From: Deltaproteobacteria bacterium
GTDB lineage: Bacteria > Desulfobacterota > RBG-13-43-22
Assembly: GCA_016219225.1 (NCBI GenBank)
Contig: JACRBX010000048.1
Span: forward strand, 11,952 to 75,951
Length of the DNA stretch: 64,000 nucleotides
Reading direction: 5' to 3'
Part shown: positions 1-64,000 of the stretch, piece after piece
Layout of the letters: each line of letters starts with the position of its first letter
Position numbering within the stretch: position 1 is the first letter of the stretch
The notes under the pieces: model-generated
What the model was told of the DNA's origin: nothing
The model's input: the letters and a program-made list of their open reading frames with translations, nothing else
Databases searched by the model: none
Program-made: the position numbers and the translations under genes

Positions 1-1891
1 CATCAAAAGCATCGAGGAATACCAAAAAATCTATAACTGGTCGGCGGAGAATACCGAGGAATTCTGGGCCAGGATGGCCGGGGAGCACCTGACCTGGTAC
101 AGAAAGTGGGACAAGGTCTGGGACTGGGATTTTTATAAACCCTCTGTCCAGTTTTTTGTGGGCGGCAAATTAAACGCCTCCTACAACTGCCTGGACCGGC
201 ACCTGGGTTCCCCGCTGCGCAACAAGGCGGCCCTCATCTGGGAAGGGGACCTGGGGGACTACAAGACCTATACCTACCAGCAGCTCTATACCGAGGTGAA
301 CCGCTTCGCCAACGTGCTGAAGAAAAACGGGATCACCAAAGGCGACCGGGTGACCATTTACCTGCCCATGATCCCGGAACTGCCGATCGCCATGCTGGCC
401 TGCGCCCGGATCGGGGCCATCCACAGTATCGTCTTCGGAGGCTTCAGCCCTTCTTCCCTCAGGGACCGGATCCAGGACTGCCAGTCGACCCTGGTGATCA
501 CCGCCGACAACGGCCTGCGGGGAAACAAACTGGTGCCCTTGAAAACCAACGCCGACGAGGCCCTCAAGGAGTGCCCTTTCGTCGGGAAGGTCATCGTGGT
601 CAACCGGGCCGGGAAGACCGAAATGCAGACCGGCCGGGATCTTTGGTGGCACGAACAGATGAAGGCCCCGGATATCGGCAATTACTGCGAACCGGAGGTG
701 ATGGACGCCGAGGACCCCCTGTTCATTCTCTATACCTCCGGCTCCACCGGCAAACCCAAAGGGGTGCTGCACACCACCGGCGGCTATCTGCTCTATACCA
801 ACCTGACCTTTAAGTGGATCTTCGACTATCACGAGGAGCTGACCCATTTCTGTACGGCCGATATCGGCTGGGTGACCGGGCACAGCTACATCGTCTACGG
901 GCCCTTATCGGCCGGGGCCACCAGTCTGATGTACGAAGGCATCCCGACTTATCCCAATGCCGGCCGGTTCTGGGATATTGTAGACAAACACCAGGTCAAC
1001 ATCATCTATACGGCCCCCACAGCCATCCGGGCCCTGATGCGGGAGGGGACGGACTGGGTCACCAGGCATGATCTGTCTTCGCTGCGATTGCTGGGTACGG
1101 TAGGTGAGCCCATCAACCCCGAGGCCTGGATGTGGTATTACAAATATGTCGGGAAGGAGAAGCTGCCCATCGTAGACACCTGGTGGCAGACCGAGACCGG
1201 CGGGATACTGATCACCCCCCTGCCCGGGGCCATGACCCTCAAACCCGGTTCGGCCGCCGGGCCTTTTCCTGGCATATTCCCCAAGGTGATCAAAGAAGAC
1301 GGCTCGGCGGCCAAGGCCAATGAGGGGGGATATCTGATTATCGAAAAGCCCTGGCCCGGTATGCTGCGGGGCACTTACGGCGATCCGGAAAACAAGCGGA
1401 TCAAGGAAGTCTACTTTTCCCGGTTCCCCGGGATGTATATGACCGGTGACGGGGCCAGGGTGGACCAGGACGGTGACTACTGGCTCCTGGGCCGGATCGA
1501 CGACGTCATCAACATTTCCGGACACCGTCTGGGAACGGCGGAAGTCGAGTCGGCCCTGGTCAGTCACCAGTCGGTGGCCGAATCGGCCGTGGTCGGCTTT
1601 CCCCACGAGATCAAGGGTGAGGGCATTTATGTCTTTGTAACCTTGAAAGAGGGCTTTGTCCCTACGGATGAATTGAAGAAGACCCTGGTGGCCCATGTCC
1701 GCAAGGTGATCGGACCCATTGCCTCACCGGACAAACTGCAGTTTACTTCGGGGTTACCCAAAACCCGTTCGGGAAAGATCATGCGCCGGATCCTGCGCAA
1801 GATCGCCCAGGGCGACGTGGAGGAGCTGGGCGACGTCTCGACCCTGGCCGATCCGAGCGTAGTAGGGAGCCTGGTTAAAGAGAGATTATAG
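1..1891 (+). CDS. acs: Acetyl-CoA synthetase (AMP-forming), 5' end cut by window edge
   Basis: The reading frame is open from position 2 ([29 protein letters not shown]...), matching the Acs N-terminal region. AMP-binding motif [12 protein letters not shown] and C-terminal [11 protein letters not shown] are present; stop at 1889-1891. Confidence 0.9.
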
Positions 1892-1892
1892 A

Positions 1893-2060
1893 AAAAAGCG
1901 AATGTCGAATATCGAATACTGAATAATAAATGTCGAAGGAAGGAAAATACAACCCACTTCATGATTTGAAATTCGATGTTCGATTTTTAATATTCGTTTT
2001 TTCGTTCTAAACTCTCATGCCTCCAGAGGCACCACGAAGCATGAAAATTTCTTTCGCCAG
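1893..2060. repeat. Intergenic repeat tract: 7-mer CGAATAT-type tandem array plus the core module TCATGCC..GGCACCACGAAGCATGAAAAT (2015-2048)
   Basis: Direct reading: tcgaatatcgaatactgaataataaatgtcgaagg followed by catgcctccagaggcaccacgaagcatgaaaat. The same module recurs at 17716, 18111, 22305, 32263 and 38599. Confidence 0.7.
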
Positions 2061-2186
2061 ACATCGATTTTAAGGGTTTTTTTACTTACTTTGAGCTTTC
2101 AGCTTTGAGCTATTTTCGCAATAAAATACCCGGGGGCCCGCTAAGGAAAAGCGGCGCCTCGCCAGGTCTTCATCAGTGGAGGGACC

Positions 2187-2381
2187 ATGCCTGACAGTTC
2201 GCAGATCCAGAAAACGCGGAAAAAATCGCCATTTAAAAAGACCCCACCGGAATCCCGGCAGGAGCCCCTTTCTCAGGAAAAACAGAGAAAGCTCAAAGAA
2301 TTGGATGATTATATCGAAAGTGTCCTCCAGGAGGCCGGTGAAGATTTCTTAGATCGTTTCAAACAGGTCGAAGGGGAATAG
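2187..2381 (+). CDS. Pup/UBact-like small protein modifier candidate (64 aa, C-terminus ...FKQVEGE)
   Basis: SD GGAGGGACC precedes the ATG. Disordered basic N-terminus, then an acidic helix LKELDDYIESVLQEAGEDFLDRFKQVEGE that resembles the Pup ligase-binding region and ends in Glu. The stop is 2 nt before the PafA-like gene. Confidence 0.55.
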   Translation: MPDSSQIQKTRKKSPFKKTPPESRQEPLSQEKQRKLKELDDYIESVLQEAGEDFLDRFKQVEGE

Positions 2382-2382
2382 G

Positions 2383-3858
2383 TTGCGTCACAGGATCTTC
2401 GGAACCGAAAACGAATATGCCCCTTTTGACCATAACCAGACGGCAACGCCCCAGGTCCCGCTATCCAACAGGGGTTGGCCCGAGGATCAAGGGGAATTGG
2501 CCGCCGGCCTGATCGAAGGCCTTCAGGGGTGCCAATACCCTCGGGCCGGAGAATTTTTGGGCAACGGTGGCCGATTGTACCTGGATCGGGGCGGGCACCC
2601 GGAATACGCTACCCCGGAGTGCCGCACGGTAAAAGACCTGGTGGCTCATGAAAAGGCCGGGGACGTCCTTATCCAGGCACTGGTGGAGAAGGTGCGCTCC
2701 CAACAACCCCACAACCGCCTCCATGTATACAAGAACAATTGCGATTCTTATGGCCACACCTATGGCGGCCATGAGAATTACCTGGTCACTTCCCTGGCCA
2801 TGAAGCATCTCGATCGTCTCGTCCCTTTCCTGGTTACCCGCCAGATCTATACCGGTACGGGCAAGATCATGACTTCCCCGCTCTGCAGCCTTCCGGCCTT
2901 CCAAATCAGCCAGCGGGCCGATTTTTTCGACGCAACCTTTTCCGACCGGACCTCCGAGACCCGGGGCATCATCAACATCCGTAAACGCGAAATAGCCCGG
3001 CCCGGAGAAAACCAGCGCCTGCATATCATCGTGGGCGACAGCAACATGTCCCAACCGGCCCTGGCCCTCAAAATAGGAACCACGGCCCTGATATTGCGGC
3101 TGTTGGAAGAAGAGGCCCTGGGCGAGGTCTTGGCCCTGGGCGCACCGGCCCAGGCCATCAAAGCGATCTCCCGTTCTTTGAAGGCCCCGGTGGCCATCCG
3201 GCGTCAAGGGCGGACCTTGCAGTACACGGCTTTAGAGGTCCAATCCCTGTATTTGGAAAAAGCCCTTCGATTCTGTGCCCGTCCGGGCACCGACCCCGAA
3301 GAGATCCGCTGGCTGGGCCTCTGGGAATATGTTTTGAAGGCCCTTAAATTTTTGGAAATCTCTCAGTCCGAGATGCTTCTTATCAACGACCCGGGAGAAT
3401 TGAAAAGAAAAATCGACTGGGTACTTAAACTCTGGCTCCTCAGCCGCTCCCGGTCCAAGGGTGCCGATGATCGGCAATTGAAACTCCTGGATCTGATATA
3501 CCACGACCTGGACCCTGCCTCCGGGCTCTTTGAACGTTGTCAGGCCCTGGGGCTGGTAGACCGGCTTGTGGACGAGGAGCGCATCCGACAGGCCCGGCGC
3601 AATCCTCCTGCGGACACCCGGGCCAGGCTGCGGGGCCTGATCATACAAAAAGCTTTTCATCAAAACGTGGACGTCCAGGTGGAGAACTGGGAAAGCATCC
3701 AGGTCCGGGCCCATCATCGTCGGGCCGGGATAAACCACCCTTTCCGCAACCTTACCACCGCGATGAACAAACTGGGGATCCGTCTGGATGACCCCTTCCA
3801 GGGAGAAAATCCCCAGGCCCTGGAGGAACTGGAACAATTTATTTTGGCCTGGGGCTGA
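2383..3858 (+). CDS. Pup-ligase/deamidase family protein (PafA/Dop-like, carboxylate-amine ligase)
   Basis: Motifs shared with PafA/Dop: N-terminal RIFGTENEY, GGRLYLDRGGHPEYATPEC, GGHENYL, LVPFLVTRQI, RLHIIVGDSNMS, DTRARLRG. No long Dop-loop insertion is apparent. Confidence 0.85.
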   Translation: MRHRIFGTENEYAPFDHNQTATPQVPLSNRGWPEDQGELAAGLIEGLQGCQYPRAGEFLGNGGRLYLDRGGHPEYATPECRTVKDLVAHEKAGDVLIQALVEKVRSQQPHNRLHVYKNNCDSYGHTYGGHENYLVTSLAMKHLDRLVPFLVTRQIYTGTGKIMTSPLCSLPAFQISQRADFFDATFSDRTSETRGIINIRKREIARPGENQRLHIIVGDSNMSQPALALKIGTTALILRLLEEEALGEVLALGAPAQAIKAISRSLKAPVAIRRQGRTLQYTALEVQSLYLEKALRFCARPGTDPEEIRWLGLWEYVLKALKFLEISQSEMLLINDPGELKRKIDWVLKLWLLSRSRSKGADDRQLKLLDLIYHDLDPASGLFERCQALGLVDRLVDEERIRQARRNPPADTRARLRGLIIQKAFHQNVDVQVENWESIQVRAHHRRAGINHPFRNLTTAMNKLGIRLDDPFQGENPQALEELEQFILAWG

Positions 3859-3864
3859 TAGACT

Positions 3865-4581
3865 ATGGATGGTCCGGATAAAAAAATCGTAAATATCAAT
3901 AGAGACCTCGAACGCAGCCGGGTGCGTCACGTCGTGATCGGCCAGTATATGCTGCACGAGGTCCAGCACCATTCCTTGCAGCACACCGGTTCTCCTTCCC
4001 TGATCCCCAAGGCCCACAGCCCGATGGATATATACAAGTGCCTGCATCAGGGGGAATTCGGCGTGGGCCACAGCCTGGATTATCCCAAACGGTTCCGGCA
4101 GCGTCTGGTCCGGGAAACGATGGAAGACGAGCCGGAAGAAGGCGCCCAGGAACCGGCCTTGGAAGACATCTCGGCCGAAGGCCGGGTACTGCGGGTGAAC
4201 CTGCGCGCTTTTAGAGGCCTTTTTAATCACGAAATAGACAAGCGTATCGACCAATTGGCCCAGGTCTGTTTTGAATCCGCGGAAACCGCCCGAGGGAGTG
4301 AGACCCGTTTCAGGGAAACGCTGGCTTTTTTTAAGGACCTCAATCAGGCCAATGAATTGAGGATCGGAAGGCAGTCCTTCGCCTTTCCCGGAGAAATGGT
4401 CGATCGATTCCTGCTCGAGGTCCATGATTTAACCCGACGTCTGGGGCAGGTCCCGATCTTCGGTCATTCGCCGGACTACCGCCGGCTCAATCATCCGGCC
4501 TACCGGGTAGTAGATCGGACGGTCCTGGAAAAATCGCCTTTGGCCGGACTTTTGAAAAAGACGCCGGAACCGACCAGGTAA
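3865..4581 (+). CDS. Hypothetical protein (238 aa), co-operonic with Pup-ligase homologue
   Basis: Begins 7 nt after the PafA-like stop; codon usage is coding-like. The overlapping minus-strand ORF 3232-4425 is antisense to the PafA-like gene and is taken as spurious. Confidence 0.5.
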   Translation: MDGPDKKIVNINRDLERSRVRHVVIGQYMLHEVQHHSLQHTGSPSLIPKAHSPMDIYKCLHQGEFGVGHSLDYPKRFRQRLVRETMEDEPEEGAQEPALEDISAEGRVLRVNLRAFRGLFNHEIDKRIDQLAQVCFESAETARGSETRFRETLAFFKDLNQANELRIGRQSFAFPGEMVDRFLLEVHDLTRRLGQVPIFGHSPDYRRLNHPAYRVVDRTVLEKSPLAGLLKKTPEPTR

Positions 4582-4594
4582 CGGAGGAAGATCC

Positions 4595-4906
4595 ATGGAT
4601 ATCAAAACCGCGGCGGCGGAGTTTCACGGGGCCTGTCTGGCGATTCTGGATCAACCAGAACTCCCAGCAGAATTAGCCTACCGGATGCAGCGGATCATAG
4701 ACCGCTTCCTGCCGGTGGCGGATAAGATGTATCTCAAGACGGTAAAAGGCTTCCAAACCGTTTTGCAGTGCACCCAGCAGGCCAGGACCATTACAGATCA
4801 CCTGCCAGCCGGCCGGTACCTTTTCTATCGGCAGGTTACGGATCTGGAAAATACCCTGGAGGAACTCCTCAAGGCGGCCTACGCATTTCGCATCAAGGCC
4901 GGCTGA
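4595..4906 (+). CDS. Hypothetical protein (103 aa)
   Basis: ORF 14 nt after the previous stop on the same strand; no recognisable motif. Confidence 0.45.
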   Translation: MDIKTAAAEFHGACLAILDQPELPAELAYRMQRIIDRFLPVADKMYLKTVKGFQTVLQCTQQARTITDHLPAGRYLFYRQVTDLENTLEELLKAAYAFRIKAG

Positions 4907-5067
4907 AATGAACCTGCCTTGGATTGTGGAGTTCGGAGTTCAAAGGAGTTTTCGATTGAAGAGTTAAGATCTAAGATATACGGATTTGATTTTGACTTCC
5001 TTCGACATTCATCATTCGTTATTCGATATTCGATATTCGCCTGTTTTATAAGGGTTCAAGAGAAAAT

Positions 5068-6900
5068 ATGGAAAATTCAAGCACTTCCTTCCAGGCCCTT
5101 TTACTGCAACCTCCCCCGGGAGATTTGACCGGCCCTTATCCGGCCCTGGGCTATTTGAAATCCTACGCCGCTCACCAGGGATTTTGCGTGAAAGTCAAAG
5201 ATCTGGGGATCGAAGCCCTGGATCATTTAACCCGGCCAGACCGGATCGCCCCCCTTCTCGACCAGGCCCGATCCATGCTTGGAGGGCTCAAGGCCCAAAA
5301 AGCCTTGGATGCCTCGGCACAGCAGCATTACCGCTTTTTATTGGCCGCCCTGGCGGCCGGACGACCGCCTCAATGGTTCTCCACCAACCTGGAAATTTTC
5401 CGGGACCCCGACCGGTTTTATGACTATCGGGAATATCAGAAGGCCCGGCTGGCCTTGAATGCCTTTTTCGGTCTGCTCAGCGCCGTCCATTTTCCCACCG
5501 TTCTGACTGCCGCCGAGTATCCCACGGCCGGCAGTCTCAAGACCTGGCCGGCTATCCTGGAACATTGCCAGGCCAGGGTCAACCCTTATGTGCATTACTA
5601 CGAAGAGGTCCTCTTCCCCCTGTTAGCCGCCCATCCGCCGGCCCTGGTAGGCATCTCCATGGTCTTTGCCAACCAGTCGGTCCAGGCCCTGGTCCTGGGC
5701 CGCCTGATCAAGAGGCACTTCCCCCAGATCCAGGTGACCATGGGAGGCGCCTATCTTTCCCAATGGGTCATGCTCCTGGAAGGTGCCCGGCTGGAAGAAT
5801 TTTTTCAGTGCACCGATTCCATCGTTATCGGGGAAGGAGAAAAACCCTTTGCCCGGCTGCTGGGAAAAATTAGCAACGGCCAGGGGCTGGAGGCGGTCCC
5901 AAATTTAGTCTATCGCCAGCGGTCAACGGGGAGGATCCATCGGTCGGCCGCTTTTGAATATACGGATATCGCTCACCAGCCTCCCCCTGATTTTTCCGAT
6001 CTCGACCTGGCCGCCTATTTGAGTCCCCAGCCTGTTATCCCCTACTGCATCAGCCGGGGTTGTTATTGGGGGAAATGTGTCTTTTGCCAGAACCGCTACG
6101 GGGACCGGCAAGTTCGCCGCTATCAGGTGGTTCCCGTAGATAAAGCCATCGAAGAACTATCGGCCTTGGCGGACCGATACGGCTCGAACCATTTTAATTT
6201 CAGTAACGACGTGATCGATCCGAAATATCTGAAGCGGTTCAGTCAGGCGGTCGAATCCTCCGGCCGGAAGTTTGTCTGGAATACGGATTTACGGGCGGAG
6301 AAGGCCTATACCAGGGATGTCTGCCGACTGATGGCCAGGGCCGGGTTAAACGCTGTGGCCATCGGGTTTGAAAGCGGCTGCCAGAAGGTCCTGGAAGCCA
6401 TGGATAAAGGCAATCGGGTGCCTACCACCCGGCAGGTCTTGAAAAATTTATACCAGGCCGGGGTGGCCACCCAGGCCATGGGCTTTTTTGGATTCCCCGG
6501 AGAAACGGAAGCAGACGGAGAAAAGACCGTTCGGTTTTTGGAGGAAAACATCGCCTGTATTTCTTATTATGTTATGGGTCTTCTGCTGGTGCTTCCCGGC
6601 TCCAGGATGTACGAAGACCCCCGGCGGTTCGGGGTAACCGCTCTCCGATACGAAGGCAATTCCCTGATGACCCCGGAGCCGGTCTGGAAATCAGATATCC
6701 GTATGTCCATGGCCGCGGTCAATCGTCTCTATCAGCGGTTGAGCCGGCTGGAAGCCCTTTATCTCCTGGATGACTATCCCTACGTGGGAGGCTTATCCAC
6801 CAATCATGGTTTTCTTTATTTTAAGTCCGGACCGGACATCCTCAAGGTCCTGCGAAAGCAGGAAAAGGAAGGAACCCATCAACAGATGCTGGTTGCTTGA
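5068..6900 (+). CDS. B12-binding domain radical SAM protein (cluster motif CYWGKCVFC = CX4CX2C)
   Basis: N-terminal Rossmann-like B12-binding region (ALVGISMVFANQ...VTMGGAYLS), then SRGCYWGKCVFCQN and a radical SAM barrel. 610 aa. Confidence 0.8.
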   Translation: MENSSTSFQALLLQPPPGDLTGPYPALGYLKSYAAHQGFCVKVKDLGIEALDHLTRPDRIAPLLDQARSMLGGLKAQKALDASAQQHYRFLLAALAAGRPPQWFSTNLEIFRDPDRFYDYREYQKARLALNAFFGLLSAVHFPTVLTAAEYPTAGSLKTWPAILEHCQARVNPYVHYYEEVLFPLLAAHPPALVGISMVFANQSVQALVLGRLIKRHFPQIQVTMGGAYLSQWVMLLEGARLEEFFQCTDSIVIGEGEKPFARLLGKISNGQGLEAVPNLVYRQRSTGRIHRSAAFEYTDIAHQPPPDFSDLDLAAYLSPQPVIPYCISRGCYWGKCVFCQNRYGDRQVRRYQVVPVDKAIEELSALADRYGSNHFNFSNDVIDPKYLKRFSQAVESSGRKFVWNTDLRAEKAYTRDVCRLMARAGLNAVAIGFESGCQKVLEAMDKGNRVPTTRQVLKNLYQAGVATQAMGFFGFPGETEADGEKTVRFLEENIACISYYVMGLLLVLPGSRMYEDPRRFGVTALRYEGNSLMTPEPVWKSDIRMSMAAVNRLYQRLSRLEALYLLDDYPYVGGLSTNHGFLYFKSGPDILKVLRKQEKEGTHQQMLVA

Positions 6901-6950
6901 TATTGGGGTAGAGATTTTATCCAGCATCCCGCATCCAGCATCCAGCCCTT

Positions 6951-8975
6951 CTAATGCTCGCTGCTGAGGTGAGGCAGGTGACCATAGCCGGTTTGAATCT
7001 TGTACAGGATACGCAGGAGTTCAGCGCAGGCAATGGGTTTGCGCACCACCCGATCGACCCCGCAACGGGACAGTTCGGCCGGATCAAGCTTTTTATCCAC
7101 ACCGGTATAGAGCAGAAAAGGGGTTTTCGGACGTCCGGTCTGTCTGGCGTAATCCAGGGCGGCCCGCCCGAGTTCCAGTCCATTCATCCCGTCCATGCCA
7201 AAATCACACAGGATCACATCATAACGGTCCCCATAAATAGAGGCCAGACCTTTCTCGGCTGTACCGGCGGTCGTAAGATCGACCGGGGAATCTTCAAAGA
7301 ACATCTCCATCATCTTGAGAATATTCTTTTCGTCGTCGATGAGTAAAAATTTTATTTTTGTTTCGTTTGAGGTTCGTTCGCCGGGGATATTTTCCTTCTC
7401 TTCTATGGCCGGAGCCTGGGACCGGGGCAGGATGATGGTAAAAGTGGCCCCTTTCCCCGGACCGCTGTTAACAACCATGTCCCCCTGGTGTTTCTTAATG
7501 ATGCCATAACTGGAAGAAAGGCCCAGACCGCTGCTCTTTTCCCCTTTGGTTGTAAAAAAGGGCTGGAAAAGACGTTGCCGGTTTTCTTCTAAAATCCCTT
7601 CCCCCGTATCGCTGATCGACAAAAGAACATGTTCCGGTCGGTTCTCGGGAGAGATCGTCAGGACACCCCCTTTCGGCATGGCCTCCAGGGCGTTTTTGAT
7701 AAGGTTCACCAGAACTTCGTACAGTTCGGACGGATTACCCCTGACCCGGCCTCCCAAAGGCCGGATATAGTTCAGACGATATTTGCCCGGGTTGGCCGGA
7801 TTGGCCCAGAGTGAAGAGGTGAGCTGCACGGCTTCGGATACCAGGTCACCCAGATCGAACACCTTGGCCTCTTCGATTTTATCGGTCTTGGCTGCGGTAA
7901 ATTCCTTGATCCGCCGGACAATATCGGCTCCTCGATGGCAGGCTTCCATCATGGTCAGAATGGCCTCGCGGCTTTTTCGGATTTCTCCGGAAGCCAGCTT
8001 GTTCAGGGCCGCTTCGCCGCCCCCCAGGATCATTTGAAGAAGGTTATTGAAATTGTGGGCCACGCCGCTGGCCATTTCCCCAACGGCCGACAACCGTTCG
8101 CTTCGAATCAGTTTTTCTTCCATCCGTTTCCGGGCGCTCAAATCCCGGGCAACGCTCAGCACCGCCGGTTTGCGTTGAAAATCGATAAGCCGCGAATGAA
8201 ATTCATAGGGGATGATCTCACCGGATTGGGTAATTGTTTCGAGTTCAAATTGAACCGTTTCTCCGGAGCGGACTTTTTCGCCCATACGCCGCAAAACCTT
8301 TAATTGCGTCGGCCGGACAATGTCGGTAAAGGTCAGGTTAAGCAACTGCTGGCGGGTGTATTGCAGCCGGAGGCAGGCCACGTCGTTGACCTCCAGAAAG
8401 GCTCCCTGGGAATGACTGATAAAGACCGGATCGATGACGTTATCAAACAGTTCCTTATAGCGCAGCAGCCCTTCGTTTTTTTTACGTTCGGTGATATCCC
8501 GGGCCAGGGCTACAAAACATTTTTTCTCCTGAACCTCCACAACCATGCCGGTGACTTCGGCATCGACCAGATCCCCGTCCCTTTTGCGAAAGCTTCTTTC
8601 TTGAATGTGAACAACGCCCTCGGCCACTGCCTTGCGAATATTCTCGATGACCCCTTCGGCACCCGGGGCGAGAATATGTTCGATCCCCATGGTCAGGAGC
8701 TCGGCCCGGGAATAGCCCAACCATCGCAGGGTAAAAGGATTGCAGTCCAAGATGCCGTGGCTCTCCATATCCAGGATATAGATGGCCTCTGGGGCATTTT
8801 CTATAATGGCCCGGAAGTTGGCTTCCGAAGTACTGACCTTTTCCAGGACTTGATTGAATTCAGCGGTGGCTTCCTTGAGCAGGTTGGTCAGGATGTCCGA
8901 CTTACGCTCAGATTGCTCCAGAAGCTCTTCCAACTCCTGGATCCGTTGTTCGAGGCTTTGGATCCTTTCCATCAT
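6951..8975 (-). CDS. Hybrid sensor histidine kinase (coiled-coil, PAS, HisKA/HATPase, C-terminal receiver)
   Basis: H-box SGVAHNFNNLLQ, ATPase motifs DTGEGI...GLGLS, and a C-terminal receiver domain LLIDDE...DVILCDFGMDGMNGLEL. Confidence 0.85.
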   Translation of the reverse strand: MMERIQSLEQRIQELEELLEQSERKSDILTNLLKEATAEFNQVLEKVSTSEANFRAIIENAPEAIYILDMESHGILDCNPFTLRWLGYSRAELLTMGIEHILAPGAEGVIENIRKAVAEGVVHIQERSFRKRDGDLVDAEVTGMVVEVQEKKCFVALARDITERKKNEGLLRYKELFDNVIDPVFISHSQGAFLEVNDVACLRLQYTRQQLLNLTFTDIVRPTQLKVLRRMGEKVRSGETVQFELETITQSGEIIPYEFHSRLIDFQRKPAVLSVARDLSARKRMEEKLIRSERLSAVGEMASGVAHNFNNLLQMILGGGEAALNKLASGEIRKSREAILTMMEACHRGADIVRRIKEFTAAKTDKIEEAKVFDLGDLVSEAVQLTSSLWANPANPGKYRLNYIRPLGGRVRGNPSELYEVLVNLIKNALEAMPKGGVLTISPENRPEHVLLSISDTGEGILEENRQRLFQPFFTTKGEKSSGLGLSSSYGIIKKHQGDMVVNSGPGKGATFTIILPRSQAPAIEEKENIPGERTSNETKIKFLLIDDEKNILKMMEMFFEDSPVDLTTAGTAEKGLASIYGDRYDVILCDFGMDGMNGLELGRAALDYARQTGRPKTPFLLYTGVDKKLDPAELSRCGVDRVVRKPIACAELLRILYKIQTGYGHLPHLSSEH

Positions 8976-10135
8976 CCAATTTCAAGAAGACTCAAGGTAA
9001 TCGTTTCGTTATGGAAATAATTCGGCCCTCCGGCCGAGATCCGGCAGTATTCACCGTAGGTATAAAATCCGATGATGGGAACCGACAGACCGATTTCAGT
9101 CCGAACTCTTTGGATTTCTTCTTCGGTCCGGCGACCCAGAACGATCTTCCGGGCCATGCAGGAATAGCAGAAGGCTATAGACGGGGAATGGCCGCTCAAG
9201 GCGGATTTGGCCAGACCGGTGGCCTGATCGGCGGCCTCCAGGATGGAGGAGACATCACCACAGGTCAGATGGACCAGGGCCCCTTCGGTGATCTCCCCGG
9301 CAAAAGTAATGGAACGCTCCTCCCGGTTGACGGCCATTGTGGCCCGGATCAGATGGTAGTCCTCCTGGCCATCTTCCCCGCACCGTTCCAGAAGACCGAG
9401 CGGATATTCTACCCCAATGACCGGCAGCTTTTCGGCATGACGCCCCAGAAAGCGTTCGTAGACGTTCAAAGCCGGTTCACCATTCAATTCGTAGAGCACA
9501 TTACCCCGGGAACGGGTAACCCGTTTGGCCAGCCCGATCGGCGACCAGCCGCTGCGTACCCCTGTTCCAAGACGGAAATCCCCATAAAAGGCGATGCCGC
9601 AAAGGGTATCCGTGTAGACCTGATCGCCGGCAAATTGCAGGGTCTTCAGAAATTTGCCGTTGTCCCCGGCGGTTCCTCCGGCGATGGGGATATGCCCGCC
9701 CAGGACAGAGGTGATACCCTTTAAGATGGCGCAGCCGTCTCCGGTCAGTCCGTCTGAAAAAATCTGTATATACCGGGGTGGTTTGGAGAAGGCCCCGGCC
9801 AGCCGCCGGCCAGCCCCTTCGCTGTCCTGACCGAGCCCCTGTACCGTGGCGATTTCAAAATCGATCTGATCGGTGGCGATACCCCCCAGGACGACCGAAT
9901 TGGTGCTCAAGCCGTCTCCCGAGATCTCACCGTCAGTGGTACAACCCACCAGATTCTGACTGCCCAGGCTTTCCCCGATACCCTTAAGCAATTCCGGAAT
10001 CCCTGAAGACGGCGCAGAGAATAACCAACAAGCCTTGGGGGTTTGCCCCAGCTCCCTTTCCAGGGTCTGGCCCAGTCGATGGCCCAGGTGCCGGGAAGGT
10101 GACTCGTTGGATCGGATGGTTGCTGCCTTAAACAT
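8972..10135 (-). CDS. FIST domain sensory protein
   Basis: About 387 aa with an architecture typical of FIST N- and C-domains; its stop overlaps the kinase start (ATGA). Confidence 0.7.
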   Translation of the reverse strand: MFKAATIRSNESPSRHLGHRLGQTLERELGQTPKACWLFSAPSSGIPELLKGIGESLGSQNLVGCTTDGEISGDGLSTNSVVLGGIATDQIDFEIATVQGLGQDSEGAGRRLAGAFSKPPRYIQIFSDGLTGDGCAILKGITSVLGGHIPIAGGTAGDNGKFLKTLQFAGDQVYTDTLCGIAFYGDFRLGTGVRSGWSPIGLAKRVTRSRGNVLYELNGEPALNVYERFLGRHAEKLPVIGVEYPLGLLERCGEDGQEDYHLIRATMAVNREERSITFAGEITEGALVHLTCGDVSSILEAADQATGLAKSALSGHSPSIAFCYSCMARKIVLGRRTEEEIQRVRTEIGLSVPIIGFYTYGEYCRISAGGPNYFHNETITLSLLEIG

Positions 10136-10187
10136 TACGATTCCCCTATTCCATGTTCCCTTTTCCGGTCTATGCCCTGCTCTTGCC

Positions 10188-10796
10188 TTACCCGAACAGG
10201 ACCTGAAGCCGCACCAGTCCCTGACCTTCGGACCAGTCCCGCAAAGATAACTCTGGCGGATCCAAAGGCTGCTGATTCATCTCAGCCCCTGTGCAGCTCT
10301 GCCAGCCCTCCTCCGCCAGCCGATTAAAAAGGTCTTTCATCTGCTGGAGGGAGATCAGTATCCCCCGGTTTAAAAAACAGGGACCCAGGTCTTTGATCAA
10401 CAGGTTGAACAACTTAATGGTCAGAAGGCCCCCCGGATGACTGATCCGGTCCGGGATTTCCTGATAGGTAATGGTGTTACGAAAACAGGCCAGCAGGCCG
10501 CCCGTGCGCATGGTGGCTCCCACCAGCCCCGGCAGGGCCGCGGAAAGGGCCAGGGTATCCCCATTTTTGACTACGGCTGCTCCCATTTCGTCCACCGGCT
10601 TTCCATTTAGAAAAAGGGTCTGGATCTTATTGCCTATCTGCCTGGGGCTGAGCCCGTAAACTTCACAGAGAATATCCCGGATGGTCTGGCTTTGTTCGAT
10701 AAACACACCGAACCCCTGCTGCAAGATAGGAAAGAAAGGGATCATCTGCCCGGTTTTGATAAATAGGCGAATATCGGCCATCTCAGGGGCCTTCAT
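10188..10796 (-). CDS. Hypothetical protein (202 aa) upstream of FIST-HK
   Basis: ORF on the same strand 52 nt upstream of the FIST gene; no clear family. Confidence 0.45.
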   Translation of the reverse strand: MKAPEMADIRLFIKTGQMIPFFPILQQGFGVFIEQSQTIRDILCEVYGLSPRQIGNKIQTLFLNGKPVDEMGAAVVKNGDTLALSAALPGLVGATMRTGGLLACFRNTITYQEIPDRISHPGGLLTIKLFNLLIKDLGPCFLNRGILISLQQMKDLFNRLAEEGWQSCTGAEMNQQPLDPPELSLRDWSEGQGLVRLQVLFG

Positions 10797-10949
10797 GGTT
10801 CATCTCCTTATTCGATATTTTTATTTTTCGCTGGTGTGCCACAGGAGGTATGGATATTTGATAATAATAGGTTAATCCTGGTCGGAAATCAAGAATTTTA
10901 AGGGCCGGTGCCAGGTCTGGCCCCGGCCCTCCGAAACCGGTCGAATCCT

Positions 10950-10995
10950 TCTCCCATTTTATAAAACCGGAGAGCCCCGATCAAAGGGGCTCCCC
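10950..10995 (-). terminator. Putative intrinsic terminator downstream of the aor gene
   Basis: Hairpin ggagagcccc-gatcaaa-ggggctcccc lies 3' of the aor stop and is followed on the minus strand by a T-rich stretch. Confidence 0.35.
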
Positions 10996-11021
10996 GATAA
11001 ACGGACCCGGAGGAAAAAGGT

Positions 11022-12764
11022 CTACCAGTTGAAAACAGTATCCAGATCTTCGTCTTTGACCTGAAAAGTCACATTGTGGGGCGGAAGCATCTCGGTCTTG
11101 AAAAATCGGGGTAGCCGGTCGTGTTCGGAAGTAAACCCGGCCTTCTTGTTGAACTCTCTTTCGCCCTTCAGAATCGACTTGCCCAATTCTCCGACATCAT
11201 TGGCCGTCAGGTTCAACCCATAAAAGGCATTGATCATGTCGATCAGGGCCTGAAAGGTCTCCGGCTGATCCAGGACGGCAAAGGCAATGAAAAGGCACAT
11301 CCCCGTGGCATCGACAGCCGCTGTGGCAATTTGCAGATTCCGGGAAAGTTCGATCTGCCCTTCAGGCTTGAGGGGGTCAACCGTACCCCCCACCCCCAGG
11401 ATATTGGTGGCCACGGCATATCCGGCCGTATGGTCAGCCCCCATGGGACTGGTGGCATAGGTCACCCCGATCCCTTGGACCCCCCGGGGGTCATAGGCCG
11501 GCATTGCCTGACCCTTGACAACCGGCACCCGTTCAACACCGAAGACTTTACCGGTAACGGCCGCGCCGTTGCCCAGGATCCTCCCCAGATGCGTCCCCTG
11601 CCCCACTTCATTGAGCAACTGGATGGCGGCCGCGGCATCCCCAAAGGGTACCAGGCCGGCCTCCATGGCCACTCCGATGGTGGCGCCCATTTCGATGGTG
11701 TCCAGACCGAAATCGTCGTCCATCCGGTCCAACCGGGCGATGACATCGATATCGCTGATCCCGCAGTTGCCCCCGTGGGCCCAGACCGTTTCATACTCGG
11801 GCTGCTTGGTTAAAAAGGCCCCGTCTTTGTCATAGAAGGTGCCGGAGCAGCGGATGATGCAGCCCCGATGGCAGGGGTGGGTGGCGCTTCCCTTGCCCCC
11901 CCGTTGTTCTTCCAGGGCGGCCAGAGTCTCGCCGCTGATCATGGAACAATTATCAAAGCGACCCCACATGAAGTTTTTGGTCGGATAGGCACCGGCTTCA
12001 TTGAGGACGTTGGTCAGCACATTGGTACCATAGGCCGGGAGGCCTTCTCCGGTGACCGGATGCTTCTTCAGACCGGCCACGAAAACCTGGTTGGCTTCTT
12101 TGAATTTTTCGGGATCTTTGGGCGGCCGCATATTCAGGCCGCTGTCATCGAGCACAATGGCCTTGACGCCCTTGGAACCCATGACCGCACCCACGCCGCC
12201 GCGGCCGGCGTGACGGGTAGGTCTCAGTTCCATATCGGTGACCGCCACGGAGGCCGCACTCATTTTCCGCTCACCGGCCGGACCGATGGAGATGACGGTA
12301 ATCTTGTCACCATATTGCCCTTTCATCCGGTCCACCAGGTCATAGTTGCCGAGATAACGCAGCCCGTTGTCCGCATTGACTTGGACACCGTCCTTGTTGA
12401 TATAGATGTGATACAGGGTATCGTCCGCCGGTTTTCCCTCCAACACAATGGCCGCATAGCCCAGCCTGGCCAGTACCTGTGCGCCCTGTCCCCCGGCGTT
12501 GGCTTCTTTGATCCCGCCGGTCAGGGGGCTCTTGCACCCGACGGACAACCGGCCGGACATGGCGGCCGTCGTTCCGCTCAACAGGCCCGGGGCGATGACC
12601 AGCTTGTTTTCCGCGCCCAGAGGATGACAGAGCGGCGGCACCTCCTTGGCTATGACAGCCGATGTCATGGCCCGTCCGCCTGCCCCGGCGTAATCCCCCA
12701 GGGATGAAACAGTCGTTTGGGGTTCACCATCCGGTCCCATAATGATTCTTAAGATTTTGTCCAT
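11022..12764 (-). CDS. aor: Aldehyde:ferredoxin oxidoreductase (tungsten-containing AOR family)
   Basis: 580 aa; N-terminal domain with MGPDGEP...GLLSGT and a C-terminal AOR domain. Confidence 0.8.
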   Translation of the reverse strand: MDKILRIIMGPDGEPQTTVSSLGDYAGAGGRAMTSAVIAKEVPPLCHPLGAENKLVIAPGLLSGTTAAMSGRLSVGCKSPLTGGIKEANAGGQGAQVLARLGYAAIVLEGKPADDTLYHIYINKDGVQVNADNGLRYLGNYDLVDRMKGQYGDKITVISIGPAGERKMSAASVAVTDMELRPTRHAGRGGVGAVMGSKGVKAIVLDDSGLNMRPPKDPEKFKEANQVFVAGLKKHPVTGEGLPAYGTNVLTNVLNEAGAYPTKNFMWGRFDNCSMISGETLAALEEQRGGKGSATHPCHRGCIIRCSGTFYDKDGAFLTKQPEYETVWAHGGNCGISDIDVIARLDRMDDDFGLDTIEMGATIGVAMEAGLVPFGDAAAAIQLLNEVGQGTHLGRILGNGAAVTGKVFGVERVPVVKGQAMPAYDPRGVQGIGVTYATSPMGADHTAGYAVATNILGVGGTVDPLKPEGQIELSRNLQIATAAVDATGMCLFIAFAVLDQPETFQALIDMINAFYGLNLTANDVGELGKSILKGEREFNKKAGFTSEHDRLPRFFKTEMLPPHNVTFQVKDEDLDTVFNW

Positions 12765-12811
12765 ACGTTCTTCTCCTTTCTGAGTAGTTACTGGTTGGGA
12801 CTTCTGTTTTT

Positions 12812-14011
12812 TTAGAGCTCTTCCTGCTGAACCATCTCCGAGGCCTTACATTGCGCCTCTTCCCATACCTTTTTTATTGGCACATGCTGTTCCCGGGCGA
12901 TCCGTTTACAATCCTCATACTCCGGGGCGATGTTGACGGCCCGGTTATCGAACCGGGCCACTTTGCACTGGACCCGCCCGAAGCGGGTGCTGACCTCCTG
13001 GATCTTTCGGTTGAGCCGCAGACGCTGATCCAGACGCCAGCGCAGTCCGATGGTCGTGGTCTCCCGAAAAATAAAATCGGCCAGACCGGGCAGTTGTTCG
13101 AGACGGCAGAGGATGGTCACCAGGACCCCGGTGCGGTTTTTTTTCATCTGCACCGAAGTGAAAAAAATATCCAGGGCGCCCTGTTGTAAAACCCTTTCAA
13201 TCAAAAAATCATAGAACTGCGGGTTCATGTCATCGATGGTCGTTTCAATAACCGCCGTTTGTTCCACTTCGTATTGGGTCAACCCCTGGGCCGTTTGTCC
13301 GATAAAAAGACGCAACAGGTTGGCCAGGGAGCGATCGGCGGTTCCTGCGCCCTGTCCGACCTTTTCCACGGTCATGGCCGGCATGGGCCCGAATTCGGTC
13401 GCCAGGGTGGTCAAAATTGCGGCCCCGGTCGGGGTAAGCAATTCCCCTTGAACCCCGGTAGCATAAACCGGCTTCCCGATGATCAACTCAGCCGTGGCCG
13501 GGGCCGGCACCGGCAGAAGGCCATGAGCGCATTCCACGGTTCCTGTTCCCACATGGAGTGGCGAGCAATGGATCTTCTCGATCCCCAGTCCCCGTATACC
13601 GATAGCCGCACCGACCACATCAATGATGGCGTCCATGGCGCCTACCTCGTGAAAATGGATGGAAGCCACCTCCGTCTGGTGCACTTTGGCCTCGGCCTCG
13701 GCCAGACGGCTAAAGATCTTCAGACTGTCGTCTTTAATAGCCTGATCCAGACGGCTTTCTTCAATGATCGCCCGAATGTCTTCCAGGTGTCGATGATGAT
13801 GATGGTGATGATCCTGGTCGATAGTCACCAGGGCCTGGCTGCCGGACAACCCTTTTTTAACGACCTTCACGACCTTAAGGTCGTAGTGGGACAACGACAG
13901 CTTGGACAGTTCATTTTGTAGATACTCCAGGGGCAATCCCGCATCCAGGAGGGCCCCCAGAATCATATCGCCGCTGGCTCCGGAAAAACAATCAAAATAA
14001 GCGATCTTCAT
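12812..14011 (-). CDS. larC: Nickel-pincer cofactor biosynthesis protein LarC (DUF111 nickel insertase)
   Basis: N-terminus MKIAYFDCFSGASGDM is typical of LarC; a His-rich linker (DHHHHHHRH) is present; 399 aa. Confidence 0.8.
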   Translation of the reverse strand: MKIAYFDCFSGASGDMILGALLDAGLPLEYLQNELSKLSLSHYDLKVVKVVKKGLSGSQALVTIDQDHHHHHHRHLEDIRAIIEESRLDQAIKDDSLKIFSRLAEAEAKVHQTEVASIHFHEVGAMDAIIDVVGAAIGIRGLGIEKIHCSPLHVGTGTVECAHGLLPVPAPATAELIIGKPVYATGVQGELLTPTGAAILTTLATEFGPMPAMTVEKVGQGAGTADRSLANLLRLFIGQTAQGLTQYEVEQTAVIETTIDDMNPQFYDFLIERVLQQGALDIFFTSVQMKKNRTGVLVTILCRLEQLPGLADFIFRETTTIGLRWRLDQRLRLNRKIQEVSTRFGRVQCKVARFDNRAVNIAPEYEDCKRIAREQHVPIKKVWEEAQCKASEMVQQEEL

Positions 14012-14876
14012 TTTCCATTTTCTCCTTTCTGTTCAGGAGGCTTCCATCCGGGTCCAGGGTTGTTAACCGGGAAAGATCGTTATGGCCGACAGGAGGTTCA
14101 AGAGGTTTTTGCTCTTGGCCGGCCGCGAGCTGATTAATGAGGCTGGCTTGATATCCTGCTCCGAAACCGTTGTCGATATTCACCACAGAGACCCCCGAGG
14201 CGCAACTGTTCAGCATGGAAAGCAGGGCGGCCACCCCCCCAAAACTGGCCCCGTAACCCACGCTGGTCGGAACCCCGATCACCGGACAGGAAACCAGCCC
14301 GCCGACAACGCTGGCCAAAGCCCCTTCCATCCCGGCGATGACGATAGCCACCTTGGCCTTGAATAAATCTTCGCAGGAATTCAGAAGGCGGTGCAGGCCG
14401 GCCACCCCCACGTCGTACAGGCGGTCGACCCGGTTGCCGAGGGTTTCGGCCGTAATGGCCGCTTCTTCGGCTACGGGAATATCGGAAGTGCCGGCACAAA
14501 CCACGGCAATCCGGCCGGATTTTATAACCGGCCTGGGCTTGACGACCACAATGCGGCCCATGGGGTGAAATTGACAGTCGGTGGTGATTTCCAAGATAGC
14601 CTCATGGACCAGGCGGTCGGCGCGGGTGGCCAGGATGTTGCCGTGGTGTTTGGCCATCCTCTCCACTATTCCCTGAATCTGCTCCAGGGTTTTACCTTGA
14701 CAATAGATGACTTCCGGGACACCATTGCGCAGACAGCGATGGTGATCCACCTTGGCATAACCCAGATCTTCGAAAGGCAATTTTTTTAAACGCTCCAGAC
14801 CGGTATCGACACTTACCCGCCCCCCCTGGATATTTTCCAATAGATCTTTCAGTTGCTGTCTGTTCATCTTTTCCAA
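13992..14876 (-). CDS. larB: Nickel-pincer cofactor biosynthesis protein LarB (PurE-like carboxylase/hydrolase)
   Basis: Motifs VVCAGTSDIPVAEEA, DVGVAGLHRLL, IAGMEGALASVVGGLV, IGVPTSVGYGA and LNSCASGVSVVNIDNGFGAG match LarB. Confidence 0.8.
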   Translation of the reverse strand: MEKMNRQQLKDLLENIQGGRVSVDTGLERLKKLPFEDLGYAKVDHHRCLRNGVPEVIYCQGKTLEQIQGIVERMAKHHGNILATRADRLVHEAILEITTDCQFHPMGRIVVVKPRPVIKSGRIAVVCAGTSDIPVAEEAAITAETLGNRVDRLYDVGVAGLHRLLNSCEDLFKAKVAIVIAGMEGALASVVGGLVSCPVIGVPTSVGYGASFGGVAALLSMLNSCASGVSVVNIDNGFGAGYQASLINQLAAGQEQKPLEPPVGHNDLSRLTTLDPDGSLLNRKEKMENEDRLF

Positions 14877-16411
14877 TTCCTGTTTCCGTTTTTCGAAAAA
14901 CGGGCTTTAGCGGTAAAAGGGTTCTGCCAGGGATCCGGCGGTTCAAGGCGAAAGAGGATTACCCGGCCAAAAACGATCCGGTAGAGCCGAAAACTTTTCT
15001 GTTTGATACATCCCCAAAAAACGCCGCTCTGGTAAAAAGCCTGCTCGGATAAAAAGAAGAAAGCAAAAAACGGAAACCCGAGCCTCGGTTTCTTGCGCAG
15101 GTATTCTACCAGGGTCGGGAAGACTATCAAGGCCGTCCCAATCAGCGCCCAATCGCTGAAGGCCCATAATAAAACAAGGATAAGCAGCAGGTAATAGCGG
15201 ATCAGATGATAAGTCAGAAAAAAAATCAAGTGGAAATGGCCTCTGACTACGGCCTCAAAAACCAGACCCCAGCCCGGAATTTGATCCATTTTCCCGCCTA
15301 AACGAATCCGTCGGTAAATAGTCTCGGCTGCCAGGATTCCGATGGCTGGGACCAGCCAGTAAACCGAGCGCGTCCAAAGGGCCGTCAGAACCGCCAGAAA
15401 GAGGCCCAGTCCGCCGGCCTGCCAGGGAAATCGCTTGGAAATCTTGGGGTACCGTTCATACAAGAGGGCCTCGGAGGTACCATAATCGAACCGGCGCCGG
15501 TACCCGGCCATAAAACGGTTGCGGTGTTTATGCCGGACAACGCCTTTGGGAACATAGGTCAGATGATGTCCTGCAGCCATCAGTTTCCAGCATAAATCCA
15601 CGTCCTCGCCCACTCTCAGATCTGCATCCAGCCCGCCGTGCCGATTAAGGGCCTCTTTGCGGACGAGCAAGTTACAGGTGGGGACATAAAAAGGGGAGTG
15701 CTCCCCTTGACCCATGATCGGACGGGGTCCCATATCCAGAGCCGAGCAGACTGCTTCATAACGGTCCATCCGGCTTTCCCGAAAAAAGCCCTCCACCCGC
15801 CCGCCCACCAGGACCAGCCGAGGGTCTTGAAAATAGGGGACCAGATCCTCCAACCACCCCGGATCGGCCAGACAATCGCTATCGATAAAGGCGATGATTT
15901 CTCCCCGGGCCGCGGCCGTGCCGGCATTGCGGGCCGCTGCCGGCCCTTGATTACGGGAAAGGGTAATCAACTGGACCCCGAAGCCTTTAACCACCGCCGC
16001 GCTATCATCCTTTGAAGCGTCATCCACCACGATGATTTCCAGTTTGGACCGGGGATAGCGGAGGGCGGACAACGATTCGAGGCAGGCCGCGATCTCGGCC
16101 GCCCGGTTATAGACCGGAATGATGATAGTGACGAAGGGATAAAAAGGTGCTGGAGAGGGGGCCCATTCCAGAAGGCCGGCCTGATGGAGCCTATCCAGAA
16201 AAGCCCTTTCGGCCGGCCGATTAACGAGGTCTTGATTCTGATCCTGCAAGATACCCTGCTCCAATTTCTTTAGCATCTCAAAGGCCGGGCCATTGACTTT
16301 GATGAGCCTCAACGGATTTTCCTGAATAACCATTCCCCCTTCGGCCGCCGGTTGGAGTCGCACCCCGGACTTCAGGGAATAAGTGCCTTGAAAAGCTGAG
16401 CCGCTCATCAT
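14864..16411 (-). CDS. mftF: Mycofactocin-system-type family 2 glycosyltransferase (MftF-like) with a C-terminal membrane region
   Basis: GT2 core IIIPVYNRAAEI...VVDDASKDDS...IDSDC...GGRV. The start ATG at 16411 overlaps the mftC TGA (ATGATGA), and the gene's 3' end overlaps the larB start by 13 nt. Confidence 0.7.
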   Translation of the reverse strand: MMSGSAFQGTYSLKSGVRLQPAAEGGMVIQENPLRLIKVNGPAFEMLKKLEQGILQDQNQDLVNRPAERAFLDRLHQAGLLEWAPSPAPFYPFVTIIIPVYNRAAEIAACLESLSALRYPRSKLEIIVVDDASKDDSAAVVKGFGVQLITLSRNQGPAAARNAGTAAARGEIIAFIDSDCLADPGWLEDLVPYFQDPRLVLVGGRVEGFFRESRMDRYEAVCSALDMGPRPIMGQGEHSPFYVPTCNLLVRKEALNRHGGLDADLRVGEDVDLCWKLMAAGHHLTYVPKGVVRHKHRNRFMAGYRRRFDYGTSEALLYERYPKISKRFPWQAGGLGLFLAVLTALWTRSVYWLVPAIGILAAETIYRRIRLGGKMDQIPGWGLVFEAVVRGHFHLIFFLTYHLIRYYLLLILVLLWAFSDWALIGTALIVFPTLVEYLRKKPRLGFPFFAFFFLSEQAFYQSGVFWGCIKQKSFRLYRIVFGRVILFRLEPPDPWQNPFTAKARFSKNGNRNWKR

Positions 16412-17439
16412 CCTGTCCCGGCCATCAGAGGTTTGATCTGGACACAGTTCACCAGACATCCGGGGTCCGGCAATCCCAGCCTTCTTTGGGTGTGGTAGGC
16501 AATGGCCGGACAGCCTCCGTGGCACAGGTCGAAGCGGTAACAGCTTTCACAGGATTGTATTTCCAGTCCACGAAAAGACTGAAACACGGCAGAGGTCTCC
16601 CAAATGAAACCGAAGTCTTCCTCCGGCAGCCTTCCGGCCAGAAACTCCAGCTCCTGTAAAAAGGCACAGGGGTAAACCTGGCCCTCGGGAGACAGACAAC
16701 AGGTGAGCTTGCCGGCCCCGCACATGTTTAATCCTAAAGAGCGCCGTTCTTCAGAGGTGACCGAAAAAAAGGAATCTCCGGTGGAAACAGCCAGGTGACG
16801 GCCCAGCCAAAGAGAGAAATCGGCCATTTGCTCAGGGGTGACATTCAGCCCGGACCAGAACCGTTTTCCTCGGCCGGAAGGTCTGAACCGCGAGACCCGC
16901 AGCTTAGCCCCGTAAGCGGCTGCCAGGCCGACCAGCTTGTCTAATTCCGGAAAACTGTATCGGGTCAGGACCGTGTTGATGCTGACCTCGATGTCTCGTC
17001 GGCGTAAACAGTCCAGGGCCTTGAGCACCCGCTGGAAACTCCCCGGACCCCGAACAGCATCATTGGAAGAGGCCGTGGCCCCATCCAGACTGACCTGGAT
17101 ATAGACCAGCCGATGATCCAATCTCCGGGCCGTCTCTTCGTCGATCAAGGTGCCGTTGGTACTGATGCAGGTGACTATCCCTTTTTGATGGGCATAATCC
17201 ATTAAGTCCAAAAAATCCGGGCGCAGGAATGGTTCCCCGCCCCCGATATTCACTTGAAAAACCTTGAGTCCGGCCAACTGATCGATGATTCCGAACCCCT
17301 GGTCCGTGGAAAGCTCGCCCGGTTGTTTTTGCCCGGAATCGGAAAGACAGTGCAGACAACTCAAATTACAGGCATAAGTCACCTCCCAGGTGACGTTTAC
17401 CGGGGCCGAAAGGCCCATCTCAACAAACCGATTCCCCAT
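16408..17439 (-). CDS. mftC: Mycofactocin maturase radical SAM/SPASM enzyme MftC
   Basis: CNLSCLHC cluster motif; FQVNIGGGEPFLRPDF, VQVSLDGATASSNDAVRGPGSF, LRVSRFRPSGRG, GLNMCGAG and C-terminal SPASM cysteines align closely with MftC. Confidence 0.9.
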   Translation of the reverse strand: MGNRFVEMGLSAPVNVTWEVTYACNLSCLHCLSDSGQKQPGELSTDQGFGIIDQLAGLKVFQVNIGGGEPFLRPDFLDLMDYAHQKGIVTCISTNGTLIDEETARRLDHRLVYIQVSLDGATASSNDAVRGPGSFQRVLKALDCLRRRDIEVSINTVLTRYSFPELDKLVGLAAAYGAKLRVSRFRPSGRGKRFWSGLNVTPEQMADFSLWLGRHLAVSTGDSFFSVTSEERRSLGLNMCGAGKLTCCLSPEGQVYPCAFLQELEFLAGRLPEEDFGFIWETSAVFQSFRGLEIQSCESCYRFDLCHGGCPAIAYHTQRRLGLPDPGCLVNCVQIKPLMAGTG

Positions 17440-17701
17440 GAATGAGACCTTTTTCTTCCAGAAGTTGTATCAGTTGCCTTAGCTGCCGGTCGATCCATTC
17501 CCGGGGCCGGGTGCTTCCGGCCTGCAGCGCTTCCGCCCAGTCATTGATCCGCGTTCTCCCCTCAAAAAGACCTTCGTCGAGAAACTCTCCGCTGGCCAGA
17601 AAATAAAGCCGGGGCCCCCGGTAGTTATAAAAAAGAAGGCCGAATTTTTCCCGGCGCACCTGAACCCCGACCTCTAAATGATAAATCCGATTGGATTCCA
17701 T
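17420..17701 (-). CDS. mftB: Mycofactocin chaperone MftB (PqqD-family RRE protein)
   Basis: 93 aa; the motif EKFGLLFYNYRGPRLYFLAS matches the MftB FGALxYHxxxRRLxFL signature. Confidence 0.8.
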   Translation of the reverse strand: MESNRIYHLEVGVQVRREKFGLLFYNYRGPRLYFLASGEFLDEGLFEGRTRINDWAEALQAGSTRPREWIDRQLRQLIQLLEEKGLIHGESVC

Positions 17702-17715
17702 ATTAAATCCTCAAA

Positions 17716-17746
17716 GCCCCAGGGGGCACCACGAAACATGAAAAAG
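17716..17746. repeat. Intergenic repeat module copy (GGCACCACGAAACATGAAAAA) between mftA and mftB, with 8-mer tandem tail to 17940
   Basis: agccccagggggcaccacgaaacatgaaaaagg, followed by gattcaagg and ggaatcct arrays. Confidence 0.7.
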
Positions 17747-17942
17747 GATTCAAGGGGTCCAGGGGCCAAGGATTCAAGTGAAAGGCGTGGAATTTAAAAC
17801 CCTGCGATTCCCCGGAGGGGAACCTTTTCTATAGCTCGACGAATCGGCTCCCAAAAGGGGGCCTCTTCGGAAGCTCGGCAGAGCCGAGCGGGTCGAGCGG
17901 CTGAACCCTCGAATCCTGGAATCCTGGAACCCTATTTTCGAA

Positions 17943-18077
17943 CTAATATATCCCGCAAATGCCGTCTACGGCCAGTTCTTCAAGAACAAAATCCTCGAGG
18001 ATCTTCGGCTGTTCCTGAATCTGCTCATCGGCCCTGATTTCTATGGTTTTGTTTTCCATTTCCAGTACTGAGATCAT
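17943..18077 (-). CDS. mftA: Mycofactocin precursor peptide MftA (44 aa, ends VDGICGIY)
   Basis: C-terminus EELAVDGICGIY versus canonical IDGMCGVY. Start chosen at MISV... because GGAGAAATACC precedes that ATG; the longer tracked ORF is treated as an upstream extension. Confidence 0.75.
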   Translation of the reverse strand: MISVLEMENKTIEIRADEQIQEQPKILEDFVLEELAVDGICGIY

Positions 18078-18110
18078 GGTATTTCTCCTTTGCTGTTTTC
18101 GTATTAAACC

Positions 18111-18155
18111 GCCATGCCCCGCCTTTTGGGGCATGGCACCACGAAGCATGAAAAT
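18111..18155. repeat. Intergenic repeat module copy (hairpin gccatgcccc..ggggcatggc + ACCACGAAGCATGAAAAT) with a partial second copy and GAACTCC 7-mer array to 18285
   Basis: Direct reading; located between the SDR gene and mftA. Confidence 0.7.
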
Positions 18156-18291
18156 AGGCTCCTTGGAAGACGGATGCTATTTTCGAACTAAACCGTCATG
18201 CCCCTGGACGCCAAGAAGCATAAAAAAATTTTCTCCGAACTCCGAACTCTAAACTCCTAACTCCGAACGACGAACACCGAACGGCATTTTC

Positions 18292-19101
18292 TTACGGCGC
18301 CTTGGCTGTCCAGCCGCCATCAACGGTAATCATGTTGCCGGTGATGCAGCGGGCTTCGTCGGTCACCAGCCAGCGTACAGCCCGGCCGATATCCTCGGGG
18401 GAGACCTCGGGGTCTTTGATCATGTGGCCGGCAAAAAATTGTTGCTTGGCCTCTTCCCCCTCCAGTCCGAAGTAAGCGGCTATTCCTTGCATCATGGGGG
18501 TCCAGACCGTGCCGGGACAGACCACATTGCAGCGGATATTGTGATCGGCCACCTCCATGGCTATTGATTTATTGAGACCGATGATCCCGTGTTTGGCCGC
18601 ACAATAATGGCCGCCCATGCCAAAGCCGCGCTGGCCGCCCACTGAAGAAATGCTGACCACGTTGCCACTATGCTGCTCAATCATATGGGGGAGAACATAC
18701 CGGCAGCATAAAAAGGTTCCCTTCAGATGGGTGTCCAGGACCTCGTCCCAGATTTCTTCGTCCATTTCGGCTATAGCCACCATGGAGGTGTTGCCGGCAT
18801 TATTGACCAGGATGTCGATCCGGCCGAAGACCTCCATCACCTGTTCCACCATGGCTTCCACGTCGCCCCTCTGCCGGACATCACACTTGAGTCCCATGGC
18901 CCGGCGCCCCATAGCCTGGAGGCCGGCCACAGCCTCGTTCATTGATTCTTCAGTGGACATATCGTAGGGGATGGTATCCATGTTGGCACAGATGTCGGCC
19001 ACGGCGATATGGGCCCCTTCTTCGGCCAGACAGCGGGCAATCGCCAAACCGTTGCCCCTGGCTCCTCCGGTGACGATGGCCACCTTACCTTCCAGTTTCA
19101 T
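18292..19101 (-). CDS. Mycofactocin-coupled short-chain dehydrogenase/reductase (SDR subfamily)
   Basis: N-terminus KVAIVTGGARGNGLAIARCLAEEGAHIAVADIC matches the mycofactocin-associated SDR signature (TGAARGQG...DIC); immediately upstream of mftA. Confidence 0.7.
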   Translation of the reverse strand: MKLEGKVAIVTGGARGNGLAIARCLAEEGAHIAVADICANMDTIPYDMSTEESMNEAVAGLQAMGRRAMGLKCDVRQRGDVEAMVEQVMEVFGRIDILVNNAGNTSMVAIAEMDEEIWDEVLDTHLKGTFLCCRYVLPHMIEQHSGNVVSISSVGGQRGFGMGGHYCAAKHGIIGLNKSIAMEVADHNIRCNVVCPGTVWTPMMQGIAAYFGLEGEEAKQQFFAGHMIKDPEVSPEDIGRAVRWLVTDEARCITGNMITVDGGWTAKAP

Positions 19102-19161
19102 GCATTGGCTCCTTTCATTGCATTCAGCAGTTTATATCATCCAAATTCCAAATTATCCGGT

Positions 19162-19473
19162 TTAAAATTTTTGCAGCAGTTCCTGGAGCATGCGGATATC
19201 CTCGGAGGCCACACTGGCGCCATACTCAGCCACCTGAAAATCCAGCTCCTGCTGCAAGGAAGACAAAATCATCAAGGCATCCAGGTAATAGACCAGCTGC
19301 GGATTATGTTTAAAATCATCCTGATACCGTTCTAACAGGCTGTTGACCTCCAGCGCTTTCAACCGGTCGAAATAAGTCGCCTGATCGATCCGGTCCCGCA
19401 GGAAGCCGTCCATGAGATCGATGGCCTGATGGGCCGCCTTAACCACAGGTTCATGAATCGGATGGGGCATCAT
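19162..19473 (-). CDS. Hypothetical protein (103 aa)
   Basis: ORF overlapping the next gene by 4 nt. Confidence 0.4.
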   Translation of the reverse strand: MMPHPIHEPVVKAAHQAIDLMDGFLRDRIDQATYFDRLKALEVNSLLERYQDDFKHNPQLVYYLDALMILSSLQQELDFQVAEYGASVASEDIRMLQELLQKF

Positions 19474-19799
19474 ATAGGCCTTTCGGGTGAAGATTCAAGT
19501 CCATAACGGGCCAGGCTGGCCTCAGCCCTGGGGGTGATGATAAAACGGATGACGGGGCCGCTATCCGGTCGATCCACCCGCTCCCGCTCGACCAGCCCCA
19601 GGCGAAGCAGCGTCATTAACCGGTTCTTCACCCCCTGGGAGGAGATATTCAGGATCCGGCCGAAGGTATGGCAGTGAAACTCCCCAGGTTTGCGGTGGTG
19701 GCAGGTGCCGGTACAATAAGTGCCGCCTTCTTTTTTCAAAATATTCAGGATCTCGATCAAATCTGCACTTAATGGCGGCCCGGCCATGGCCATATTCAT
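19470..19799 (-). CDS. Putative Cys/His-containing winged-helix DNA-binding protein
   Basis: HTH-like segment RILNISSQGVKNRLMTLLRLGLVERE and a CTGTCHHRKPGEFHCH motif. Confidence 0.4.
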   Translation of the reverse strand: MNMAMAGPPLSADLIEILNILKKEGGTYCTGTCHHRKPGEFHCHTFGRILNISSQGVKNRLMTLLRLGLVERERVDRPDSGPVIRFIITPRAEASLARYGLESSPERPI

Positions 19800-20158
19800 C
19801 AGGTCATCCGGACTACAAACGTTTTGGTCTTATGGATCAATTGGTCCAACTCAGCGGTGAGATCTTTGGTGATCTCCAGAGACTTCGCCTCGTCACCAGC
19901 GGTCATGCTGTCCTTCAGCTCCAAGGCCTTTTCCTTCATGTCCCAGGCGGTTTCCCCGGCCTTAACGGTTTTCAGGTAGGCCATTTTAATTATTTTTTCA
20001 AGTTCAGCACTCCGTTCCCCTAATTGAGAGGTGATCAGCAAAGCGGCTTCCTGGGATAATCCCTGGGAGTTGGCTTGAATGGCCTGGAATACCTCCAGCA
20101 TTTCACGAGTCAAGGTAGGGCCTTTACCCACCACGTTCGGTCTGCTCTTTTCCGTCAT
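19799..20158 (-). CDS. Hypothetical protein (119 aa)
   Basis: ORF directly abutting the adjacent genes on the same strand. Confidence 0.4.
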   Translation of the reverse strand: MTEKSRPNVVGKGPTLTREMLEVFQAIQANSQGLSQEAALLITSQLGERSAELEKIIKMAYLKTVKAGETAWDMKEKALELKDSMTAGDEAKSLEITKDLTAELDQLIHKTKTFVVRMT

Positions 20159-20161
20159 TGA

Positions 20162-21088
20162 TTAACTGCTCCTTTCCATGGCTTCTTGATAGCCTTGTAA
20201 CTTTGGCTTATGATGATCACGACCCATTTCCCAGGGCCGCTCTGACACCACTACTTTTTCACGTGGCGGCAATTGCAAAAGCAGCCGGTCGGCAATCCCC
20301 ATCATGGCTTTGGCCGACAAAGACTCCGGATTTTTATAGACAATGGGTATACCGCTGTCGGCCGCTTCGGAATATTGTCCATCCAGAGGGATCCCCCCTA
20401 AAAAAGGGATTTCGAAAGTTTTGGCCAGCCGCTCGCCGCGGTCTTTTCCAAAAAAGTGTTCGATCCGTCCACAATCCGGACATTGGTAGTGGTTCATATT
20501 TTCAATGAGTCCCAGAATGGGCGCCTTCAATTCCCGGGCGGCATTAATGGCCTTGCTGCAGACAATGGTGGAGATCTCCTGGGGTGTGGTGACCACGATC
20601 ATGCCGTCCAGGTCCGGTATGGACTTCATGATGGTGATCGGTTCATCCCCTGTCCCCGGCGGCAGGTCCACGAATAAAAAATCCATTTCATACCACTTGA
20701 TGGAACTCAAAAACTGCCTGAGCACCCGGGCCTTATATTGTCCACGCCACATGATGGGGGTCATCTCTGTCGGCCAGATCAAGGCCACAGACATAACCTT
20801 CAACCCCTGGGCGGTTATGACCGGATCGATTCCGTGAGAGCCGTGCAGGATATCCCGCATCTCAGTCCGGATGCCGACCATCTTGGGAACGCTCGGACCA
20901 TGGACGTCGGCATCGAAAATCCCCACGACCAGATCTTTCTTGCGAACGGCGGCTGCCAGGTTGACCGTCACACTGGTCTTGCCCACGCCGCCTTTTCCGC
21001 TGATAATGGCGATTTTATAATTGACCTTGGCCATGGCATCGCGAATAGGGCCATGGTGATGATGCGGCTGGTGATCCATTGAATCCAT
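20162..21088 (-). CDS. apbC: Mrp/NBP35 (ApbC) family Fe-S cluster carrier ATPase
   Basis: Walker A IAIISGKGGVGKTSV, a CPDCG motif and an N-terminal His-rich stretch. Confidence 0.85.
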   Translation of the reverse strand: MDSMDHQPHHHHGPIRDAMAKVNYKIAIISGKGGVGKTSVTVNLAAAVRKKDLVVGIFDADVHGPSVPKMVGIRTEMRDILHGSHGIDPVITAQGLKVMSVALIWPTEMTPIMWRGQYKARVLRQFLSSIKWYEMDFLFVDLPPGTGDEPITIMKSIPDLDGMIVVTTPQEISTIVCSKAINAARELKAPILGLIENMNHYQCPDCGRIEHFFGKDRGERLAKTFEIPFLGGIPLDGQYSEAADSGIPIVYKNPESLSAKAMMGIADRLLLQLPPREKVVVSERPWEMGRDHHKPKLQGYQEAMERSS

Positions 21089-21184
21089 CAGGTTAACCTC
21101 TCCTTCGAGTGATATTTCTTAAATTCAAAACGCGCAATAGGCGCTTAAATTGCCATTCAAATAGGTTTGGCTGGTGTTTATCCG

Positions 21185-22294
21185 CTATCCTGCGGAAAAA
21201 AATTCAAAAGTCCGGCTTCCGAGTCCTGATTGCTCGGCGTAGGCCAGCAGGTGTTCGGGGGTCTGGCCGGTGATGGCCTTAATTTTATCTTCCCCCTTGT
21301 CCAGGACCTTCAGGTCCTGGGCGATGGATCCTGGTATTCCCGGACTCCGAAGGATCATCTGGGTCGTGGCCCAATCGACAGCCACGGGATCACTGGATGC
21401 GATAATGCCGAGATCCGGCACGAACGGGATATCGGAAAAAGGGAATTCATCGGGCTGGGGGGTGACGGAACTCAGAAAATTGATAAAGAAGGCCTTCCCC
21501 CGCAGTTGGCTGAGGACCGTCTGGGCCGCCTCGATGACACATTCCTGAAAGATTGGCAAGCCCTCCGGCTGGATATGAATCGCCCGGCTTGGACAGCTTA
21601 CAAAACACCCCAGACAACGGTTGCAGACCCGGGGGTCGAATGTTACCCGGCCGGGTTCACCGGCCATGGCCTTGGTGGGACAAAAGGACAGACAAATGCC
21701 GCAGTGATCACATTTTTCGGCCTCGTACTCGATTTGCAGACAGGCATGGACCTTGAGTTTTCCGGAAGCGGTCAGAAAGCCCAGTCCGAGGTTGTAAAGG
21801 GCGCCGGCAATCCCGAGCAGCGGATGGGCGGTAATGTGTGAAACAACGATCAGATTACCGGTGTCGGTTAGCAAGCTGCCGATGTCGATACCGGCTAAAT
21901 GCCGGCCATCGGCCGGCCAGAATTTACCTTCTTCGTTGGTATAGCCCCCTGATTGCAGCAATTGGTTATGAAAGGTCTCTCCGCTGCTGAACCCCTGCAG
22001 TAAAGCCCCATCAACCCAACTGTAGCCATCAAAGCGCGAGCCCTTATAAAGGCTGCAACCGTCGGTCAACAGGGGCTTGGCACCCTGGGACCGGGTTTTT
22101 TCAAACAAGGTGCTGAAGATGACCGGCGGAAGATAATGACCGTAGCCCATTTCGCTTAGATTAAACTTAATGGCCAGGCTGATCTCCGGGACCACCAGGG
22201 AGGCCAATTCTTCCAGGCTCAGCAGGGTGTCGATCTTGCTGATGAGATTTTTTTCACAGGTTTCTGATCGGCCTTTAATCCAGTAGACATTCAT
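21185..22294 (-). CDS. DUF362 domain protein with 2x[4Fe-4S] ferredoxin domain
   Basis: CDHCGICLSFCP and CNRCLGCFVSCP motifs embedded in a DUF362-like fold; 369 aa. Confidence 0.7.
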   Translation of the reverse strand: MNVYWIKGRSETCEKNLISKIDTLLSLEELASLVVPEISLAIKFNLSEMGYGHYLPPVIFSTLFEKTRSQGAKPLLTDGCSLYKGSRFDGYSWVDGALLQGFSSGETFHNQLLQSGGYTNEEGKFWPADGRHLAGIDIGSLLTDTGNLIVVSHITAHPLLGIAGALYNLGLGFLTASGKLKVHACLQIEYEAEKCDHCGICLSFCPTKAMAGEPGRVTFDPRVCNRCLGCFVSCPSRAIHIQPEGLPIFQECVIEAAQTVLSQLRGKAFFINFLSSVTPQPDEFPFSDIPFVPDLGIIASSDPVAVDWATTQMILRSPGIPGSIAQDLKVLDKGEDKIKAITGQTPEHLLAYAEQSGLGSRTFEFFSAG

Positions 22295-22304
22295 ACTAAG
22301 CCCT

Positions 22305-22375
22305 CATGCCCTTTTAAGGCACCATAAAGAATGAAAATGGTTTTCTCCGAACTCCGAACTCTTAACTCCGAACTT
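22305..22375. repeat. Intergenic repeat module copy (tcatgccc..GGCACCATAAAGAATGAAAAT) plus GAACTCC 7-mer array
   Basis: Begins 10 nt upstream of the DUF362 start codon; its reverse complement supplies GAGGG as a likely SD. Confidence 0.65.
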
Positions 22376-22467
22376 TATTGTTGTACTGAAATTTTTCTGA
22401 AAAGGGTTTCATCCCCGGGGATGCGGACAGGGTCTGAACCCCGCCCGCATCCCTTATCACCTAAAGA

Positions 22468-23826
22468 TTAGATGGTTGGGTCAAAATTTTTCCAATCCCC
22501 GAGCCACTTGTCGAGGGGTTCGCGGTTGAAGGGAAACTCCCGGGCGATGTGATGGTTCTTGAATACATGCCGCATGGGCGTAACGGTCATCGGAATCTTG
22601 CGGATCTGCCACTTGGCGATATTCTCCGGATTGAGCTCCGGTTCATATTCGATCAATTCGTAATTCATGGTCCCCATGCCGATCTTCTCGGCCGCCTTGA
22701 GCTGAATTCGAGGCGTAAAGGCGTTGACCGCTTTAAATTTGTCTTCGCCCGGTTTGAGTCCCAGTTCCTCGGCCCTGGAGTTGGGGCCGATGGGGGCCTT
22801 GTCGATCATGTCGCAGACGGCCGAATCGATGGCCACCGGGTCTTTGGAGGCGAACACCCCCACATCCGGCGCCACATAGGTGCCGTTCCAGGGGAAGCAG
22901 TCACACTCCGGGGCAATGTCGAAGGCATAGGCCATGTAACCGATCTTGCCCGGTTTAAAGGTTTTGATACAGCCCAGGGCCGCGTCCGACATGGCGATTT
23001 GGGCCAGCGGGAAATAATCATCCCGAAAACCGATACCTTCCATCCCGGTAAACATACAGGTCACCTGGCAGGAATAGCACAGGCAGCACTTGGCATAGTC
23101 GATCACCACCCCATCGGGTTTGACGGTGATGGCCTCATCCGGGCAACTGTCTTCGCACATCTTGCTGAAGGGACACTCGGTGCCCTTACAGGAAGTCCGG
23201 TTGACCTTGGGATAGCCGATGGCTTCTTCCGGATCGCCCCAAAAGGCCAGGTGCGTCTGGTACTTGCCCCGTTTGGACTGGGCCCCGATGCCGAAGTTTT
23301 TGATGCATCCGCCATAGGCGGTAATGGGATGTCCCTTGGCGTGGGCCAGGTTAATGATGGCATCCGCTTCGTAGATCCCGCGGCCGATATAGGTCTCTTT
23401 TAAGATGTTGCCTTCGGGCAGTTCCACCCGGAGGTCGTCTTCACCGAAAAAACCATCGGAGATGATGAAAGGCGCGCCCAGGCTGGCCCAGTTCAAACCA
23501 TGACGATTGGCGCCTTCCTGTTCCAACTGCCCGGTGCAGCGGTTGTTATAGAGATGATAGGTCAGCGTGGTGGTGTCGGTGACAAAGGGCCGACCGCCGC
23601 AGGCCTTCACTTCTTCCACGATGGCGGCCACAAATTCCGGTCGCAGACAGGCGGTTCGATTCCATTCGCCGCAATGAACCTTTACCGCGACGCTGTCGTC
23701 CTTTTCAATGCACTGGTCAAGGCCGGCGGCATAAAAAAGATCCTTGGCCTTGCAGATGGTGCTTTCCGTCCAGTTCGTCGCGCCGGAGGCCGCGAACCAG
23801 ACCTTGGAGGATTTATTTTTGGACAT
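22468..23826 (-). CDS. DUF362 domain protein with 4Fe-4S ferredoxin domain (paralogue)
   Basis: CKGTECPFSKMCEDSCP and CCLCYSCQVTC motifs; 452 aa. Confidence 0.7.
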   Translation of the reverse strand: MSKNKSSKVWFAASGATNWTESTICKAKDLFYAAGLDQCIEKDDSVAVKVHCGEWNRTACLRPEFVAAIVEEVKACGGRPFVTDTTTLTYHLYNNRCTGQLEQEGANRHGLNWASLGAPFIISDGFFGEDDLRVELPEGNILKETYIGRGIYEADAIINLAHAKGHPITAYGGCIKNFGIGAQSKRGKYQTHLAFWGDPEEAIGYPKVNRTSCKGTECPFSKMCEDSCPDEAITVKPDGVVIDYAKCCLCYSCQVTCMFTGMEGIGFRDDYFPLAQIAMSDAALGCIKTFKPGKIGYMAYAFDIAPECDCFPWNGTYVAPDVGVFASKDPVAIDSAVCDMIDKAPIGPNSRAEELGLKPGEDKFKAVNAFTPRIQLKAAEKIGMGTMNYELIEYEPELNPENIAKWQIRKIPMTVTPMRHVFKNHHIAREFPFNREPLDKWLGDWKNFDPTI

Positions 23827-24074
23827 TACTGATCTCCTTTCTTACTTGCAAAGTAGTGGATGGTCATATTTTCCAGATTAAAAAGTTTCCGATAGATCGA
23901 GCCGGATGGAAGGTCGTACCAACCCCCTTTCGGTGTTTTAGACTTGATAAATCGATGCCGTTCTCCGGATCCCCGGAATACCCGCTGAGGACTTCGATCG
24001 TTCGCATCGTTTCATCGGTCCGGATTTATCTCTGCAAGAAATAAGGTCAGCAGACATTATATGGCGGGGACAAA

Positions 24075-24089
24075 GCAAGTATCGTGCCT
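24075..24089 (-). promoter_or_regulatory. Sigma-54 (-24/-12) promoter candidate directed at the DUF362 gene
   Basis: Minus strand reads AGGCACG-ATAC-TTGCT, matching TGGCACG-N4-TTGCW with correct GG/GC spacing; lies between the NtrC-type regulator gene and the DUF362 gene. Confidence 0.5.
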
Positions 24090-24395
24090 GCCTGTCCCAT
24101 GGTTAAAACGAGGGACCGGCGGACATCCTGTTTTATAATTGATTTTATATAGATAAAAAATTACCCCCCTGAACCTGAGGAGGGGAGGCCGGGGCCGGTA
24201 AAGGGAAAGGAACCGGAGGGAGCCGAGAAAAAAGCCCCCGCCCGGAGGGGGAAGAACAACATCCAACTATTTGAATTTATAATTTTTTATTATTTTTTAC
24301 CCCCATGGGGTTAAATGGGACAAAAGGCCACAATACAATTTGATAAACGCTCTTCGGTTTCGCTGAAGGCTGAAAGCTGATTGCTGACCGCTCTT

Positions 24396-25730
24396 TTACG
24401 AAAATATCTTATAGGTTTTGATTTTTTTGTAGAGGGTCTTGCGGTTGATTCCCAGGACTTCGGAGGCCCTGGTCTGGTTGCCTTCTGTTTCGGCCAGAAC
24501 GTTCATGATGTGTTCTTTTTCCATATCCTCCAGGGTCTTGGGCTGACGTGAGGTATCATAATGCCTGGCCTTCACCTGGGCCGGAAAATCCTCGGCCCGG
24601 ATCATTGAGTCGGCCAATAAAGCGGCCTTGCCGATGACGGCCTTCAACTCCCGAATATTCCCAGGCCAGGGATAATCGGCCAAGACCCCCAGGGCCTCTT
24701 TGGAAATATCCATTTTCTGTCCGTCTTTAACATAATGGCCTAAAAAATATTTGGCCAGGATGGCAATATCTTCAGGCCTTTCCCGCAGCGGAGGGATCGG
24801 TATCACAAATTCGGTCATGCGGTAGAACAGATCGCTTCGCAGGTCTCCCTTGCGGATGGCTTCCTGCAGATCCAGATTGGTGGCCAGGATGATGCGGGTG
24901 TCGATGTGTTGTTCTTTCACCTCACCAATCCTCCGGAACCGGCGGGTCTCTAAAAAGCGCAGAAATTTTTTCTGCAGCTCCATGTCGATGTTGCCGATTT
25001 CATCCAGAAAAAGAGAGCCGGCGTGGCTTTTTTCCACCAGCCCCAGCTTGGCTTCGGTGGCCCCGGAGAAAGCCCCTTTACGGTGGCCGTAGAGCTCGCT
25101 TTCAGCCAGATTATGAGAAAGGAGCCCGCAATCCACCGTCACAAAAGGCCCGTCCTGGCGCAGACTTTGTTGATGGATCTGGAAGGCCAGCACGTCTTTC
25201 CCGACACCGGTTTCCCCTTGGAGCATAACGGTGTAATCGGTTTTGGCCACCCGGGCGATCAGGTCGTAGACCTTTTCCATGCCCGGGCTCGGACAAAGGA
25301 CGATAGGCGGGGTTTCCGAAGGCCTTTCCCCGGTCCATTCCGGTTTGGACAGAGATTTTTCCCGAACCTCCTGGACGGCTTTTTTGACGATGGAAAGCAA
25401 TTCATCGAGTTTGAACGGCTTGGTCAGGTAATCCCGGGCCCCTAACTTAAGGGAATCCACGGCTGTTTGAATATCTCCGTAAGCCGTGATCATGATCACT
25501 TCAGGAGCGGGATCCTTTTTTTTCAACCTCCGGAGGACTTCGATACCGTTCATTCTCGGCAGCCGGATATCCAGCAAGACCACATCAAAAGAATTTTCCT
25601 CGAATAATTTCAGCCCCTCTTCTCCGCTTCCGGCCGTGGTGACCTTGAAGCCTTCCAGGGAAAATTCATTCCTGATCAGATGCCGGATATTCGGCTCGTC
25701 ATCGATGGCCAGAATTTTTCCCTGATCCAT
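24396..25730 (-). CDS. Sigma-54-dependent response regulator (NtrC family)
   Basis: Receiver ILAIDDE...VLLDIRLP, AAA+ domain GETGVGKDVLA and GAFSGA, C-terminal HTH. Confidence 0.9.
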   Translation of the reverse strand: MDQGKILAIDDEPNIRHLIRNEFSLEGFKVTTAGSGEEGLKLFEENSFDVVLLDIRLPRMNGIEVLRRLKKKDPAPEVIMITAYGDIQTAVDSLKLGARDYLTKPFKLDELLSIVKKAVQEVREKSLSKPEWTGERPSETPPIVLCPSPGMEKVYDLIARVAKTDYTVMLQGETGVGKDVLAFQIHQQSLRQDGPFVTVDCGLLSHNLAESELYGHRKGAFSGATEAKLGLVEKSHAGSLFLDEIGNIDMELQKKFLRFLETRRFRRIGEVKEQHIDTRIILATNLDLQEAIRKGDLRSDLFYRMTEFVIPIPPLRERPEDIAILAKYFLGHYVKDGQKMDISKEALGVLADYPWPGNIRELKAVIGKAALLADSMIRAEDFPAQVKARHYDTSRQPKTLEDMEKEHIMNVLAETEGNQTRASEVLGINRKTLYKKIKTYKIFS

Positions 25731-25764
25731 GACTTAATCTCTCCTTGAAAATTTAACCAGTCTC

Positions 25765-26955
25765 TCAGGACAGGCTCGCCGGGAAACGGATGGTAAAGAC
25801 GTATCCCCTGCCTTCCTGAGCGGTATAATAGAAATCACCTTGGTGGTTTTTTATGATGTTGTAACATAATGAAAAATCGACTCCGGAGTCTATCTGCCGG
25901 CTGGGACAGGAAGGTTCATCCCCCGGTTCGGATGGTCCGGGTACCGAAAGACGCCCTGTGCTTGAAATCTGGATCTCAATGCTGTTTCCTTCGTTTCTGG
26001 CCGACAGGATGATCTCTCCGCCGTTTTCCATGGTTCTGAAGCCGTAATTCAGGAGATTTAAAAATACATGTTTCAACTGGGATTCGTTTCCCAGGACCTC
26101 TTTGAGGCCGGCAACCAGGTTATCCTTAAGGATGATTTGGATAGCGCTGTCCTTGGCATGCTGCCGAATGAGGGCCACCGTATCGTTGATGATATCGCCG
26201 ATCCCCACCACCTCGTAATCGTCGCTGGAGATTCGGCTGAATTCCTGCAGATTCCGGACGATATCATTACAGCGATAGGCTTCGTGATTGATAATTTCCA
26301 GATACTCCTTGAAATATTCCCTCGTTTTAGGGTCTCCCCATTCCGGAAGGCTGGCCAGCCGCTTGAGTAGTCCTTCCGAAAAACCGGCAATGGAAGCCAG
26401 GGGATTGTTGATCTCATGGGCGATACCGGCCGCTAAAAAGCCTACGGCGGCCAGTCGGTCGGCTTGAATCAGTTTAAATTCGGTGTTTTTTCTTTCCGTG
26501 ATGTCCCGCCGGTGGAGGAGAATTTCATTCAAGTGACCGTAGGGATTCTTGATAGGGGAAGTGGTCCATTCATAATAGCGTCCGGAAAAAACCCCCTTGG
26601 TGATGAGGACTTCCCCGTGGAAAATCTCTTCGGTCTCCAGGGTGCGCAGAGCCGGGCATTCTTTGCAGGTCCGGCTTTTTCCGTAATAGATCCGGTAACA
26701 TTTTTCACCGATGACCTTGGGAAACCGGTTCCTTTGTACCTGATTGGCAAAGACAATGTTCAGGTCCCGATCCAATATGGTCAGCCAGTCGCTCATGCTG
26801 TTGAAAATGGCTTCCAGTTGATTATGCCGTCGCGCCAGCTCGATATTCAGATCTTCCAGTTCCCGGATTTTGGAACGGACTTCCTTGAAGTAACCGATTT
26901 TGGAAAAACCGATACCCTTCAGGTCGACATGAATCGGTTTTGATTCTGGGCTCAT
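25765..26955 (-). CDS. PAS-domain sensor histidine kinase
   Basis: PAS region, then H-box AHEINNPLASIAGF and an ATPase domain. Start placed at the internal Met (MSPESKP) to avoid overlap with the ADH gene end. Confidence 0.75.
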   Translation of the reverse strand: MSPESKPIHVDLKGIGFSKIGYFKEVRSKIRELEDLNIELARRHNQLEAIFNSMSDWLTILDRDLNIVFANQVQRNRFPKVIGEKCYRIYYGKSRTCKECPALRTLETEEIFHGEVLITKGVFSGRYYEWTTSPIKNPYGHLNEILLHRRDITERKNTEFKLIQADRLAAVGFLAAGIAHEINNPLASIAGFSEGLLKRLASLPEWGDPKTREYFKEYLEIINHEAYRCNDIVRNLQEFSRISSDDYEVVGIGDIINDTVALIRQHAKDSAIQIILKDNLVAGLKEVLGNESQLKHVFLNLLNYGFRTMENGGEIILSARNEGNSIEIQISSTGRLSVPGPSEPGDEPSCPSRQIDSGVDFSLCYNIIKNHQGDFYYTAQEGRGYVFTIRFPASLS

Positions 26956-26966
26956 GGCATCCCCGT

Positions 26967-28127
26967 TTACCATACCTCTCGATAAATTTTCTCGATTTCG
27001 GCCACGGAATAGTGGTAGGGATTGGTCAGCATGCACACTTCTTCCTTGGCCATTTGAGCCAGCGTGGGAATATCTTCTTTTTTTACACCGAGTTGGGAAA
27101 GCCTGTCCGGCAGGCCGAGCTCTTCGATCAGCCGGCTGATTTTCTCCGGCACCTCTGAGGCCAGATCCTTGACGTCCATCCCCCTGGATTTTACCCCCAT
27201 GGCCCTGGCTACATTGGCGAACTTATCCTGGGCATGTTCCATATTCTGGCGGACCACGACGGGAAGCAGGATCGAATTAATCAAGCCGTGGTGCAGGTCG
27301 TACATGCCGCCCAGAGGATGAGCCAGGGCGTGCACCGCACCCAGGATGGCATTGGAAAAAGCAATTCCGGCCTCCAGGCTGGCTACGGTCATACCGCTTA
27401 AGGCGTTGAGATCCCGGGTTTGGGCGGCTCGGACCAGATTGCCGGAGGCCAGCTTAACCGCGTGAATAGAGTGGGGATCGGTCAACGGCCAGGAAAGGGA
27501 GGATACATAAGCTTCGATGGCATGGGTCAGGGCGTCCATACCGGTGCTGGCAATGAGCTCTTCGGGCAGGGTAAGCAGGAACCGGGGATCGATAATGGAA
27601 ATATCCGGCATGATGGCCCGGCTGAGAATGGTCATTTTCATGCTCCGACGGGTATCGGTAACGATGGCAAACTGGCTGACATCCGCACCGGTACCGGCCG
27701 TGGTGGGCAGACAGACCATGGGAGGAACCGGCTGGGTGATGAGGTTGCACCCTTCGTAGTCGTAAATCCGGCCGTTGTTGGAGGCCAGGATGCCGATGCC
27801 TTTGGCCGTATCAATGGGGCTGCCGCCGCCCAGGGCTACAATCACATCGCATTTTTTCTTCAGATAGAGATCGACGCCTATTTCGACCTGGAAATCCCGC
27901 GGGTTGCTTACCACGTTGTCATAAAGAACGTATTTCAAATCCTCTTTTTCAAGGTATTTGATGGTCTCATCCAGCCATCCGGCCTTTATCACCCCCGGAT
28001 CAGTGACCAGAAGAACCCGCTCACCTCCCAGGCGCCTGGCGCACTCCCCGACTACGGACAGCGATCCGGCGCCGTGGATGATCTCCGGAACTTCAAATTT
28101 AAGCAAACAGTCGTCAAGGTTGGGCAT
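26967..28127 (-). CDS. Iron-containing (type III) alcohol dehydrogenase
   Basis: GGGSPIDTAKG nucleotide loop and conserved His metal ligands (ALTHAIEAY, AVHALAHPLGG). Confidence 0.85.
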   Translation of the reverse strand: MPNLDDCLLKFEVPEIIHGAGSLSVVGECARRLGGERVLLVTDPGVIKAGWLDETIKYLEKEDLKYVLYDNVVSNPRDFQVEIGVDLYLKKKCDVIVALGGGSPIDTAKGIGILASNNGRIYDYEGCNLITQPVPPMVCLPTTAGTGADVSQFAIVTDTRRSMKMTILSRAIMPDISIIDPRFLLTLPEELIASTGMDALTHAIEAYVSSLSWPLTDPHSIHAVKLASGNLVRAAQTRDLNALSGMTVASLEAGIAFSNAILGAVHALAHPLGGMYDLHHGLINSILLPVVVRQNMEHAQDKFANVARAMGVKSRGMDVKDLASEVPEKISRLIEELGLPDRLSQLGVKKEDIPTLAQMAKEEVCMLTNPYHYSVAEIEKIYREVW

Positions 28128-28542
28128 TGAATAAATCCTGATTGAATGAGGACGCTGATTTTCGCCGATACCCGCAGATAACTATTCTTTATATTCAAAA
28201 TCTTGGCAATCTGCGTCCAAGAAGGAATTTCCTATACTATTGAATTAGGAAATTTCAATACAATTCAGCCAATTGGTTTTCATCCGGAAACTCAAAATTC
28301 CCGGCTGAAGCTTGGCTCACAGGCTTTTAGAAGGAGGTTGTCGTATGGTTGGGCCGCCTGTGATTAGACGAATTGATTCAATTCTTAGTATTTTTCAAAA
28401 AAGGAGTCAAGGATTATATTTTGTCAGGCACTGCTTCGAGGTGCCAAGGGTGCTCTTCTCGACGGCTATGACCGGAGGCGGGACAGGTTGCAAGAGGGCC
28501 TGACCCGCCAGGGGGCCGGGCACTCTTGCTCTTAAGGAGAGT

Positions 28543-30219
28543 TTACTTCGGAGAAATCTTATAGACGGCGTTTTCCACATCGCTGGTTACATAAATGGCC
28601 CCGGAGTCGGAGACTGCGACGCCGGTCAGCATATAGGCCGGCATGAATCCGGACGGAACAGGAAGGCCGACAGCCAGATTGATGACCAAGGGTTTCGCCT
28701 CTCCGGTGGCCGGATCAATCTGGATGAGTTGTCTGGTTCCGGTATCAACCACCAGTATCTTGCCGTCCGGTTTCACGGCGATCCCCTTAGGGGCCGAAAG
28801 TCCCGAAGCAATGACCTTCTTGCTTCCGGTTTTAAGATCGATTTTGGTAACCCGGCCGGCCCCGAACTCGGTGACATACACGGCCCCAGGTCCGGCTTTG
28901 GCCAGATAGGTCGGAACGGCCAGGTCTTTGGCGATCGGGGTCCGCTGTTTGCCTTCTTTGTCTGCAACCCGCAAAATACTTCCCGTACCGACCTCGGCCA
29001 CCAGGATACTCCCGTCATCCAGCATCAGGGTGCCGGTGGGGGTTTTGAATCCCCTGATAACATACAGCAGGTTATCCGTCTTACGGTCAAAGACCTGAAC
29101 GGCATTGGTGAACCAACCGGACATCAAAACAGTATCCCCGTGGATGGAAGCGGTGTTCGGGAAGGCCGCGCCCTTGTTGGGATCTTTGATCGATCCGGTA
29201 AATCCGTCAATCCTTTTATAAGTAAAATTGTCCGCCACGTAAAGGGTGTCTCCATCGGGATCCGTTGCGACGGCGATCCCTTGAGGACAGGCCAATTTCC
29301 CTTCTATGACGGTCCGGACCTTTCCTGTTTTCACATCCACCTCATAGAGACTGTTATTTCCCATATTACTGACAAACATCCGGTCTTTCGAATCGATGGC
29401 CAGGTTGTCGAGATGGGACTCCAATTGGGCGACCACCTTTTTTTTACCGGTCCTGATGTCCACCTGGACCACCTCGCCCGTGGCTGTGTCCAGGACAAAA
29501 AGATTTCCCTTGGAATCAAACTTGGCCGCTGCCGGGACCTTGAAGCCGTCGGCGACAATCTCCACTTTACCGGTTTGCACATCTACTTTGGCCACCTGTC
29601 CCTTGAACCATAGAGGCCCATAGATGTAGCCATCGGCCCCGACCCGGAAGGCATTGAGACCGCCGAGCTTTTCGGCAATTTTTCGGTTCTTCTGCCCTCC
29701 CGAGAGGTCCATCTCCCACAGGGCATCCCCCAGGAATACCTGGGATACAAAAACGCGTCCGTCTTTACTGGCCGCTATGGAGTTGGCCCCGGGCATATTA
29801 TCGGCCAGGGTGACAGTTTTTCCATCCGCACCTTTAGCAAAGACCTTTCCCAAAAAAAAGGCGTTCCAGATAACCCTTCCACCCGGTTCAAAAATGAGGT
29901 CATCGGCGCCGCCGGTGGGAGGAGGTAAAAACATCATGGTCTCGCCGGTTTCTTTATTGATGCGATAAGTTGCCAGACCGGCCACGGTGCCTCCATAAAG
30001 GGTATCCTGGCTGTCAAAGGCCAAACCGTTCAGACCGGTAAAATGGCAACCGGGAACGAGGACCTGGATCTTGTACCCTGGATCCAGAACGGTCGGCATG
30101 GTGGTGCTAAATGCTTTGACTTGTGCCGGGGCAAGAATAAGGAAACAGAAACCAATGAAAATGACCATAGATCTTACGACAAGACTCCCTGAAACCAGTT
30201 TCCAATTCTTTTTCTTCAT
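28543..30219 (-). CDS. Secreted beta-propeller repeat protein (NHL/YncE-like)
   Basis: N-terminal signal peptide, then repeated G..YV.D....V..D-type propeller blades. Confidence 0.6.
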   Translation of the reverse strand: MKKKNWKLVSGSLVVRSMVIFIGFCFLILAPAQVKAFSTTMPTVLDPGYKIQVLVPGCHFTGLNGLAFDSQDTLYGGTVAGLATYRINKETGETMMFLPPPTGGADDLIFEPGGRVIWNAFFLGKVFAKGADGKTVTLADNMPGANSIAASKDGRVFVSQVFLGDALWEMDLSGGQKNRKIAEKLGGLNAFRVGADGYIYGPLWFKGQVAKVDVQTGKVEIVADGFKVPAAAKFDSKGNLFVLDTATGEVVQVDIRTGKKKVVAQLESHLDNLAIDSKDRMFVSNMGNNSLYEVDVKTGKVRTVIEGKLACPQGIAVATDPDGDTLYVADNFTYKRIDGFTGSIKDPNKGAAFPNTASIHGDTVLMSGWFTNAVQVFDRKTDNLLYVIRGFKTPTGTLMLDDGSILVAEVGTGSILRVADKEGKQRTPIAKDLAVPTYLAKAGPGAVYVTEFGAGRVTKIDLKTGSKKVIASGLSAPKGIAVKPDGKILVVDTGTRQLIQIDPATGEAKPLVINLAVGLPVPSGFMPAYMLTGVAVSDSGAIYVTSDVENAVYKISPK

Positions 30220-30241
30220 TTCCTTTCCTCCTTTTCGTTAT

Positions 30242-30460
30242 TGATGGAATCGTAAAAAAACGCTGAAACCCGCATCACGTCATTCCGGCGAAAGCCGGAA
30301 TCCAGGGAATTCAACTATTCCTGGACCCCGGCTTTCGCCGGGGTGGCGGCCTCGGGAAATTTTTACATAGTCATCTGTATTGATGAGTTCGTAAAAAACC
30401 CTTGAGACCTCAATTGTGTCATTCCCGTAGTCATCAGTATTGTGCCTGTCTTTTGTCCAA
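30242..30460. repeat. Imperfect ~100-bp direct repeat containing a 22-bp-arm palindrome
   Basis: attgatggaatcgtaaaaaaac...gtcattcc and attgatgagttcgtaaaaaacc...gtcattcc; the first copy carries ccggcgaaagccggaatccagg...cctggaccccggctttcgccgg. Confidence 0.6.
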
Positions 30461-30466
30461 TACGTT

Positions 30467-31774
30467 TTACTTCCCGAGCATCAAATCGGGCAGAAAGGTG
30501 GCTAATTGGGGGAACAGGAAAAGCAAGGCCCCCACGACGACAAAACTGGCCAGAAAGGGAACCACGCCGGAATAGATGACATTAAAGGACTCGCCGGTGA
30601 TGTTCTTAACCACAAACACACTGATGGCCACCGGCGGGATGATCGTCCCGACCATCAGGGTAACCCCGATCATAACGCCGAACCAGATAGGGTCATAGCC
30701 GAGCTTTTGGACCGCCGGATAGAGGATCGGCGTGACCAGGATCATAAAGGCCAGGTCATCGATAAAGGACCCGCCCAGCAGGTAGAAGAGAAAAATGATG
30801 ACCATGACGAGCACCCGAGGGAAAGGGAGAGCTGCCAGCCAATCGCCGGCGGTCTGGGGGATTTGGGTGATAGCCAGAAAGTGGCCCAGAATGGCCGAGC
30901 AGGCGATGAGGATAAGGACCATCACCGCCGCCCTCAGGGACTCATCGATAGACTTGACAAATCCCTTGAAGGTCAGGCTCCTCCGGAGTAAGGCCAGGAT
31001 CAGGACCGCAATGGTTCCGATGGTCCCGGACTCGGTCGGGGTAAAGATACCGGCCATCAGACCGCCGATGACGATCCCGAAGATGATGGCCACGGAAATG
31101 AATTCCGGCAGGGAACGCATTTTTTCTCCAAAGGTGAATTTTTCTGTGCTCCTCGGACCAAGGGTCGGGTCGACCTTGCACCAGACGTAGATAATACCGA
31201 CAAAAAAGGTGCAGATAAGCAATCCGGGTATGAGGCCGGCCAGAAAAAGACGGCCGATGGATTGCTCAGTCATGATGCCATAAATAATCATGGTGATACT
31301 CGGCGGGATGAGAATGCCGATGGTGCCGACACTGGCCACAATTCCGGTGGACAACTTTCTGCTATAATTATACCGGGTCATTTCCGGGACGGCCACACTG
31401 GAAAAGGTGGCGGCCGTGGCCAGGGTCGAGCCGCACATGGCCTTAAAAAGAGTAGCGGCCACGACGGTGGCCATAGCCAGGCCGCCGGGGACGCGGCCCA
31501 CCAGTTTGTAGGCCGCTTCATAAAGCTTCTTGGCGATGCCGGCGTTAAAGGCAATCTGTCCCATGAGCATGAAGAGCGGAACGACGGTCAGGCTATAGGA
31601 GGACAGAACGTCAAAAAAATCCTGGGCCATGAGACTATAGGCGGCGTCAAAACCGGAGAGAATGGCAAAGCCGCAAATACCGACCATGGCGATTCCAAAG
31701 GCGATCTCAACCCCGGTGAGGAAGAAAAAAATCAGGAAAAGACAAGCCGAAAGGCCTAAGACATATTCATTCAT
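30467..31774 (-). CDS. dctM: TRAP transporter large permease DctM
   Basis: 435 aa polytopic membrane protein with typical DctM sequence. Confidence 0.85.
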   Translation of the reverse strand: MNEYVLGLSACLFLIFFFLTGVEIAFGIAMVGICGFAILSGFDAAYSLMAQDFFDVLSSYSLTVVPLFMLMGQIAFNAGIAKKLYEAAYKLVGRVPGGLAMATVVAATLFKAMCGSTLATAATFSSVAVPEMTRYNYSRKLSTGIVASVGTIGILIPPSITMIIYGIMTEQSIGRLFLAGLIPGLLICTFFVGIIYVWCKVDPTLGPRSTEKFTFGEKMRSLPEFISVAIIFGIVIGGLMAGIFTPTESGTIGTIAVLILALLRRSLTFKGFVKSIDESLRAAVMVLILIACSAILGHFLAITQIPQTAGDWLAALPFPRVLVMVIIFLFYLLGGSFIDDLAFMILVTPILYPAVQKLGYDPIWFGVMIGVTLMVGTIIPPVAISVFVVKNITGESFNVIYSGVVPFLASFVVVGALLFLFPQLATFLPDLMLGK

Positions 31775-32238
31775 TTTTCCCCTCCCTGGTCATAAAAAAT
31801 TTCAGCCACCGATACGAGGCACTGGGCCAGACTACTGATGGCCAGGCCAAAAACCACCGGGTAGAAAGGGAGTCTCAAGCTGAGGGTCACCGACCGGGTG
31901 TCGATAAACTTTTTCCCCATGAGGATAAAATACCAGGCCGCTATGAGAAACATGCAAAACACCAGGATTCTTGTGATGATTCGAAGGATCCTCCGTGGTC
32001 GGGGCCCAAGCTTATCAATCAGAAGATCCACATAGACCTGGGCCTTCATCTGTGATGCCCGGGGCAGGGCAAATCCGGTAACCAAAGCCCCTAAGAAAGC
32101 GACGACTTCGTAGACCCCGACGATCGGTCTCCCCACAAATCGCAGAACAATGTCCGAGAAGGTGAGCACCATCATGATGAGCAGGACTATCCCGGCAATC
32201 ACGGACAATAAGCTGGACAAACGATTGACCCATACCCG
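31771..32238 (-). CDS. dctQ: TRAP transporter small permease DctQ
   Basis: Start placed at MRVWVNRL with AGGAGG 7 nt upstream; the tracked ORF's N-terminal extension runs into the intergenic repeat. Confidence 0.7.
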   Translation of the reverse strand, partial: RVWVNRLSSLLSVIAGIVLLIMMVLTFSDIVLRFVGRPIVGVYEVVAFLGALVTGFALPRASQMKAQVYVDLLIDKLGPRPRRILRIITRILVFCMFLIAAWYFILMGKKFIDTRSVTLSLRLPFYPVVFGLAISSLAQCLVSVAEIFYDQGGEK

Positions 32239-32262
32239 CATAGGTATCCTCCTTGACTGTAT

Positions 32263-32370
32263 TAAGCCTTCATGCCCCATGGGCAAACCACAAATAATGA
32301 AATATCGAACATCGGATGTCGAAGGAAGGCAAGAACAAATTATTTCATGATTCGAAATTCGATATTCAAA
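32263..32370. repeat. Intergenic repeat module copy plus CGAATAT-type 7-mer array
   Basis: taagccttcatgccccatgggcaaaccacaaataatgaaatatcgaacatcggatgtcgaagg...ttcgaaattcgatattc. Confidence 0.65.
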
Positions 32371-32550
32371 GCGTCCAGGGGCCAGGGGTTCAAGGGGCAA
32401 GGTTTTTACACTTGCAACCTGCAACTTGAAACGTGTATCTTTCTTCTTTAACTCAACCCTGCCCCCTGATCCCCGACCCCTGAATCCTGATTCCGTTCTT
32501 CATGCGTGCAACCGCAACTTGAAACTTACAACTTGCAACTTTTTTTCTCA

Positions 32551-33579
32551 TCACGGATTAGGATTGGCTTTCAGCCAGTCCTGAAGGAATTTCAGGGATT
32601 CCTCTCCGGGCAATCCCAGCTTTTTCATGCTTTTCACATAATCATCCAGGATGGGTTTCATCTTCTGACCTGACAGGGCGACCTCTTCTTTGGAGATCTT
32701 AAAGACCTTCGCGCCTTTGGAAACCGCGAAATCGATGCCCTCCTTGTCGATATCGTCCCAGGCCAGGGCGGTTTTCTCGATCCATTCCTTACTGACCTGC
32801 TCCAAGGCCTTTTGAAATTCCGGCGGCAAAGCGGCCCACTTGGCTTTATTCATCACCACGCCCATGGCGTTGGTATAGCCGATACCGTCATTGATCTGCA
32901 CCCCCCGGAGCAGGTCGCCGAATTTCCACCCCTTCAGGCTTTCCACCGGCAGCAGGGAACCGGCGATGACGCCCCTCTGAAACCCTTCATAAGAGTCAGC
33001 CAGGGGGATGGAAACGGGTATGCCGCCCATGGCCGTAACGATCTTGGCCGTGTCACCGGCGCAGCGCACCTTGACCCCTTTCAGGTCATTGATAGAGGCC
33101 AACGGTTTCAGGGTCGCAAAATGTCCCGGGCTGGTGGTATAGAAATAAAGGATCTTGACGTCATCGTATTCCTTGGGCTTGAACTTTTCATACCAGGCGT
33201 TGAACATCCGGGTGCCCTGACGGGCGCTCTTCACCCCCAATGGAAGGTAGATGGCCTCCGTCAATGGGAAACGGCCGGCGTTATATTGCTGGGTAACCAT
33301 GCTGATATCCGCTATGCCCTTGACAGCCGCCTCATAGGCCTGATTGGCCGGGACCAGGGTGCCCCCCGGAAGATAGGTGATCTTAACCTTTCCATTGGTG
33401 CGCTTTTCCACTTCCTTGCACCACTGATCCGCCAGGACAGCCATCTTGTGGACCGGCGGGAAAAAGTTGGCATACTTGAAGCGAAATTCCTTTTCTTCAG
33501 AACGGGCCGGACTACCGGCAGCCAAAACAAAAAACATAGCCAAACTGCAAATCAAACTAACCATTCCAAGTTTTTTCAT
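32551..33579 (-). CDS. dctP: TRAP transporter substrate-binding protein DctP
   Basis: Signal peptide plus DctP-family periplasmic domain; 342 aa. Confidence 0.8.
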   Translation of the reverse strand: MKKLGMVSLICSLAMFFVLAAGSPARSEEKEFRFKYANFFPPVHKMAVLADQWCKEVEKRTNGKVKITYLPGGTLVPANQAYEAAVKGIADISMVTQQYNAGRFPLTEAIYLPLGVKSARQGTRMFNAWYEKFKPKEYDDVKILYFYTTSPGHFATLKPLASINDLKGVKVRCAGDTAKIVTAMGGIPVSIPLADSYEGFQRGVIAGSLLPVESLKGWKFGDLLRGVQINDGIGYTNAMGVVMNKAKWAALPPEFQKALEQVSKEWIEKTALAWDDIDKEGIDFAVSKGAKVFKISKEEVALSGQKMKPILDDYVKSMKKLGLPGEESLKFLQDWLKANPNP

Positions 33580-33724
33580 AATGTCCTCCCTTTATAAAAA
33601 ATCTGATTTTTCAAAACTCCCAAAATTTCTTCCGGTTTTTTTTCCTCTTCGAATAAAGCCCATCGCCTCCTTCGTCTACAAAAATGGATTGCTTTTAAAT
33701 TCCGAAATCCGAAATTGAAACGCC

Positions 33725-35377
33725 TTACCCCTTTTTTTCTTCCTCCACCAGCATCCGCCTCAGTATCTTTCCGGCGGCACTTTTAGGAAGTTCCTGTTTG
33801 AACTCAATGGCCCGGGGCCGCTTGTAGGCGGACATGTTGTCCTTGCACCAGGAAAGGATTTCCGCCTCCGTGATTTTGCCGGCATAGCCCTCCTTTAAAA
33901 TGATAAAGGCCTTGGGGGTCTCACCCCGGTAAGGGTCGTTCACTCCGATCACGGCGGCTTCTTTCACCGCCGGGTGCTTATATAGGAGGTCTTCCACCTC
34001 GGCCGGAAAAACGCTGAATCCGGAACACTTGATCATTTCCCTGGAACGGCCCAATAATTTCAGGTACCCTTCCTCGTCCATAAGCCCTATATCTCCGGTA
34101 TGAAGCCAGCCGTCTTTGAGGACTTGACTGGTCTCCTCCGGTTTGTTCCAGTAGCCCTCCATCATGGAACCCGCTTTGATAATGACCTCTCCTTCCTCGT
34201 TTGGTCCCAGCTCCTTTGTCCCGGTCTCCCGGTCAACGATCTGGAGTACATTATTAGACCCTGGAATACCCACAAAACCGGGCTTGTAGCGGAACAGGGG
34301 GGTGCAGGTGCCGCCTGAGGACATGGTTTCCGTGAGCCCATAGCCTTCACCGATGACCGTGTTAGGCATGAGGGCCTTTAATTTTTTTTGGAGCTCCACG
34401 GAGATGGGTGCCCCGCCGGTCCAGAGACACCGGAAGGAGCTGAAGTCATAATCCTCGACATTGGGCAGGTTCAGCAGGGCAATCACCATGGTGGTAGCGC
34501 CGACCCAATAGGTACACCGATACCGGGAAATGGCCTGGGCCACCACCTCCGGGACGAAGCGGGCTAAAATAACGACCCGGGCGCCGGCCGCCAGCGGGGT
34601 GCACATCAGGTTGATCTGACCCATGACATGAAAAAAGGGCGCCACCCCCAAGAAGATATCGTCTTCCCGGTGGTGGTACCAATGGAGGGACACAAAGCTC
34701 GCCGAAGCCAGGGCATAATGGCTGATCATGGCCCCTTTGGGGGTGCCGGTCGTGCCTCCGGTATACTGTAAAACCGCCAGCTCTTTTTTCAGATCGGTTA
34801 CCTGGCACAGGGGTTCATCTTTAGACTGTCTGATGAAAGTCTCAAAAGCCAGGGTATCGGGAAAAGACCGGCCGGCCAGGCCGGCTTCCGGCGGCAGAGG
34901 CAGCAGGGGCTTTTCCGGAAGATAGTCTTTGAGAGAAGTAAGGATAACCTTTTTTAGGGGCGTCCGGGACCTTACTTTTTCCACTTCCGGGTAAAGGGCG
35001 TCCAGACCGATCAGGGTCTGGGCCCCGGCGTCGTTCAGTTCGTGTTCCAGTTCGGCCTGCTTGAACATGGGGTTGACCGGGACGACGATGGCGCCGGCCC
35101 TTTGTATCCCGAAATAGGCCATAACGAACTGGGGACAGTTCTCCATATGAAGGGCCACCCGATCGCCCTTCTTGACCCCCAGATCGACCAGCCCCCAGGC
35201 TATGGCGTCAATGGTTCGATTAAGCTCCTGATAGGTGATGTCCCGGCCATAAAAGGTGAGGGCTATCCGTTCGGGTGTCAGTGCCGCCCATTCCCGTATA
35301 TATTCGGACGTGGGCTTATCCACGGTAAAGGTCTTAGGGACCCAAGAGGGCCAGACTTTGTACCATCTGTATTCCAT
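33725..35377 (-). CDS. AMP-dependent acyl-CoA synthetase/ligase
   Basis: AMP-binding motif LQYTGGTTGTPKGAM and C-terminal PKSAAGKILRR. Confidence 0.85.
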   Translation of the reverse strand: MEYRWYKVWPSWVPKTFTVDKPTSEYIREWAALTPERIALTFYGRDITYQELNRTIDAIAWGLVDLGVKKGDRVALHMENCPQFVMAYFGIQRAGAIVVPVNPMFKQAELEHELNDAGAQTLIGLDALYPEVEKVRSRTPLKKVILTSLKDYLPEKPLLPLPPEAGLAGRSFPDTLAFETFIRQSKDEPLCQVTDLKKELAVLQYTGGTTGTPKGAMISHYALASASFVSLHWYHHREDDIFLGVAPFFHVMGQINLMCTPLAAGARVVILARFVPEVVAQAISRYRCTYWVGATTMVIALLNLPNVEDYDFSSFRCLWTGGAPISVELQKKLKALMPNTVIGEGYGLTETMSSGGTCTPLFRYKPGFVGIPGSNNVLQIVDRETGTKELGPNEEGEVIIKAGSMMEGYWNKPEETSQVLKDGWLHTGDIGLMDEEGYLKLLGRSREMIKCSGFSVFPAEVEDLLYKHPAVKEAAVIGVNDPYRGETPKAFIILKEGYAGKITEAEILSWCKDNMSAYKRPRAIEFKQELPKSAAGKILRRMLVEEEKKG

Positions 35378-35391
35378 ATTCCACCTCCTGA

Positions 35392-36846
35392 TTAATTTAA
35401 AAAATAACCGATGACATTTTCACCGGCCAGCCATCCGGACACCAGGGCAAACCCGCAGGCCGCCCCGGCGGCGATCATATCGTAACTATCCCCGTACAGC
35501 CCGCCAGCATCGTTGCCGACCGCATAGAGACCGGGGATGACCTGGTCGGCATGGTCGAGGACCTCGGTTTTCTCATTGATCTTAATGCCTCCATTGGTCC
35601 CGCAAAAATCGCCAAAGCACTTGAAGGCGTAGAAGGGAGGTCTTTGAACCGGCCGTAGATACAACCGATCCTTAGCAAAGGCCTCGTCGTAACCTTTTTC
35701 ACAGAACCGGTTGTAGACCTCGACGGTTTTTTTAAAAACTGCGGGGGTGACCTCCATCTTCAAGGCCAGATCTTCGATGGTCCCGGCCACCATGATGTTC
35801 CGATTCTTTTTGGCCAGGGCTTCCTTCAATTCATCATCGAAACCGGTTAACCGGGTCCCGGGGGGCACAAACATGCCCACACCGACATCGACCCCTTTTT
35901 CCACAAAATAGTGCCGGGCCTGGTCATCAAAGATCCTGAAGACGAAGCCCCCTTTCTGGCGGGCCATGGCATTTCCGCAATAAATCGAATTATGGACAAT
36001 GGCCTCGTCGCAGAAGCGGAGACCCTGCTGGTTGATCCATAGCTCGGGCTGGCGAACGGCGGCCACGATATGTCCGGCCGGTTTTAGGCCGGGTCCGACC
36101 GGACCGCCGGAGGAAAAATTGAGCACTCCCAGGCCTTCCTTGGCTGCCCCGACGGCCCAGGCCATACGGAGACCCTCACCGTATTTCTCAAAATTCCCCA
36201 GGGGAAAAAGATTGCCCCGGAGGTCCAACCCCGTATATTTTTTGATCAGCTCCGGGTCATTGGCATAACCGCCGGTGGCAATGATCACCGCCCTGGCCGA
36301 GACCGCAGTCTGCCGGCCTTCCTGATCTTCCACCAGGACACCGGTAACCGGGCCGTCGTCCTGCCGCCTAAGCTGTTTGACGGCGGTCTGGTATTGTATG
36401 GCAACCCCTTTTTCGACGGCCCGAGAAAGCAGGACCTTGATCACAGCCGCGCCGCGTCCTTTGAAAAGGTGCCAGGTCCTGGGGGCCCCTGGCCAGAAAG
36501 AAGAGGGCTCGGTGAATTCAACACCCATCTGTTCAAGCCAGTCGATAGTAGCGGCCGATTTATCCACAAAGGCCCTGACCAGGGAAGCGTTGGCCTTCCA
36601 ATGACTATAGTCCATGATGGCTTTAAAGGCCTCGTCCCGGGTGACCCGTACATTCCGTTTCTTCTGCAGGGTGCTTTCGGCCCCGAACATGCCTTCAGGG
36701 AACCGGGTACTGCCGCCGGCCACGTTCATCTTCTCATAGACTTTGACCCTCAGATCGCTTTCTGAAAGGGCGAGGGCCGCCATGAGACCGGCCCCCCCGG
36801 CCCCGGCTATCACTACATCGCACTTTGTTTTTTCGTCATTACCCAT
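35392..36846 (-). CDS. FAD-dependent oxidoreductase (fumarate reductase/KstD-like flavoprotein)
   Basis: CDVVIAGAGGAGLMAA dinucleotide-binding motif; start set at MGNDEK with AAGGAGG 9 nt upstream. Confidence 0.7.
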   Translation of the reverse strand: MGNDEKTKCDVVIAGAGGAGLMAALALSESDLRVKVYEKMNVAGGSTRFPEGMFGAESTLQKKRNVRVTRDEAFKAIMDYSHWKANASLVRAFVDKSAATIDWLEQMGVEFTEPSSFWPGAPRTWHLFKGRGAAVIKVLLSRAVEKGVAIQYQTAVKQLRRQDDGPVTGVLVEDQEGRQTAVSARAVIIATGGYANDPELIKKYTGLDLRGNLFPLGNFEKYGEGLRMAWAVGAAKEGLGVLNFSSGGPVGPGLKPAGHIVAAVRQPELWINQQGLRFCDEAIVHNSIYCGNAMARQKGGFVFRIFDDQARHYFVEKGVDVGVGMFVPPGTRLTGFDDELKEALAKKNRNIMVAGTIEDLALKMEVTPAVFKKTVEVYNRFCEKGYDEAFAKDRLYLRPVQRPPFYAFKCFGDFCGTNGGIKINEKTEVLDHADQVIPGLYAVGNDAGGLYGDSYDMIAAGAACGFALVSGWLAGENVIGYFLN

Positions 36847-36912
36847 GTTCATCATCCTCCTTGGCCTATTGCCGGCAGGAGTGCTTCGGGCCTTCATAAA
36901 GAGAAACTTCCC

Positions 36913-38403
36913 TTATAGCTTGGGAGGAAAGGCCGGAAGTTCATCGAATAAAGGGTGTCCTTCCCGGTTCTCCACCCTGGCCGCCCGCTTAGCCGCGGCT
37001 TTGTAGCGGGGAAAATCGGCCAACTGCAATATGGACATCTTCTGGGCCTCGAGCGAACCCTCGGCATGAATGGTCAGCACATCTTCATAGGAAGAAGTCA
37101 GGTCCCTGACCAGCTTGACCATGCGCAGCCGTTCTTCCGTGGGGACACCGGCCTTGCCACCCAGATATTTGTCCAGAAGGTCATGAGTCTCGGGATTGAA
37201 AAAGTCTTTGGCCGAGGGACAGGTGGCCACGATCCCGCCGGCGATGTCCTGGATATATTTGGTGGCTTCATGCCAGTTATTGGCGAACTGATATTTGCAG
37301 ATATTGGCGATCATCGGATTGGGGTAAACAAAATCCGAATCCTCCTCCTTAATGCAATGTTCCACTGCCGCCCGGCCCAGGGTCTCGATCATCTCCGTAT
37401 ACATGACCAGCCAGGTGAGTTTTTCACGGATGTGGGATACCTTTTCAATGCCGTTGTACTCGGCCATCAGGGCCGCGGCACCGGTAAAAAGCTCCAGCTC
37501 CATGGCCTTGTAGGTCTCGGCGCTTAGACGATGGAAATTGGCGAACATATAGGCCACCTGACCGGCAAATTCCCATTCGCCTTTCAGAAAGAGGCGCTCG
37601 TTAGGGATAAAGACATCATCAAAAATGATGGTGGCGTCATTGATAAAGACGCTGCCGGCAATGTGGTGATCGAATAAACTCACCCCTTCGCTCACCTCCG
37701 GCTCGGCCGAAATAAGGGTGATGCCTTTGGCATTGAGGGGTGCCCCGAAGGCGAGGGCATAAGCCTTGTCATCCTCTTTCATGGCCCGGCAGGGGGCGAT
37801 CAACACTTCATTGCATAAGGGGGCCTGGCTGATATGGGTCTTGGCTCCGCGGACGATGACGCCGTCTTCCCGTTCTTCGACGATCCGCAGATAATAGTCC
37901 TGATGTCCTTTCTGCTGTGAGGGGCGCAGACTCCGATCGCCCTTGACATCGGTCAAACCCATGGCAAAGGATAGATCGTTTTTTTGCAGATGCCGGCGGT
38001 AGGCCTCCACATTGGCGGCGTAATGGGTGCCATATTTTTTATCGATCCTGCGGCTGACTACGGTCACCGAATTCAGGCCGTCCTTGGCCACGAACTTGGC
38101 CCCGGAGGGTTTTCCGAAACTAACCCTGGCCCAAAGTTTGACCATCTCCCGGAGCCGGAAAAGGTCCTCTTGGGTCCGCTGAGGCATGAGGGCGAAACTG
38201 ACCCTTTCGCCGTCTTCATCCAATTCCGTGAGAAGGTCCTGGTACCTGGGGTCCTGATTGAGGACATAATCCATGGCCACCCAATCGCGGCAGATCTTCA
38301 GAATCGGGTGTTCGGTCACATCGGGAATTTTTTCGCCGTTTAAGTACATGACCCGGCCGTCTTTCAGGCTGTTGATGTATTCTTGTGGTGTTTTAAGTGC
38401 CAT
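36913..38403 (-). CDS. 4-hydroxybutyryl-CoA dehydratase/vinylacetyl-CoA isomerase (AbfD)/HpaB-family flavoenzyme
   Basis: Family-typical length and sequence; start set at MALKTPQEY with AGGAGA upstream. Confidence 0.7.
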   Translation of the reverse strand: MALKTPQEYINSLKDGRVMYLNGEKIPDVTEHPILKICRDWVAMDYVLNQDPRYQDLLTELDEDGERVSFALMPQRTQEDLFRLREMVKLWARVSFGKPSGAKFVAKDGLNSVTVVSRRIDKKYGTHYAANVEAYRRHLQKNDLSFAMGLTDVKGDRSLRPSQQKGHQDYYLRIVEEREDGVIVRGAKTHISQAPLCNEVLIAPCRAMKEDDKAYALAFGAPLNAKGITLISAEPEVSEGVSLFDHHIAGSVFINDATIIFDDVFIPNERLFLKGEWEFAGQVAYMFANFHRLSAETYKAMELELFTGAAALMAEYNGIEKVSHIREKLTWLVMYTEMIETLGRAAVEHCIKEEDSDFVYPNPMIANICKYQFANNWHEATKYIQDIAGGIVATCPSAKDFFNPETHDLLDKYLGGKAGVPTEERLRMVKLVRDLTSSYEDVLTIHAEGSLEAQKMSILQLADFPRYKAAAKRAARVENREGHPLFDELPAFPPKL

Positions 38404-38598
38404 TTTTATTCTCCTTTGAATTTTATAGTTAATCAGTTGTGAACGATTTGGAAAAAGTTGAAAAATGCCCTGCCGGGTTTCCCCTTCAGGCCCAACCGGT
38501 CCTTCGAAGGGCCTTTTAGAGACCCTGCCCATATCAACTACTGAACGGTCAGTCTATCATTTAGGCAAAAAAAACAGTGCCCCTATTGCTTTGTTCTT

Positions 38599-38700
38599 CT
38601 AAGCCCTCATCCCCTAGGGGCACCACGAATCAAATAATGAATGTCGAAGTAAGGTTGGTTTTGAACCCGCAACCCATAACTCGTAACCCGTAACGCTATC
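38599..38700. repeat. Intergenic repeat module copy plus TAACTCG 7-mer array
   Basis: ctaagccctcatcccctaggggcaccacgaatcaaataatgaatgtcgaagtaagg ... cataactcgtaacccgtaacg. Confidence 0.65.
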
Positions 38701-38715
38701 TTCGTATTCCCCCCT

Positions 38716-40035
38716 CTACCCCCCGGCTAACAATTTCCGGGGCAGCCAGGTGGCCAGCTCCGGAATCAGGATAACGATAATCAGACACAAGGCCTGGATG
38801 CCCACAAAGGGTATGACCGAGCGGATAATATCCCCCATGGAAATATGAGGTGGCACAATGGCTTTCATATAGAAAAGATTGAAGCCAAAGGGTGGGGTCA
38901 GATAAGCCATTTCCATGTTGACGATAAACAGCAGGCCGAACCAGACAGGATCGAAGCCCAGGGTCTTGATTACCGGGACGAAGACCGGCGTACAGATCAT
39001 GATGATCCCTCCCGGATCCAGCAACATCCCGAGGATGAAGAGCACCACCTGCATGCCGATTAGGATCATATACTTTGAAACCGGCAGGGTGGCGATCAAT
39101 CCCTGAATGAAGTCCACGGCCCCGATGGCCGTATAGAGGGAGGTGAAGGCAGTGCCCCCGATAATGATCCAGACCACCATACTGCTGAGCCGCAGAGTGG
39201 CGTAACTCGATTCCTTGATCACGCTCCAGGTGAGGCTACGGGATACGGCGGCGCAGAGTATGGCCCCCAGGGCGCCCAGGGCCGCAGCCTCAGTGGGAGT
39301 GGCGACTCCTTTGAAGATGGACCCCAGGACCAGGGCGATGAGGACCAGGGGCAGAACCACGGCCCGCAGGGATTCGAATTTTTCCTTCCAGGTGGCCCTT
39401 TTATCTTTGGGAAGGGCCGGTCCCAGATCTTTCTGAAAAAAACAGCGGATCAGGATATAGAAGATGAACATCAGACCCAGCAGGATCCCCGGGACAATAC
39501 CGCTGGCGAAGAGGGCGCCGATGGATTCCCCGGAAAAGAGGCCGTAGAGGATAAAAGGGATACTGGGCGGGATCAGGACCCCCAGTGCCCCGCCGGCGCT
39601 GATGCAGCCGATGGAAATGTCTTTGTTGTAGCCCCGCTGCAGCATGGAAGGCAGGGCGATGAGCCCCATGCTCACTGTGGCCGCCCCGCTGACCCCGACC
39701 ATGGCGGCGAAGATCATACAGATGATCACCGTCCCCACAGCCAGTCCGCCCCGAACCCCGCCGAACCAGCGATACATCATTTCATAGAGGGCTTTGGCCA
39801 ACCCGGACTGTTCGAGGACTACGCCCATGAAGATAAAAAGGGGGATAGCGATGAGGATAAAATTCTGCATGACCCCGAAGGAATTGGACGAGATCTGCAT
39901 CAGTCCCTGCGACCCCCAGAGCAGGTAGGAAAAGATGACCGCTGCCCCGCCCATGACCATTACCAGGGACGCGCCGGTGGCCAAAAAAAGGAGCAGCCCG
40001 GCGAACAAAAGCGTTGTGATCAGTCCGAGGTCCAT
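38716..40035 (-). CDS. dctM: TRAP transporter large permease DctM (second system)
   Basis: 439 aa polytopic DctM-family sequence. Confidence 0.85.
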   Translation of the reverse strand: MDLGLITTLLFAGLLLFLATGASLVMVMGGAAVIFSYLLWGSQGLMQISSNSFGVMQNFILIAIPLFIFMGVVLEQSGLAKALYEMMYRWFGGVRGGLAVGTVIICMIFAAMVGVSGAATVSMGLIALPSMLQRGYNKDISIGCISAGGALGVLIPPSIPFILYGLFSGESIGALFASGIVPGILLGLMFIFYILIRCFFQKDLGPALPKDKRATWKEKFESLRAVVLPLVLIALVLGSIFKGVATPTEAAALGALGAILCAAVSRSLTWSVIKESSYATLRLSSMVVWIIIGGTAFTSLYTAIGAVDFIQGLIATLPVSKYMILIGMQVVLFILGMLLDPGGIIMICTPVFVPVIKTLGFDPVWFGLLFIVNMEMAYLTPPFGFNLFYMKAIVPPHISMGDIIRSVIPFVGIQALCLIIVILIPELATWLPRKLLAGG

Positions 40036-40039
40036 GGGA

Positions 40040-40624
40040 CTACCCCTTTCTACCTATAGAACTAAGGGTTTGGCAATCGCGGATGAATTTGGCGATGGCC
40101 TGTAAGAGGAACAATAAGGCCCCCAGGGGGAGCATGATCCGGAAGGGATAGAGCGGCGGTCCCCATTGCGTGGAATCATGCTCCAGGGTGACCAGCGACC
40201 GCCAGGCCCCTTCTCCCCCTTTCCAGAGCAGGATGCCCAGGAACGGGACGGTCAGCATGAAAAAAGTGATAATGTCCAATATGGCCCTTCCCCGCACGGA
40301 AAAGCGGTTGTAAAAGATGTCCATGTTGACGTGTTTATTTTCCTTGGCCGTGTAGGCTCCGCCCAGGATGATGAAGGTGCCGAACAGCATGGCCGACATT
40401 TCCTGTGCCCAGACGGTCGGCCGTCCGAAAAAATAACGCATGACTACGTCGTAACTCACCATCAGGGCCAGTACCACGATCAATAGTCCGGCCATTTTCC
40501 CCACCGACTCGCTGAGCCAATCGATGCCGGTCAGCAGGCCGCCCCCGCTCTTTGGTGGACGGGGAACGGTCTGGGTCTCCGGCGCGACACCAGGCAGGGA
40601 GGTTCCTTTTTCTTCCCTGTTCAT
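40040..40624 (-). CDS. dctQ: TRAP transporter small permease DctQ (second system)
   Basis: 4-TM small subunit located between the dctM and dctP genes. Confidence 0.7.
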   Translation of the reverse strand: MNREEKGTSLPGVAPETQTVPRPPKSGGGLLTGIDWLSESVGKMAGLLIVVLALMVSYDVVMRYFFGRPTVWAQEMSAMLFGTFIILGGAYTAKENKHVNMDIFYNRFSVRGRAILDIITFFMLTVPFLGILLWKGGEGAWRSLVTLEHDSTQWGPPLYPFRIMLPLGALLFLLQAIAKFIRDCQTLSSIGRKG

Positions 40625-40638
40625 GCCTCGCCTCCTGA

Positions 40639-41655
40639 TCAGCGGCCTTTTTCTTTCCGCAATTCCTTAAGCAGGTTGATCGCCTTGGCGGACAGGGCAT
40701 CCTTCTTGGCCATCTCCATCTCCATGCCCTCGCTCACCTTATCCATTTTTTTCTGCTCGGCCTCGGGCAGGTTGACGAATTGGACCTTCCATTTTTTGGC
40801 CATTTCCTCTTTGGCGGTTTTGGTCAGGGCCCGGGAACTGTTAAAGCCGGCCATACCGCATTTCTGCAAGGCCGATTCCAGGGCAGCCCGTTGTTCCGGT
40901 TTCAGTTTTTTCCAGAGGTCCAGGTTGATCATGATGTTGTTCCAGGAGCCGATGATCGGTTCCGGTTCCATGTAGTTTTTCAAGACTTCCTGAAATTTCA
41001 TTTCGTACATGGGGCCCGCGTCGCCCCAATGGGCGCCGTCAACCACGCCTGTGGCCAGTGCGGTATACAACTCCCCGGCGGCCACAACCGTCGTGGAGGC
41101 CCCCAACTTGCCCAGGAAATCGGCCATGACCCCCATGGCCCGTAGTTTCATTCCTTTCAGGTCCTCCACCTTGTTGACCGGTTTTTTGGTCATCAGGCCC
41201 ACCGAAAAGGGTTCGTAAGGGATGATGTAGACGTTGTGCTTGGCATAGCCTTCACGCAGGAGGTTTATGAACCCCTTCTTGAACATGAATTCCCGGACTT
41301 CGTCAAAGTTTATGAAGGAATAAGGCAACCCCTGACCGACTTCGCTCACCGGGATGGCCTTGTACCAGAAGCCTTCCGGATAAAGGGCCATATCCAGGGT
41401 CCCTTTGCCGACGGCGTCCATCATCTCCTTCACCGGGACTATCGAGCCCGCTGGAAAGATGGAGACCTCCAGGGTCCCCTTGGAGGCCGCGGCCACATCC
41501 TGGGCAAAGGTGCCCATGGACCTTTTGGTCTGGGTAGGGATCAGGTGGGTCTGCATCCGGATTTTCACTTTGGGTTCTTCAGCGGCCTGGCTGTAACTCC
41601 CCGTAGCCAGCGCTACCACCATTACCAGGGCCAGTAAAATCTTTCTAGACGTCAT
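40639..41655 (-). CDS. dctP: TRAP transporter substrate-binding protein DctP (second system)
   Basis: Start placed at MTSRKILLAL with GGAGGAAGG upstream; signal peptide plus DctP domain. Confidence 0.8.
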   Translation of the reverse strand: MTSRKILLALVMVVALATGSYSQAAEEPKVKIRMQTHLIPTQTKRSMGTFAQDVAAASKGTLEVSIFPAGSIVPVKEMMDAVGKGTLDMALYPEGFWYKAIPVSEVGQGLPYSFINFDEVREFMFKKGFINLLREGYAKHNVYIIPYEPFSVGLMTKKPVNKVEDLKGMKLRAMGVMADFLGKLGASTTVVAAGELYTALATGVVDGAHWGDAGPMYEMKFQEVLKNYMEPEPIIGSWNNIMINLDLWKKLKPEQRAALESALQKCGMAGFNSSRALTKTAKEEMAKKWKVQFVNLPEAEQKKMDKVSEGMEMEMAKKDALSAKAINLLKELRKEKGR

Positions 41656-41824
41656 CTTCCTTCCTCCTTGATAAATAATTAAATTGCTATTCTGAAAATT
41701 TAGTGCAAACTTTTTAAACGGCGAGGCCATCTGCCTCTGGCCGGACCATCCCAGAGACCTGATCCAATATCCTCGACCGGAACCCTGTGGACTGAACGAT
41801 CAGTCGAGATTAACCTCAAAAAAT

Positions 41825-42433
41825 TTAAGGCCCTTTTTGAGTCAGGCCTTTCAAAATAAAATCTCGAACCGTTTTTACAAAGGCCCGTGCATCCAGCGAT
41901 TCCCCCTTCACCAGCCATTGGACCAGCATCCCGGTATGACAGGCTATGACGGCATGGGCATAAAGGGCTGAATCCACATCCCGGTTCACCGAGCCGTCCC
42001 GTTTCCCGGCTTCCAGCATGCCCTCAACAATGATATCGAACTTCCCATAAACCGCCTTGGCCACCTTCTCGGCCTCGGTATGGGTGCCGGATATCTCATT
42101 TAAAAGGGTGTTGAAGGCCAGGCACAGGTCCCGGTTATCCCGGGCAAATTCTGTTGAGTACTTATGAAAAAGGCGATACCTGACGGTGAAATCTCCTTTA
42201 CAGCCTCGTACCGTTTCGCTTAATTTGTCCAACAATTCGGTTTCAAATTTTCGAAAAATAGTGATCAGGATTTCTTCCTTGCTCTTGAAGTACCAGTAAA
42301 GGGTACCTCTTCCGATGCCAGCCGCTTCGGTGATCTCTTTTACCGACGTTCCCCGAAAACCATTGGCCAGGAAAAGTCGTGTACTTTCACGGATTATTGC
42401 TTCTTTGACGTCGCTGGTTTTAGGTTCGTGCAA
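41825..42433 (-). CDS. TetR/AcrR family transcriptional regulator
   Basis: N-terminal HTH FRGTSVKEITEAAGIGRGTLYWYF. Confidence 0.8.
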   Translation of the reverse strand: MHEPKTSDVKEAIIRESTRLFLANGFRGTSVKEITEAAGIGRGTLYWYFKSKEEILITIFRKFETELLDKLSETVRGCKGDFTVRYRLFHKYSTEFARDNRDLCLAFNTLLNEISGTHTEAEKVAKAVYGKFDIIVEGMLEAGKRDGSVNRDVDSALYAHAVIACHTGMLVQWLVKGESLDARAFVKTVRDFILKGLTQKGP

Positions 42434-42591
42434 GTTCTTTGCCTATTCTTTATTGACCGTTCAGTCCATGATTTATTCCCTTTAATATATCGAAAAAAGG
42501 ATGTCAAGAAAAAAAATTCCCTTTCAAAAAAAATCCGGGGAGAATAAAGGGGCCCATGAGGGCTTAACGGGAAACAGACTATCCGACCGAT

Positions 42592-43053
42592 TCAGATCAT
42601 CTTTTGACTGTTCTGGATCAATCTTCTGACGTTAGTCAGGAGATCCTGTTTTTCCTCAGGAGAAAAGCCTTTCAACATCATTTTCAAACACTGGTCGCGC
42701 TCTTTTTCGATCTTTTTCAGGGTTTCTTTTCCCTTAGCGGTGATTTCGAGCAGAGTGACCCGCTCGTCTTTAATGTCCGATTTTTTGAGGATAAAGCCGT
42801 TTTTTTCCAGCCTCTTGGCTATGCCGGTCATATTGGCACCCGGGACGAGCATGATGCGGCTCACCTCGGTGATCCGGCTTTGTCCATCGGTTGAGGCATC
42901 CAAAACCCTCAGGACATTGTATTGGGGGAAGGAGAGGTCCTGGTTCCTGAAAATGGTCGATATGGCCCTTTTAAAGATCTCGGCCGCTCGGACCACGGCC
43001 ATCAGGACCTTCTCGTCCCCGCTTAAATCGCTTCGATAGTTGACAACTCTCAC
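42592..43053 (-). CDS. MarR family transcriptional regulator
   Basis: 153 aa winged-helix MarR-type sequence. Confidence 0.75.
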   Translation of the reverse strand: MRVVNYRSDLSGDEKVLMAVVRAAEIFKRAISTIFRNQDLSFPQYNVLRVLDASTDGQSRITEVSRIMLVPGANMTGIAKRLEKNGFILKKSDIKDERVTLLEITAKGKETLKKIEKERDQCLKMMLKGFSPEEKQDLLTNVRRLIQNSQKMI

Positions 43054-43077
43054 AAATAATCCTCTAACCCTTACAAT

Positions 43078-45351
43078 CTATTTTTCTTTCCGCAGACCCT
43101 GTAAAATCTTCTCCGGCGTTATGGGCAAATCCAGACACCGGTAACCGGTGGCATGATAGACCGCATCGGAAATGGCCGGAGCGGTGGGGGAGGCCAGGCC
43201 TTCTCCGCATTCTTTGGCCCCCATGGGGCCTTCCGGTTCGTAGGTGTCCACGTGAACCACTTCACTGGGGGGCATATCCAGGGCGTTAGGCATCTTATAG
43301 TCCAGGAAGTTGTTGTTCAGGGTCTTGCCCCCGTCCATGACAAACTGCTCGGAAAGGGCATAGCCCAGACCCATCTGGATGGATCCGGCCAACTGTCCCT
43401 CCACGGCCCGGGGGTTGATCACCGTGCCGCAGTCATGGGCCGTCCACATCTTTTTCACTTCCACCAGACCGGTCTCCTGATCGACTTCGACCTGGGCCAC
43501 CTGGGCCCCGAAGCCGAAGGCCGGAGTGACCAGCCCCTTGTCCCGGGGGGTATAGGAACCCCTGGCCACCAGGGGCTCCCCCCGGTTGGCCTTCTGCACC
43601 ATGGCCACCGCCTCCCCGAAAGATAACCCTTTATCCGGCCGGCCCTTGGCCTGGACCCGGTTGTTCAGGCACTCAAATTCATAGATGACATTTAAATTGA
43701 ACCGGGCCGAGACGGCCCCGAACAACTGGGCCTTGATCTTTTTGGCCGCATCGATCACCGCGTTTCCGGCCATCAGGGTCACCCGGCTACCCCAGGAGCC
43801 CAGGTCGGCCTGGGGGGTCATGGCGGTATCGGCCGAGGTAATCCGGATGTCCTCCATCCGCAGTCCCAGCTCTTCGGCCAGGATCTGTTTGAGGGCCGTA
43901 TCCGATCCCTGACCAATGTCGGAGGCCATGGTCAGCAGGTGGACGGTGCCGTCGGTAAAGGCCCGGACTTCGGCAGCCGAAAAGGGATATTGGGTATTGA
44001 ACCAGTTAAAGACCCCTCCGGAAATAAAGCTGTAGCAGCCGATACCGATCCCCTGCCCCGGTTTGAGATTTTTCCGTTTTTCCTTCCAGCCGCTCATCTT
44101 GGCCACGGTCTTGATGGAATCGATAAAGCCGCAACTGGAAATGGTGGCCACGTCCGGGATCTTATCTCCGCTCACCTGGGCGTTTTTGATCCGCAGATCC
44201 ACCGGGTCGATCCCCAATTCCTCGGCCGCACTATTCATCTGGATCTCGGTGGCGTAAAGCGACTGGGGAGCACCGAAACCGCGCATGGCGCTGGCCGGGG
44301 GCTTATTGGTGTAAACGTGTTCCCCGTGAAACCGGTAGTTGGGATAGCGGTAGAGCATGGCCCCGAAATTGCCGCACAGGAAAGTGGCCGTGGGTCCCAT
44401 GGCATTATAGGCCCCGCCGTCTAATTGAATTTTCAGGTCTTTGGCCATCAGGGTCCCATCTTTCTTGAAGCCGACCCTGGAATGGAGCTTCATGGGGTGT
44501 CTGCGGCGTCCGGCCAGAAATTCTTCTTCCCGGCTGAGGGTGAACTTGACGGGCTTGCCGGTTTTTTTGGCCATCAGGGCGGCACAGAATTCCCAGGTCC
44601 TGAGTTCCATCTTGCCGCCGAAGCCGCCGCCGACAAAGGGTTTGATCACCCGGATATCATTTTCCCGCATACCCAGGGCCGAGGCCAGAAGACACTGGAC
44701 GATATAAGGAACCTGGGTCGAGGTCCAGAGGGTAATCCGGCCGTCCTGATCAGCCTGAGCCAGGGCCGAGCAGGGCTCCAGATAGGCATGACTGACCGCA
44801 TGGACCGTAAAGGTGTCCTCCCGGATATAATCCGATTCCGCAAAGCCCTTTTCCACATCGCCGTATTGGATCTTCCGGTTGACGCTGACATTATTGGAGC
44901 AATAGTCATGAATGACCGGGGCCCCCGCTCCTCTGGCTGCGTCCACGTCAAAGACGGCCGGCAATTCTCCGTATTCCACGATAATTTTTTCCAGGGCTTC
45001 CTGAGCCGTGTCCGGGTCTATGGCGGCCACTGCGGCCACTTCATCCCCGATAAAACGCACCTTGTCCACGGCCAGGGGGTATTCGTCCTGGGTTTCCGGA
45101 AATAGCCTCCAGTTGCCGTATTTGATCTTGGGCGTATCCTCGCAGGTCAGTACGCACTTGACCCCCAGCATGGCCTTGGCCTTACTGGTATCGATATATT
45201 TGATCTGGGCATGGGCCAGGGGACTTCGGAGTATCCGGCCGTAAAGCATCCCCGGCAGTTTCAGGTCGTCCGTATATTGGGCCCTGCCTCTGGCTTTGGC
45301 CTCGGCATCGTTCCTGGGCACCTCTTTTCCGATAATATTGAATTGTTCCAT
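43078..45351 (-). CDS. Molybdenum hydroxylase family large (molybdopterin-binding) subunit
   Basis: 757 aa belonging to the xanthine dehydrogenase/aldehyde oxidase/4-hydroxybenzoyl-CoA reductase alpha-subunit family. Confidence 0.85.
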   Translation of the reverse strand: MEQFNIIGKEVPRNDAEAKARGRAQYTDDLKLPGMLYGRILRSPLAHAQIKYIDTSKAKAMLGVKCVLTCEDTPKIKYGNWRLFPETQDEYPLAVDKVRFIGDEVAAVAAIDPDTAQEALEKIIVEYGELPAVFDVDAARGAGAPVIHDYCSNNVSVNRKIQYGDVEKGFAESDYIREDTFTVHAVSHAYLEPCSALAQADQDGRITLWTSTQVPYIVQCLLASALGMRENDIRVIKPFVGGGFGGKMELRTWEFCAALMAKKTGKPVKFTLSREEEFLAGRRRHPMKLHSRVGFKKDGTLMAKDLKIQLDGGAYNAMGPTATFLCGNFGAMLYRYPNYRFHGEHVYTNKPPASAMRGFGAPQSLYATEIQMNSAAEELGIDPVDLRIKNAQVSGDKIPDVATISSCGFIDSIKTVAKMSGWKEKRKNLKPGQGIGIGCYSFISGGVFNWFNTQYPFSAAEVRAFTDGTVHLLTMASDIGQGSDTALKQILAEELGLRMEDIRITSADTAMTPQADLGSWGSRVTLMAGNAVIDAAKKIKAQLFGAVSARFNLNVIYEFECLNNRVQAKGRPDKGLSFGEAVAMVQKANRGEPLVARGSYTPRDKGLVTPAFGFGAQVAQVEVDQETGLVEVKKMWTAHDCGTVINPRAVEGQLAGSIQMGLGYALSEQFVMDGGKTLNNNFLDYKMPNALDMPPSEVVHVDTYEPEGPMGAKECGEGLASPTAPAISDAVYHATGYRCLDLPITPEKILQGLRKEK

Positions 45352-45372
45352 GTTCCTTCCTTTCCCCTTAGG

Positions 45373-46248
45373 CTAACGTTTCCTGGCCCGTTTTTGGGCT
45401 TCTAATAAGGCTCGACGGGTCAATACGGCGACCATCATTTTCCGATAGGCCGCGCTGGCCCGAACATCAGAGATGGGCTTGGCTTCTTCGACGGCCTGTT
45501 TACCGGCCTTTTCGATGAGTTCCGGTGTCCACTGCTGCCCTTGTACCAGCCCTTCCGTCTTTTTCGCCCGCAACGGGATAGGGCCCACGGCACCCAGGAC
45601 AATCCGGGCCTCGCGGCAGGTTTCCCCGTCAAAAATAGCCATAACCCCAACGCAAACGGCTGCGATGTCCACCTTGCCCCGGGCCGAGACGTGCTGGTAG
45701 GCCGTTCCGGAATGGGGGGGAGGAATTGGAACAAAGATACCGGTCATGATTTCATCCGGCGCCAGGGCGGTAAGTCTCGGTCCTTTAAAAAACTGATCCA
45801 AAGGCAGGCGCCTTTCTCCCTTCGGGCCGGCCAGGAGGGCTTCCCCCTTCATGGCGATCAGGGTCGGGGCGTTATCGGCCGAGGGAGCGGCATTGCAAAG
45901 GTTTCCGCCCACGGTCCCCATATTGCGAATCTGCACATTGGCCGTTTCCAGCGCGGCGTAGGCCACAGCCGGATAATGCTTTTTGATGTCCGGATGGTCG
46001 GCCACCTCGGACAGCTTGGCGGTTGCCCCGATGGTCAATCCTACCTTGGGTTGGTAGCGAATCGCCTTAAGGGCCTCAATGCCCTCCAGGGCGATAATCG
46101 CCTGGGGTTTTAAAAGGCCGGCTTTCATTCGGATGAGCAGATCCGTTCCGCCGGCTAACAACCGGGCCCCCTCTCCTTTTTCGGTTAAAAGGCGCAGGGC
46201 CTCTTCCAGGGTTTGGGGTGCAAAGTAATCGAATTTAGGCAATCTCAT
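45373..46248 (-). CDS. Molybdenum hydroxylase FAD-binding medium subunit (CoxM-like)
   Basis: LLAGGTDL and GTVGGNL motifs. Confidence 0.8.
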   Translation of the reverse strand: MRLPKFDYFAPQTLEEALRLLTEKGEGARLLAGGTDLLIRMKAGLLKPQAIIALEGIEALKAIRYQPKVGLTIGATAKLSEVADHPDIKKHYPAVAYAALETANVQIRNMGTVGGNLCNAAPSADNAPTLIAMKGEALLAGPKGERRLPLDQFFKGPRLTALAPDEIMTGIFVPIPPPHSGTAYQHVSARGKVDIAAVCVGVMAIFDGETCREARIVLGAVGPIPLRAKKTEGLVQGQQWTPELIEKAGKQAVEEAKPISDVRASAAYRKMMVAVLTRRALLEAQKRARKR

Positions 46249-46742
46249 GACTCCACCTCTTTTGTTTGACTGTCCTTCATTTTTTCCCCCGCCACCGAGA
46301 TGGCCTCCACAATCTGGTTGTAGCCCGTGCAGCGGCAGAGGTGTCCGGAAAGACCTTCCCTGATTTCTTTTTCACTGGGTGTTGGGTTCTGGTTTAACAG
46401 ATATAACCCGGACATTTCCATCCCGGCGGTGCAGAATCCGCACTGGATGGCCCCGGTTTGAATAAAGGCCTCCTGAATCGGATGCAGCTCTTCACCCGAA
46501 GGGGCCAGGCCTTCCACGGTTTTGATGGACTTGCCGTCCACGGACACGGCCAATGTCAGGCAGGAACTGACGGTCCGGCCGTCCACCAGGACCGTGCAAG
46601 CCCCGCAATCGCCGGTGCCGCAGCCAAGTTTTGTGCCGGTCAAGTTCAGGTCTTCCCGAAGCACCTCATTCAGAGTCTGCCTGGGATCCACCGACAGCGA
46701 ATAGTCATCCCCATTCACATTAATGTTGATTTGGTGTTTCAT
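46245..46742 (-). CDS. Molybdenum hydroxylase [2Fe-2S] small subunit (CoxS-like)
   Basis: CGTGDCGAC and CGFCTAGM cluster motifs. Confidence 0.85.
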   Translation of the reverse strand: MKHQININVNGDDYSLSVDPRQTLNEVLREDLNLTGTKLGCGTGDCGACTVLVDGRTVSSCLTLAVSVDGKSIKTVEGLAPSGEELHPIQEAFIQTGAIQCGFCTAGMEMSGLYLLNQNPTPSEKEIREGLSGHLCRCTGYNQIVEAISVAGEKMKDSQTKEVES

Positions 46743-46897
46743 AAACCCTCCATACCATTTCCTTCTAATAATTTATGTTCTGGGTATACCTTAATACGAT
46801 CCTAAGTTATTTAAAACCCTTTTTTCTTTTTCTCTCCGGAATTCCTCACGGATTACCTGGCTGAGGCGCTTTCGATCGGATGGCCAAAGCTATTCCC

Positions 46898-48052
46898 CTA
46901 TGAAGAAAACCCCAGTCCGCGGCTGATAATCAGCTTCATGATTTCACTGGTGCCGGCGAAAATCGACAGGCAGCGCACATCGCGATACAATTTACAGACC
47001 CGGTATTCTTCCATGTAGCCGTAACCGCCGTGGATCTGGACCGCCTGATAGGCGATCCGGTTTACCATTTCACCGAGCCAGTATTTGGCCATGGAAACCC
47101 TCTGGACGATATTTTTGCCTCGAAGGTGGTCCCTGATGAGGCTGTCCAGGAAGGTGCGGCCCAGTTCGACCTCGGTGGCCATGTCGGCCAGGCGGAAGGC
47201 ATTATACTGGAAATTGCCGATCGGCTTTCCAAAGGCCTCACGCACTTTGGCATAATGGAGCGCCTCTTTCAGGGCCTCTTCGGCCAGGACCATACACTTG
47301 ATGGATACTTCCAGCCGCTCCTGCTGCAGCTTGGCCATCATGTATTTAAACCCCTGCCCTTCCTCTCCCAGCAGGTTGCCGACCGGTACCCGGCAGTCTT
47401 CGAAAAAGAGCTCGGCCGTGTCCTGCATGTGATAGCCCATTTTAGACAGTTTCCGGCCCCGATGAAATCCGGGGGCGTCCTTGTCCACCAGGATCAGGCT
47501 GATACCCCGGTGGCCGGCCTCGGGGTCCGTTTTAACGGCTACCACAATCAGGTCCGAAAAATAACCGTTGGTAATAAATGTTTTCTGTCCGTTGATGACA
47601 TAGGAGTCCCCGTCTCGCACGGCCCGGGTGCGAATGGCGGCCAGATCGGAGCCGGCGTTGGGCTCGGTCAGCCCGATGGCCGTCACCACTTCCCCGGTGG
47701 TGCACCCGGGTAGCCAGCGCTTTTTCATTTCGGGAGAGGCAAAGGAATAGATATAAGGCGTTGCGACATCGCTGTGGAGGGGCACCTCCACCCCGAAGGC
47801 GTTCCCGCGCAGCAGCTCCTCGTTAATGATGACCGAATATTCGAATCCCAAACCCAATCCCCCGTATTCCTCGGGAAGCCAGGGACACAAATAACCTTCT
47901 TCCCCCATCCTTCGCCAGATATGCCGGGGTACGGCGCACTGGGCCTCCCATTCAGGGACGTTGGGCGTAATCTCCCGGGCCACAAACTTGCGAAAGGCAT
48001 CACGGAAAATCTGATGTTCCTCACTGTTATAGATGGTTTCGTCCATATCCAT
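46898..48052 (-). CDS. Acyl-CoA dehydrogenase
   Basis: 384 aa ACAD fold, with GLTEPNAGSD and QIHGGYGY motifs. Confidence 0.9.
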   Translation of the reverse strand: MDMDETIYNSEEHQIFRDAFRKFVAREITPNVPEWEAQCAVPRHIWRRMGEEGYLCPWLPEEYGGLGLGFEYSVIINEELLRGNAFGVEVPLHSDVATPYIYSFASPEMKKRWLPGCTTGEVVTAIGLTEPNAGSDLAAIRTRAVRDGDSYVINGQKTFITNGYFSDLIVVAVKTDPEAGHRGISLILVDKDAPGFHRGRKLSKMGYHMQDTAELFFEDCRVPVGNLLGEEGQGFKYMMAKLQQERLEVSIKCMVLAEEALKEALHYAKVREAFGKPIGNFQYNAFRLADMATEVELGRTFLDSLIRDHLRGKNIVQRVSMAKYWLGEMVNRIAYQAVQIHGGYGYMEEYRVCKLYRDVRCLSIFAGTSEIMKLIISRGLGFSS

Positions 48053-48075
48053 TCTCCTTACTATTCCTTATTTCC

Positions 48076-49659
48076 TCAGACCGTTTTCGGCGACCCGTAA
48101 CGGTTCCTGAGCACCCGATGAAGGATTTTGCCCGTAGCCGTTCGGGGCATCTCTTCATCGCTTATAAAGTCGATGCTCTTTGGCCGCTTGTATCCGGCGA
48201 TCTTCCCCCGGGCAAAATCGATAATCTCCCGGGCTAAGGCCTCTCCGGTCTCGTAGCCCTCATGAAGCACCACCAGGGCCTTGATGGCCTCCCCCCATTT
48301 TTTATCCGGCAGGCCGATAACGGCCACGTCCTTAACCGCCTCATGCAACCGGAGTATCCCTTCCACCTCGGAAGGATAAACGTTTTCGCCCCCGGTGATG
48401 ATCATATTGGCCTTCCGGTCGACCAGGGTGAGGTACCCCTCCTCGTCCCGTCTGGCCATGTCCCCGGCGGAAAACCACTGGCCTTCAAAGACCTCCCGGG
48501 TCTTTTCTGGATCTTTCCAATATTCCTTAAAGACACAAGGTTCCCGGGTAAATAATTCTCCTACTTCCCCATCCGGAACCTCCCGGCGGTTTTCATCCAG
48601 GAGCCGGAAGCGATCCACTCCGAAAATTTCCCGGCCGATGGAACCGAGTTTCCGCAATTGATCTTCCGGCCGGAGCAGAGTCCCGAGTCCTCCTTCCGTG
48701 CTGCCATAAGCCTCCCAGAGTTCGGCATTTTTGAAATAATCCATAATGGCCAGTTTGAGCGCTTTATCGGCCGGAGCCGAGGAGATCAGCAGTTGCCGAA
48801 TGGAGGTGACATCAGCGTTTTGTTTAACGGGTTCCGGCAAATCCAGGATCATCCGGTAATGGGTGGGAACCAGAGAGGTATAGGTGATCCGATATTGATC
48901 AATGGTCCTGAGCAGATCTTCCGGATCAAAACTTATCCTATTGTAGACAAAGACCGGTGCCGTCACCAGGGTATAGGGGAAGGAGTATTGCAGGGAATTG
49001 ACGTGACACATGGGCATGACCAGCATCACCTTATCCGTAGGCCGGACCCCCATATTGATATTGCTCAACAGATAATGGGCTATATGGCTCTCATGGGTCC
49101 GGACTACTCCTTTGGGCCGGCCGGTTGTGCCCGAGGTATATATGATGTTCCAGACATCATCGCCCTGCACCAGGCCTTCCGGCTCTTCCGGCGAAGACTT
49201 GGACAGAAGCTCTTCATAACCGGTATAGCCTTCCGGCACCGGCCCTTCGCCTAAATAGATATAAGCGTCATTAGGAACCCGGAGCTTGTCCCTGATGCGG
49301 TTGATCCGGTCCACAAATGGGGCTTCGACGATAAGTCCCCGGCATTCCGAATGATTGACGATATATTCGATTTCAGGCCCTTCCAAACGAAACATGACCG
49401 GCACCACCACCTGGCCGCCCTTGGCGCAACCGGCATAGATATCCATCCACTCCCCGCGGTTGTAGGCCAAAACGGCAAAGGTATCTTTATAACCCACACC
49501 CAATCCTTTAAGACCATTGGCCAGACGGTTGGAGCGTTCGCTCCATTCTTGAAAGGTGAATTCCCGGTTGCTGTCCTGCCAGCCCAATTTCTCCGGATAG
49601 TTGAGGGCATTCATCTTTAAAATCGTACCGACGGTGATCCACCGGCTACTGCTCATCAT
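48076..49659 (-). CDS. AMP-dependent acyl-CoA synthetase/ligase
   Basis: YTSGTTGRPKGV motif. The tracked TTG-initiated N-terminus translates the GAAATCC repeat, so the start is moved to MMSSSRW. Confidence 0.8.
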   Translation of the reverse strand: MMSSSRWITVGTILKMNALNYPEKLGWQDSNREFTFQEWSERSNRLANGLKGLGVGYKDTFAVLAYNRGEWMDIYAGCAKGGQVVVPVMFRLEGPEIEYIVNHSECRGLIVEAPFVDRINRIRDKLRVPNDAYIYLGEGPVPEGYTGYEELLSKSSPEEPEGLVQGDDVWNIIYTSGTTGRPKGVVRTHESHIAHYLLSNINMGVRPTDKVMLVMPMCHVNSLQYSFPYTLVTAPVFVYNRISFDPEDLLRTIDQYRITYTSLVPTHYRMILDLPEPVKQNADVTSIRQLLISSAPADKALKLAIMDYFKNAELWEAYGSTEGGLGTLLRPEDQLRKLGSIGREIFGVDRFRLLDENRREVPDGEVGELFTREPCVFKEYWKDPEKTREVFEGQWFSAGDMARRDEEGYLTLVDRKANMIITGGENVYPSEVEGILRLHEAVKDVAVIGLPDKKWGEAIKALVVLHEGYETGEALAREIIDFARGKIAGYKRPKSIDFISDEEMPRTATGKILHRVLRNRYGSPKTV

Positions 49660-49699
49660 AAAAACAGCTCCCATAGAGTTGCAGGTTGCAACTCTATTT

Positions 49700-49745
49700 G
49701 GGTTTCTTTTAAATTCCGAAATCCGAAATCCGAAATCCAAATTCT
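49700..49745. repeat. GAAATCC heptamer tandem array
   Basis: aaattccgaaatccgaaatccgaaatccaaattc. Confidence 0.7.
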
Positions 49746-50682
49746 ATTTTCGAAGATACTTGTCCTCCATGGCCTTGACCAGATTCGTCATGGTACTATA
49801 ATAAGGGGTTGGGATACCCAACTCCCGGGCGTATTCCACGACTTTTCCGCCCAGAAAATCGATTTCCGTGGGGGTCTTATGGGCGACGTCATAGCACATG
49901 GAATCCTTGTGGACCCCTACCTTTTCGAGATAGGCCACGGCCTGTTTCAAGTAATCTTCGCCCAGGTCGTACCCCTTGGCCTTGGCCACGGCCAGCACTT
50001 CCCTAAAACAGCCCTCGGCGATCTCCCGGGTGGGTGGAAAATCCAGGGCTTCTTTGATGGTTTTGTCGGTTACGGCGCAGATAGAGGCCATGGTGCATTT
50101 CATGATCATCTTTTTCCAGACATACAGTTTGATGTCTTCCACGAACTCTGTATCCAAACCACCGGCGGTAAATAATTCCGCCAGGCGCCGCCCCGGTTCC
50201 CTGTCCCCGGGCAGCAGGCTGCCGAGATGATTTGGCTTGTTAAAAAAGGCCATTTCGATCTCCCCCGGCCCTTTTAAGGACACCCCATAATTCAAGGACA
50301 TGCGGAAGGCACTCTCGGCACCGAACCGCTCGCCGATCAAATCTTCCGTCCCCAGGCCGTTATGGGTGCTGATGATCTTGGTTCCCTTCTGAAATACCGC
50401 CTTCAGATCCTCCAACACCCGGGGTAGATGAAAAGTTTTTGTGGCCACAAAAATGACATTCGGACTGAAGCTTTTCAGCATCCCGATCTGTTCGAAAAAA
50501 TGGTGGACCGGGACCTGGTAGGTCACCGCCCCTGAAATTTTGAGGCCTTTTTTTCTTATGGTTTCCCCAAGTTCAGGATTAGGATCTACCAGCATGGTTT
50601 CAGGATCCTGTTTGAGCAGGGCAGCGGCCAAAACAGCCCCCGTTGCCCCAATCCCCACAACGGCTATTCTAAGATTGTCCAT
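49744..50682 (-). CDS. 2-dehydropantoate 2-reductase (PanE/ApbA) family oxidoreductase
   Basis: N-terminus IAVVGIGATGAVLAA; start set at MDNLRI with GAGGTG upstream. Confidence 0.7.
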   Translation of the reverse strand: MDNLRIAVVGIGATGAVLAAALLKQDPETMLVDPNPELGETIRKKGLKISGAVTYQVPVHHFFEQIGMLKSFSPNVIFVATKTFHLPRVLEDLKAVFQKGTKIISTHNGLGTEDLIGERFGAESAFRMSLNYGVSLKGPGEIEMAFFNKPNHLGSLLPGDREPGRRLAELFTAGGLDTEFVEDIKLYVWKKMIMKCTMASICAVTDKTIKEALDFPPTREIAEGCFREVLAVAKAKGYDLGEDYLKQAVAYLEKVGVHKDSMCYDVAHKTPTEIDFLGGKVVEYARELGIPTPYYSTMTNLVKAMEDKYLRK

Positions 50683-50699
50683 GGTACACCTCACTACAG

Positions 50700-50795
50700 A
50701 AAAAAAGGATTCAAGGGGTCGAGGGGCCCAGGATTCAAGTGAAAGGCATGGAATTAAACCCTTGAATCCTTGAATCCTGGAATCCTTGACCCCTA
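50700..50795. repeat. 8-mer tandem array (GATTCAAGG/TTGAATCC family)
   Basis: ggattcaaggggtcgaggggcccaggattcaagtgaaagg...cttgaatccttgaatcctggaatccttgacccc; a near-copy lies at 17740-17940. Confidence 0.7.
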
Positions 50796-52397
50796 TTACT
50801 TTGGCAGATCCTCCGGGGATTCCCAGTCCTTCATGTGGTGCATCCAGGGGGCCCTTTCCACGAAAACGTCATGGGCCAAAGGAACCGGCGGATGGGACTT
50901 CCATTTGGGGTCGAATTCGTTTTTCACCTTGAGCAGGAACTCGTGGTAATTCGGTCCATATTTCGGTCCGGTGAGATAAAGAGGCTGATGGGGACCGAGC
51001 AAAGAGGTGTAATAACGGTTTTTGATGTTCATCTTGGATGTGTCCACGTAGAACTGGTCCACGGCGTTGGTATCATCGTCGGGATCCCAGTAAACCAGAA
51101 ATTCAGAATAGCCCTGGTGGCCCAGTTCGAAGCTCTGGAACCAGCCGGGATCGCCGTAGTCGGGCATCAGAGGCGGGGTGTATTTCTTCTTCAACTCGGC
51201 ATAGGACGGGCCGTGGTCCGGGGACTGGGACAATGTTTCAATGACATAGTCTACTGAGACATAGCCCCCGCACATAAGCCACATACCGGCCGAATCGGCG
51301 TTTTTGATCCAGGACTCATCGGAGGGTTTGGTCCGCCGGGCCTGGCCACCCACCTCATTCATGATGTCCATCAGGACCCGTTCATCATACTCCATCTGTT
51401 CCTCCGAGGTGTAGCCGATCAGAAGGACCCGGACGATAAAAAAGTTGGCTACGGTTTCCTCGTTTTCCTTGCCCCAAAGGTCCCAGAATTCTTCCTTGGA
51501 CTCGGCCTTGGCAATGGCCCGCCAGAAGAGAGGCACTTTAGTAACGGCGCCACCGATCTCGGCATGGCCGATTTCCCTCATGGCCTTTACCTGGGCCTCT
51601 TTGGAAGACACGATGAAATTGATCCACTTGACCCGTTTTTCCGGCAAGGCCAGGGCGGTATTGGGCGAAATACCCGTGGGCTCCAGACGTTCGGGTTGAA
51701 AGGGCAAAGTCTTGATAGCCATGCGGGTGACGATCCCCAGGCAACCCCTCAACCCCGTATAGCCGCGCAGCAGCCCTCTCAAGTCCGGCCCTGGGCCTTC
51801 ACCCCAAAAGGGGTCATCGCCTTCGGCCAGAGAACCCATTTTGAGGAGTTCGCCGTCCGGCATGACAATCTCGGTTCCCAAGATCCGCCGGTGAGGCAGC
51901 CCGATTCGATGGCTTAAGGGCGACCAGCCGTCGCCGATCAGATTGGCAATGGCCGAGGCCTGGGCCCCGCCGCCCCCGATGACCACATAGGCCCCATGTT
52001 TCATGCAGACCTCCTGGATGGGCGAATAGATCATCCCGGGGCCTACCTCTACGTAAAAGTGCTTTTCGTCGAGCACAAAATCGTTCATACGCTTGAGATC
52101 GATCAGCAGGGCATCCTCCACATGGGGATGCGAGCGAGGTCCGTAAAATCCCGTACTGTAGGGTACGTAAGGAATGTCATTACGATAGCAGACCTTGACG
52201 ATCCTCTGGACTTCCGCCGTTGTTTTGGGCAGGATGACACAGCCCGGGATCGTGGTCATGACCCGCTCATATCCCAGACCGGTCTCGTAACCCCCTGGGC
52301 CGCTTCGATAGCCCTCACAGATTACCGGGTCGTTGGAGAGGTACTCAGAACCGACAATGGCTTCCAGGGCTTTATAAATTTCTTTGGCAATGGCCAT
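50796..52397 (-). CDS. FAD-linked oxidase (PCMH-type FAD-binding, GlcD-like)
   Basis: 533 aa with an N-terminal FAD-binding domain. Confidence 0.7.
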   Translation of the reverse strand: MAIAKEIYKALEAIVGSEYLSNDPVICEGYRSGPGGYETGLGYERVMTTIPGCVILPKTTAEVQRIVKVCYRNDIPYVPYSTGFYGPRSHPHVEDALLIDLKRMNDFVLDEKHFYVEVGPGMIYSPIQEVCMKHGAYVVIGGGGAQASAIANLIGDGWSPLSHRIGLPHRRILGTEIVMPDGELLKMGSLAEGDDPFWGEGPGPDLRGLLRGYTGLRGCLGIVTRMAIKTLPFQPERLEPTGISPNTALALPEKRVKWINFIVSSKEAQVKAMREIGHAEIGGAVTKVPLFWRAIAKAESKEEFWDLWGKENEETVANFFIVRVLLIGYTSEEQMEYDERVLMDIMNEVGGQARRTKPSDESWIKNADSAGMWLMCGGYVSVDYVIETLSQSPDHGPSYAELKKKYTPPLMPDYGDPGWFQSFELGHQGYSEFLVYWDPDDDTNAVDQFYVDTSKMNIKNRYYTSLLGPHQPLYLTGPKYGPNYHEFLLKVKNEFDPKWKSHPPVPLAHDVFVERAPWMHHMKDWESPEDLPK

Positions 52398-52569
52398 ATT
52401 AAACCTCCTTTTGATTCAAAAATGGATTGGGCTATAGGCTATAGGCAATGGGCTAAAAGATTCTCTTGATCCTTCTTTCCCTCTCGCCTCGTGCCTCATG
52501 CCTGATTTTCTTTCTTGGGCTTTCAGCTTTGAGATCTTCTCGCCGAACGCTAAACGCCGAACAGTATTT

Positions 52570-53892
52570 TCATCCAATCGCTGCGCAGATCACTTCCGAG
52601 ATGTCCAGGACCTGGACATCGTTGCCGCCGGCTTTAACGGCCTGGGCGAAATTATTCTTGCACCAGGGGCAGGCGGTGACCAGCGTCTCGGCCCCCACAT
52701 CCCGGACCTCTTCCAGACGCTGGTTTGCGGTCCACTGGGCAAAATCCGGAAAGGCCTCCTGTGCCCCACGACCGGCCCCGCAGCAGAAGGCATTTTCCCG
52801 GGTCCTGGGCATTTCCACCAGGTTTACTCCGGGGATGGCCTTGAGGAGGTCTCTGGGCTGAGCATAGATCCCTTTGTCTCCCCGCCGGCGTTTAAGCCTC
52901 GGTTCCACGCAACCCATCCAGCCCCGCTTGCCTTCATAGGGGGTCCAGGGGTCGCTCAAGCGGCTGAGACTGCAGGCATCATGATAGGTCACACGGGTCG
53001 AAAGGGGCTTTTTCATTTTCAACAAGCCATTTTTAACCTTCTCGTCCGCATATTCCACCAGGTGGACCACCTTGAAGCCCAGGTCATCGGTGGAGATATT
53101 AAGCAGTTTCGGATAATCGACCTTCCACATACGGTACCCCTCGGCGCAGCTTAAGAGCAGGGTCTTGGCCCCGGTCTTCCGGACTTCCTCGACATTGCGC
53201 TGGGCCAGGGCCTTGGCCTGGTCGTAAAGGCCTACGGAAAAAATGGTGTTGCCACAGCACCATTCATCGGGCATAAGCATGAAATCCGTACCGGCCGCCT
53301 TGAGGATCCTGGCCGTGGACCGGGCGATTTCTTTGTTCCGGTATGAGGCCGTACAGCCTACAAAATAAAGGACCTCGGCCTTTTCGGCCGGGGTGATCCC
53401 CTCGGAGATCCATTCGGTCCGTTTTCCGTGAGGCGCTCCATAGAGGTTGTGCATCTGGGCGATATTTTCGGCGATCTTCTTGTGGGCCGGCATGGGTCCC
53501 ACGCCGTCCTGGACCGCCTTGACCCTCAGAGATTCCAGGGTAAGCCCGATTTCCAGGTCCAGGTTCCGTTTGCAGCCCACGTCGCAGGCCCCGCACAGAG
53601 TACAGGCATACATAACCTCCAGGGCCTTTTCATTCCAGCCCAGGACCCCTTCGGCCATGGCATGGCCGATGCGCATTTTCCCGTAGGCCCCGTAAGCGTC
53701 AAACTCATACTTGGCCGCGCTGGGACAGCGGGTCATGTGCTTCGTATCGGGCATGTAGGTATGATCCACCCAGGTGCAGCCTTTGCATTTGATGCAGCGG
53801 CTCATGTCATAAACAAAATTCTGGATATCGGTGATATCCAGTTTAAATTCTTCTTTGGGTTTGTAATATCGAAAAGGCATTTCATTAGCCAT
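52570..53892 (-). CDS. (Fe-S)-binding oxidoreductase with CCG domains (GlcF/heterodisulfide-reductase-like)
   Basis: CIKCKGCTWVDH and CTLCGACDVGC ferredoxin motifs plus two CCG-like cysteine clusters; start at MANEMPF with GGGAGGGAG upstream. Confidence 0.8.
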   Translation of the reverse strand: MANEMPFRYYKPKEEFKLDITDIQNFVYDMSRCIKCKGCTWVDHTYMPDTKHMTRCPSAAKYEFDAYGAYGKMRIGHAMAEGVLGWNEKALEVMYACTLCGACDVGCKRNLDLEIGLTLESLRVKAVQDGVGPMPAHKKIAENIAQMHNLYGAPHGKRTEWISEGITPAEKAEVLYFVGCTASYRNKEIARSTARILKAAGTDFMLMPDEWCCGNTIFSVGLYDQAKALAQRNVEEVRKTGAKTLLLSCAEGYRMWKVDYPKLLNISTDDLGFKVVHLVEYADEKVKNGLLKMKKPLSTRVTYHDACSLSRLSDPWTPYEGKRGWMGCVEPRLKRRRGDKGIYAQPRDLLKAIPGVNLVEMPRTRENAFCCGAGRGAQEAFPDFAQWTANQRLEEVRDVGAETLVTACPWCKNNFAQAVKAGGNDVQVLDISEVICAAIG

Positions 53893-53906
53893 GATTTCTC
53901 CCTCCC

Positions 53907-55364
53907 CTAAAAACACAGATTTGAAGGATTCATAATATTGTTCGGGTCAAAAACCTTCTTCAACCGCTTGAGATGAGCGGTATAGGAAGCGGCCCGTTCA
54001 TAAACGATGGGCGCCAGGTCCCCGTAAGGCCGGGTAAAGACGGCCCCCATATTGAGGCAGGCCGTGGCCGCCTCCTGGTAAAGGGCGCGCATAGCAGCCT
54101 TTTCGGCTTCATTTTCCGGATCATAGAAGAAGGTGAACTCCGGCCGGCAGGCCCGGTTATGTTCTATGGGCTGAATGTAGATCCCGATATCTCCGGGAGC
54201 ATATCCATGACCGGCACTGATGGCTGCCAGCTTGTCTACGAATTGCCGGGCCTTTTCCGGCCGGGTGTGGAAAAAGAGCATCTGGGCGGCCCCTTTGACC
54301 TGGTTCTTCCAAAAAGGCCGGTCGGCCGGCCAGGGGTTCCGGAGGATTGTCAGGAGCTTTTCCGGCACCCCGGGGAAACCGGGCAGGGTCTCCCCCAGCC
54401 TCAGGTTGGGGAATTCGTTTTTCAGGACCCCGGCCAGGAAGTTTTCTTCATAGGCGATCTTTTCTTCGGGTCGTCTTTTGAGCCCGCTGATCACCAGAAT
54501 CAGGGTCCAGGGGGGCAGAGCGGCTTTTAATTTTTCAAAGTCCCCGGGCCAATTCTCGGCCAGGATGGCGGCCAGATCCACATTATTCAAGATCAGGACC
54601 TCCTGACCGATCCGGCGCGGCAGGATCCGATACAGAAAATTAATGGCATAATCAAGGTCTTGAACCGGTGCGAAGAGGATCTTGTCCATCCTGGGGATGG
54701 ATTCGATCTTCAGATTCGTCCAGGTCACCACTCCCATGGTCCCCTGGGCGCATTGGAAAAAGCGGTAAAAATCCAGACCCGGCCCCGAGGGATTCCCCCC
54801 CTTGGAGGGAGAGTCGGGATAGCCGTTGACGCTGGCCGAGCCCATCCGAAAGATCTCACCGGTGGGCCAGACCACTTCCATGGCTTCCAGGGGTTCGCCG
54901 TAATCATACACCTGGTTGGTGGGCTCTTCGCGCTCCAGGAAGTCGGTCAGCACGGAGCGTTCGGCCGGAGGGGTTAAAGGCATCAAAACCCGGAAGCCCT
55001 CCTTTTGCAAGGCCCTGGTCATCTGTTCCCAGGTGACGCCGGCTTCGAACCTGACCCGTCGGTTGTCCGGGTCGATTTCCAGGATCCGGTTCATCCTGGA
55101 CATATCCAGGACCAGCCCCCCCTCCTTCGGAATAGTGGCCCCGTAGAAATGGACCTTGGAACTGCAAGGCACCACGGGGATGCTGTTCTCGTTGCAGCAT
55201 TTGATAACCTCGGAGACTTCCTCGGAACTCCCCGGTTTGGCCAGATAATTGGCGGCCCCGGCCGGGGTGTAACTGAAATCGGTCTCATAGGTTAACAACT
55301 GAACAGGGTCATCGGAGAAATTTTCAGTTCCAACGACTTGGGATAATTTCGTTTTAATGTCCAC
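53907..55364 (-). CDS. FAD-linked oxidase (GlcD/D-lactate dehydrogenase-like)
   Basis: 485 aa with an FAD-binding PCMH domain. Confidence 0.7.
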   Translation of the reverse strand: MDIKTKLSQVVGTENFSDDPVQLLTYETDFSYTPAGAANYLAKPGSSEEVSEVIKCCNENSIPVVPCSSKVHFYGATIPKEGGLVLDMSRMNRILEIDPDNRRVRFEAGVTWEQMTRALQKEGFRVLMPLTPPAERSVLTDFLEREEPTNQVYDYGEPLEAMEVVWPTGEIFRMGSASVNGYPDSPSKGGNPSGPGLDFYRFFQCAQGTMGVVTWTNLKIESIPRMDKILFAPVQDLDYAINFLYRILPRRIGQEVLILNNVDLAAILAENWPGDFEKLKAALPPWTLILVISGLKRRPEEKIAYEENFLAGVLKNEFPNLRLGETLPGFPGVPEKLLTILRNPWPADRPFWKNQVKGAAQMLFFHTRPEKARQFVDKLAAISAGHGYAPGDIGIYIQPIEHNRACRPEFTFFYDPENEAEKAAMRALYQEAATACLNMGAVFTRPYGDLAPIVYERAASYTAHLKRLKKVFDPNNIMNPSNLCF

Positions 55365-55579
55365 TTTTAACCTCCATGTTTTTATTAATGTTCAAAACAT
55401 AAATAGTATAAGTTTTGATAGTCAATATGTTTAGTATTTTTTCATACCCCAGTCCCAACCCCTTGTCAAGCTTTTTTTTACCCGTTCTGCCACTAAGACA
55501 CGAAGGCGCAAAGAAGGGATATAGAGAATTATTATTTAACCTTTGTGGCTTTGTGACTTGGTGGCTGAACTATTACTTT

Positions 55580-57220
55580 TTACCACGGATCGACGAAAGA
55601 GTGTCCGGTCCCCTTCCTGCCTTCAGCCGGGACGGATCTCAAGCCTTCCAGAAGCCAGCGGCGGGTCTCGGCCGGATCAATTACGGCATCGATTTCGAGA
55701 TGGGAGGCCATATTGATGGCCTTTCCCCTCTCATAGAGTTGGGCAACCAATTTTTCGTAGAGCGCTTCACGCTCCTTGGGATTTTCAATAGCCGCAAGCT
55801 CTTTCTTGTATCCGGCTTTAACCGCGCCTTCCAGCCCCATGCCCCCGAATTCTCCGGTCGGCCAGGCCACCGTGAAGAACGATTCATGAAAGCCCCCCCT
55901 GGCCATAGCCATGGCTCCCAGACCGTATCCCCGGCGTAAAACAACCGTAAAGTACGGTATGGTTAGATGAGCGCCGACAACAAACATACGGCAAACATGG
56001 CGAACCTGGGCCCGTTTCTCGATCTCCGGCCCCACCATGAATCCCGGGGTGTCGCACAAAGACAGTATCGGCAGGCCATGGGCATTGCAAAGCTGCATCA
56101 GGCGCACGGCTTTGTCGGCATCTTCGGCTTCGATAGCTCCGCCCATATGCTTGCAGTTGTTGGCGATCAGACCGAAAGGTCTTCCTTCGATGCGGATCAG
56201 GCCCGTAACCATTCCGGGTCCGAATTGGGGCCGAAGCTCCAGAAACGATCCCGTATCGGCAAGCGTTTTAATCACGGTCCGCACTTCATAAACCCGGCGC
56301 CGGTTTTCCGGCAGCAAGCCCCGCAGAATACCCTGGTCGGCGGCCTCCCAGGGGGAAGTCGTTCCCTGGAAATAAGAAAGATATTGCCTGGCCGCGGCCA
56401 CCATCTCCTGATCATCCGCCACAGCGATATCGACTACGCCGTTTTTGGTCTGCACCTCAATGGGGCCAACCTCCTCCGGTCTGAAAACCCCGAGTCCGCC
56501 GCCTTCAATCATCACCGGTCCGCCCATACCGATATTGGAATTCCTGGTGGCAATAATCACATCGCAGCAGCCGAGCAGGGCTGCATTGCCTGCAAAACAG
56601 GGTCCTGATACGAGGCCTATCATCGGAACCCGGCCGCTGAGTCTGGCGAACAAGGCGAAGGTCGATAAATCCAGCCCTGCCACTACGACCCCGTCGGCAT
56701 CAACATCGCCCGGCCTTCCACCGCCGCCTTCCCCGAAAAAAATCAGGGGCAGGCGCTGCTCATAGGCCAGCTTCAGTATACGATCCTTCTTTTTGTGGTT
56801 AAAATAACCCTGGGTGCCGGCCAGAACGGTATAATCATAGGCCATCACCAGACAGCGGGCCTGGTCATCTCCGCATTGGGAGCCGTTTACCGACCCGATG
56901 CCTGTGATCAGGCCGTCGGCCGGGGTCTTGCTGATGAGGTCTTCCATGGAACGCCGCCCCCGTTGGGCGGCGATGGCGAGTGCGCCGTATTCAATGAAAC
57001 GTCCCGGGTCGCAGAGGTCCTCTATGTTGGCGCGGACCGTGCGCTGGTTTTTTTGCCGCCGCCGGGCCACCGCCTCGGGGCGATTTGCATCAAGGCCGAA
57101 AGAATGGCGCTGGATCACCTCGGCCAGTTCAGGACGTATCGGATGCCGGTCGGTTTTTTTATCAATGGGCGGGCCACTCTTTCCGGCCATCGCTTCTTCT
57201 TTATCTTTAGATGTTTTCAT
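55580..57220 (-). CDS. Acyl-CoA carboxylase carboxyltransferase subunit (PccB/MmdA-like)
   Basis: Both halves of the carboxyltransferase domain are present; start set at MKTSKDK with AGGTG upstream. Confidence 0.8.
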   Translation of the reverse strand: MKTSKDKEEAMAGKSGPPIDKKTDRHPIRPELAEVIQRHSFGLDANRPEAVARRRQKNQRTVRANIEDLCDPGRFIEYGALAIAAQRGRRSMEDLISKTPADGLITGIGSVNGSQCGDDQARCLVMAYDYTVLAGTQGYFNHKKKDRILKLAYEQRLPLIFFGEGGGGRPGDVDADGVVVAGLDLSTFALFARLSGRVPMIGLVSGPCFAGNAALLGCCDVIIATRNSNIGMGGPVMIEGGGLGVFRPEEVGPIEVQTKNGVVDIAVADDQEMVAAARQYLSYFQGTTSPWEAADQGILRGLLPENRRRVYEVRTVIKTLADTGSFLELRPQFGPGMVTGLIRIEGRPFGLIANNCKHMGGAIEAEDADKAVRLMQLCNAHGLPILSLCDTPGFMVGPEIEKRAQVRHVCRMFVVGAHLTIPYFTVVLRRGYGLGAMAMARGGFHESFFTVAWPTGEFGGMGLEGAVKAGYKKELAAIENPKEREALYEKLVAQLYERGKAINMASHLEIDAVIDPAETRRWLLEGLRSVPAEGRKGTGHSFVDPW

Positions 57221-57354
57221 GGGCTGCACCTTTCCCTTAATTCCCTCCGGAGTTTTTCCCGCAAAAGGCAGGAACGGAATTTTAAAAATCTATACCAAGA
57301 AATCCACAAAGTCAAAATGTTTGGACCCGGCGTTTAAAGACAAGAAGCACTGTT

Positions 57355-57545
57355 TCGGGTTGCGAGTTACGAGTTACGGCCCCCCTCCCTCACCTTCCCC
57401 ATCGAGGGGGAGGCCAGGGGTAGGGCACTATGTATCATGAAAAAAGCTTTTGCCGACCCCTGCTCCCCGATCCCGGTCTTCATACTTGCATCTTGCAACT
57501 TGAAACTTGCAACTTCATCTGACTGACCCCTGATCCCCGCCCCCC
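57355..57545. repeat. Cluster of 7-mer arrays (CGAGTTA, CAACTTG, TGATCCCC)
   Basis: gcgagttacgagttacgg; cttgcatcttgcaacttgaaacttgcaacttc; tgacccctgatccccgccccccgatcccc. Confidence 0.65.
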
Positions 57546-57990
57546 GATCCCCGAAGAATCTTATCGGTCAGTTTTTCCGTCTTTCCTGTTCCATGACCCC
57601 TCCTTTGGGGAGAGGAAGCCCAAAAAAAAATCCCCGGCCGGGCATCTGCCGGTCGGGGAACCATTTTTGAACCCCCTCACCGGTCTTTACCTCGAAGACG
57701 TTTTCGTGAGGAGATCCAGGCAGGTTTCCTGACTCAGGGATTATTCTCCCCCTGCCCTTCCCATTCCACCCTCAGCCATCCTCGGGTGAAACAGTGGTTA
57801 TTGCAGGGATTGTACCCCTTTACAGTGGCGGGACCGCGCCGGTCTTTCACCGGCTTCCCTATTGACGTCCTTCTTAAGGACACCTGGATCTAACGCTATT
57901 TAATTAATCAGAATCATCGAGGCTTGTCAATTCCCTTTTTCAGCCTCCCTTTTTCCTTTTGTCTTTCTGTCCCTTCCTAAAAAGGAGCCT

Positions 57991-58021
57991 GTAGGGTGGG
58001 GGCAGCGAAGCGTAACCCACC
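57991..58021. repeat. 31-bp palindromic motif copy 1 (gtagggtggg-N15-aacccacc)
   Basis: Near-identical copies lie at 61986-62016 (inverted) and 62084-62115 (direct). Confidence 0.7.
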
Positions 58022-58176
58022 ACAAAAACAAGGTATTCACTTCATTTTTATATCAGTGGGTGAAACGAAGTTCCACCTGTCTTACAGGAGATCCGTCTCA
58101 GATAAATTTATCTTGAAATAAACTCTGTTATGTATTATTTTTAAATAAAATTTAGTCTAAAGGAGGTGAGGATACC

Positions 58177-58338
58177 ATGTGTTGCCATACCAAAGAGAAA
58201 CATGAACACGAGCATGAGCATACCGAGGAGGCTCATACCCACGATGGGCATGAACACAAGCATGAACCGCAAAAGCATGCCCATGAGCATCGTCATGATG
58301 ACGACCATCATGACCACCAGCATCAGTGCTGCCATTAA
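58177..58338 (+). CDS. Histidine-rich micro-protein (53 aa, MCCH...CCH), putative metal-binding
   Basis: Absent from the ORF track (below 60 aa). Strong SD AAGGAGGTGA lies 7 nt before the ATG. Product MCCHTKEKHEHEHEHTEEAHTHDGHEHKHEPQKHAHEHRHDDDHHDHQHQCCH; a hairpin plus T-tract follows the stop. Confidence 0.6.
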   Translation: MCCHTKEKHEHEHEHTEEAHTHDGHEHKHEPQKHAHEHRHDDDHHDHQHQCCH

Positions 58339-58365
58339 AGGGAAGCCACAACTTTAGTTACAAAA

Positions 58366-58428
58366 GAAGCCACGAAGGCAATCACCTGGTCTGAAGATCG
58401 GGAGGTTTTCGTGGCTTCCCTTTTTTAG
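58366..58428 (+). terminator. Intrinsic terminator after the His-rich ORF, with an alternative 5' pairing partner
   Basis: gaagccacgaa...ttcgtggcttc followed by ccttttttag. An upstream gggaagccac (58341-58350) can also pair with the same 3' arm. Confidence 0.55.
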
Positions 58429-58477
58429 AGAGGGATTACGTTGATGTACCTTTTCAAGAACAAGGATTCTTTTTTTA

Positions 58478-58508
58478 TTGACATCTGAGGAGAAACTGTC
58501 GTATTAAT
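58478..58508 (+). promoter_or_regulatory. Sigma-70-type promoter candidate for the TonB-dependent receptor operon
   Basis: TTGACA, 18-nt spacer, TATTAAT. Confidence 0.45.
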
Positions 58509-58567
58509 TTGTTTCAGGAAGGCTACGAAGGCCATTCCTTGTTTGATTAAAAGCAAGTATCTTAGTT

Positions 58568-58625
58568 AAGGCCACGAAGGCCAGGGCTGAAAAACAGCCG
58601 GGTTTTCTTGGCCTTTTTTATTTCA
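58568..58625 (+). promoter_or_regulatory. Leader hairpin plus U-tract (attenuator/riboswitch-like) in the receptor 5' leader
   Basis: aaggccacgaaggccagggctgaaaaacagccgggttttcttggccttttttatt. The GCYACGAAGGC motif is repeated three times (58369, 58524, 58571), which allows alternative pairings. Confidence 0.4.
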
Positions 58626-58862
58626 GGGGAAAGGACTTTACGCTGATCAAGCGTGCGTTTTAAGTGACATACAAGGAGGTGTTGGAGGAGATGAAACTCC
58701 AATGCCTATAAGGAAATGGGTAAAGATAAGAAGCCGGCAGGGCCACAACCTTTGGCCAGGGGCGCCCTGCCGGCAGGAGTAACGTCGTACCGAACAAACG
58801 CCCCCCTTTTTAGTTAATACCAGAAAGGGGGTGAAAAAACAAAAAGAAAAAGGAGGAAATCT

Positions 58863-61172
58863 ATGAGGTGGTTCCTTACTGTTTTTATGAGCCTTCTTCT
58901 GAGTTGGATTATTAATATGCCATTGTCGCAGGCCGAAGAGATAATGGAAAAGCCCGGACAGGAAGAAACCAAACTTGAGCTTGAGGAGATTGTCGTCACC
59001 CCCACCGGCAGGATATCGAATGAAGCCTTGGTCAACATCCCCGCCGTAGTCGAATCCTTAACCCCCGAAGGTATTGAGCGGATCAATGCCATTGATACCT
59101 CGGATGTCTTCAAGTACCTGCCCGGTTCCTATTTACGTAAACTTGCCCCGGGCTCCACCAACAGGCCTTTGATCATCCGGGGCAATGCCTCGTTTCTGAC
59201 CGCCCGGACCCTGGTGCTGGCCGACGGAATCCGGATCAGCGATTTTCTGGCCGCCGGAAACAGCAACGGACCCAAATGGCAGATGGTGGCACCCGAGGAG
59301 ATCGAGCGGGTGGATGTCATTTACGGCCCCTATTCGGCGGCCCTCAGCGGCAATTCGCTTTCCGGTACGGCTATGATCACCACCCGCTTTCCTCAAAAGA
59401 GGGAAATCCGGGCCGATGCCAATACCTTCTATCAGAACTTCCAGGAATACCATACCAATCTGGACCTCCGGGGATACACGGCCAACGTCTCCTATGGAGA
59501 TAAAATCGGGGGGCTTTCTTTCCTGGCCTGGTATGACCGGCTTGAGACGGACGTCCAGCCAACCACCTACATTACCAGGCAGGCCTCGGCCGGAGGTGTC
59601 TCCGGGGGCAGTGCAGTCACCGGATGGGTATCCGATTCGGATCCCAAGGGAGCGAAAAGATACATTCTGGGAAGCTACGGGAAGCAGGAACTGGTGAACA
59701 ACACCCTTAAGGTCAAAATGGCCTATGATTTAACCTCCGAGCAACAGATCCGTTTTATCTGGGCTTTTTGGGACAGCCGGCAACAAAACGGCGCACCAGA
59801 AACCTATTTGCGGGACGCCCAGGGAAGGCCGGTCTACTCAGGACCGGTGGTCATAAACGGTAAGAGTTATAATCTGGCTGCCAACACCTTCACCTACCAA
59901 AAGGCAGAAAAACAGGACTTTCTCTATGCCCTCACTTATGGGCTCAACTCGGCAACCGGTCTGAAACTGTCGGTCTCCACCAGCTTCTATAATCTGGCCA
60001 AAGACATCACCCGTCAATCGGGCGTAAGCCCTACGGTGTCCGAAAGCGGAGGAGCGGGCAAGGTAACGGATAATGACAATGGCTGGAATACGGCCGATCT
60101 GAAAGGTTCATACGATCTTAAATGGCTTGGTGTGCATACCCTTGGGACCGGTTACCACTTCGACCGTTATTATGTAGACTCGTCGACCTGGAACGCCTCG
60201 GATTGGGATAGGGACATCCGGACCAGTCTCAGTCAAAGGGATCAAGGGAAAACGGAGACCCATGGTTTTTTTCTGGAAGACACCTGGAACCTCGACAAAC
60301 AATGGTCCGTCTATCTGGGAGGCCGGTATGAATGGTGGAAGGGATTCGACGGGGCCAAATCGACCGACGGACTTACCGGACGCATCACAACCGGTCTGGC
60401 CGATAAAAACGAAAAGGGGTTTTCCCCGAAATTCTCAACCACCTTTAAACCATCGGAGGACTGGCGGCTCCGTTTTTCCCTCGGATTGGCCAATCGATAC
60501 CCCACAGTCGGGGAACTCTATTACGGGGGGATTACCTCCCAGGGAATGATCAACAACGGCAATCCTGATCTGAAGCCGGAGAAGATCTTCGCCAAGGATT
60601 TCACCATTACCCGCGCCCTTGGCAGTCTGGGGGATACCCGTCTGACCTTTTTCGAAGATGACGTCAAGGACGCCATTAACAACCAAACCAGCTTCTATAC
60701 CAATTGGACCAACTACCAGAACGTCGATGAGGTCAGGACCAGAGGGATCGAGTTGGCTGTAAATCTGCAAAGATTCCTGATCCCCGGTCTGGGATTATTT
60801 ACCAATGTCGCCTGGACCGAGTCGGAGATTCTGAGGAACGACAATGTCCCGGCCAGCGTCGGTAAGACCTTCCCCCGGGTGCCGAAATGGCGGCTGAAAT
60901 GCGTTCTGGACTATGCCCCTTCGGAACGCTGGTTTGTGACCTTCAGCGGGCATTATGCCAGCAAACAGTTCGGAACGCTGGACAACAGCGATACCAACGA
61001 CGGATATGGTGCAATCGATCGTTTCCTGGTTTTTGACACCAAGTTTTCCTATAAACTGCACAAGAATCTGACGGCCGCCGTCGGGGTCGACAACCTCACC
61101 AACGTATTATATCACGTTTCCCACCCCTATCCGAGAAGGACCTTTTTTGCCAATTTGAAATTTAATTTTTAA
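58863..61172 (+). CDS. TonB-dependent outer-membrane receptor
   Basis: Signal peptide, plug domain, a 22-strand-barrel-like region and a terminal aromatic residue (...LKFNF); 769 aa. Confidence 0.9.
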   Translation: MRWFLTVFMSLLLSWIINMPLSQAEEIMEKPGQEETKLELEEIVVTPTGRISNEALVNIPAVVESLTPEGIERINAIDTSDVFKYLPGSYLRKLAPGSTNRPLIIRGNASFLTARTLVLADGIRISDFLAAGNSNGPKWQMVAPEEIERVDVIYGPYSAALSGNSLSGTAMITTRFPQKREIRADANTFYQNFQEYHTNLDLRGYTANVSYGDKIGGLSFLAWYDRLETDVQPTTYITRQASAGGVSGGSAVTGWVSDSDPKGAKRYILGSYGKQELVNNTLKVKMAYDLTSEQQIRFIWAFWDSRQQNGAPETYLRDAQGRPVYSGPVVINGKSYNLAANTFTYQKAEKQDFLYALTYGLNSATGLKLSVSTSFYNLAKDITRQSGVSPTVSESGGAGKVTDNDNGWNTADLKGSYDLKWLGVHTLGTGYHFDRYYVDSSTWNASDWDRDIRTSLSQRDQGKTETHGFFLEDTWNLDKQWSVYLGGRYEWWKGFDGAKSTDGLTGRITTGLADKNEKGFSPKFSTTFKPSEDWRLRFSLGLANRYPTVGELYYGGITSQGMINNGNPDLKPEKIFAKDFTITRALGSLGDTRLTFFEDDVKDAINNQTSFYTNWTNYQNVDEVRTRGIELAVNLQRFLIPGLGLFTNVAWTESEILRNDNVPASVGKTFPRVPKWRLKCVLDYAPSERWFVTFSGHYASKQFGTLDNSDTNDGYGAIDRFLVFDTKFSYKLHKNLTAAVGVDNLTNVLYHVSHPYPRRTFFANLKFNF

Positions 61173-61182
61173 AGGAGATCCA

Positions 61183-61980
61183 ATGAAAAAGATGATAGAC
61201 CAAAAATCGTTCCGGATGTTTTTTATTGTTTTTCTGTTTTCGATGGTCCCTGTGGGGTTAAGCCAGGCACATGACACCTGGATCAATATGCAGAACTACC
61301 GGCTCAACCAATCCGATCCGGCAGTACTTAGTGTGACCAATGCCCACAGCTTCGTGATCCCCGGCAAGGAGTTGCTGCCGTCAGGCCAGGTGGACACAGT
61401 CTTGTTTTTAAGCCCTGATGGTAAGGAAATCCCTTCCATACCGGAAGGAAACGAGAAATATAAATCCAACCTTCCCCTCAAGACCGATGGGTCCTATATG
61501 GCGGTCGTTAAAAAAAAGGTCTTGTTTTCCAGCAAGACCGTGGATGGCTACCAACGGGGAAAGAATAAAAGAGACCTGAAGGACGTCATCGAGTGCAGCC
61601 ATTCGGAGAAATATGCCAAGGCCCTTTTCACGGTTGGGGTTGCGGCAGGGGACGTTTACTCAAAGGTCCTGGGCCATCCGATGGAAATAGTTCCCTTGCA
61701 GGATCCAGGCAAACTCAAAGCAGGCGATCTATTGATGGTCAAGATCCTCATTCGGGGAAATCCGGCCAGGAACACCCTTTATGGGACCTATGCCGGATTT
61801 TCCACTGAGCCCAACACCTTTGCCTATACCACTTCGACGGATAAAGAGGGGGTCGCCAGGATCAGGCTCCTTAAAGAGGGCCTATGGCTGCTGATCGCCC
61901 GGCAGGATTTTGCTTACCCGGATCCGACGGTCTGCGACAAACAATCCTATGCGGCTTCCCTGACTTTCCAGGTCAGGTAG
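61183..61980 (+). CDS. DUF4198 (CbiK/NikK-like) periplasmic Ni/Co uptake component
   Basis: Signal peptide, then a mature N-terminus AHDTWIN. This family is typically linked to TonB-dependent Ni/Co transporters. Confidence 0.7.
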   Translation: MKKMIDQKSFRMFFIVFLFSMVPVGLSQAHDTWINMQNYRLNQSDPAVLSVTNAHSFVIPGKELLPSGQVDTVLFLSPDGKEIPSIPEGNEKYKSNLPLKTDGSYMAVVKKKVLFSSKTVDGYQRGKNKRDLKDVIECSHSEKYAKALFTVGVAAGDVYSKVLGHPMEIVPLQDPGKLKAGDLLMVKILIRGNPARNTLYGTYAGFSTEPNTFAYTTSTDKEGVARIRLLKEGLWLLIARQDFAYPDPTVCDKQSYAASLTFQVR

Positions 61981-61985
61981 CAATT

Positions 61986-62115
61986 GGTGGGTTACGCTTC
62001 GCTGCACCCACCCTACGGGAATATTGCCATAGGATCGAAAAAAACTTTGTCCAGGTGGATTGCCCCATCGCCTAACCCAAAATGTAGGGTGGGTGGAGTG
62101 ATAGCGGAACCCACC
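61986..62115. repeat. ~130-bp palindrome made of two inverted copies of the 31-bp gtagggtggg...aacccacc motif
   Basis: ggtgggttacgcttcgctgcacccaccctac ... gtagggtgggtggagtgatagcggaacccacc, flanked by caattgg/ccaattaat. Confidence 0.7.
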
Positions 62116-62135
62116 AATTAATAAGGAAATTCCAT

Positions 62136-62642
62136 ATGAGAAAACCCAATTTTTTTTATTACAACCAGACCTGTAGGGCCGGGGTCATCCAAACCGGCCT
62201 GCTGGTCATGATTATCGGGATAGTAGCCGGACTCAGCCCTCCGGCCACGGCCCACACCATTCAATATCAGGTCGAAAACAAAGGGATCAGCGTCAGGATT
62301 TTTTCCGGACCGGATAAGCCGATAAGTTATTCCGCCTATGAAATCTTCGGCCCTTCCGATAAAATTCCCCACCAGAAAGGCCGGACGGATAAAAACGGTT
62401 TTGTCTCCTTTCTGCCCGACCGGCAGGGGAAATGGGTGGTCCAGGTTCAGGAAGATTCCGATCACGGCCCCCACGGAGCCCGGATCACGATCGAAGTCAA
62501 TCAAAACCTTTTCATGAAATCCTTTAAAAAACCTCTGGTCGCCCAATATACCAAAGGCCTTGTCGGCGTCAGCTTTATCCTGGCCATTTTCGGGATTTGG
62601 GCCTTATTGAAATCGAAAAGGAGAAAAAATGGATTGGCTTAA
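62136..62642 (+). CDS. Membrane-anchored periplasmic transthyretin/CarboxypepD_reg-like protein
   Basis: Signal peptide (cleavage near ATA-HT), a TDKNGFVSF motif and a C-terminal TM helix ([16 protein letters not shown]). Confidence 0.55.
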
Positions 62643-63063
62643 AATGGCCGTAGATTACGGTATCATTGGATTTTTAATTATTCTCAGCATGATTGCCATT
62701 GGGATCGCCATTGAAAGGTTTTTCGTTTTCAGGCAGATCCGGATCGAGGGTTTTCCGGACCAAAAGACCCTCGAGCTGGAACTCACCCGAAAGCTCCATC
62801 TCATCGCCACGATCGGCAGCAACGCCCCCTATATCGGTCTTCTGGGTACGGTCCTGGGTATCATGCTTACTTTTTATACCATCGGGCAGGAGGGCTTTAT
62901 GGATACGGGCAAGATCATGGTCGGCCTGGCCCTGGCCCTGAAAGCCACGGCCGTCGGTCTTCTGGTAGCCATTCCTTCCGTATCGTTATACAATTTTCTG
63001 CTTAGAAAAATTAAGGTTTTGCTGATGTCTTGGGAGATTGAACATGGAAGAAAAGTCCTTTGA
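62629..63063 (+). CDS. exbB: ExbB/TolQ/MotA family proton-channel protein (short form)
   Basis: 144 aa with 3 TM segments and an ExbB-like signature ([10 protein letters not shown]). Confidence 0.7.
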
Positions 63064-63424
63064 TTATATCAATGTCATCCCCTTAGTGGATGTCATGCTG
63101 GTCCTCCTGACCATTACCCTGACCACCTCTTCCTTTATAGCCAGCGGGATGATCCCCATGGATCTGCCTAAGGCCCATCGAAGCCAGGGAGAAATACTGA
63201 AGACCCAGACGGTGGAAATCGATAAGGCAGGAAAAATTTATCTGAATACCAAACCGGTATCTCTGGAAGGGTTGAAAACCAGCCTGGCCTCCATGAACAA
63301 AAAAGTCCCGGTCCTGATTCGGGCCGATCGGCAGCTCATCCTGCAGACCTTTGTCAGTGTCCTGGATGTGGTCAAGGGTCTGGAATTTTCCAGGGTGAGT
63401 CTGCAGACCGAGGAGGTAAAATGA
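63038..63424 (+). CDS. exbD: ExbD/TolR biopolymer transport protein
   Basis: 128 aa with a single N-terminal TM ([14 protein letters not shown]) and a periplasmic domain. Confidence 0.8.
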
Positions 63425-64000
63425 GAGTCCAGGTCAAAGCCTTCCAGATCTCCTTTTTGTTTCATAGCATCCTGTTGGTCGCCGCCCTGGGTCTAAGCAC
63501 CCAAATGGGAGTGTCAATAAAGATAATGGTCCTGGACTTCAACTTGTACAAACCGGAACCTTTAGTCAAAACAGTCGCCTCGCCCCCCACGGCTCCCCTC
63601 CCCCGGAAAAAAGAGATGAAAACCAACCAGGCTCAAAGCTTAACGAAAAATGAACCCCTTGAGCAGGTTAAAAAACCCGAAGCAGCCCCACCCGTGGACA
63701 TTCCACCAGTGGTGAACCCCCCGGAAGTCCAAAGTACGGAAAGCCCGTCCCTGGGTCTAAGAATGGTTGTCGGCACAAAGTCCGCCCAGGAGGGCGTCGC
63801 GGGTACTCCTGGTCGGGTGAGGGACGGGACCGGAACCGGCCTGGGGACAGGCCAAGTTACAGGCGGCGGAGAAAATCCAGGTTCGGATGGCAAGACCGAG
63901 GCAGCCAAAGCCCGATATCTTAAAGAACACTTCGCCTATATCCGGGATAAAATTCTTAATAATATCAGCTACCCGACACTGGCGCGCCGTATGGGCTGGC
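63421..64000 (+). CDS. tonB: TonB energy transducer, 3' end beyond window
   Basis: N-terminal TM, a Pro-rich spacer (PPTAPLPRKKE...PPVDIPPVVNPPEV) and the start of the C-terminal domain; the ORF is still open at the window end. Confidence 0.7.
   Translation, partial: MRVQVKAFQISFLFHSILLVAALGLSTQMGVSIKIMVLDFNLYKPEPLVKTVASPPTAPLPRKKEMKTNQAQSLTKNEPLEQVKKPEAAPPVDIPPVVNPPEVQSTESPSLGLRMVVGTKSAQEGVAGTPGRVRDGTGTGLGTGQVTGGGENPGSDGKTEAAKARYLKEHFAYIRDKILNNISYPTLARRMGW

Follow-up and report, generated by a model that had tools for sequence, protein, structure and literature searches.

Repeat Units in the Window

The spacers between genes in the window (the whole stretch of DNA analyzed, 64 kb) contain a short hairpin followed by a conserved core motif. 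The original prediction described this combination as an element in its own right. The motif is confirmed but forms only the head of a longer repeat unit; this unit is non-coding, fills gene gaps in the window and makes up whole intercistronic spacers. On the + strand of the window, the unit runs in the order A1 (TATTTTCGTAyTAA), hairpin, A2' (CCACGAAnnATGAAAAT, an imperfect inverse of A1), cargo and A3, a further direct repeat of the A motif that closes the unit. The foot of the hairpin is conserved (CATGCC…GGCr) and its tip varies in both sequence and length. The cargo is also variable (0-270 nt) and consists of other repeat modules from a limited stock. The median unit length is 103 nt.

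A scan of the window for the core GGCACCACGAAGCATGAAAAT with up to three mismatches gives four matches (0.00 expected), and profile searches yield six solid copies, one weak copy and one remnant, all on the + strand. The copies found by nhmmer lie at 1994-2049, 17692-17749, 18091-18158, 18172-18220, 22287-22340 and 38592-38629. A covariance model recovers the same six with E-values from 4e-13 to 3e-3, including 17688-17744 and 38585-38636, both of which were left out of its training set. The copy at 32257-32305 is degenerate (covariance-model E=1.4) and recognizable mainly by eye. All six copies of the original prediction, this degenerate one among them, are present where they had been placed, together with a decayed tandem copy (18172-18227) and a core remnant (57421-57446).

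Unit 1 has its head at 1997-2049, with A1 TTTTTTCGTTCTAA (1997-2010), a GCCTC/GAGGC hairpin and the A2' core (2028-2049). Its remainder (2050-2124) comprises a cargo at 2050-2110 and the terminal A3 TATTTTCGCAATAA at 2111-2124. In the head of unit 2 (17692-17749), a degenerate A1 TTCCATATTAA contains the minus-strand start codon of mftB (17699-17701), and the reverse complement of the head reads GAGGA, 6 nt, and then the ATG of mftB. The cargo of this unit (17750-17932) is a GGATTCAAGG-type palindrome, which encloses another palindromic module at about 17804-17901; its terminal A3 TATTTTCGAACTAA (17933-17946) carries, in reverse complement, the mftA stop codon (17943-17945). Unit 3 has a long-hairpin variant of the head (GCCATGCCCC / GGGGCATGGC; 18091-18158), 13 nt upstream of the mftA start at 18077. 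The following stretch (18159-18227) holds its cargo (18159-18177), of a type common to loci L021, L047 and L054, followed in tandem by the decayed head of unit 4, whose A1 (18178-18191) doubles as the A3 of unit 3. The unit 4 cargo (18228-18297) is made of CTCCGAA heptamer repeats followed by an A3-like CATTTTCTTACGGC, which overlaps the stop codon of a short-chain dehydrogenase gene (18292-18294).

Unit 5 (head at 22287-22340) has a decayed core. As predicted, its reverse complement provides the Shine-Dalgarno sequence of the DUF362 gene (GAGGG, 22301-22305, 6 nt before the ATG at 22292-22294), an arrangement kept in two relatives; orthologs of this copy exist in L121 and L122. The rest of the unit (22341-22390) consists of CTCCGAA heptamers together with a degenerate A3 TATTGTTGTACTGAA (22376-22390). 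The degenerate head of unit 6 (32257-32305) is approximately 16-22 nt upstream of the DctQ start (approximately 32241), and its cargo (32306-32553), a mosaic of several repeat modules, ends in an A3-like TTTTTTCTCATCA overlapping the DctP stop codon (32551-32553). The head of unit 7 (38585-38640) keeps an intact hairpin and CCACGAA, with decay in the distal core; what follows (38641-38710) is a series of AACCCGT heptamers and, just past the DctM stop, a degenerate A3 TATCTTCGTATTCC (38697-38710). The remnant at 57421-57556 has a decayed A2' core GGGCACTATGTATCATGAAAAA without a left arm, followed by cargo-type modules. A cargo-type palindrome at 50702-50797 (+ strand) is 93% identical to 17741-17797 and has no hairpin head, so cargo modules also occur alone.

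Five copies had been placed 1-35 nt upstream of minus-strand start codons. This fails for two of them: the copy at 2015 sits between two + strand genes (AMP-binding, 74-1891; Pup-ligase-like, 2383-3858), and the copy at 38599 is approximately 55-60 nt from the HpaB-like start codon at 38532. Near the first of these, a minus-strand ORF (1627-1962) overlaps the AMP-binding gene and has no hit in Pfam.

Boundaries and Folding of the Unit

With at most one mismatch, the A motif occurs 126 times in 0.9 Mb, where about 5 occurrences would be expected by chance. Of the 110 terminal copies, 75 have an A3 no more than 400 nt to their right, compared with 5 that have it in reverse orientation and 2 of 109 with an A3 to the left. 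Are A1 and A3 the duplicated target of an insertion? We rejected this, since pairs within a unit are no more alike (11.7 of 14 positions identical) than pairs between units (12.3). Around the copies there is no flanking duplication, and no conserved or matching flank beyond a single T. The unit is bounded by terminal inverted repeats (TATTTTCgt / (c)atGAAAATa) with 8-11 complementary bases, and the information content is zero just outside them. At three loci of a single genome, a composite unit of about 330 nt is bordered on either side by unique sequence.

The inner pairs of the hairpin covary; one pair, for example, is CG in 54 copies, GC in 14, AU in 8 and UA in 6. Hairpin pairing overall is 82 of 102, compared with a mean of 56 and a maximum of 67 after shuffling. 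The covariation is confined to the innermost pairs, and the outer stem shows none. We rejected an intrinsic terminator, as neither strand of the consensus shows a T run behind the hairpin; a terminator scan gave a weak hit to one decayed copy only.

Distribution across Bacteria

The element had been thought lineage-specific. This is contradicted by the exact 20-mer, which has at least 120 matches and occurs in at least 47 species-level assemblies from at least eight labeled phyla among the matches listed (Thermodesulfobacteriota, Chloroflexota, Acidobacteriota, Bacillota, Planctomycetota, Latescibacterota, Schekmanbacteria and Nitrospirota), the labels being those of the metagenome-assembled genome (MAG) records, where one pair of labels conflicts. 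All the assemblies among these matches are environmental MAGs or metagenome bins. The hosts are uncultured anaerobic bacteria, and the unit is nearly unchanged between phyla. The matched loci range from 40 to 70% in GC content and include one cross-assembly duplicate only; their left arms carry lineage signatures that were absent from the search pattern. Viral contigs and plasmids gave no matches to the element and nothing that explains its spread between phyla.

The 120 loci listed and the window hold 189 copies. The distribution is patchy, with many copies in some MAGs; one related genome supplies at least 26 loci by exact 20-mer matches only. Neither of the two outcomes named originally as refuting the element is seen: the core is abundant in the rest of a relative's genome, and in relatives the copies lie between called genes.

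Repeat DNA or Gene Switch?

About 89% of the 189 copies lie outside ORFs of at least 100 amino acids, and the flanking genes belong to unrelated housekeeping families. Adjacent copies, often 0-30 nt apart, have the same orientation in 60 cases and opposite orientations in 8, and tandem arrays reach four abutting units. The single orientation noted originally holds for the copies of the window, where it is weakly significant (5-6 independent sites, p~0.03-0.06), but not over long range elsewhere: among copies more than 0.8 kb apart in other genomes, 9 have the same orientation and 7 the opposite one.

Copy number differs between close relatives. Upstream of DUF362, the window has one copy and a relative with 92-98% identical genes has three. 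At orthologous sites the core decays and the Shine-Dalgarno part alone is kept; in orthologous copies, the distal 30 nt differ at 7 positions, whereas the 20 nt of the ribosome-binding-site part are identical. The orthologous pair L020/L062 is one counter-example to neutral decay, its right arm, cargo and A3 being better conserved than the neighboring genes. In approximately seven independent copies, an ATG at one shared position of the element opens a long ORF. We found no filled and empty version of a site with sharp boundaries, so we infer mobility from the differences in copy number.

Multiple copies, intergenic position, hairpin covariation, tandem arrays and a variable number among close relatives bear out the original view of a REP/MITE-like repeat as opposed to chance similarity. 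We consider these units probably to be a new family of non-coding, modular, palindromic intergenic repeats of the REP/BIME/NIME/BOX kind, that is, selfish repeat DNA and not a gene switch. The Shine-Dalgarno sequences and start codons (DUF362, mftB) and the stop codon (mftA) taken from units are a by-product, not the purpose of the family. The other suggestion made originally, a 5'-UTR regulatory element, finds no support as a general function given the mixed orientation, the unrelated neighbors and the core decay at orthologous sites.

A role in RNA could nevertheless take the form of an intercistronic or 5'-UTR module of operon transcripts, whose hairpin and flanks would act in cis on mRNA processing, stability or translation, with alternative pairings among A1, A2' and A3. 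We regard this as unlikely, though the window itself is suggestive: five of six units span the interval from stop to start between co-directional genes in the order stop, hairpin, GAGGG, ATG, the Shine-Dalgarno/start part is conserved in relatives, and either A1 or A3 can pair with A2'. The transcribed, reverse-complement strand also folds well (-22.3 kcal/mol, z=-4.3, compared with -14.7 kcal/mol for the core strand), and the strand of the element relative to genes is mildly biased. Across genomes, however, this bias is opposite to the orientation in the window, the core strand being the coding strand in 59% (p=0.008), and both gene orientations are common: in the set of 189 copies, both flanking genes are on the reverse-complement strand for 39 and on the core strand for 50, with 22 divergent and 19 convergent. 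Within the window, copy 1 is oriented the other way relative to its genes. The unrelated neighbors, the arrays of up to four abutting units, the loss of the core at orthologous sites and the restriction of covariation to the innermost pairs likewise speak against an RNA element. Rfam has no match to it even at E-values up to 10: over the whole window the sole hit is a cobalamin riboswitch and the element reaches no gathering threshold, and the permissive search of 17650-18300 gave chance-level matches only (SAM-VI and CRISPR direct repeats, E>=2.5). Our literature search found no match for the element.

Mode of Spread

The copies multiply by amplification inside each genome, since each lineage has its own subfamily. 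They accumulate in same-orientation tandem arrays and then decay neutrally, site by site. It is attractive to suppose that a putative trans-acting protein copies or moves only those copies that retain the A motifs and the hairpin foot; such selective recognition would account for a consensus that is nearly identical across phyla. The candidate enzyme may be one that recognizes single strands or hairpins (HUH/Y1 type, as for REPs) or a site-specific recombinase. Either is preferred to a cut-and-paste DDE transposase because there is no flanking duplication and a folded hairpin is needed.

Across 122 loci, the copies are linked to no transposase, whether Y1/RAYT, Tn3-family or other. When the 3,714 ORFs of all loci were searched by phmmer with IS200 TnpA and E. 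coli RAYT as queries, the only find was an ordinary IS200 with its own hairpins. There is also no parent insertion sequence with the ends of the element among the loci, where the large ORFs are housekeeping genes; the ORFs between inverted copies encode TetR, AIR-synthase-like, aldolase and similar proteins.

The lack of a linked transposase and of a duplication signature would suit an array maintained by the host, in which the three A motifs (forward, reverse, forward) together with the foot of the hairpin would bind a putative conserved nucleoid-associated or topology protein in chromosome organization. BIMEs, for example, bind IHF and gyrase. The A motif is sharply bounded, highly conserved and present three times per unit in a fixed arrangement, and the consensus is common to several phyla. 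We nevertheless think such an array quite improbable: single copies decay, their number varies among close relatives, presence is patchy with many copies in some MAGs (the assemblies all being environmental MAGs or metagenome bins), the covariation of the hairpin tip implies folding and not duplex recognition, and no candidate protein is known.

Still more doubtful is a folded-DNA recombination site with exchangeable mini-cassettes, similar in logic to integron attC, at which a putative recombinase would insert and shuffle the cargo. On the reverse-complement strand, the arrays can be read as a simple A site followed by cargoes that each end in an imperfect palindrome with a variable tip, the 3' end being an A site. 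Such is the topology observed, with a simple site ahead of (cargo, palindrome) pairs repeated in a single orientation; the tip differs in length, as it does in the variable terminal structure of attC, cargo types reappear beside different neighbors, and a cargo type is attached to the head on one side only. But the attC core sites are missing (the left arm has an ACTAAAC-like motif, to which the right arm offers no complementary GTTRRRY), neither an integrase nor any other recombinase occurs in the 122 loci, the cargo does not code for protein, and the units are found inside ordinary operons.

A sigma-54 promoter can practically be dismissed: the core resembles the -24/-12 elements (GGCAC-N6-GCAT) and no protein family is commoner in the loci than sigma-54-dependent activators (22 proteins in 15 loci), but such activators are simply abundant in these lineages, the spacing GG-CACCACGAA-GC is N9 and not the invariant N10 of sigma-54 promoters, whose GG and GC doublets are exactly 10 bases apart, the core faces away from the adjacent genes at five of six window sites, and across loci the right-hand gene is co-oriented with the core in 77 cases vs 61.

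Comparison with Known Systems

Like MITEs of DDE transposons, the element has terminal inverted repeats, but it lacks their target-site duplication. It differs from IS200/IS605-derived elements in having one hairpin per unit, not two different subterminal ones, and no conserved flank or fixed target of 4-5 nt. With integron attC sites it shares an imperfect palindrome of approximately 55-65 nt, in which the outer boxes and unpaired bases are conserved and the tip varies, as well as a single orientation per array and one site per cargo unit. In contrast to attC, there is no RYYYAAC/GTTRRRY core pair (the left arm has ACTAAAC, 6/7, and the right arm no GTT core), the cargo is non-coding, there is no integrase, and the units are located in the mft, TRAP-transporter and DUF362 operons.

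The multicopy nucleotide sequences of Geobacter (Desulfuromonadia) are intergenic families that include paired tandem heptanucleotide repeats (PMC2700814). Some of them consist of four to five tandem heptamers forming hairpins, like the cargo modules CTCCGAA and CTTGCAA (PMC2700814). The hairpin and core motifs of the element are absent from the supplementary alignments of that study (PMC2700814); the Geobacter families belong to one genus, and regulator binding sites have been proposed for them (PMC2700814).

BOX elements of Streptococcus pneumoniae (boxA, a variable number of boxB, boxC) are also intergenic and modular: a conserved head is joined to a variable middle, in many cases a series of tandem sub-repeats, and the unit closes with a short tail, also conserved, whose sequence complements part of the head. 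Their sequences are unrelated to those of our units, in which the middle comes from several unrelated module families and which occur in many phyla.

REP, BIME and REPIN sequences resemble the element in being short extragenic imperfect palindromes in many copies, often clustered, without flanking duplication and co-transcribed with operons, with stem complementarity kept by covariation. They are mobilized by RAYT (Y1 HUH) transposases. Unlike in REPs and REPINs, the stem foot has no GTAG or CGTC, but CATGCC / GGCr in more than 90% of copies (GTAG occurs only at about 10 nt from the stem foot, in the single lineage SESX01); the consensus is not species-specific, and the two arms are not simple inverted copies. 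A true GTAG palindrome, GTAGGGGCGGGTTTAAAACCCGCCCCTAC, coexists with the element in the same genomes.

NIMEs of Neisseria, in which RS units are split by dRS3 inverted repeats, are also non-coding intergenic arrays whose copy number differs between strains, and in both systems short hairpin separators alternate with variable repeats from a limited stock. A dRS3-like sequence, GTCATTCCCGCGAAAGCGGGAATCC, occurs as a separate module in related loci, once beside an IS110-family transposase. We know of no integrating phage or insertion sequence that uses the element, unlike NIMEs. Our separator also differs from theirs in sequence, is approximately 55 nt long with conserved unpaired flanks, and is followed by an unpaired third copy of the left motif that closes the unit. 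Finally, NIMEs occur in one genus, whereas the element extends over many phyla.

Copies in the Window

Pattern, nhmmer and covariance-model searches all confirm that the repeat is real and that it keeps a single orientation within the window, as the original prediction had it. The 21-mer GGCACCACGAAGCATGAAAAT has four + strand matches at up to three mismatches (2028, 17725, 18135, 22318), where none is expected from 100 shuffles. Looser searches and reading by eye add core copies at 18207, 32288 and 38619 and a remnant at 57424. Six window copies are recovered by an nhmmer profile made from related copies, and the same six by an unfiltered scan with a covariance model of the element (E-values 4e-13 to 3e-3), with the core on the + strand in all. 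The copy at 32257 is marginal in that scan, and a candidate opposite-strand copy at 10818-10876 (E-value 0.47) is too weak to count. The uniform orientation is a local or chance feature of the window, since copies lying more than 0.8 kb apart elsewhere share their orientation in 9 cases and oppose each other in 7.

Two placements relative to genes have to be corrected. The copy at 2015, described as standing upstream of a minus-strand start codon, sits between two + strand genes, one for an AMP-binding enzyme (74-1891) and the other for a Pup-ligase-family protein (2383-3858); what was said to follow it, a minus-strand ORF (1627-1962), overlaps the AMP-binding gene and has no family (Pfam) match. 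The copy at 38599, placed within 1-35 nt of a start codon, is about 60 nt away from it. The ORF at 2383-3858 (+) matches the Pup-ligase family strongly (E-value 5e-112) and adjoins an acetyl-CoA-synthetase-like gene; the closest relatives of the genome that bears it are here labelled Thermodesulfobacteriota.

Anatomy of the Head

The consensus of the head, the hairpin-plus-core part of the repeat, was derived from an alignment of 105 copies together with 66 further copies that the search pattern misses. It reads cTATTTTCGTAyTAA-aCCcT-CATGCC-(stem-loop)-GGCr-CCACGAA-nn-ATGAAAAT. The motifs ATTTTCG, CATGCC, CCACGAA and ATGAAAAT are each 80-99% conserved, including in copies not chosen by the pattern, and information content is zero directly beyond T-ATTTTCG and GAAAA-T. 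The hairpin tip between GCC and GGC measures approximately 3 to 19 nt. The predicted hairpin is borne out in the two to three pairs just inside GCC/GGC, which covary (82 of 102 paired; shuffled mean 56, maximum 67; at one inner pair CG 54, GC 14, AU 8, UA 6, UG 4). The outer stem (TATTTTCGTACT / AGCATGAAAATA) is complementary and almost invariant, and so argues neither for nor against folding.

Several other identities were considered. A sigma-54 promoter is ruled out by spacing and direction, a terminator by the lack of a T run, and a small ORF within the element by a hairpin length that varies out of frame. Rfam returns nothing relevant, either for the whole window at the gathering threshold or for 17650-18300 at E-values up to 10, and the window has no tRNA or tmRNA.

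The Longer Unit and Its Cargo

Seven copies of a related genome have a long common right flank; their alignment shows a repeat that measures approximately 330 nt, is bordered by unique DNA left and right, and ends in a second TATTTTCGAACTAA. The motif TATTTTCGnAnTAA (up to two mismatches) lies on the same strand within 400 nt to the right of 75 of the 110 last-in-cluster copies, and is reverse-oriented to the right of 5 of these 110; among 109 first copies, only 2 have it on their left. At up to one mismatch it occurs 126 times, against about 5 expected: 51 occurrences are head left arms, 62 are right of a head, 2 left, 1 on the other strand, and 10 are "solo," most of these coming after a decayed right arm and cargo. 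Since the motif follows most terminal heads and rarely precedes them, the unit runs in the order A1, hairpin, A2′, cargo, A3, where the A motifs are copies of one another (A2′ an imperfect inverse of A1, A3 a direct repeat) and the cargo consists of variable modules. Median unit length is 103 nt (range 68-340).

This scheme fits 7/7 window copies. On the + strand, A3 is found at 2111-2124 (unit 1, head near 1997), 17933-17946 (unit 2, 17692) and 18178-18191 (unit 3, 18091), and A3 or a decayed A3 at 18284-18297 (unit 4, 18178), 22376-22390 (unit 5, 22287), 32541-32553 (unit 6, 32257) and 38697-38710 (unit 7, 38585). Identity between A1 and A3 is 11.7/14 within a unit and 12.3/14 between units; likeness that is no greater within units rejects the two motifs as target-site duplications, and none is found at the element flanks.

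The stock of cargo is limited to tandem heptamers (CTCCGAA, CTTGCAA, AACCCGT), a GGATTCAAGG-type palindrome and other hairpins, sometimes nested one within another. Each type of cargo is associated with the head to its left rather than with the following one to the right. In the window, tandem heptamers of several of these types occur at 18228-18283, 22341-22375, 32401-32541, 38656-38696 and 57475-57515. The heptamer differs concertedly between close relatives, being CTCCGAA in the window and CCTTGAA in the related locus L105. A palindromic cargo-type module also stands alone, with no hairpin head, between two genes at 50702-50797; it is 93% identical to 17741-17797, and GAAAAAAA and CTATTAC border it. 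A repeat of 67 nt (76% identical) is found left of head 1 (1915-1981) but right of head 6 (32301-32367); modules are thus shuffled with respect to the head.

Genomic Context and Reuse as Gene Signals

Judged by crude ORF calls, approximately 89% of the 189 copies fall in DNA without an ORF of 100 amino acids or more. The genes on either side both read along the element's reverse-complement strand at 39 copies and both along the core strand (the one carrying the element core) at 50; 22 copies lie between divergent genes and 19 between convergent ones. Of the coding bases nearby, 59% have the core strand as coding strand (p = 0.008). A link to the replication strand is rejected, as 50 loci have positive and 46 negative GC skew on the core strand. 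Adjacent copies have the same orientation 60 times and the opposite one 8 times, often 0-30 nt apart, and up to four units abut directly. The neighboring genes encode ordinary proteins, among them NtrC-type regulators, ABC ATPases, SDRs, CoA ligases, DNA polymerase III alpha and AcrB.

On the gene strand, the reverse complement of the core strand, the unit reads TTAG…(cargo)…hairpin…GAGGGTTTAGTAcG, and one C-to-T change creates an ATG that follows GAGGG at a distance of 6 nt. About seven independent copies have an ATG at precisely this site as the start of a long ORF, including those at the DUF362 gene and mftB in the window and in four loci from other genomes (L050, L072, L083, L107). A3 contains the stop codon of mftA, and decayed A3 motifs overlap those of the dehydrogenase and DctP genes. 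With start and stop codons lying within them, the units constitute entire intercistronic spacers in the window. They can thus give their neighbors, e.g., the mycofactocin genes, ribosome-binding sites, start codons and stop codons. As whole intergenic regions they will also seed spurious ORFs, the call at 1627-1962 that misled the original prediction being of this kind, and they will break or mis-join metagenome assemblies.

The mycofactocin cluster (16408-18077, minus strand), in a Thermodesulfobacteriota-like genome, comprises mftA, mftB, the radical-SAM gene mftC and a glycosyltransferase gene. The mftA product has 44 amino acids and the C-terminus …VDGICGIY, and A motifs of the repeat family lie on both sides of the gene. 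At 57702-57902 (minus strand) there is a cobalamin riboswitch (115 bits). From it to the following minus-strand ORF (55580-57229) there are approximately 470 nt (57230-57700), mostly made up of the same mosaic repeat modules, which place the riboswitch unusually far from its gene.

Orthologous Sites in Relatives

Two contigs, CAZVHO010000003.1 (the source of both L105 and L121) and one from ENA (L122), share synteny with 15680-23549 of the window, and their genes are 92-98% identical to those there. The same three gaps hold heads in all three genomes, and the heads are strongly different. Upstream of mftA the hairpin is long in the window and short in the relatives. The mftA-mftB gap is 241 nt in the window and approximately 121 nt in the relatives because of nested modules in the former. 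Upstream of the DUF362 gene, the relatives have three heads where the window has one plus debris. In the shared copy there, the 20 nt that provide the Shine-Dalgarno sequence and start codon show no difference, while the distal 30 nt have seven and CCACGAA has degenerated to CCATAAA or CCGTAAA. A contrary case is the pair L020/L062 (genes approximately 85% identical): the left arm is disrupted, while from the right arm through the cargo to A3 the two hardly differ, apart from the gain or loss of one heptamer.

Distribution across Genomes

The element had been taken to be lineage-specific. In a scan of 185,579 species genomes, exact GGCACCACGAARCATGAAAA is found in at least 120 stretches from at least 47 assemblies labelled as several phyla, which contradicts that view. 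Among the matches listed, the element-bearing assemblies are all environmental MAGs or metagenome bins. Many are labelled Thermodesulfobacteriota or "delta proteobacterium"; the other labels are Dehalococcoidia/Chloroflexi (one of these a closed chromosome of 4.4 Mb, OZ244722.1), Bacillota (Ca. Acetocimmeria, 14 loci), Planctomycetota (including Ca. Scalindua), Acidobacteriota, Latescibacterota, Schekmanbacteria and Thermodesulfovibrionia. GC content of the loci ranges from 40 to 70%. Lineage signatures occur in the part of the element outside the search pattern (TAGTAGTGyTC in Acetocimmeria, GATTTTCACGGGAGTTGCC in an Acidobacteria MAG), which speaks against contamination and suggests that each lineage amplified the element separately. 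Only one pair of loci is duplicated across assemblies (L019/L069, 99.8% identical over 4.7 kb); the first comes from a MAG labelled Deltaproteobacteria (QZJR01) and the second from Thermodesulfovibrionia (JAGVGM01), so that either a bin or a label must be in error.

Short palindromic intergenic repeats are usually species- or genus-specific, whereas this unit of approximately 55 nt is nearly letter-for-letter the same in uncultured anaerobes of at least eight labelled phyla. If confirmed in complete genomes, this would point to a widespread machinery that moves or copies hairpin DNA.

Searches for a Mover

Within the 8-kb pieces taken from each genome, no protein family is enriched beside the copies (791 clustered ORFs give generic families only), and ORFs between inverted copies are ordinary genes. 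For Y1 transposases, phmmer with IS200 TnpA and E. coli RAYT finds in these pieces one ordinary, unrelated IS200 with its own end hairpins. No Tn3-family transposase occurs among ORFs of 880-1070 amino acids. These negative results are weak because only 8-kb pieces per genome were searched. A phage or plasmid as vector is rejected, as neither 2.9 million viral contigs nor PLSDB contains a match to the element. The right arm (GGGGCACC … GAAAATA) has some resemblance to a Tn21-type terminal repeat, which is given no weight here; BLAST against plasmids gives no match. The IS110-family transposase gene of L072 directly adjoins a different module, similar to the Neisseria dRS3 repeat, and not the element, and is rejected as the mover.

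Discussion

The findings fit a repeat family that is selfish and non-autonomous, of one kind with REP, BIME, NIME and BOX elements: its numerous copies are placed at unrelated sites, in both orientations and in arrays, copy numbers change between close relatives, individual copies decay against a stable consensus, and lineages have their own subfamilies. Of the two readings originally offered, a REP/MITE-like repeat or a 5′-UTR regulatory element, the REP-like one is the better supported. An intercistronic RNA element would fit the window well, but it does not fit the mixed orientations, arrays and decay that also tell against the regulatory reading. An array of binding sites for a host protein is a further rival. 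An attC-like recombination site with mini-cassettes has a fitting topology, but the defining core sites and integrase are absent.

In the selfish repeat family, the consensus probably persists because a trans-acting protein has to recognize it. The maintained hairpin with a free tip, the lack of a flanking duplication and the conserved unpaired bases beside the stem would favor, with low confidence, an enzyme acting on folded single strands or a site-specific recombinase over a DDE cut-and-paste enzyme. It is tempting, if very much a long shot, to suppose that the units belong to a folded-DNA recombination system not yet described, in which the head is a hairpin site (A motifs plus the CATGCC/GGCrCCACGAA foot) and the cargo consists of mini-cassettes inserted and shuffled at A sites by a cross-phylum recombinase. 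Such a system would apply integron-like logic to non-coding DNA inside ordinary operons. Still more speculatively, the invariant hairpin-GGC-r-CCA might mimic a tRNA acceptor stem and draw RNase P or the CCA-adding enzyme to transcripts.

Other repeats accompany the element. A separate GTAG-tagged perfect palindrome of classical REP form, GTAGGGGCGGGTTTAAAACCCGCCCCTAC, coexists with it in relatives (L105 6735-6765, L025, L031), and a diverged version lies at approximately 22405-22445 of the window. Modules like GTCATTCCCGCGAAAGCGGGAATCC (L077, L119, L075 and, together with the IS110-family gene, L072 1780-2850 and 2940-3015) are those that resemble Neisseria dRS3; the 21-mer given here also appears in a Neisseria paper. 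Searching the literature for sequences from the element and from the modules that accompany it finds no paper on the element, and it is not contained in the RepRanger REP survey (PMC12306157). The nearest published description of cargo-like modules is that of the Geobacter "multicopy nucleotide sequences," which include heptanucleotide repeats; the head is not among them, nor elsewhere in that genome paper and its supplements (PMC2700814). The element, a modular palindromic intergenic repeat, has no duplication signature and no known enzyme. It is unusual in two ways: its fixed three-motif architecture and a consensus that is near-identical across phyla.

What the first reader, a model, noticed from the sequence alone, without database searches (positions are those of the whole stretch)
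2187..6900. Pup/UBact-like tag and PafA-family ligase operon with no proteasome or AAA-unfoldase, linked to a B12-radical SAM enzyme
A 64-aa Pup-like protein ending in Glu is translationally coupled (2-nt gap) to a clear PafA/Dop homologue. In canonical loci these sit beside proteasome subunits and Mpa/ARC. Here the next three same-strand genes are two unknowns (238 and 103 aa) and a cobalamin-dependent radical SAM. That suggests pupylation-like tagging used for something other than proteasomal degradation, or a ligase chemistry repurposed for maturing a small protein. This module is a plausible candidate for an undescribed system.
Basis: partly seen in the sequence, partly recalled or inferred. 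Interest (0 to 1): 0.85.

Follow-up and report, generated by a model that had tools for sequence, protein, structure and literature searches.

The report
Proteasome-less Pup operon with radical SAM
The window holds the second half of a ten-gene operon conserved in sulfate-reducing-type bacteria (Desulfobacterota), in which a complete bacterial ubiquitin-like (Pup) tagging and unfolding machine has no proteasome next to it and is instead always linked to a cobalamin radical SAM enzyme and several uncharacterised enzymes.

Summary
They are a 64-aa Pup-like tag ending in Gly-Glu, a PF03136 ligase, two proteins with no family match (238 and 103 aa), and a B12-type radical SAM.

The claim of "no AAA-unfoldase" is a window-edge artefact. 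The window starts inside an acetyl-CoA synthetase gene. In the closest relative (88-98% identical), that gene sits between a Dop-like paralogue and the Pup gene. An Mpa/ARC ATPase that passes the NCBIfam cut-off lies just upstream.

In about 30 Desulfobacterota genomes the gene order is: Amidohydro_2, SirB1-like transglutaminase/TPR, CHC2 zinc finger, Mpa, Dop, Pup, PafA-like, 238-aa protein, radical SAM. I found no proteasome gene in any of these loci or in the window genes I scanned. The ATPases lack the GQYL docking motif.

Most radical SAM homologues carry a C-terminal domain whose predicted fold best matches RiPP recognition elements. The window's copy lacks this domain. The 238-aa protein is a new family with an invariant HExxH motif and no structural match in PDB.

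The most likely reading is a proteasome-independent pupylation system, with a radical SAM that acts on a peptide or protein, possibly Pup itself. I found no paper describing it. It is a new variant of a known kind.

The parts
1..1891 (+). Acetyl-CoA synthetase, with its N-terminus cut by the window edge. In this lineage only, it is inserted between the Dop-like gene (off-window) and the Pup gene.
   Evidence: The frame is open from nt 2 and matches residue 27 onwards of the 655-aa ACS in L002, at 96.6% nt identity. ACS lies between DOP and PUP only in L002/L003/L007.
1892..1952 (.). Left arm of a 61-nt inverted repeat carrying TCGAATA heptad runs. It lies inside a roughly 283-nt ACS-Pup spacer that the closest relative lacks.
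   Evidence: 10 motif matches in the window against 0.36 expected. (window 1895-2177 has no match in L002).
2187..2381 (+). Pup-like tag, 64 aa, ending Gly-Glu.
   Evidence: Pfam Pup E=0.036. 28 orthologues end EG[EQ] and share an invariant C-terminal 26 aa. The profile aligns in register with PDB Pup chains, weakly (E 0.17-0.6). In relatives it always lies between the Dop-like and PafA-like genes.
2383..3858 (+). PafA-like Pup ligase paralogue, 491 aa, TTG start.
   Evidence: PF03136 E=5e-112. TIGR03686 PafA 336 bits against TIGR03688 Dop 303 bits, both below cut-off. It is equidistant to the solved Dop and PafA sequences. It has 60-66 residues before the NGxRxY motif, like PafA, against 90 in the Dop-like paralogue.
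3865..4581 (+). P238, a new protein family with an invariant HExxH motif (H31 E32 H35) and a conserved His/Asp/Cys/Tyr/Arg set. It is probably an enzyme.
4595..4906 (+). P103, an optional accessory protein with an invariant C-terminus ...Y.FR[IV]KAG.
   Evidence: No family match. Found in 10 loci at varying positions.
4986..5046 (.). Right arm of the inverted repeat, just upstream of the radical SAM gene.
   Evidence: The same motif lies upstream of the radical SAM gene in L002.
5068..6900 (+). B12-type radical SAM enzyme. This is the short form (610 aa), without the C-terminal RRE-like domain that most homologues carry.
   Evidence: PF04055 62 bits and PF02310 19.6 bits. TIGR03975 130.7 bits, below its cut-off. 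Invariant CYWG[KR]C[VA]FC motif. 98 of 118 homologues are 705 aa or longer. The extension's fold matches RRE domains.
6951..8975 (-). PAS/histidine kinase/receiver hybrid, convergent with the operon. It is a recurrent neighbour and a possible regulator.
   Evidence: Pfam. The family is present in 10 loci.
8972..10135 (-). FIST-domain protein, a recurrent neighbour. In Desulfomonilaceae it sits inside the operon, between the zinc-finger gene and the ATPase gene.
   Evidence: Pfam FIST and FIST_C. Present in 12 loci. L022 3218-4378 and L026 3425-4582 are on the operon strand.

Best explanation
The five genes are the distal half of a conserved Desulfobacterota operon. Its order is Amidohydro_2, SirB1-like transglutaminase/TPR, CHC2 zinc finger, Mpa/ARC ATPase, Dop-like, Pup, PafA-like, P238, B12-radical SAM, with or without P103.

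Shown here:
- The tag, both PF03136 paralogues and the ATPase are orthologue-grade or near.
- The gene order is conserved.
- No proteasome genes are linked to the locus.
- The ATPase lacks the GQYL tail.
- Most radical SAM homologues carry an RRE-like domain.

Inferred mechanism:
1. Pup ending in Gln is deamidated by the Dop-like enzyme. Pup ending in Glu, as in this window, needs no such step.
2. The PafA-like enzyme ligates the terminal Glu gamma-carboxylate of Pup to target lysines.
3. The Mpa-like hexamer binds Pup and unfolds the tagged protein.
4. Because there is no 20S partner, the outcome is remodelling or disassembly, as with Corynebacterium ARC and ferritin. Alternatively, the unfolded protein is handed to one of the co-conserved hydrolase-like proteins (P238, Amidohydro_2 or the transglutaminase-like protein).
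5. The radical SAM docks on an unstructured peptide through its RRE-like domain and performs a cobalamin-dependent radical modification, probably a methylation-type reaction. The substrate is most plausibly Pup or a pupylated or unfolded target.
For: - Synteny across 30 loci in Desulfobacteraceae, Desulfosarcinaceae, Desulfatiglandales, Desulfomonilaceae, Syntrophobacteraceae, Desulfohalobiaceae and Deferrisomatales.
- ATPase TIGR03689 595.8 bits, above the 504.75 cut-off. Dop-like TIGR03688 474.9 bits against 355 bits for the PafA model.
- The PafA-like paralogue lacks the roughly 30-aa insert that the Dop-like paralogue has.
- Pup C-termini are a mix of E and Q, which fits an active deamidase.
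- ATPase C-termini end ...V.V[GP]..L[KE] in 24 sequences. None ends in GQYL or has a penultimate aromatic residue. PMC8223512 defines the motif and describes proteasome-free pupylation in C. glutamicum.
- No PF00227 match in any scanned protein, and no other recurrent 200-300-aa family in the loci.
- The radical SAM is the most conserved accessory gene, at 58-65% identity.
Against: - The AAA and Dop-like genes were not seen in this genome itself. They are inferred from an 88-98% identical relative.
- The rest of the genome could not be searched for prcAB.
- The window's own radical SAM lacks the RRE-like domain, as do about 17% of homologues.
- One locus (L034, Deferrisomatales) has the Pup module and P238 but no radical SAM, so the radical SAM is not obligatory.
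- Amidohydro_2, a P238 paralogue and radical SAM enzymes also occur together without any Pup genes (L036, L040, L024). Distant P238 relatives are fused to NUDIX or kinase domains. Both facts hint at small-molecule chemistry rather than protein chemistry.
- No direct evidence identifies the radical SAM substrate.
Confidence: 0.55

Rival explanations
1. There are two separate functions that merely travel together. One is a proteasome-independent Pup module. The other is an unrelated Amidohydro_2/P238/radical SAM module that makes or modifies a small molecule or cofactor. The Pup system has no mechanistic connection to it, or only regulates it.
For: - AMIDO + P238 paralogue + radical SAM/SPASM clusters exist without Pup genes (L036 3979-8829, L040, L024 1548-3524).
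- L036 has a SLOG protein between AMIDO and the P238 paralogue.
- The wider P238 superfamily (1440 representatives) is fused to NUDIX, uridine-kinase-like and SCO1 domains.
- MoaA-like and tungsten or molybdenum enzymes are frequent neighbours.
Against: - In 26 loci the Pup genes are sandwiched between the AMIDO-TGL-ZNR genes and the P238-radical SAM genes, in one orientation, with short or overlapping junctions, despite 45-60% protein divergence.
- The radical SAM in the Pup loci carries a peptide-binding RRE-like fold.
- The radical SAMs in the Pup-free clusters belong to a different type (SPASM, about 380 aa), so they are not the same enzyme.
Confidence: 0.2
2. This is an ordinary Pup/UBact-proteasome system whose 20S genes lie elsewhere in the genome. 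The accessory genes would then be incidental.
For: Only 64 kb of this genome, and 10 kb or less on either side of the match in relatives, could be inspected. Gram-negative phyla with Pup-proteasome loci are known (PMC2588565, PMC5666114).
Against: - No proteasome gene lies within 10 kb in about 30 loci or in the window.
- All 24 ATPases lack the GQYL or penultimate-aromatic docking tail.
- Published surveys list 20S proteasomes in Actinobacteria, Nitrospirae, Armatimonadetes and Verrucomicrobia, and not in deltaproteobacteria.
- The accessory genes are too consistently syntenic to be incidental.
Confidence: 0.12
3. This is a RiPP-like biosynthetic cluster. The 'Pup' would be a precursor peptide that the radical SAM modifies. 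The PF03136 enzymes would act as amide ligase and hydrolase on the peptide itself. The transglutaminase-like, amidohydrolase or HExxH proteins would act as leader peptidases.
For: - RRE-like domain on the radical SAM.
- The best NCBIfam match is the RiPP radical SAM C-methyltransferase family.
- Three candidate hydrolases are present in the operon.
Against: - The would-be core peptide is nearly invariant across families, like a housekeeping tag, rather than hypervariable.
- An Mpa/ARC equivalog and a Dop-like enzyme are always present.
- The conserved set contains no exporter or immunity genes.
- The radical SAM scores well below the TIGR03975 cut-off, 130.7 against 281.85.
Confidence: 0.1
4. 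This is an anti-phage or other conflict system built on ubiquitin-like tagging.
For: Bacterial ubiquitin-like conjugation systems do act in defence (own knowledge). The zinc-finger protein weakly matches DnaG-like parts of DRT models.
Against: - No specific PADLOC match for any of the ten proteins. Only generic AAA, radical SAM and zinc-finger similarity was found.
- The chromosomal neighbours are stable across families (MoaA-like, AFOR, FIST/kinase), which indicates vertical inheritance rather than a defence island.
Confidence: 0.03

Closest known systems
Actinobacterial Pup-proteasome system (Mpa/ARC, Dop, Pup, PafA, PrcBA)
   Same: - Tag ending in G-[EQ].
- Two PF03136 paralogues, one with a Dop-type insert.
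- An ATPase passing the TIGR03689 equivalog cut-off.
- The same mpa-dop-pup...pafA gene order.
   Different: - No prcB/prcA between pup and pafA or nearby.
- The ATPase tail lacks GQYL.
- pafA is followed by P238 and a B12-radical SAM rather than pafBC.
- Amidohydro_2, a SirB1-like protein and a CHC2 zinc-finger protein precede mpa.
- The host is Desulfobacterota.
Proteasome-free pupylation in Corynebacterium glutamicum (ARC-dependent ferritin disassembly; PMC8223512)
   Same: Pup, PafA, Dop and ARC are present without 20S genes. The outcome is therefore likely unfolding or disassembly rather than proteasomal degradation.
   Different: In Corynebacterium this is a secondary loss within a canonical locus, with no added enzymes. 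Here five extra conserved genes, including a radical SAM, are integrated into the operon.
Pup/ligase loci without proteasome in Plesiocystis and Rhodopirellula (Iyer et al. 2008, PMC2588565)
   Same: A non-actinobacterial Pup and Pup ligase that are not linked to proteasome genes.
   Different: Those ligases carry a four-transmembrane-segment insertion and are linked to a membrane protein. The ligase here is soluble, has a Dop partner and Mpa, and is linked to a radical SAM.
RRE-dependent radical SAM RiPP maturases (e.g. TigE, PqqE/PqqD) and B12-radical SAM protein methylases (the MCR-modifying family TIGR04014)
   Same: A B12-type radical SAM core. In most homologues there is also a PqqD-like peptide-recognition domain.
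   Different: - The enzyme is below every curated family cut-off.
- It has a Cx4Cx2C cluster motif.
- It is embedded in a protein-tagging operon.
- The window's copy lacks the RRE-like domain.

Membership tests
Pup-proteasome system | Small tag protein ending in Gly-[Glu/Gln], homologous to Pup | tested here: met
   The window protein ends ...VEGE. All 28 orthologues end EG[EQ]. Pfam Pup E=0.036 and 0.006, below threshold. The profile aligns in register with PDB Pup chains at E 0.17-0.6.
Pup-proteasome system | PafA-family carboxylate-amine ligase (PF03136) adjacent to the tag gene | tested here: met
   PF03136 E=5e-112. The NCBIfam PafA equivalog cut-off is not reached, 336 against 551 bits.
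Pup-proteasome system | Dop deamidase/depupylase paralogue | tested here: inconclusive
   Absent from the 64-kb window, but the window starts mid-gene. It is present in 26 relatives' loci. TIGR03688 scores 474.9 bits, just below the 492.3 cut-off. It carries a Dop-type N-terminal insert.
Pup-proteasome system | Mpa/ARC AAA ATPase (TIGR03689) | tested here: met
   Met in relatives only: 595.8 bits against a 504.75 cut-off, present in 26 loci. It is not in the window itself. It is presumed to lie upstream of the window edge, as in L002.
Pup-proteasome system | 20S proteasome alpha and beta genes in the locus | tested here: not met
   No PF00227 match in the window genes or loci scanned. The loci contain no other recurrent 200-300-aa family. 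The whole genome was not testable.
Pup-proteasome system | C-terminal GQYL motif (penultimate aromatic residue) on the ATPase, for docking to the 20S particle | tested here: not met
   24 ATPase C-termini end ...L[KE] or similar, and none has a penultimate Tyr. The motif is as defined in PMC8223512.
UBact (Pup homologue of Gram-negative phyla) | UBact-specific sequence signature and a locus containing proteasome subunits | not testable with these tools
   The defining paper is not in the searchable library. From memory only, UBact loci include prcAB, which is not the case here.
Class B (cobalamin-dependent) radical SAM | Radical SAM core plus an N-terminal B12-binding domain | tested here: inconclusive
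   PF04055 scores 62 bits, above threshold. PF02310 scores 19.6 bits in the window and 24.9 in L004, below the 32.1 threshold. PF02310 is precomputed on many homologues. The cluster motif is Cx4Cx2C, not CxxxCxxC.
TIGR03975 RiPP maturation radical SAM C-methyltransferase | Score at or above the family cut-off | tested here: not met
   130.7 bits against a 281.85 cut-off.
RiPP recognition element (PqqD-like) | Winged-helix fold with beta strands matching solved RRE domains | tested here: met
RiPP recognition element (PqqD-like) | Present in the window's own radical SAM | tested here: not met
   The window enzyme stops at residue 610, 50 nt before the convergent kinase gene.
Zincin metallopeptidase (for P238) | HExxH motif within a zincin fold | tested here: not met
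Proteasome/Ntn hydrolase (for P238) | Ntn-hydrolase alpha-beta-beta-alpha sandwich | tested here: not met

The most novel reading that the evidence does not exclude
Pup itself, or a freshly unfolded pupylated protein, is the substrate of the RRE-bearing B12-radical SAM. These bacteria would then use a radical-chemistry-modified protein tag. The Mpa-like unfoldase would feed tagged proteins to a non-proteasomal hydrolase set (P238, Amidohydro_2, transglutaminase-like protein) rather than to a 20S particle. That would be a protein-tagging pathway merging pupylation with RiPP-type enzymology.
Probability: 0.2. Interest if true: 0.9.

Novelty: new variant of a known kind. Interest (0 to 1): 0.68.

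Why it matters
Pupylation is studied almost only in Actinobacteria, as a route to the proteasome. This is a widespread, vertically conserved Pup system in anaerobic Desulfobacterota. It has a full ligase/deamidase/unfoldase set, no linked proteasome, and five fixed partner genes.

It would provide a natural system for asking what Pup tagging and Mpa unfolding do without a proteasome. It would also link a ubiquitin-like tag to radical SAM chemistry and to RRE-type peptide recognition for the first time. In addition, it defines two protein families with no annotation: P238, whose distant superfamily has 1440 representative clusters, and P103.

Tried and rejected
- **Recovering the window's own upstream DNA.** Exact look-up of the 238-aa protein (P0121, 100% identical, from an 83-kb NCBI MAG contig) found no record. 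Look-up of the ligase gave only a 2-kb contig. An exact 40-mer from the window start found nothing in JGI metagenomes.
- **P238 homology by sequence.** No hit in Pfam, NCBIfam, PADLOC or a PDB profile search. Distant relatives are also unannotated.
- **P103 as a detached RRE replacing the missing domain of short radical SAMs.** Rejected. P103 co-occurs with long, RRE-bearing enzymes in L006, L014, L019 and L020. Three short-form loci lack it.
- **RRE detection by sequence.** Profile searches against PDB and Pfam failed. Only the fold comparison worked.
- **AFDB Foldseek.** The library was unavailable.
- **Rfam.** No match in 1-12000.
- **Promoter and terminator scans.** Not above the shuffled expectation.
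- **Defence-system reading.** No specific PADLOC hits.
- **Pup N-termini compared between loci with and without the RRE-like domain.** No difference by eye.

Full report
**1. The observation**

ORF listing and family scans confirm five same-strand genes at 2187-6900.

- The 64-aa protein (2187-2381) ends ...FKQVEGE. It matches Pfam Pup only weakly (E=0.036).
- The next gene starts at a TTG at 2383, one base after the stop codon, behind a GAAGGGGAA ribosome-binding site. It matches PF03136 Pup_ligase at E=5e-112.
- The 238-aa and 103-aa proteins match nothing in Pfam or NCBIfam.
- The 610-aa protein has a Radical_SAM domain and a sub-threshold B12-binding domain. Its best NCBIfam matches are B12-radical SAM methyltransferases: TIGR03975 at 130.7 bits and PhpK-type at 105 bits. 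All are far below their cut-offs.

**2. The window edge hides half the system**

The first gene of the window, an acetyl-CoA synthetase, is cut by the window start. Its frame is open from nt 2 and aligns to residue 27 onwards of the 655-aa ACS of the closest relative (GCA_964627515.1, locus L002), at 96.6% nucleotide identity. In L002 the genes directly upstream of that ACS are a 521-aa PF03136 paralogue and a 609-aa AAA ATPase with a proteasomal-ATPase OB domain.

Two more distant relatives lack the ACS. They show the uninterrupted order AAA, PF03136 (523 aa), 64-aa tag, PF03136 (about 490 aa), 237-aa protein, radical SAM.

NCBIfam calls the ATPase a pup_AAA equivalog (595.8 bits, cut-off 504.75). 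It scores the 523-aa paralogue as Dop (474.9 bits, cut-off 492.3; the PafA model gives 355).

The statement 'no AAA-unfoldase' is therefore true of the window's 64 kb, but it is almost certainly an artefact of where the window begins. I could not retrieve this MAG's own upstream DNA.

**3. Conservation**

An alignment of the 238-aa family (A1) was used to scan one genome per species. It returned 34 loci, all from Desulfobacterota MAGs: Desulfobacteraceae, Desulfosarcinaceae, Desulfatitalea, Desulfatiglandales, Desulfomonilaceae, Syntrophobacteraceae, Desulfohalobiaceae and Deferrisomatales.

A tblastn map shows one recurring order:

1. Amidohydro_2 (419 aa)
2. Transglut_core2 + TPR_9, a SirB1-like protein (about 290 aa)
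3. CHC2 zinc finger (about 115 aa)
4. Mpa-like ATPase
5. Dop-like paralogue
6. Pup
7. PafA-like paralogue
8. P238
9. Radical SAM

Pfam supports the three upstream families. The Amidohydro_2 proteins keep the HxH, His and Asp metal ligands, and the zinc finger keeps its C-H-C-C residues.

- The radical SAM follows P238 in 29 of 30 non-redundant loci. The exception is L034.
- AAA and Dop are present in 26 of the 27 loci that extend far enough upstream. The exception is L011, a deleted or chimeric copy.
- The ACS insertion is specific to the window's lineage.
- All-against-all clustering of ORFs found no other recurrent family of proteasome-subunit size. The extra recurrent neighbours are a roughly 180-aa unannotated protein (13 loci), a FIST protein (12), a PAS-kinase-receiver hybrid (10), a MoaA-like enzyme (8) and AFOR (6).

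**4. The tag and the two ligase-family paralogues**

All 28 tag orthologues share LDxFIExVLxxAGxEFLxxFxQxEG[EQ] at the C-terminus. About a third end in Gln and the rest in Glu. The profile aligns end to end with M. tuberculosis Pup (LDEIDDVLEENAEDFVRAYVQKGG), although at weak E-values.

The window's ligase is equidistant to solved Dop and PafA sequences (224.7 against 223.4 bits). However, in every locus it has 60-66 residues before the NGxRxY motif, as PafA does. The other paralogue has 90, matching the Dop-specific insert. Calling the window gene the ligase is an inference from this pattern.

**5. No proteasome signature**

No PF00227 hit appeared in any scanned window gene of 150-770 aa, or in the loci (precomputed Pfam).

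The 24 distinct ATPase C-termini end in a semi-conserved ...V.V[GP]..L[KE]. None ends in GQYL or has a penultimate aromatic residue. That motif mediates docking of Mpa and Bpa to the 20S particle (PMC8223512).

Published surveys place bacterial 20S proteasomes in Actinobacteria, Nitrospirae, Armatimonadetes and Verrucomicrobia (PMC5666114). Pupylation without a proteasome is known in C. glutamicum and was noted for Plesiocystis and Rhodopirellula, which have different, membrane-inserted ligases (PMC2588565). Absence of a proteasome from the whole genome was not testable here.

**6. The radical SAM**

Its family is tight. The best 120 hits are 58-94% identical, which makes it more conserved than the ligase or P238. 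It has an invariant CYWG[KR]C[VA]FC motif, that is Cx4Cx2C.

RREs bind linear precursor peptides (10.1101/2020.03.14.992123). A recent structure-based RRE survey does not mention Pup.

The only universally conserved small, disordered protein in the operon is Pup. This makes Pup, or a pupylated or unfolded protein, the leading candidate substrate. That is inference. The window's enzyme lacks the domain.

**7. P238 and P103**

An exhaustive profile search found 1440 representative clusters. Most are about 180 aa and lack the HExxH helix, but they keep the D-x-YK...Q...G..H, R-x-N, HHS and P-x-YRV motifs. These too have no Pfam or NCBIfam family. Some are fused to NUDIX, SCO1/SenC or a uridine-kinase-like domain, and one abuts a Peptidase_M54 gene.

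Paralogue pairs of Amidohydro_2 and P238 occur next to SPASM-type radical SAM enzymes with no Pup genes nearby (L036, L040, L024). This is the main support for the rival view that these genes form a separate chemical module.

P103 occurs in 10 loci at varying positions and ends in an invariant ...Y.FR[IV]KAG. It is not a detached RRE.

**8. Interpretation**

- **Shown:** a complete pupylation and unfoldase gene set in relatives, with its distal half in the window. It has fixed synteny with five non-canonical genes, no linked proteasome, and no 20S docking tail.
- **Inferred:** proteasome-independent tagging and unfolding, with a peptide- or protein-directed radical SAM step and perhaps a non-proteasomal hydrolase.
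- **Rivals:** a co-travelling small-molecule module (0.2), a proteasome encoded elsewhere in the genome (0.12), a RiPP cluster (0.1), and a defence system (0.03; no specific PADLOC hits).

**9. Novelty**

Full-text searches found no description of this operon. The search terms were: pupylation with radical SAM, deltaproteobacteria or Desulfobacterota; UBact; Pup-like/Mpa/Dop/PafA with metagenomes; and amidoligases. NCBI names the ligase only as a 'PafA2 family protein', and P238 is 'hypothetical'.

I rate it a new variant of a known kind.

Noticed in passing
window 1892-1952 and 4986-5046: A 61-nt inverted repeat (82% complementary) built from runs of the heptad TCGAATA. It brackets exactly the Pup, ligase, P238 and P103 genes. 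The motif occurs 10 times in the window against 0.36 expected. The left arm lies in a roughly 283-nt spacer absent from the closest relative. The right-arm motif is also upstream of the radical SAM gene in L002. It could be an operator pair, or the ends of a small mobile or repeat element.
   Followed up: partly
window 8972-10135 (-) and 6951-8975 (-); L022 3218-4378; L026 3425-4582: A FIST-domain protein (12 loci) and a PAS/kinase/receiver hybrid (10 loci) recur next to the operon. In Desulfomonilaceae the FIST gene sits inside the operon, between the zinc-finger and ATPase genes. In eukaryotes a FIST domain is the substrate-binding part of the F-box ubiquitin-ligase subunit FBXO22 (papers listed).
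   Followed up: partly
L036 3979-8829; L040 9996-14889; L024 1548-3524 and 13193-14398: Paralogue clusters with no Pup genes. L036 reads Amidohydro_2, SLOG-family protein, P238 paralogue (35% identical), radical SAM/SPASM, second radical SAM. This suggests that Amidohydro_2, P238 and a radical SAM form an older functional unit.
   Followed up: partly
proteins P0382-P0509; L041 116-1278: P238 belongs to a large unannotated superfamily: 1440 representative clusters, mostly about 180 aa, with no Pfam or NCBIfam model. Some members are fused to NUDIX, SCO1/SenC or a uridine-kinase-like domain. One member overlaps the stop codon of a Peptidase_M54 (archaemetzincin) gene.
   Followed up: partly
window 4595-4906 and nine orthologues: P103 proteins all end in ...Y.FR[IV]KAG. 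This strictly conserved C-terminal Lys-Ala-Gly on a small helical protein is unexplained.
   Followed up: no
ATPase C-termini in L002-L039: The Mpa-like ATPases share a semi-conserved tail ...(E/T)(T/V)(V/I).V(G/P)(D/E).L(K/E) in place of GQYL. This may be a docking motif for an unknown partner.
   Followed up: no
window rSAM residues 332-340; 118 of 120 homologues: The radical SAM cluster motif is CYWG[KR]C[VA]FC (Cx4Cx2C), one residue longer than the canonical CxxxCxxC.
   Followed up: no
L011 5439-10734: One Desulfobacteraceae locus lacks the ATPase, the Dop-like gene and the 5' halves of the Pup and ligase genes. Amidohydro_2 and the zinc-finger gene abut a truncated Pup. It is either a deletion remnant or an assembly chimera.
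   Followed up: no
window 11022-16525 (-): Downstream genes include an aldehyde:ferredoxin oxidoreductase (annotated by synteny with L002), a LarC-type nickel insertion protein (12812-14011), an AIR-carboxylase/LarB-like protein (13992-14876) and a family-2 glycosyltransferase (14864-16525). AFOR and a MoaA-like gene recur near the operon in 6-8 other loci.
   Followed up: no
window 10188-10796 (-): A 202-aa protein with no Pfam match lies next to the FIST gene. A 202-aa gene with no Pfam match occupies the same position in L002 (18167-18775).
   Followed up: no
window 42592-46742 (-) and 31771-41730 (-): A three-subunit xanthine-dehydrogenase-family molybdoenzyme (MoCoBD, FAD_binding_5, 2Fe-2S), with MarR and TetR regulators, and two TRAP transporter sets. 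This appears to be ordinary metabolic context.
   Followed up: no

Follow-up and report, generated by a model that had tools for sequence, protein, structure and literature searches.

The small open reading frame at positions 2187 to 2381 of a 64-kb stretch of deltaproteobacterial DNA (64,000 nucleotides, referred to below as the window) raises two questions: whether its product, which ends in Glu-Gly-Glu, is a Pup and whether such a tag is conjugated by a single ligase homologue independently of Dop, as had been proposed in a sequence-only reading of this DNA. The best explanation overall, which we regard as likely, is that the frame encodes a divergent Pup belonging to a pupylation cluster conserved in the Desulfobacterota, that this system probably operates independently of the proteasome, and that the window covers no more than the cluster's 3' half.

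The small gene and its relationship to Pup

The pup-like modifier gene (2187 to 2381, forward strand) extends from an ATG at 2187 to a TAG stop codon at 2379-2381 and encodes a PupE-type protein of 64 residues, MPDSSQIQKTRKKSPFKKTPPESRQEPLSQEKQRKLKELDDYIESVLQEAGEDFLDRFKQVEGE, whose C-terminal end reads FKQVEGE in the translated frame. The description of this frame in the sequence-only reading, including the noncanonical KQVEGE terminus, was accurate. The last four codons specify V61 (2367-2369), E62 (2370-2372), G63 (2373-2375), and E64 (2376-2378). Within the E-G-E codons (2370 to 2378, forward strand), E62 stands where canonical GG[EQ] termini have their first Gly, and both G63 and the terminal Glx are kept. 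A Shine-Dalgarno-like GGAGGG (2178 to 2183, forward strand) is found in the sequence 3 bases 5' of the ATG. The protein is basic and rich in Lys over its N-terminal half and acidic and helix-forming over its C-terminal half, and part of the chain is of low complexity.

A word-indexed search of a collection of 5.8 billion proteins retrieved 11 homologues displaying 52 to 100% identity. A profile search of a library of 1.84 billion proteins retrieved nine representatives, all belonging to the same family and none of them a canonical Pup; such an outcome is expected for a profile of 64 positions in a database of that size. Pattern scans of GTDB species genomes yielded 22 loci, and those of JGI metagenomes yielded 16. 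Every named host among the ~40 related loci belongs to the Desulfobacterota, the carriers including Desulfobacteraceae, Desulfosarcinaceae, Desulfatitalea, Desulfatiglandales, Desulfomonilaceae, Syntrophobacteraceae, and "Ca. Desulfacyla." All intact copies, in the ~40 loci and in the database homologues, end in [KR]Q[VI]EG[EQ]. The frame reads as a real protein-coding gene under purifying selection, since its differences from eight orthologues fall mainly on third codon positions (e.g., 30 to 40 changes at position 3 versus 13 to 18 at position 2) and since synonymous changes exceed nonsynonymous changes over the C-terminal 30 codons. The database annotation of the protein is "hypothetical protein."

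Comparison with the Pfam Pup model (PF05639) afforded 15.4 bits (E = 0.036), short of the gathering score (27), with an alignment that ended before the last three residues of the window protein. No NCBIfam model matched at E values up to 1. Searching all PDB chains with a profile of the family placed three chains of Mycobacterium tuberculosis Pup (3m91, 3m9d, and 7px9) at the top, with E values of 0.006 to 0.009, followed by a match at 1.6; the alignment reached the final residue for the first two chains and ended at residue 61 of the Pup-like protein for 7px9. The relationship to Pup claimed in the sequence-only reading was borne out by the Pup model, although below its threshold (E = 0.036), and by the profile of the family, the only credible matches of which in the PDB are Pup (E = 0.006). 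Aligned without gaps to M. tuberculosis Pup, residues 39 to 64 are identical at 11 of 26 positions, including L39, I43, V46, L47, E49, E52, D53, F54, Q60, and G63. Relative to the same sequence, the family is richer in Lys (8 to 15 residues versus 3) and the window protein is less acidic (net charge of -1 versus -12). With these matches and the synteny of the cluster combined, the assignment of the protein as a remote but genuine Pup homologue is well supported.

The residue at position -3 is indeed Glu rather than Gly, and this Glu is invariant across the family, which consequently lies outside the narrow actinobacterial definition of the terminus (Gly-Gly-[Gln/Glu]). The requirement for Gly-Gly put forward in the sequence-only reading was too strict: actinobacterial Pups do end in GGQ or GGE (2012 review, PMC3511204), and the published C-terminal signature of the Pup family as a whole is G[EQ], not GG[EQ] (Iyer et al. 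2008, PMC2588565), a signature that the window protein displays. In the family, G63 is invariant and the terminal residue interchanges between Glu and Gln from species to species (roughly 25 loci with Glu versus 17 with Gln, some contigs being redundant). The two endings are scattered over the family on an invariant EG, and this terminal toggle is typical of canonical Pup. Full-text literature searches yielded no mutational data for the di-glycine of Pup. Glu at position -3 is a fixed, lineage-specific feature rather than a defect, the family-wide need being G[EQ] only. As for the last residue, the terminal Glu would be ready for ligation, as in PupE organisms and as had been proposed.

A divergent enzyme of the Pup_ligase family

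The gene for the presumed Pup ligase (2383 to 3858, forward strand) starts with a TTG one base past the pup stop codon and encodes a divergent enzyme of the Pup_ligase family composed of 491 residues, labeled "proteasome accessory factor A/PafA2 family" in the database. In most loci, 1 to 9 nucleotides separate the pup stop codon from the ligase start codon, which is TTG or GTG. This arrangement suggests translational coupling, with the output of ligase kept deliberately low relative to that of the tag.

The enzyme matched the Pfam Pup_ligase model with an E value of 5.4e-112 and remained below both NCBIfam cut-offs, with 336 bits for PafA (TIGR03686; cut-off of 551) and 303 bits for Dop (TIGR03688). 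A phmmer search of PDB chains provided almost the same E values for Dop (1.9e-65) and PafA (4.7e-65). The AF2 model of the enzyme matched the folds of both Dop and PafA with TM scores of 0.77 to 0.89 (normalised to the length of the target), and Foldseek returned 4b0r and 4bjr, both near an E value of 1e-32. Sequence identity was 38% with Corynebacterium glutamicum PafA and 34% with Acidothermus cellulolyticus Dop, two proteins that share 41% with each other. By these comparisons, the window ligase lies at an equal distance from PafA and from Dop.

We compared the residues of the enzyme with those of four PDB chains used as the PafA and Dop references, as was done for the identity values. The catalytic, nucleotide-binding, and metal-binding residues shared by PafA and Dop are invariant (E9, E11, Y66, D68, E74, H130, R178, R200, R212, and H214). 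At the positions that discriminate ligases from hydrolases, taken from Hecht et al. 2020 (PMC7947786), the enzyme is PafA-like at F58, L67, G70, A76, and S187 and by an extra residue after D68, and it is Dop-like at A55, P78, and F181. It does not contain the Dop loop, and this analysis upheld the earlier statement that the adjoining ligase lacks that insertion. D-R-G-G-HPEYAT and S-D-R replace the Dop motifs DH-AHPEYS and GLE, respectively. Most of the alpha-loop is unique, differing from those of both PafA and Dop, and four positions (R69, R189, K201, and R202) hold an invariant basic residue in this lineage where PafA and Dop have neutral or acidic ones. We infer that the enzyme is the ligase of the system and that it originates from a divergent lineage. 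Its divergent alpha-loop and its equal distance from PafA and Dop mean that the acceptor or the chemistry of the reaction could differ. A relationship between the extra positive charge of the ligase and the extra negative charge at position -3 of the tag is speculation.

The ligase and the Pup-like protein were also folded together with AF2, as a single-chain fusion on an unpaired alignment. The ligase part was predicted with confidence (most blocks above 85) and residues 30 to 49 of the Pup-like protein were helical with a moderate pLDDT of about 80, whereas the last 15 residues had pLDDT values of 39 to 51 on this unpaired alignment. The tag was modeled as a single long helix rather than in its bound two-helix form; Pup bound to PafA and Dop forms two orthogonal helices, and the C terminus of Pup is itself poorly ordered in the crystal structure of the PafA-Pup complex (PMC8599861).

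The conserved cluster, its partner genes, and the window edge

A conserved gene order emerged from the gene tables of three contigs (L001, L003, and L004) and from tblastn searches that placed the genes of a reference cluster on all of the loci: an AmiS/UreI channel, an Amidohydro_2 protein, a SirB1-like protein (Transglut_core2 plus TPR_9), a Zn-ribbon protein of ~110 residues, an AAA ATPase, a Pup_ligase paralogue of ~520 residues, Pup, a second Pup_ligase paralogue of ~491 to 509 residues, an orphan protein of ~227 to 245 residues, and a B12-binding radical-SAM enzyme. The genes preceding that of the ATPase (amide channel, Amidohydro_2, SirB1-like transglutaminase/TPR protein, and CHC2 Zn-ribbon protein) were observed in L001 (3232-6421) and in most loci.

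The paralogue encoded upstream of pup scored 461 bits against the NCBIfam Dop model and 332 bits against PafA, and its E values against PDB structures were 2e-112 for Dop and 2e-59 for PafA. It contains a loop that aligns with the Dop loop, as well as the Dop motifs DH-AHPEYS and G-L-E, features by which it is clearly recognizable as Dop. The ATPase passed the cut-off of the NCBIfam pup_AAA equivalog (602.7 versus 504.75 bits) with an end-to-end match and was closest to M. tuberculosis Mpa (E = 1e-145, the next family being at 8e-99). Its C-terminal ends (...VPDKLK and ...PGEALE) do not contain the GQYL tail that mediates docking to the proteasome, and a survey covering ~20 kb per locus revealed no Proteasome Pfam domain, either in the three gene tables (those of L001, L003, and L004) or among the window reading frames of 190 to 310 residues. 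Because the ATPase is devoid of a GQYL/HbYX docking tail and the cluster is devoid of 20S genes, the outcome of tagging is probably independent of the proteasome.

The orphan conserved protein (3865 to 4581, forward strand; 238 residues) is always encoded directly 3' of the ligase gene, within a few bases, and was found in 26 of 26 loci mapped by tblastn and in every further locus reaching far enough. None of its 150 homologues is named or contains a Pfam domain, and comparison with PDB sequences gave no match. Its AF2 model was of high confidence (pLDDT of 90.6, pTM of 0.87), and a Foldseek search of the PDB with this model revealed no fold match (best E value of 0.6, TM score of 0.16), so that the predicted structure may be that of a new fold or of a new metalloenzyme. 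The invariant residues include H31-E32-x-x-H35-H36, H51, D55, K58-C59-x-H61-Q62, H69, C135, H201-S202, and Y213-R214. The His and Cys residues among them possibly form the metal site of a metal-binding enzyme. A role as a protease would be only a guess, since the HExxH motif is not located mid-helix in the AF2 model, unlike in zincins.

A conserved reading frame of 103 codons (4595 to 4906, forward strand) is linked to the cluster in some genomes and matches no Pfam family. By tblastn, its product is 74% identical to that of L006, the nearest relative of the window locus, and 33 to 39% identical to those of L012, L021, and L022, in which the frame is located 3' of the radical-SAM gene; in the window, it is located 5' of that gene. 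Conservation of the cluster ends with the gene for the B12-binding radical-SAM enzyme (5068 to 6900, forward strand; 610 residues), a protein that matched the Pfam Radical_SAM model (9e-17) and, weakly, the B12-binding model. Among NCBIfam models, the RiPP maturation radical-SAM C-methyltransferase gave its best match, with 130.7 bits versus a cut-off of 281.85, followed, far below the respective cut-offs, by other B12 radical-SAM enzymes that methylate peptides or proteins. The length of this enzyme varies, from 610 residues here and 599 to 630 in a few relatives to 712 to 741 in most loci. Given this difference, the lineage of the window lacks a C-terminal extension of ~130 residues.

Two arms of an inverted repeat bracket the block formed by the pup, ligase, orphan, and 103-codon genes. 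The left arm (1892 to 1952; 61 nucleotides, containing TCGAATA-like heptamers) lies between the acetyl-CoA synthetase gene and pup, and the right arm (4986 to 5046; 61 nucleotides) lies 5' of the radical-SAM gene; the two arms are 82% complementary. The sequence CGAATATCGAATA occurs four times in the window, versus 0.03 expected, is confined to the two arms, and has a copy in L006. The repeat could serve as an array of binding sites for a regulator, or it could be a small element of the mobile or repeat type. PADLOC assigned none of the Pup, ligase, Dop, and orphan proteins to a defense system and returned only generic matches for the AAA and Zn-ribbon proteins.

In the pupylation system that we propose, the Dop orthologue would deamidate the terminal residue of the Pups that end in Gln, the window ligase would conjugate the tag, and the Mpa/ARC orthologue would engage Pup at its central, helix-forming part and unfold the tagged protein. 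As the ATPase has no docking tail and the cluster has no 20S genes, the outcome would probably be independent of the proteasome, as in corynebacteria, and the two conserved downstream genes, encoding the orphan and radical-SAM proteins, may take part in it. The strict linkage of these two genes is a hint of chemistry unlike that of known pupylation. A bolder version of the proposal, which we advance tentatively and hold to be distinctly less than an even chance, is that the cluster specifies a third kind of pupylation system. The acidic residue at position -3 would have coevolved with a ligase lineage branching outside, or very early within, the PafA/Dop pair and equipped with four extra basic residues in its active site. 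The 20S proteasome would be functionally replaced by a His-rich metalloprotein of new fold and by a B12 radical-SAM enzyme, possibly a peptide C-methyltransferase, and these two proteins would act on the tag or on its conjugates by modifying or processing them.

In a rival reading, the small protein is not primarily a protein tag but a carrier or scaffold peptide. A small amine or peptide would be ligated to its C-terminal Glu, the radical-SAM and His-rich proteins would modify the adduct or the carrier itself in a manner reminiscent of RiPPs or pearlins, and the product would be set free by the Dop-like amidase. The ranking of the RiPP maturation C-methyltransferase and of other B12-dependent methylating enzymes as the best matches of the radical-SAM protein would fit this scheme, as would the strict synteny of the radical-SAM and orphan genes with pup and the ligase gene, the conserved amide channel and amidohydrolase upstream, and the four unusual basic residues in the active-site loops of the ligase. 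However, the radical-SAM scores are far under the family cut-offs, and Foldseek comparison with the PDB detected no RiPP recognition fold in the orphan protein. Moreover, an Mpa orthologue above the equivalog threshold fits the unfolding of proteins, not the synthesis of small molecules, and the profile alignment shows that the small protein keeps the hydrophobic pattern of Pup (L36, L39, I43, V46, and L47), which corresponds to the helices that bind Mpa and the ligase. We consider the carrier scheme improbable.

The proposal of a minimal system that would need no Dop, with a single ligase homologue conjugating a Pup born with a terminal Glu, stems from what the window displays: its Pup ends in Glu, and tblastn detected in the 64 kb one gene of the Pup_ligase family, no second paralogue, and no Mpa. 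Of the cluster, the window carries only the genes for Pup, the ligase, the orphan protein, the 103-residue protein, and the radical-SAM enzyme. The probable explanation lies at its left edge. The window starts inside an acetyl-CoA synthetase gene (acs; 1 to 1891, forward strand), the 5' end of which is cut by the edge and which, in this lineage, is an insertion separating dop from pup. Positions 1 to 1894 are 96.6% identical to positions 8096 to 9989 of L006, a locus with 87 to 97% nucleotide identity to the window. There, acs occupies positions 8010 to 9989, its start being located 5' of the matched stretch, and a Dop-like gene (6406-7956) directly precedes it, together with the gene for the ATPase. 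In this lineage only is acs present between dop and pup, the spacing being 20 to 170 nucleotides in all other loci. Since the window begins within the gene that dop and mpa precede in L006, the appearance of a single ligase is very probably an artifact of the window edge, and dop and mpa are most likely located just left of the window in the source genome. The claim of a single ligase homologue was not supported: in 40 related loci, a Dop-like paralogue with a Dop loop is encoded directly before pup, and Mpa before it.

The link drawn between the Glu ending and the absence of Dop fared no better, as Pups ending in Glu and Pups ending in Gln both co-occur with Dop. Every locus reaching far enough upstream, among the ~40, has the Dop-like paralogue before pup, including 18 of 18 such loci with a Glu ending, the sole exception being the decayed locus L018. 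The presence of Dop whichever the ending argues that Dop would have two functions here, deamidation and depupylation, and that a Glu ending does not denote a Dop-free system. We consequently regard a Dop-independent system as very unlikely. The decayed copy of the cluster in L018 (7105-8134; Desulfobacteraceae bacterium RAAP-1) contains a pup without its 5' part and start codon and a ligase gene aligning only from residue 205, and it is devoid of the ATPase and Dop genes.

UBact, a conjugation system with a Pup-analogous tag, was reportedly found in Gram-negative phyla by Lehmann and colleagues in 2017. Assigning the window protein to UBact, a family of Pup-like tags from the Nitrospirota, the Verrucomicrobiota, and related phyla, would agree with a Gram-negative host, a small protein with an x-G-[EQ] end, and adjoining homologues of PafA, Dop, and Mpa. 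Against it, detectable similarity was confined to actinobacterial Pup, both with Pfam and with the profile against the PDB, and the NCBIfam library, which may hold no UBact model, gave no match at E values up to 1. In addition, the UBact terminus, R-[ST]-G-[EQ] after a basic helix, is unlike FKQ[VI]EG[EQ], and UBact loci carry proteasome subunit genes, whereas none were seen in the ~20 kb surveyed per Desulfobacterota locus. We regard such an assignment as very unlikely. Finally, a chance reading frame or noncoding spacer at 2187 to 2381, suggested by the short, partly low-complexity frame and an annotation as merely hypothetical, has a negligible likelihood and is already refuted by the ~40 conserved loci, the codon-position bias, and the invariant C-terminal motif.

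Significance and comparison with known systems

The preferred reading, a divergent Pup in a conserved, proteasome-independent cluster, would bring strict anaerobes, both sulfate reducers and syntrophs, into the range of pupylation-type tagging; in these organisms, annotation pipelines label the product of the tag gene a "hypothetical protein." The family offers a natural experiment indicating that the end of the tag needs only G-[E/Q], not G-G-[E/Q], and a ligase lineage at equal distance from PafA and from Dop bears on the evolution of the ligase/hydrolase pair. The conserved, proteasome-free context and the two partner genes could reveal what purpose pupylated proteins serve where there is no proteasome. 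The main interest of the observation is the conserved system that it flagged, more than the C-terminal residue itself.

The reference for comparison is the actinobacterial Pup-proteasome system (Pup, PafA, Dop, Mpa, and PrcAB in M. tuberculosis). The likenesses include a tag of 64 residues of disordered type, with a penultimate Gly, a terminal Glu or Gln, and a conserved C-terminal half (VLxExxEDFxxxFxQ). They extend to the dop-pup order, an equivalog-level Mpa, the Dop loop in Dop, and the shared catalytic residues of the ligase. In contrast to the actinobacterial system, the tag of the Desulfobacterota has Glu at position -3 and a Lys-rich N-terminal half, the ligase is as distant from PafA as from Dop, prcA and prcB are absent from the loci, Mpa lacks the GQYL tail, the orphan and B12 radical-SAM genes follow the ligase gene, and the hosts are anaerobic.

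UBact resembles the present system in that only the penultimate Gly and the terminal Glu or Gln are kept and in that homologues of PafA, Dop, and Mpa are linked to the tag. UBact is not known to have been reported from the Desulfobacterota.

A further comparison is with the proteasome-less pupylation of corynebacteria, which have kept the ATPase without the proteasome-interaction motif and have no 20S genes (review, PMC3511204). There also, pup directly precedes the ligase gene. Unlike the Desulfobacterota protein, the corynebacterial Pup ends in GGE; the corynebacterial PafA is bona fide, no radical-SAM or orphan partners have been described, and the hosts belong to another phylum.

Outside the Actinobacteria, Pup and Pup-ligase loci without linkage to proteasome genes have been described in the deltaproteobacterium Plesiocystis and in Rhodopirellula, in which the ligases contain an insertion of four transmembrane segments and membrane proteins are linked (Iyer et al. 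2008, PMC2588565). These loci share with ours the location outside the Actinobacteria, the lack of proteasome linkage, and the G[EQ] signature; the window ligase differs from their ligases in being of the soluble type, with 491 residues and no insert, and the clusters of its relatives add Dop, Mpa, the orphan protein, and the radical-SAM enzyme. Sporadic homologues have also been reported in Proteobacteria (Hecht et al. 2020, PMC7947786). Full-text literature searches retrieved no paper on pupylation in the Desulfobacterota, and the tagging cluster is apparently undescribed. What is new here is the combination of a pupylation core with a fixed EG[EQ] end, a ligase of a third type, the lack of proteasome linkage, and two orphan partners.
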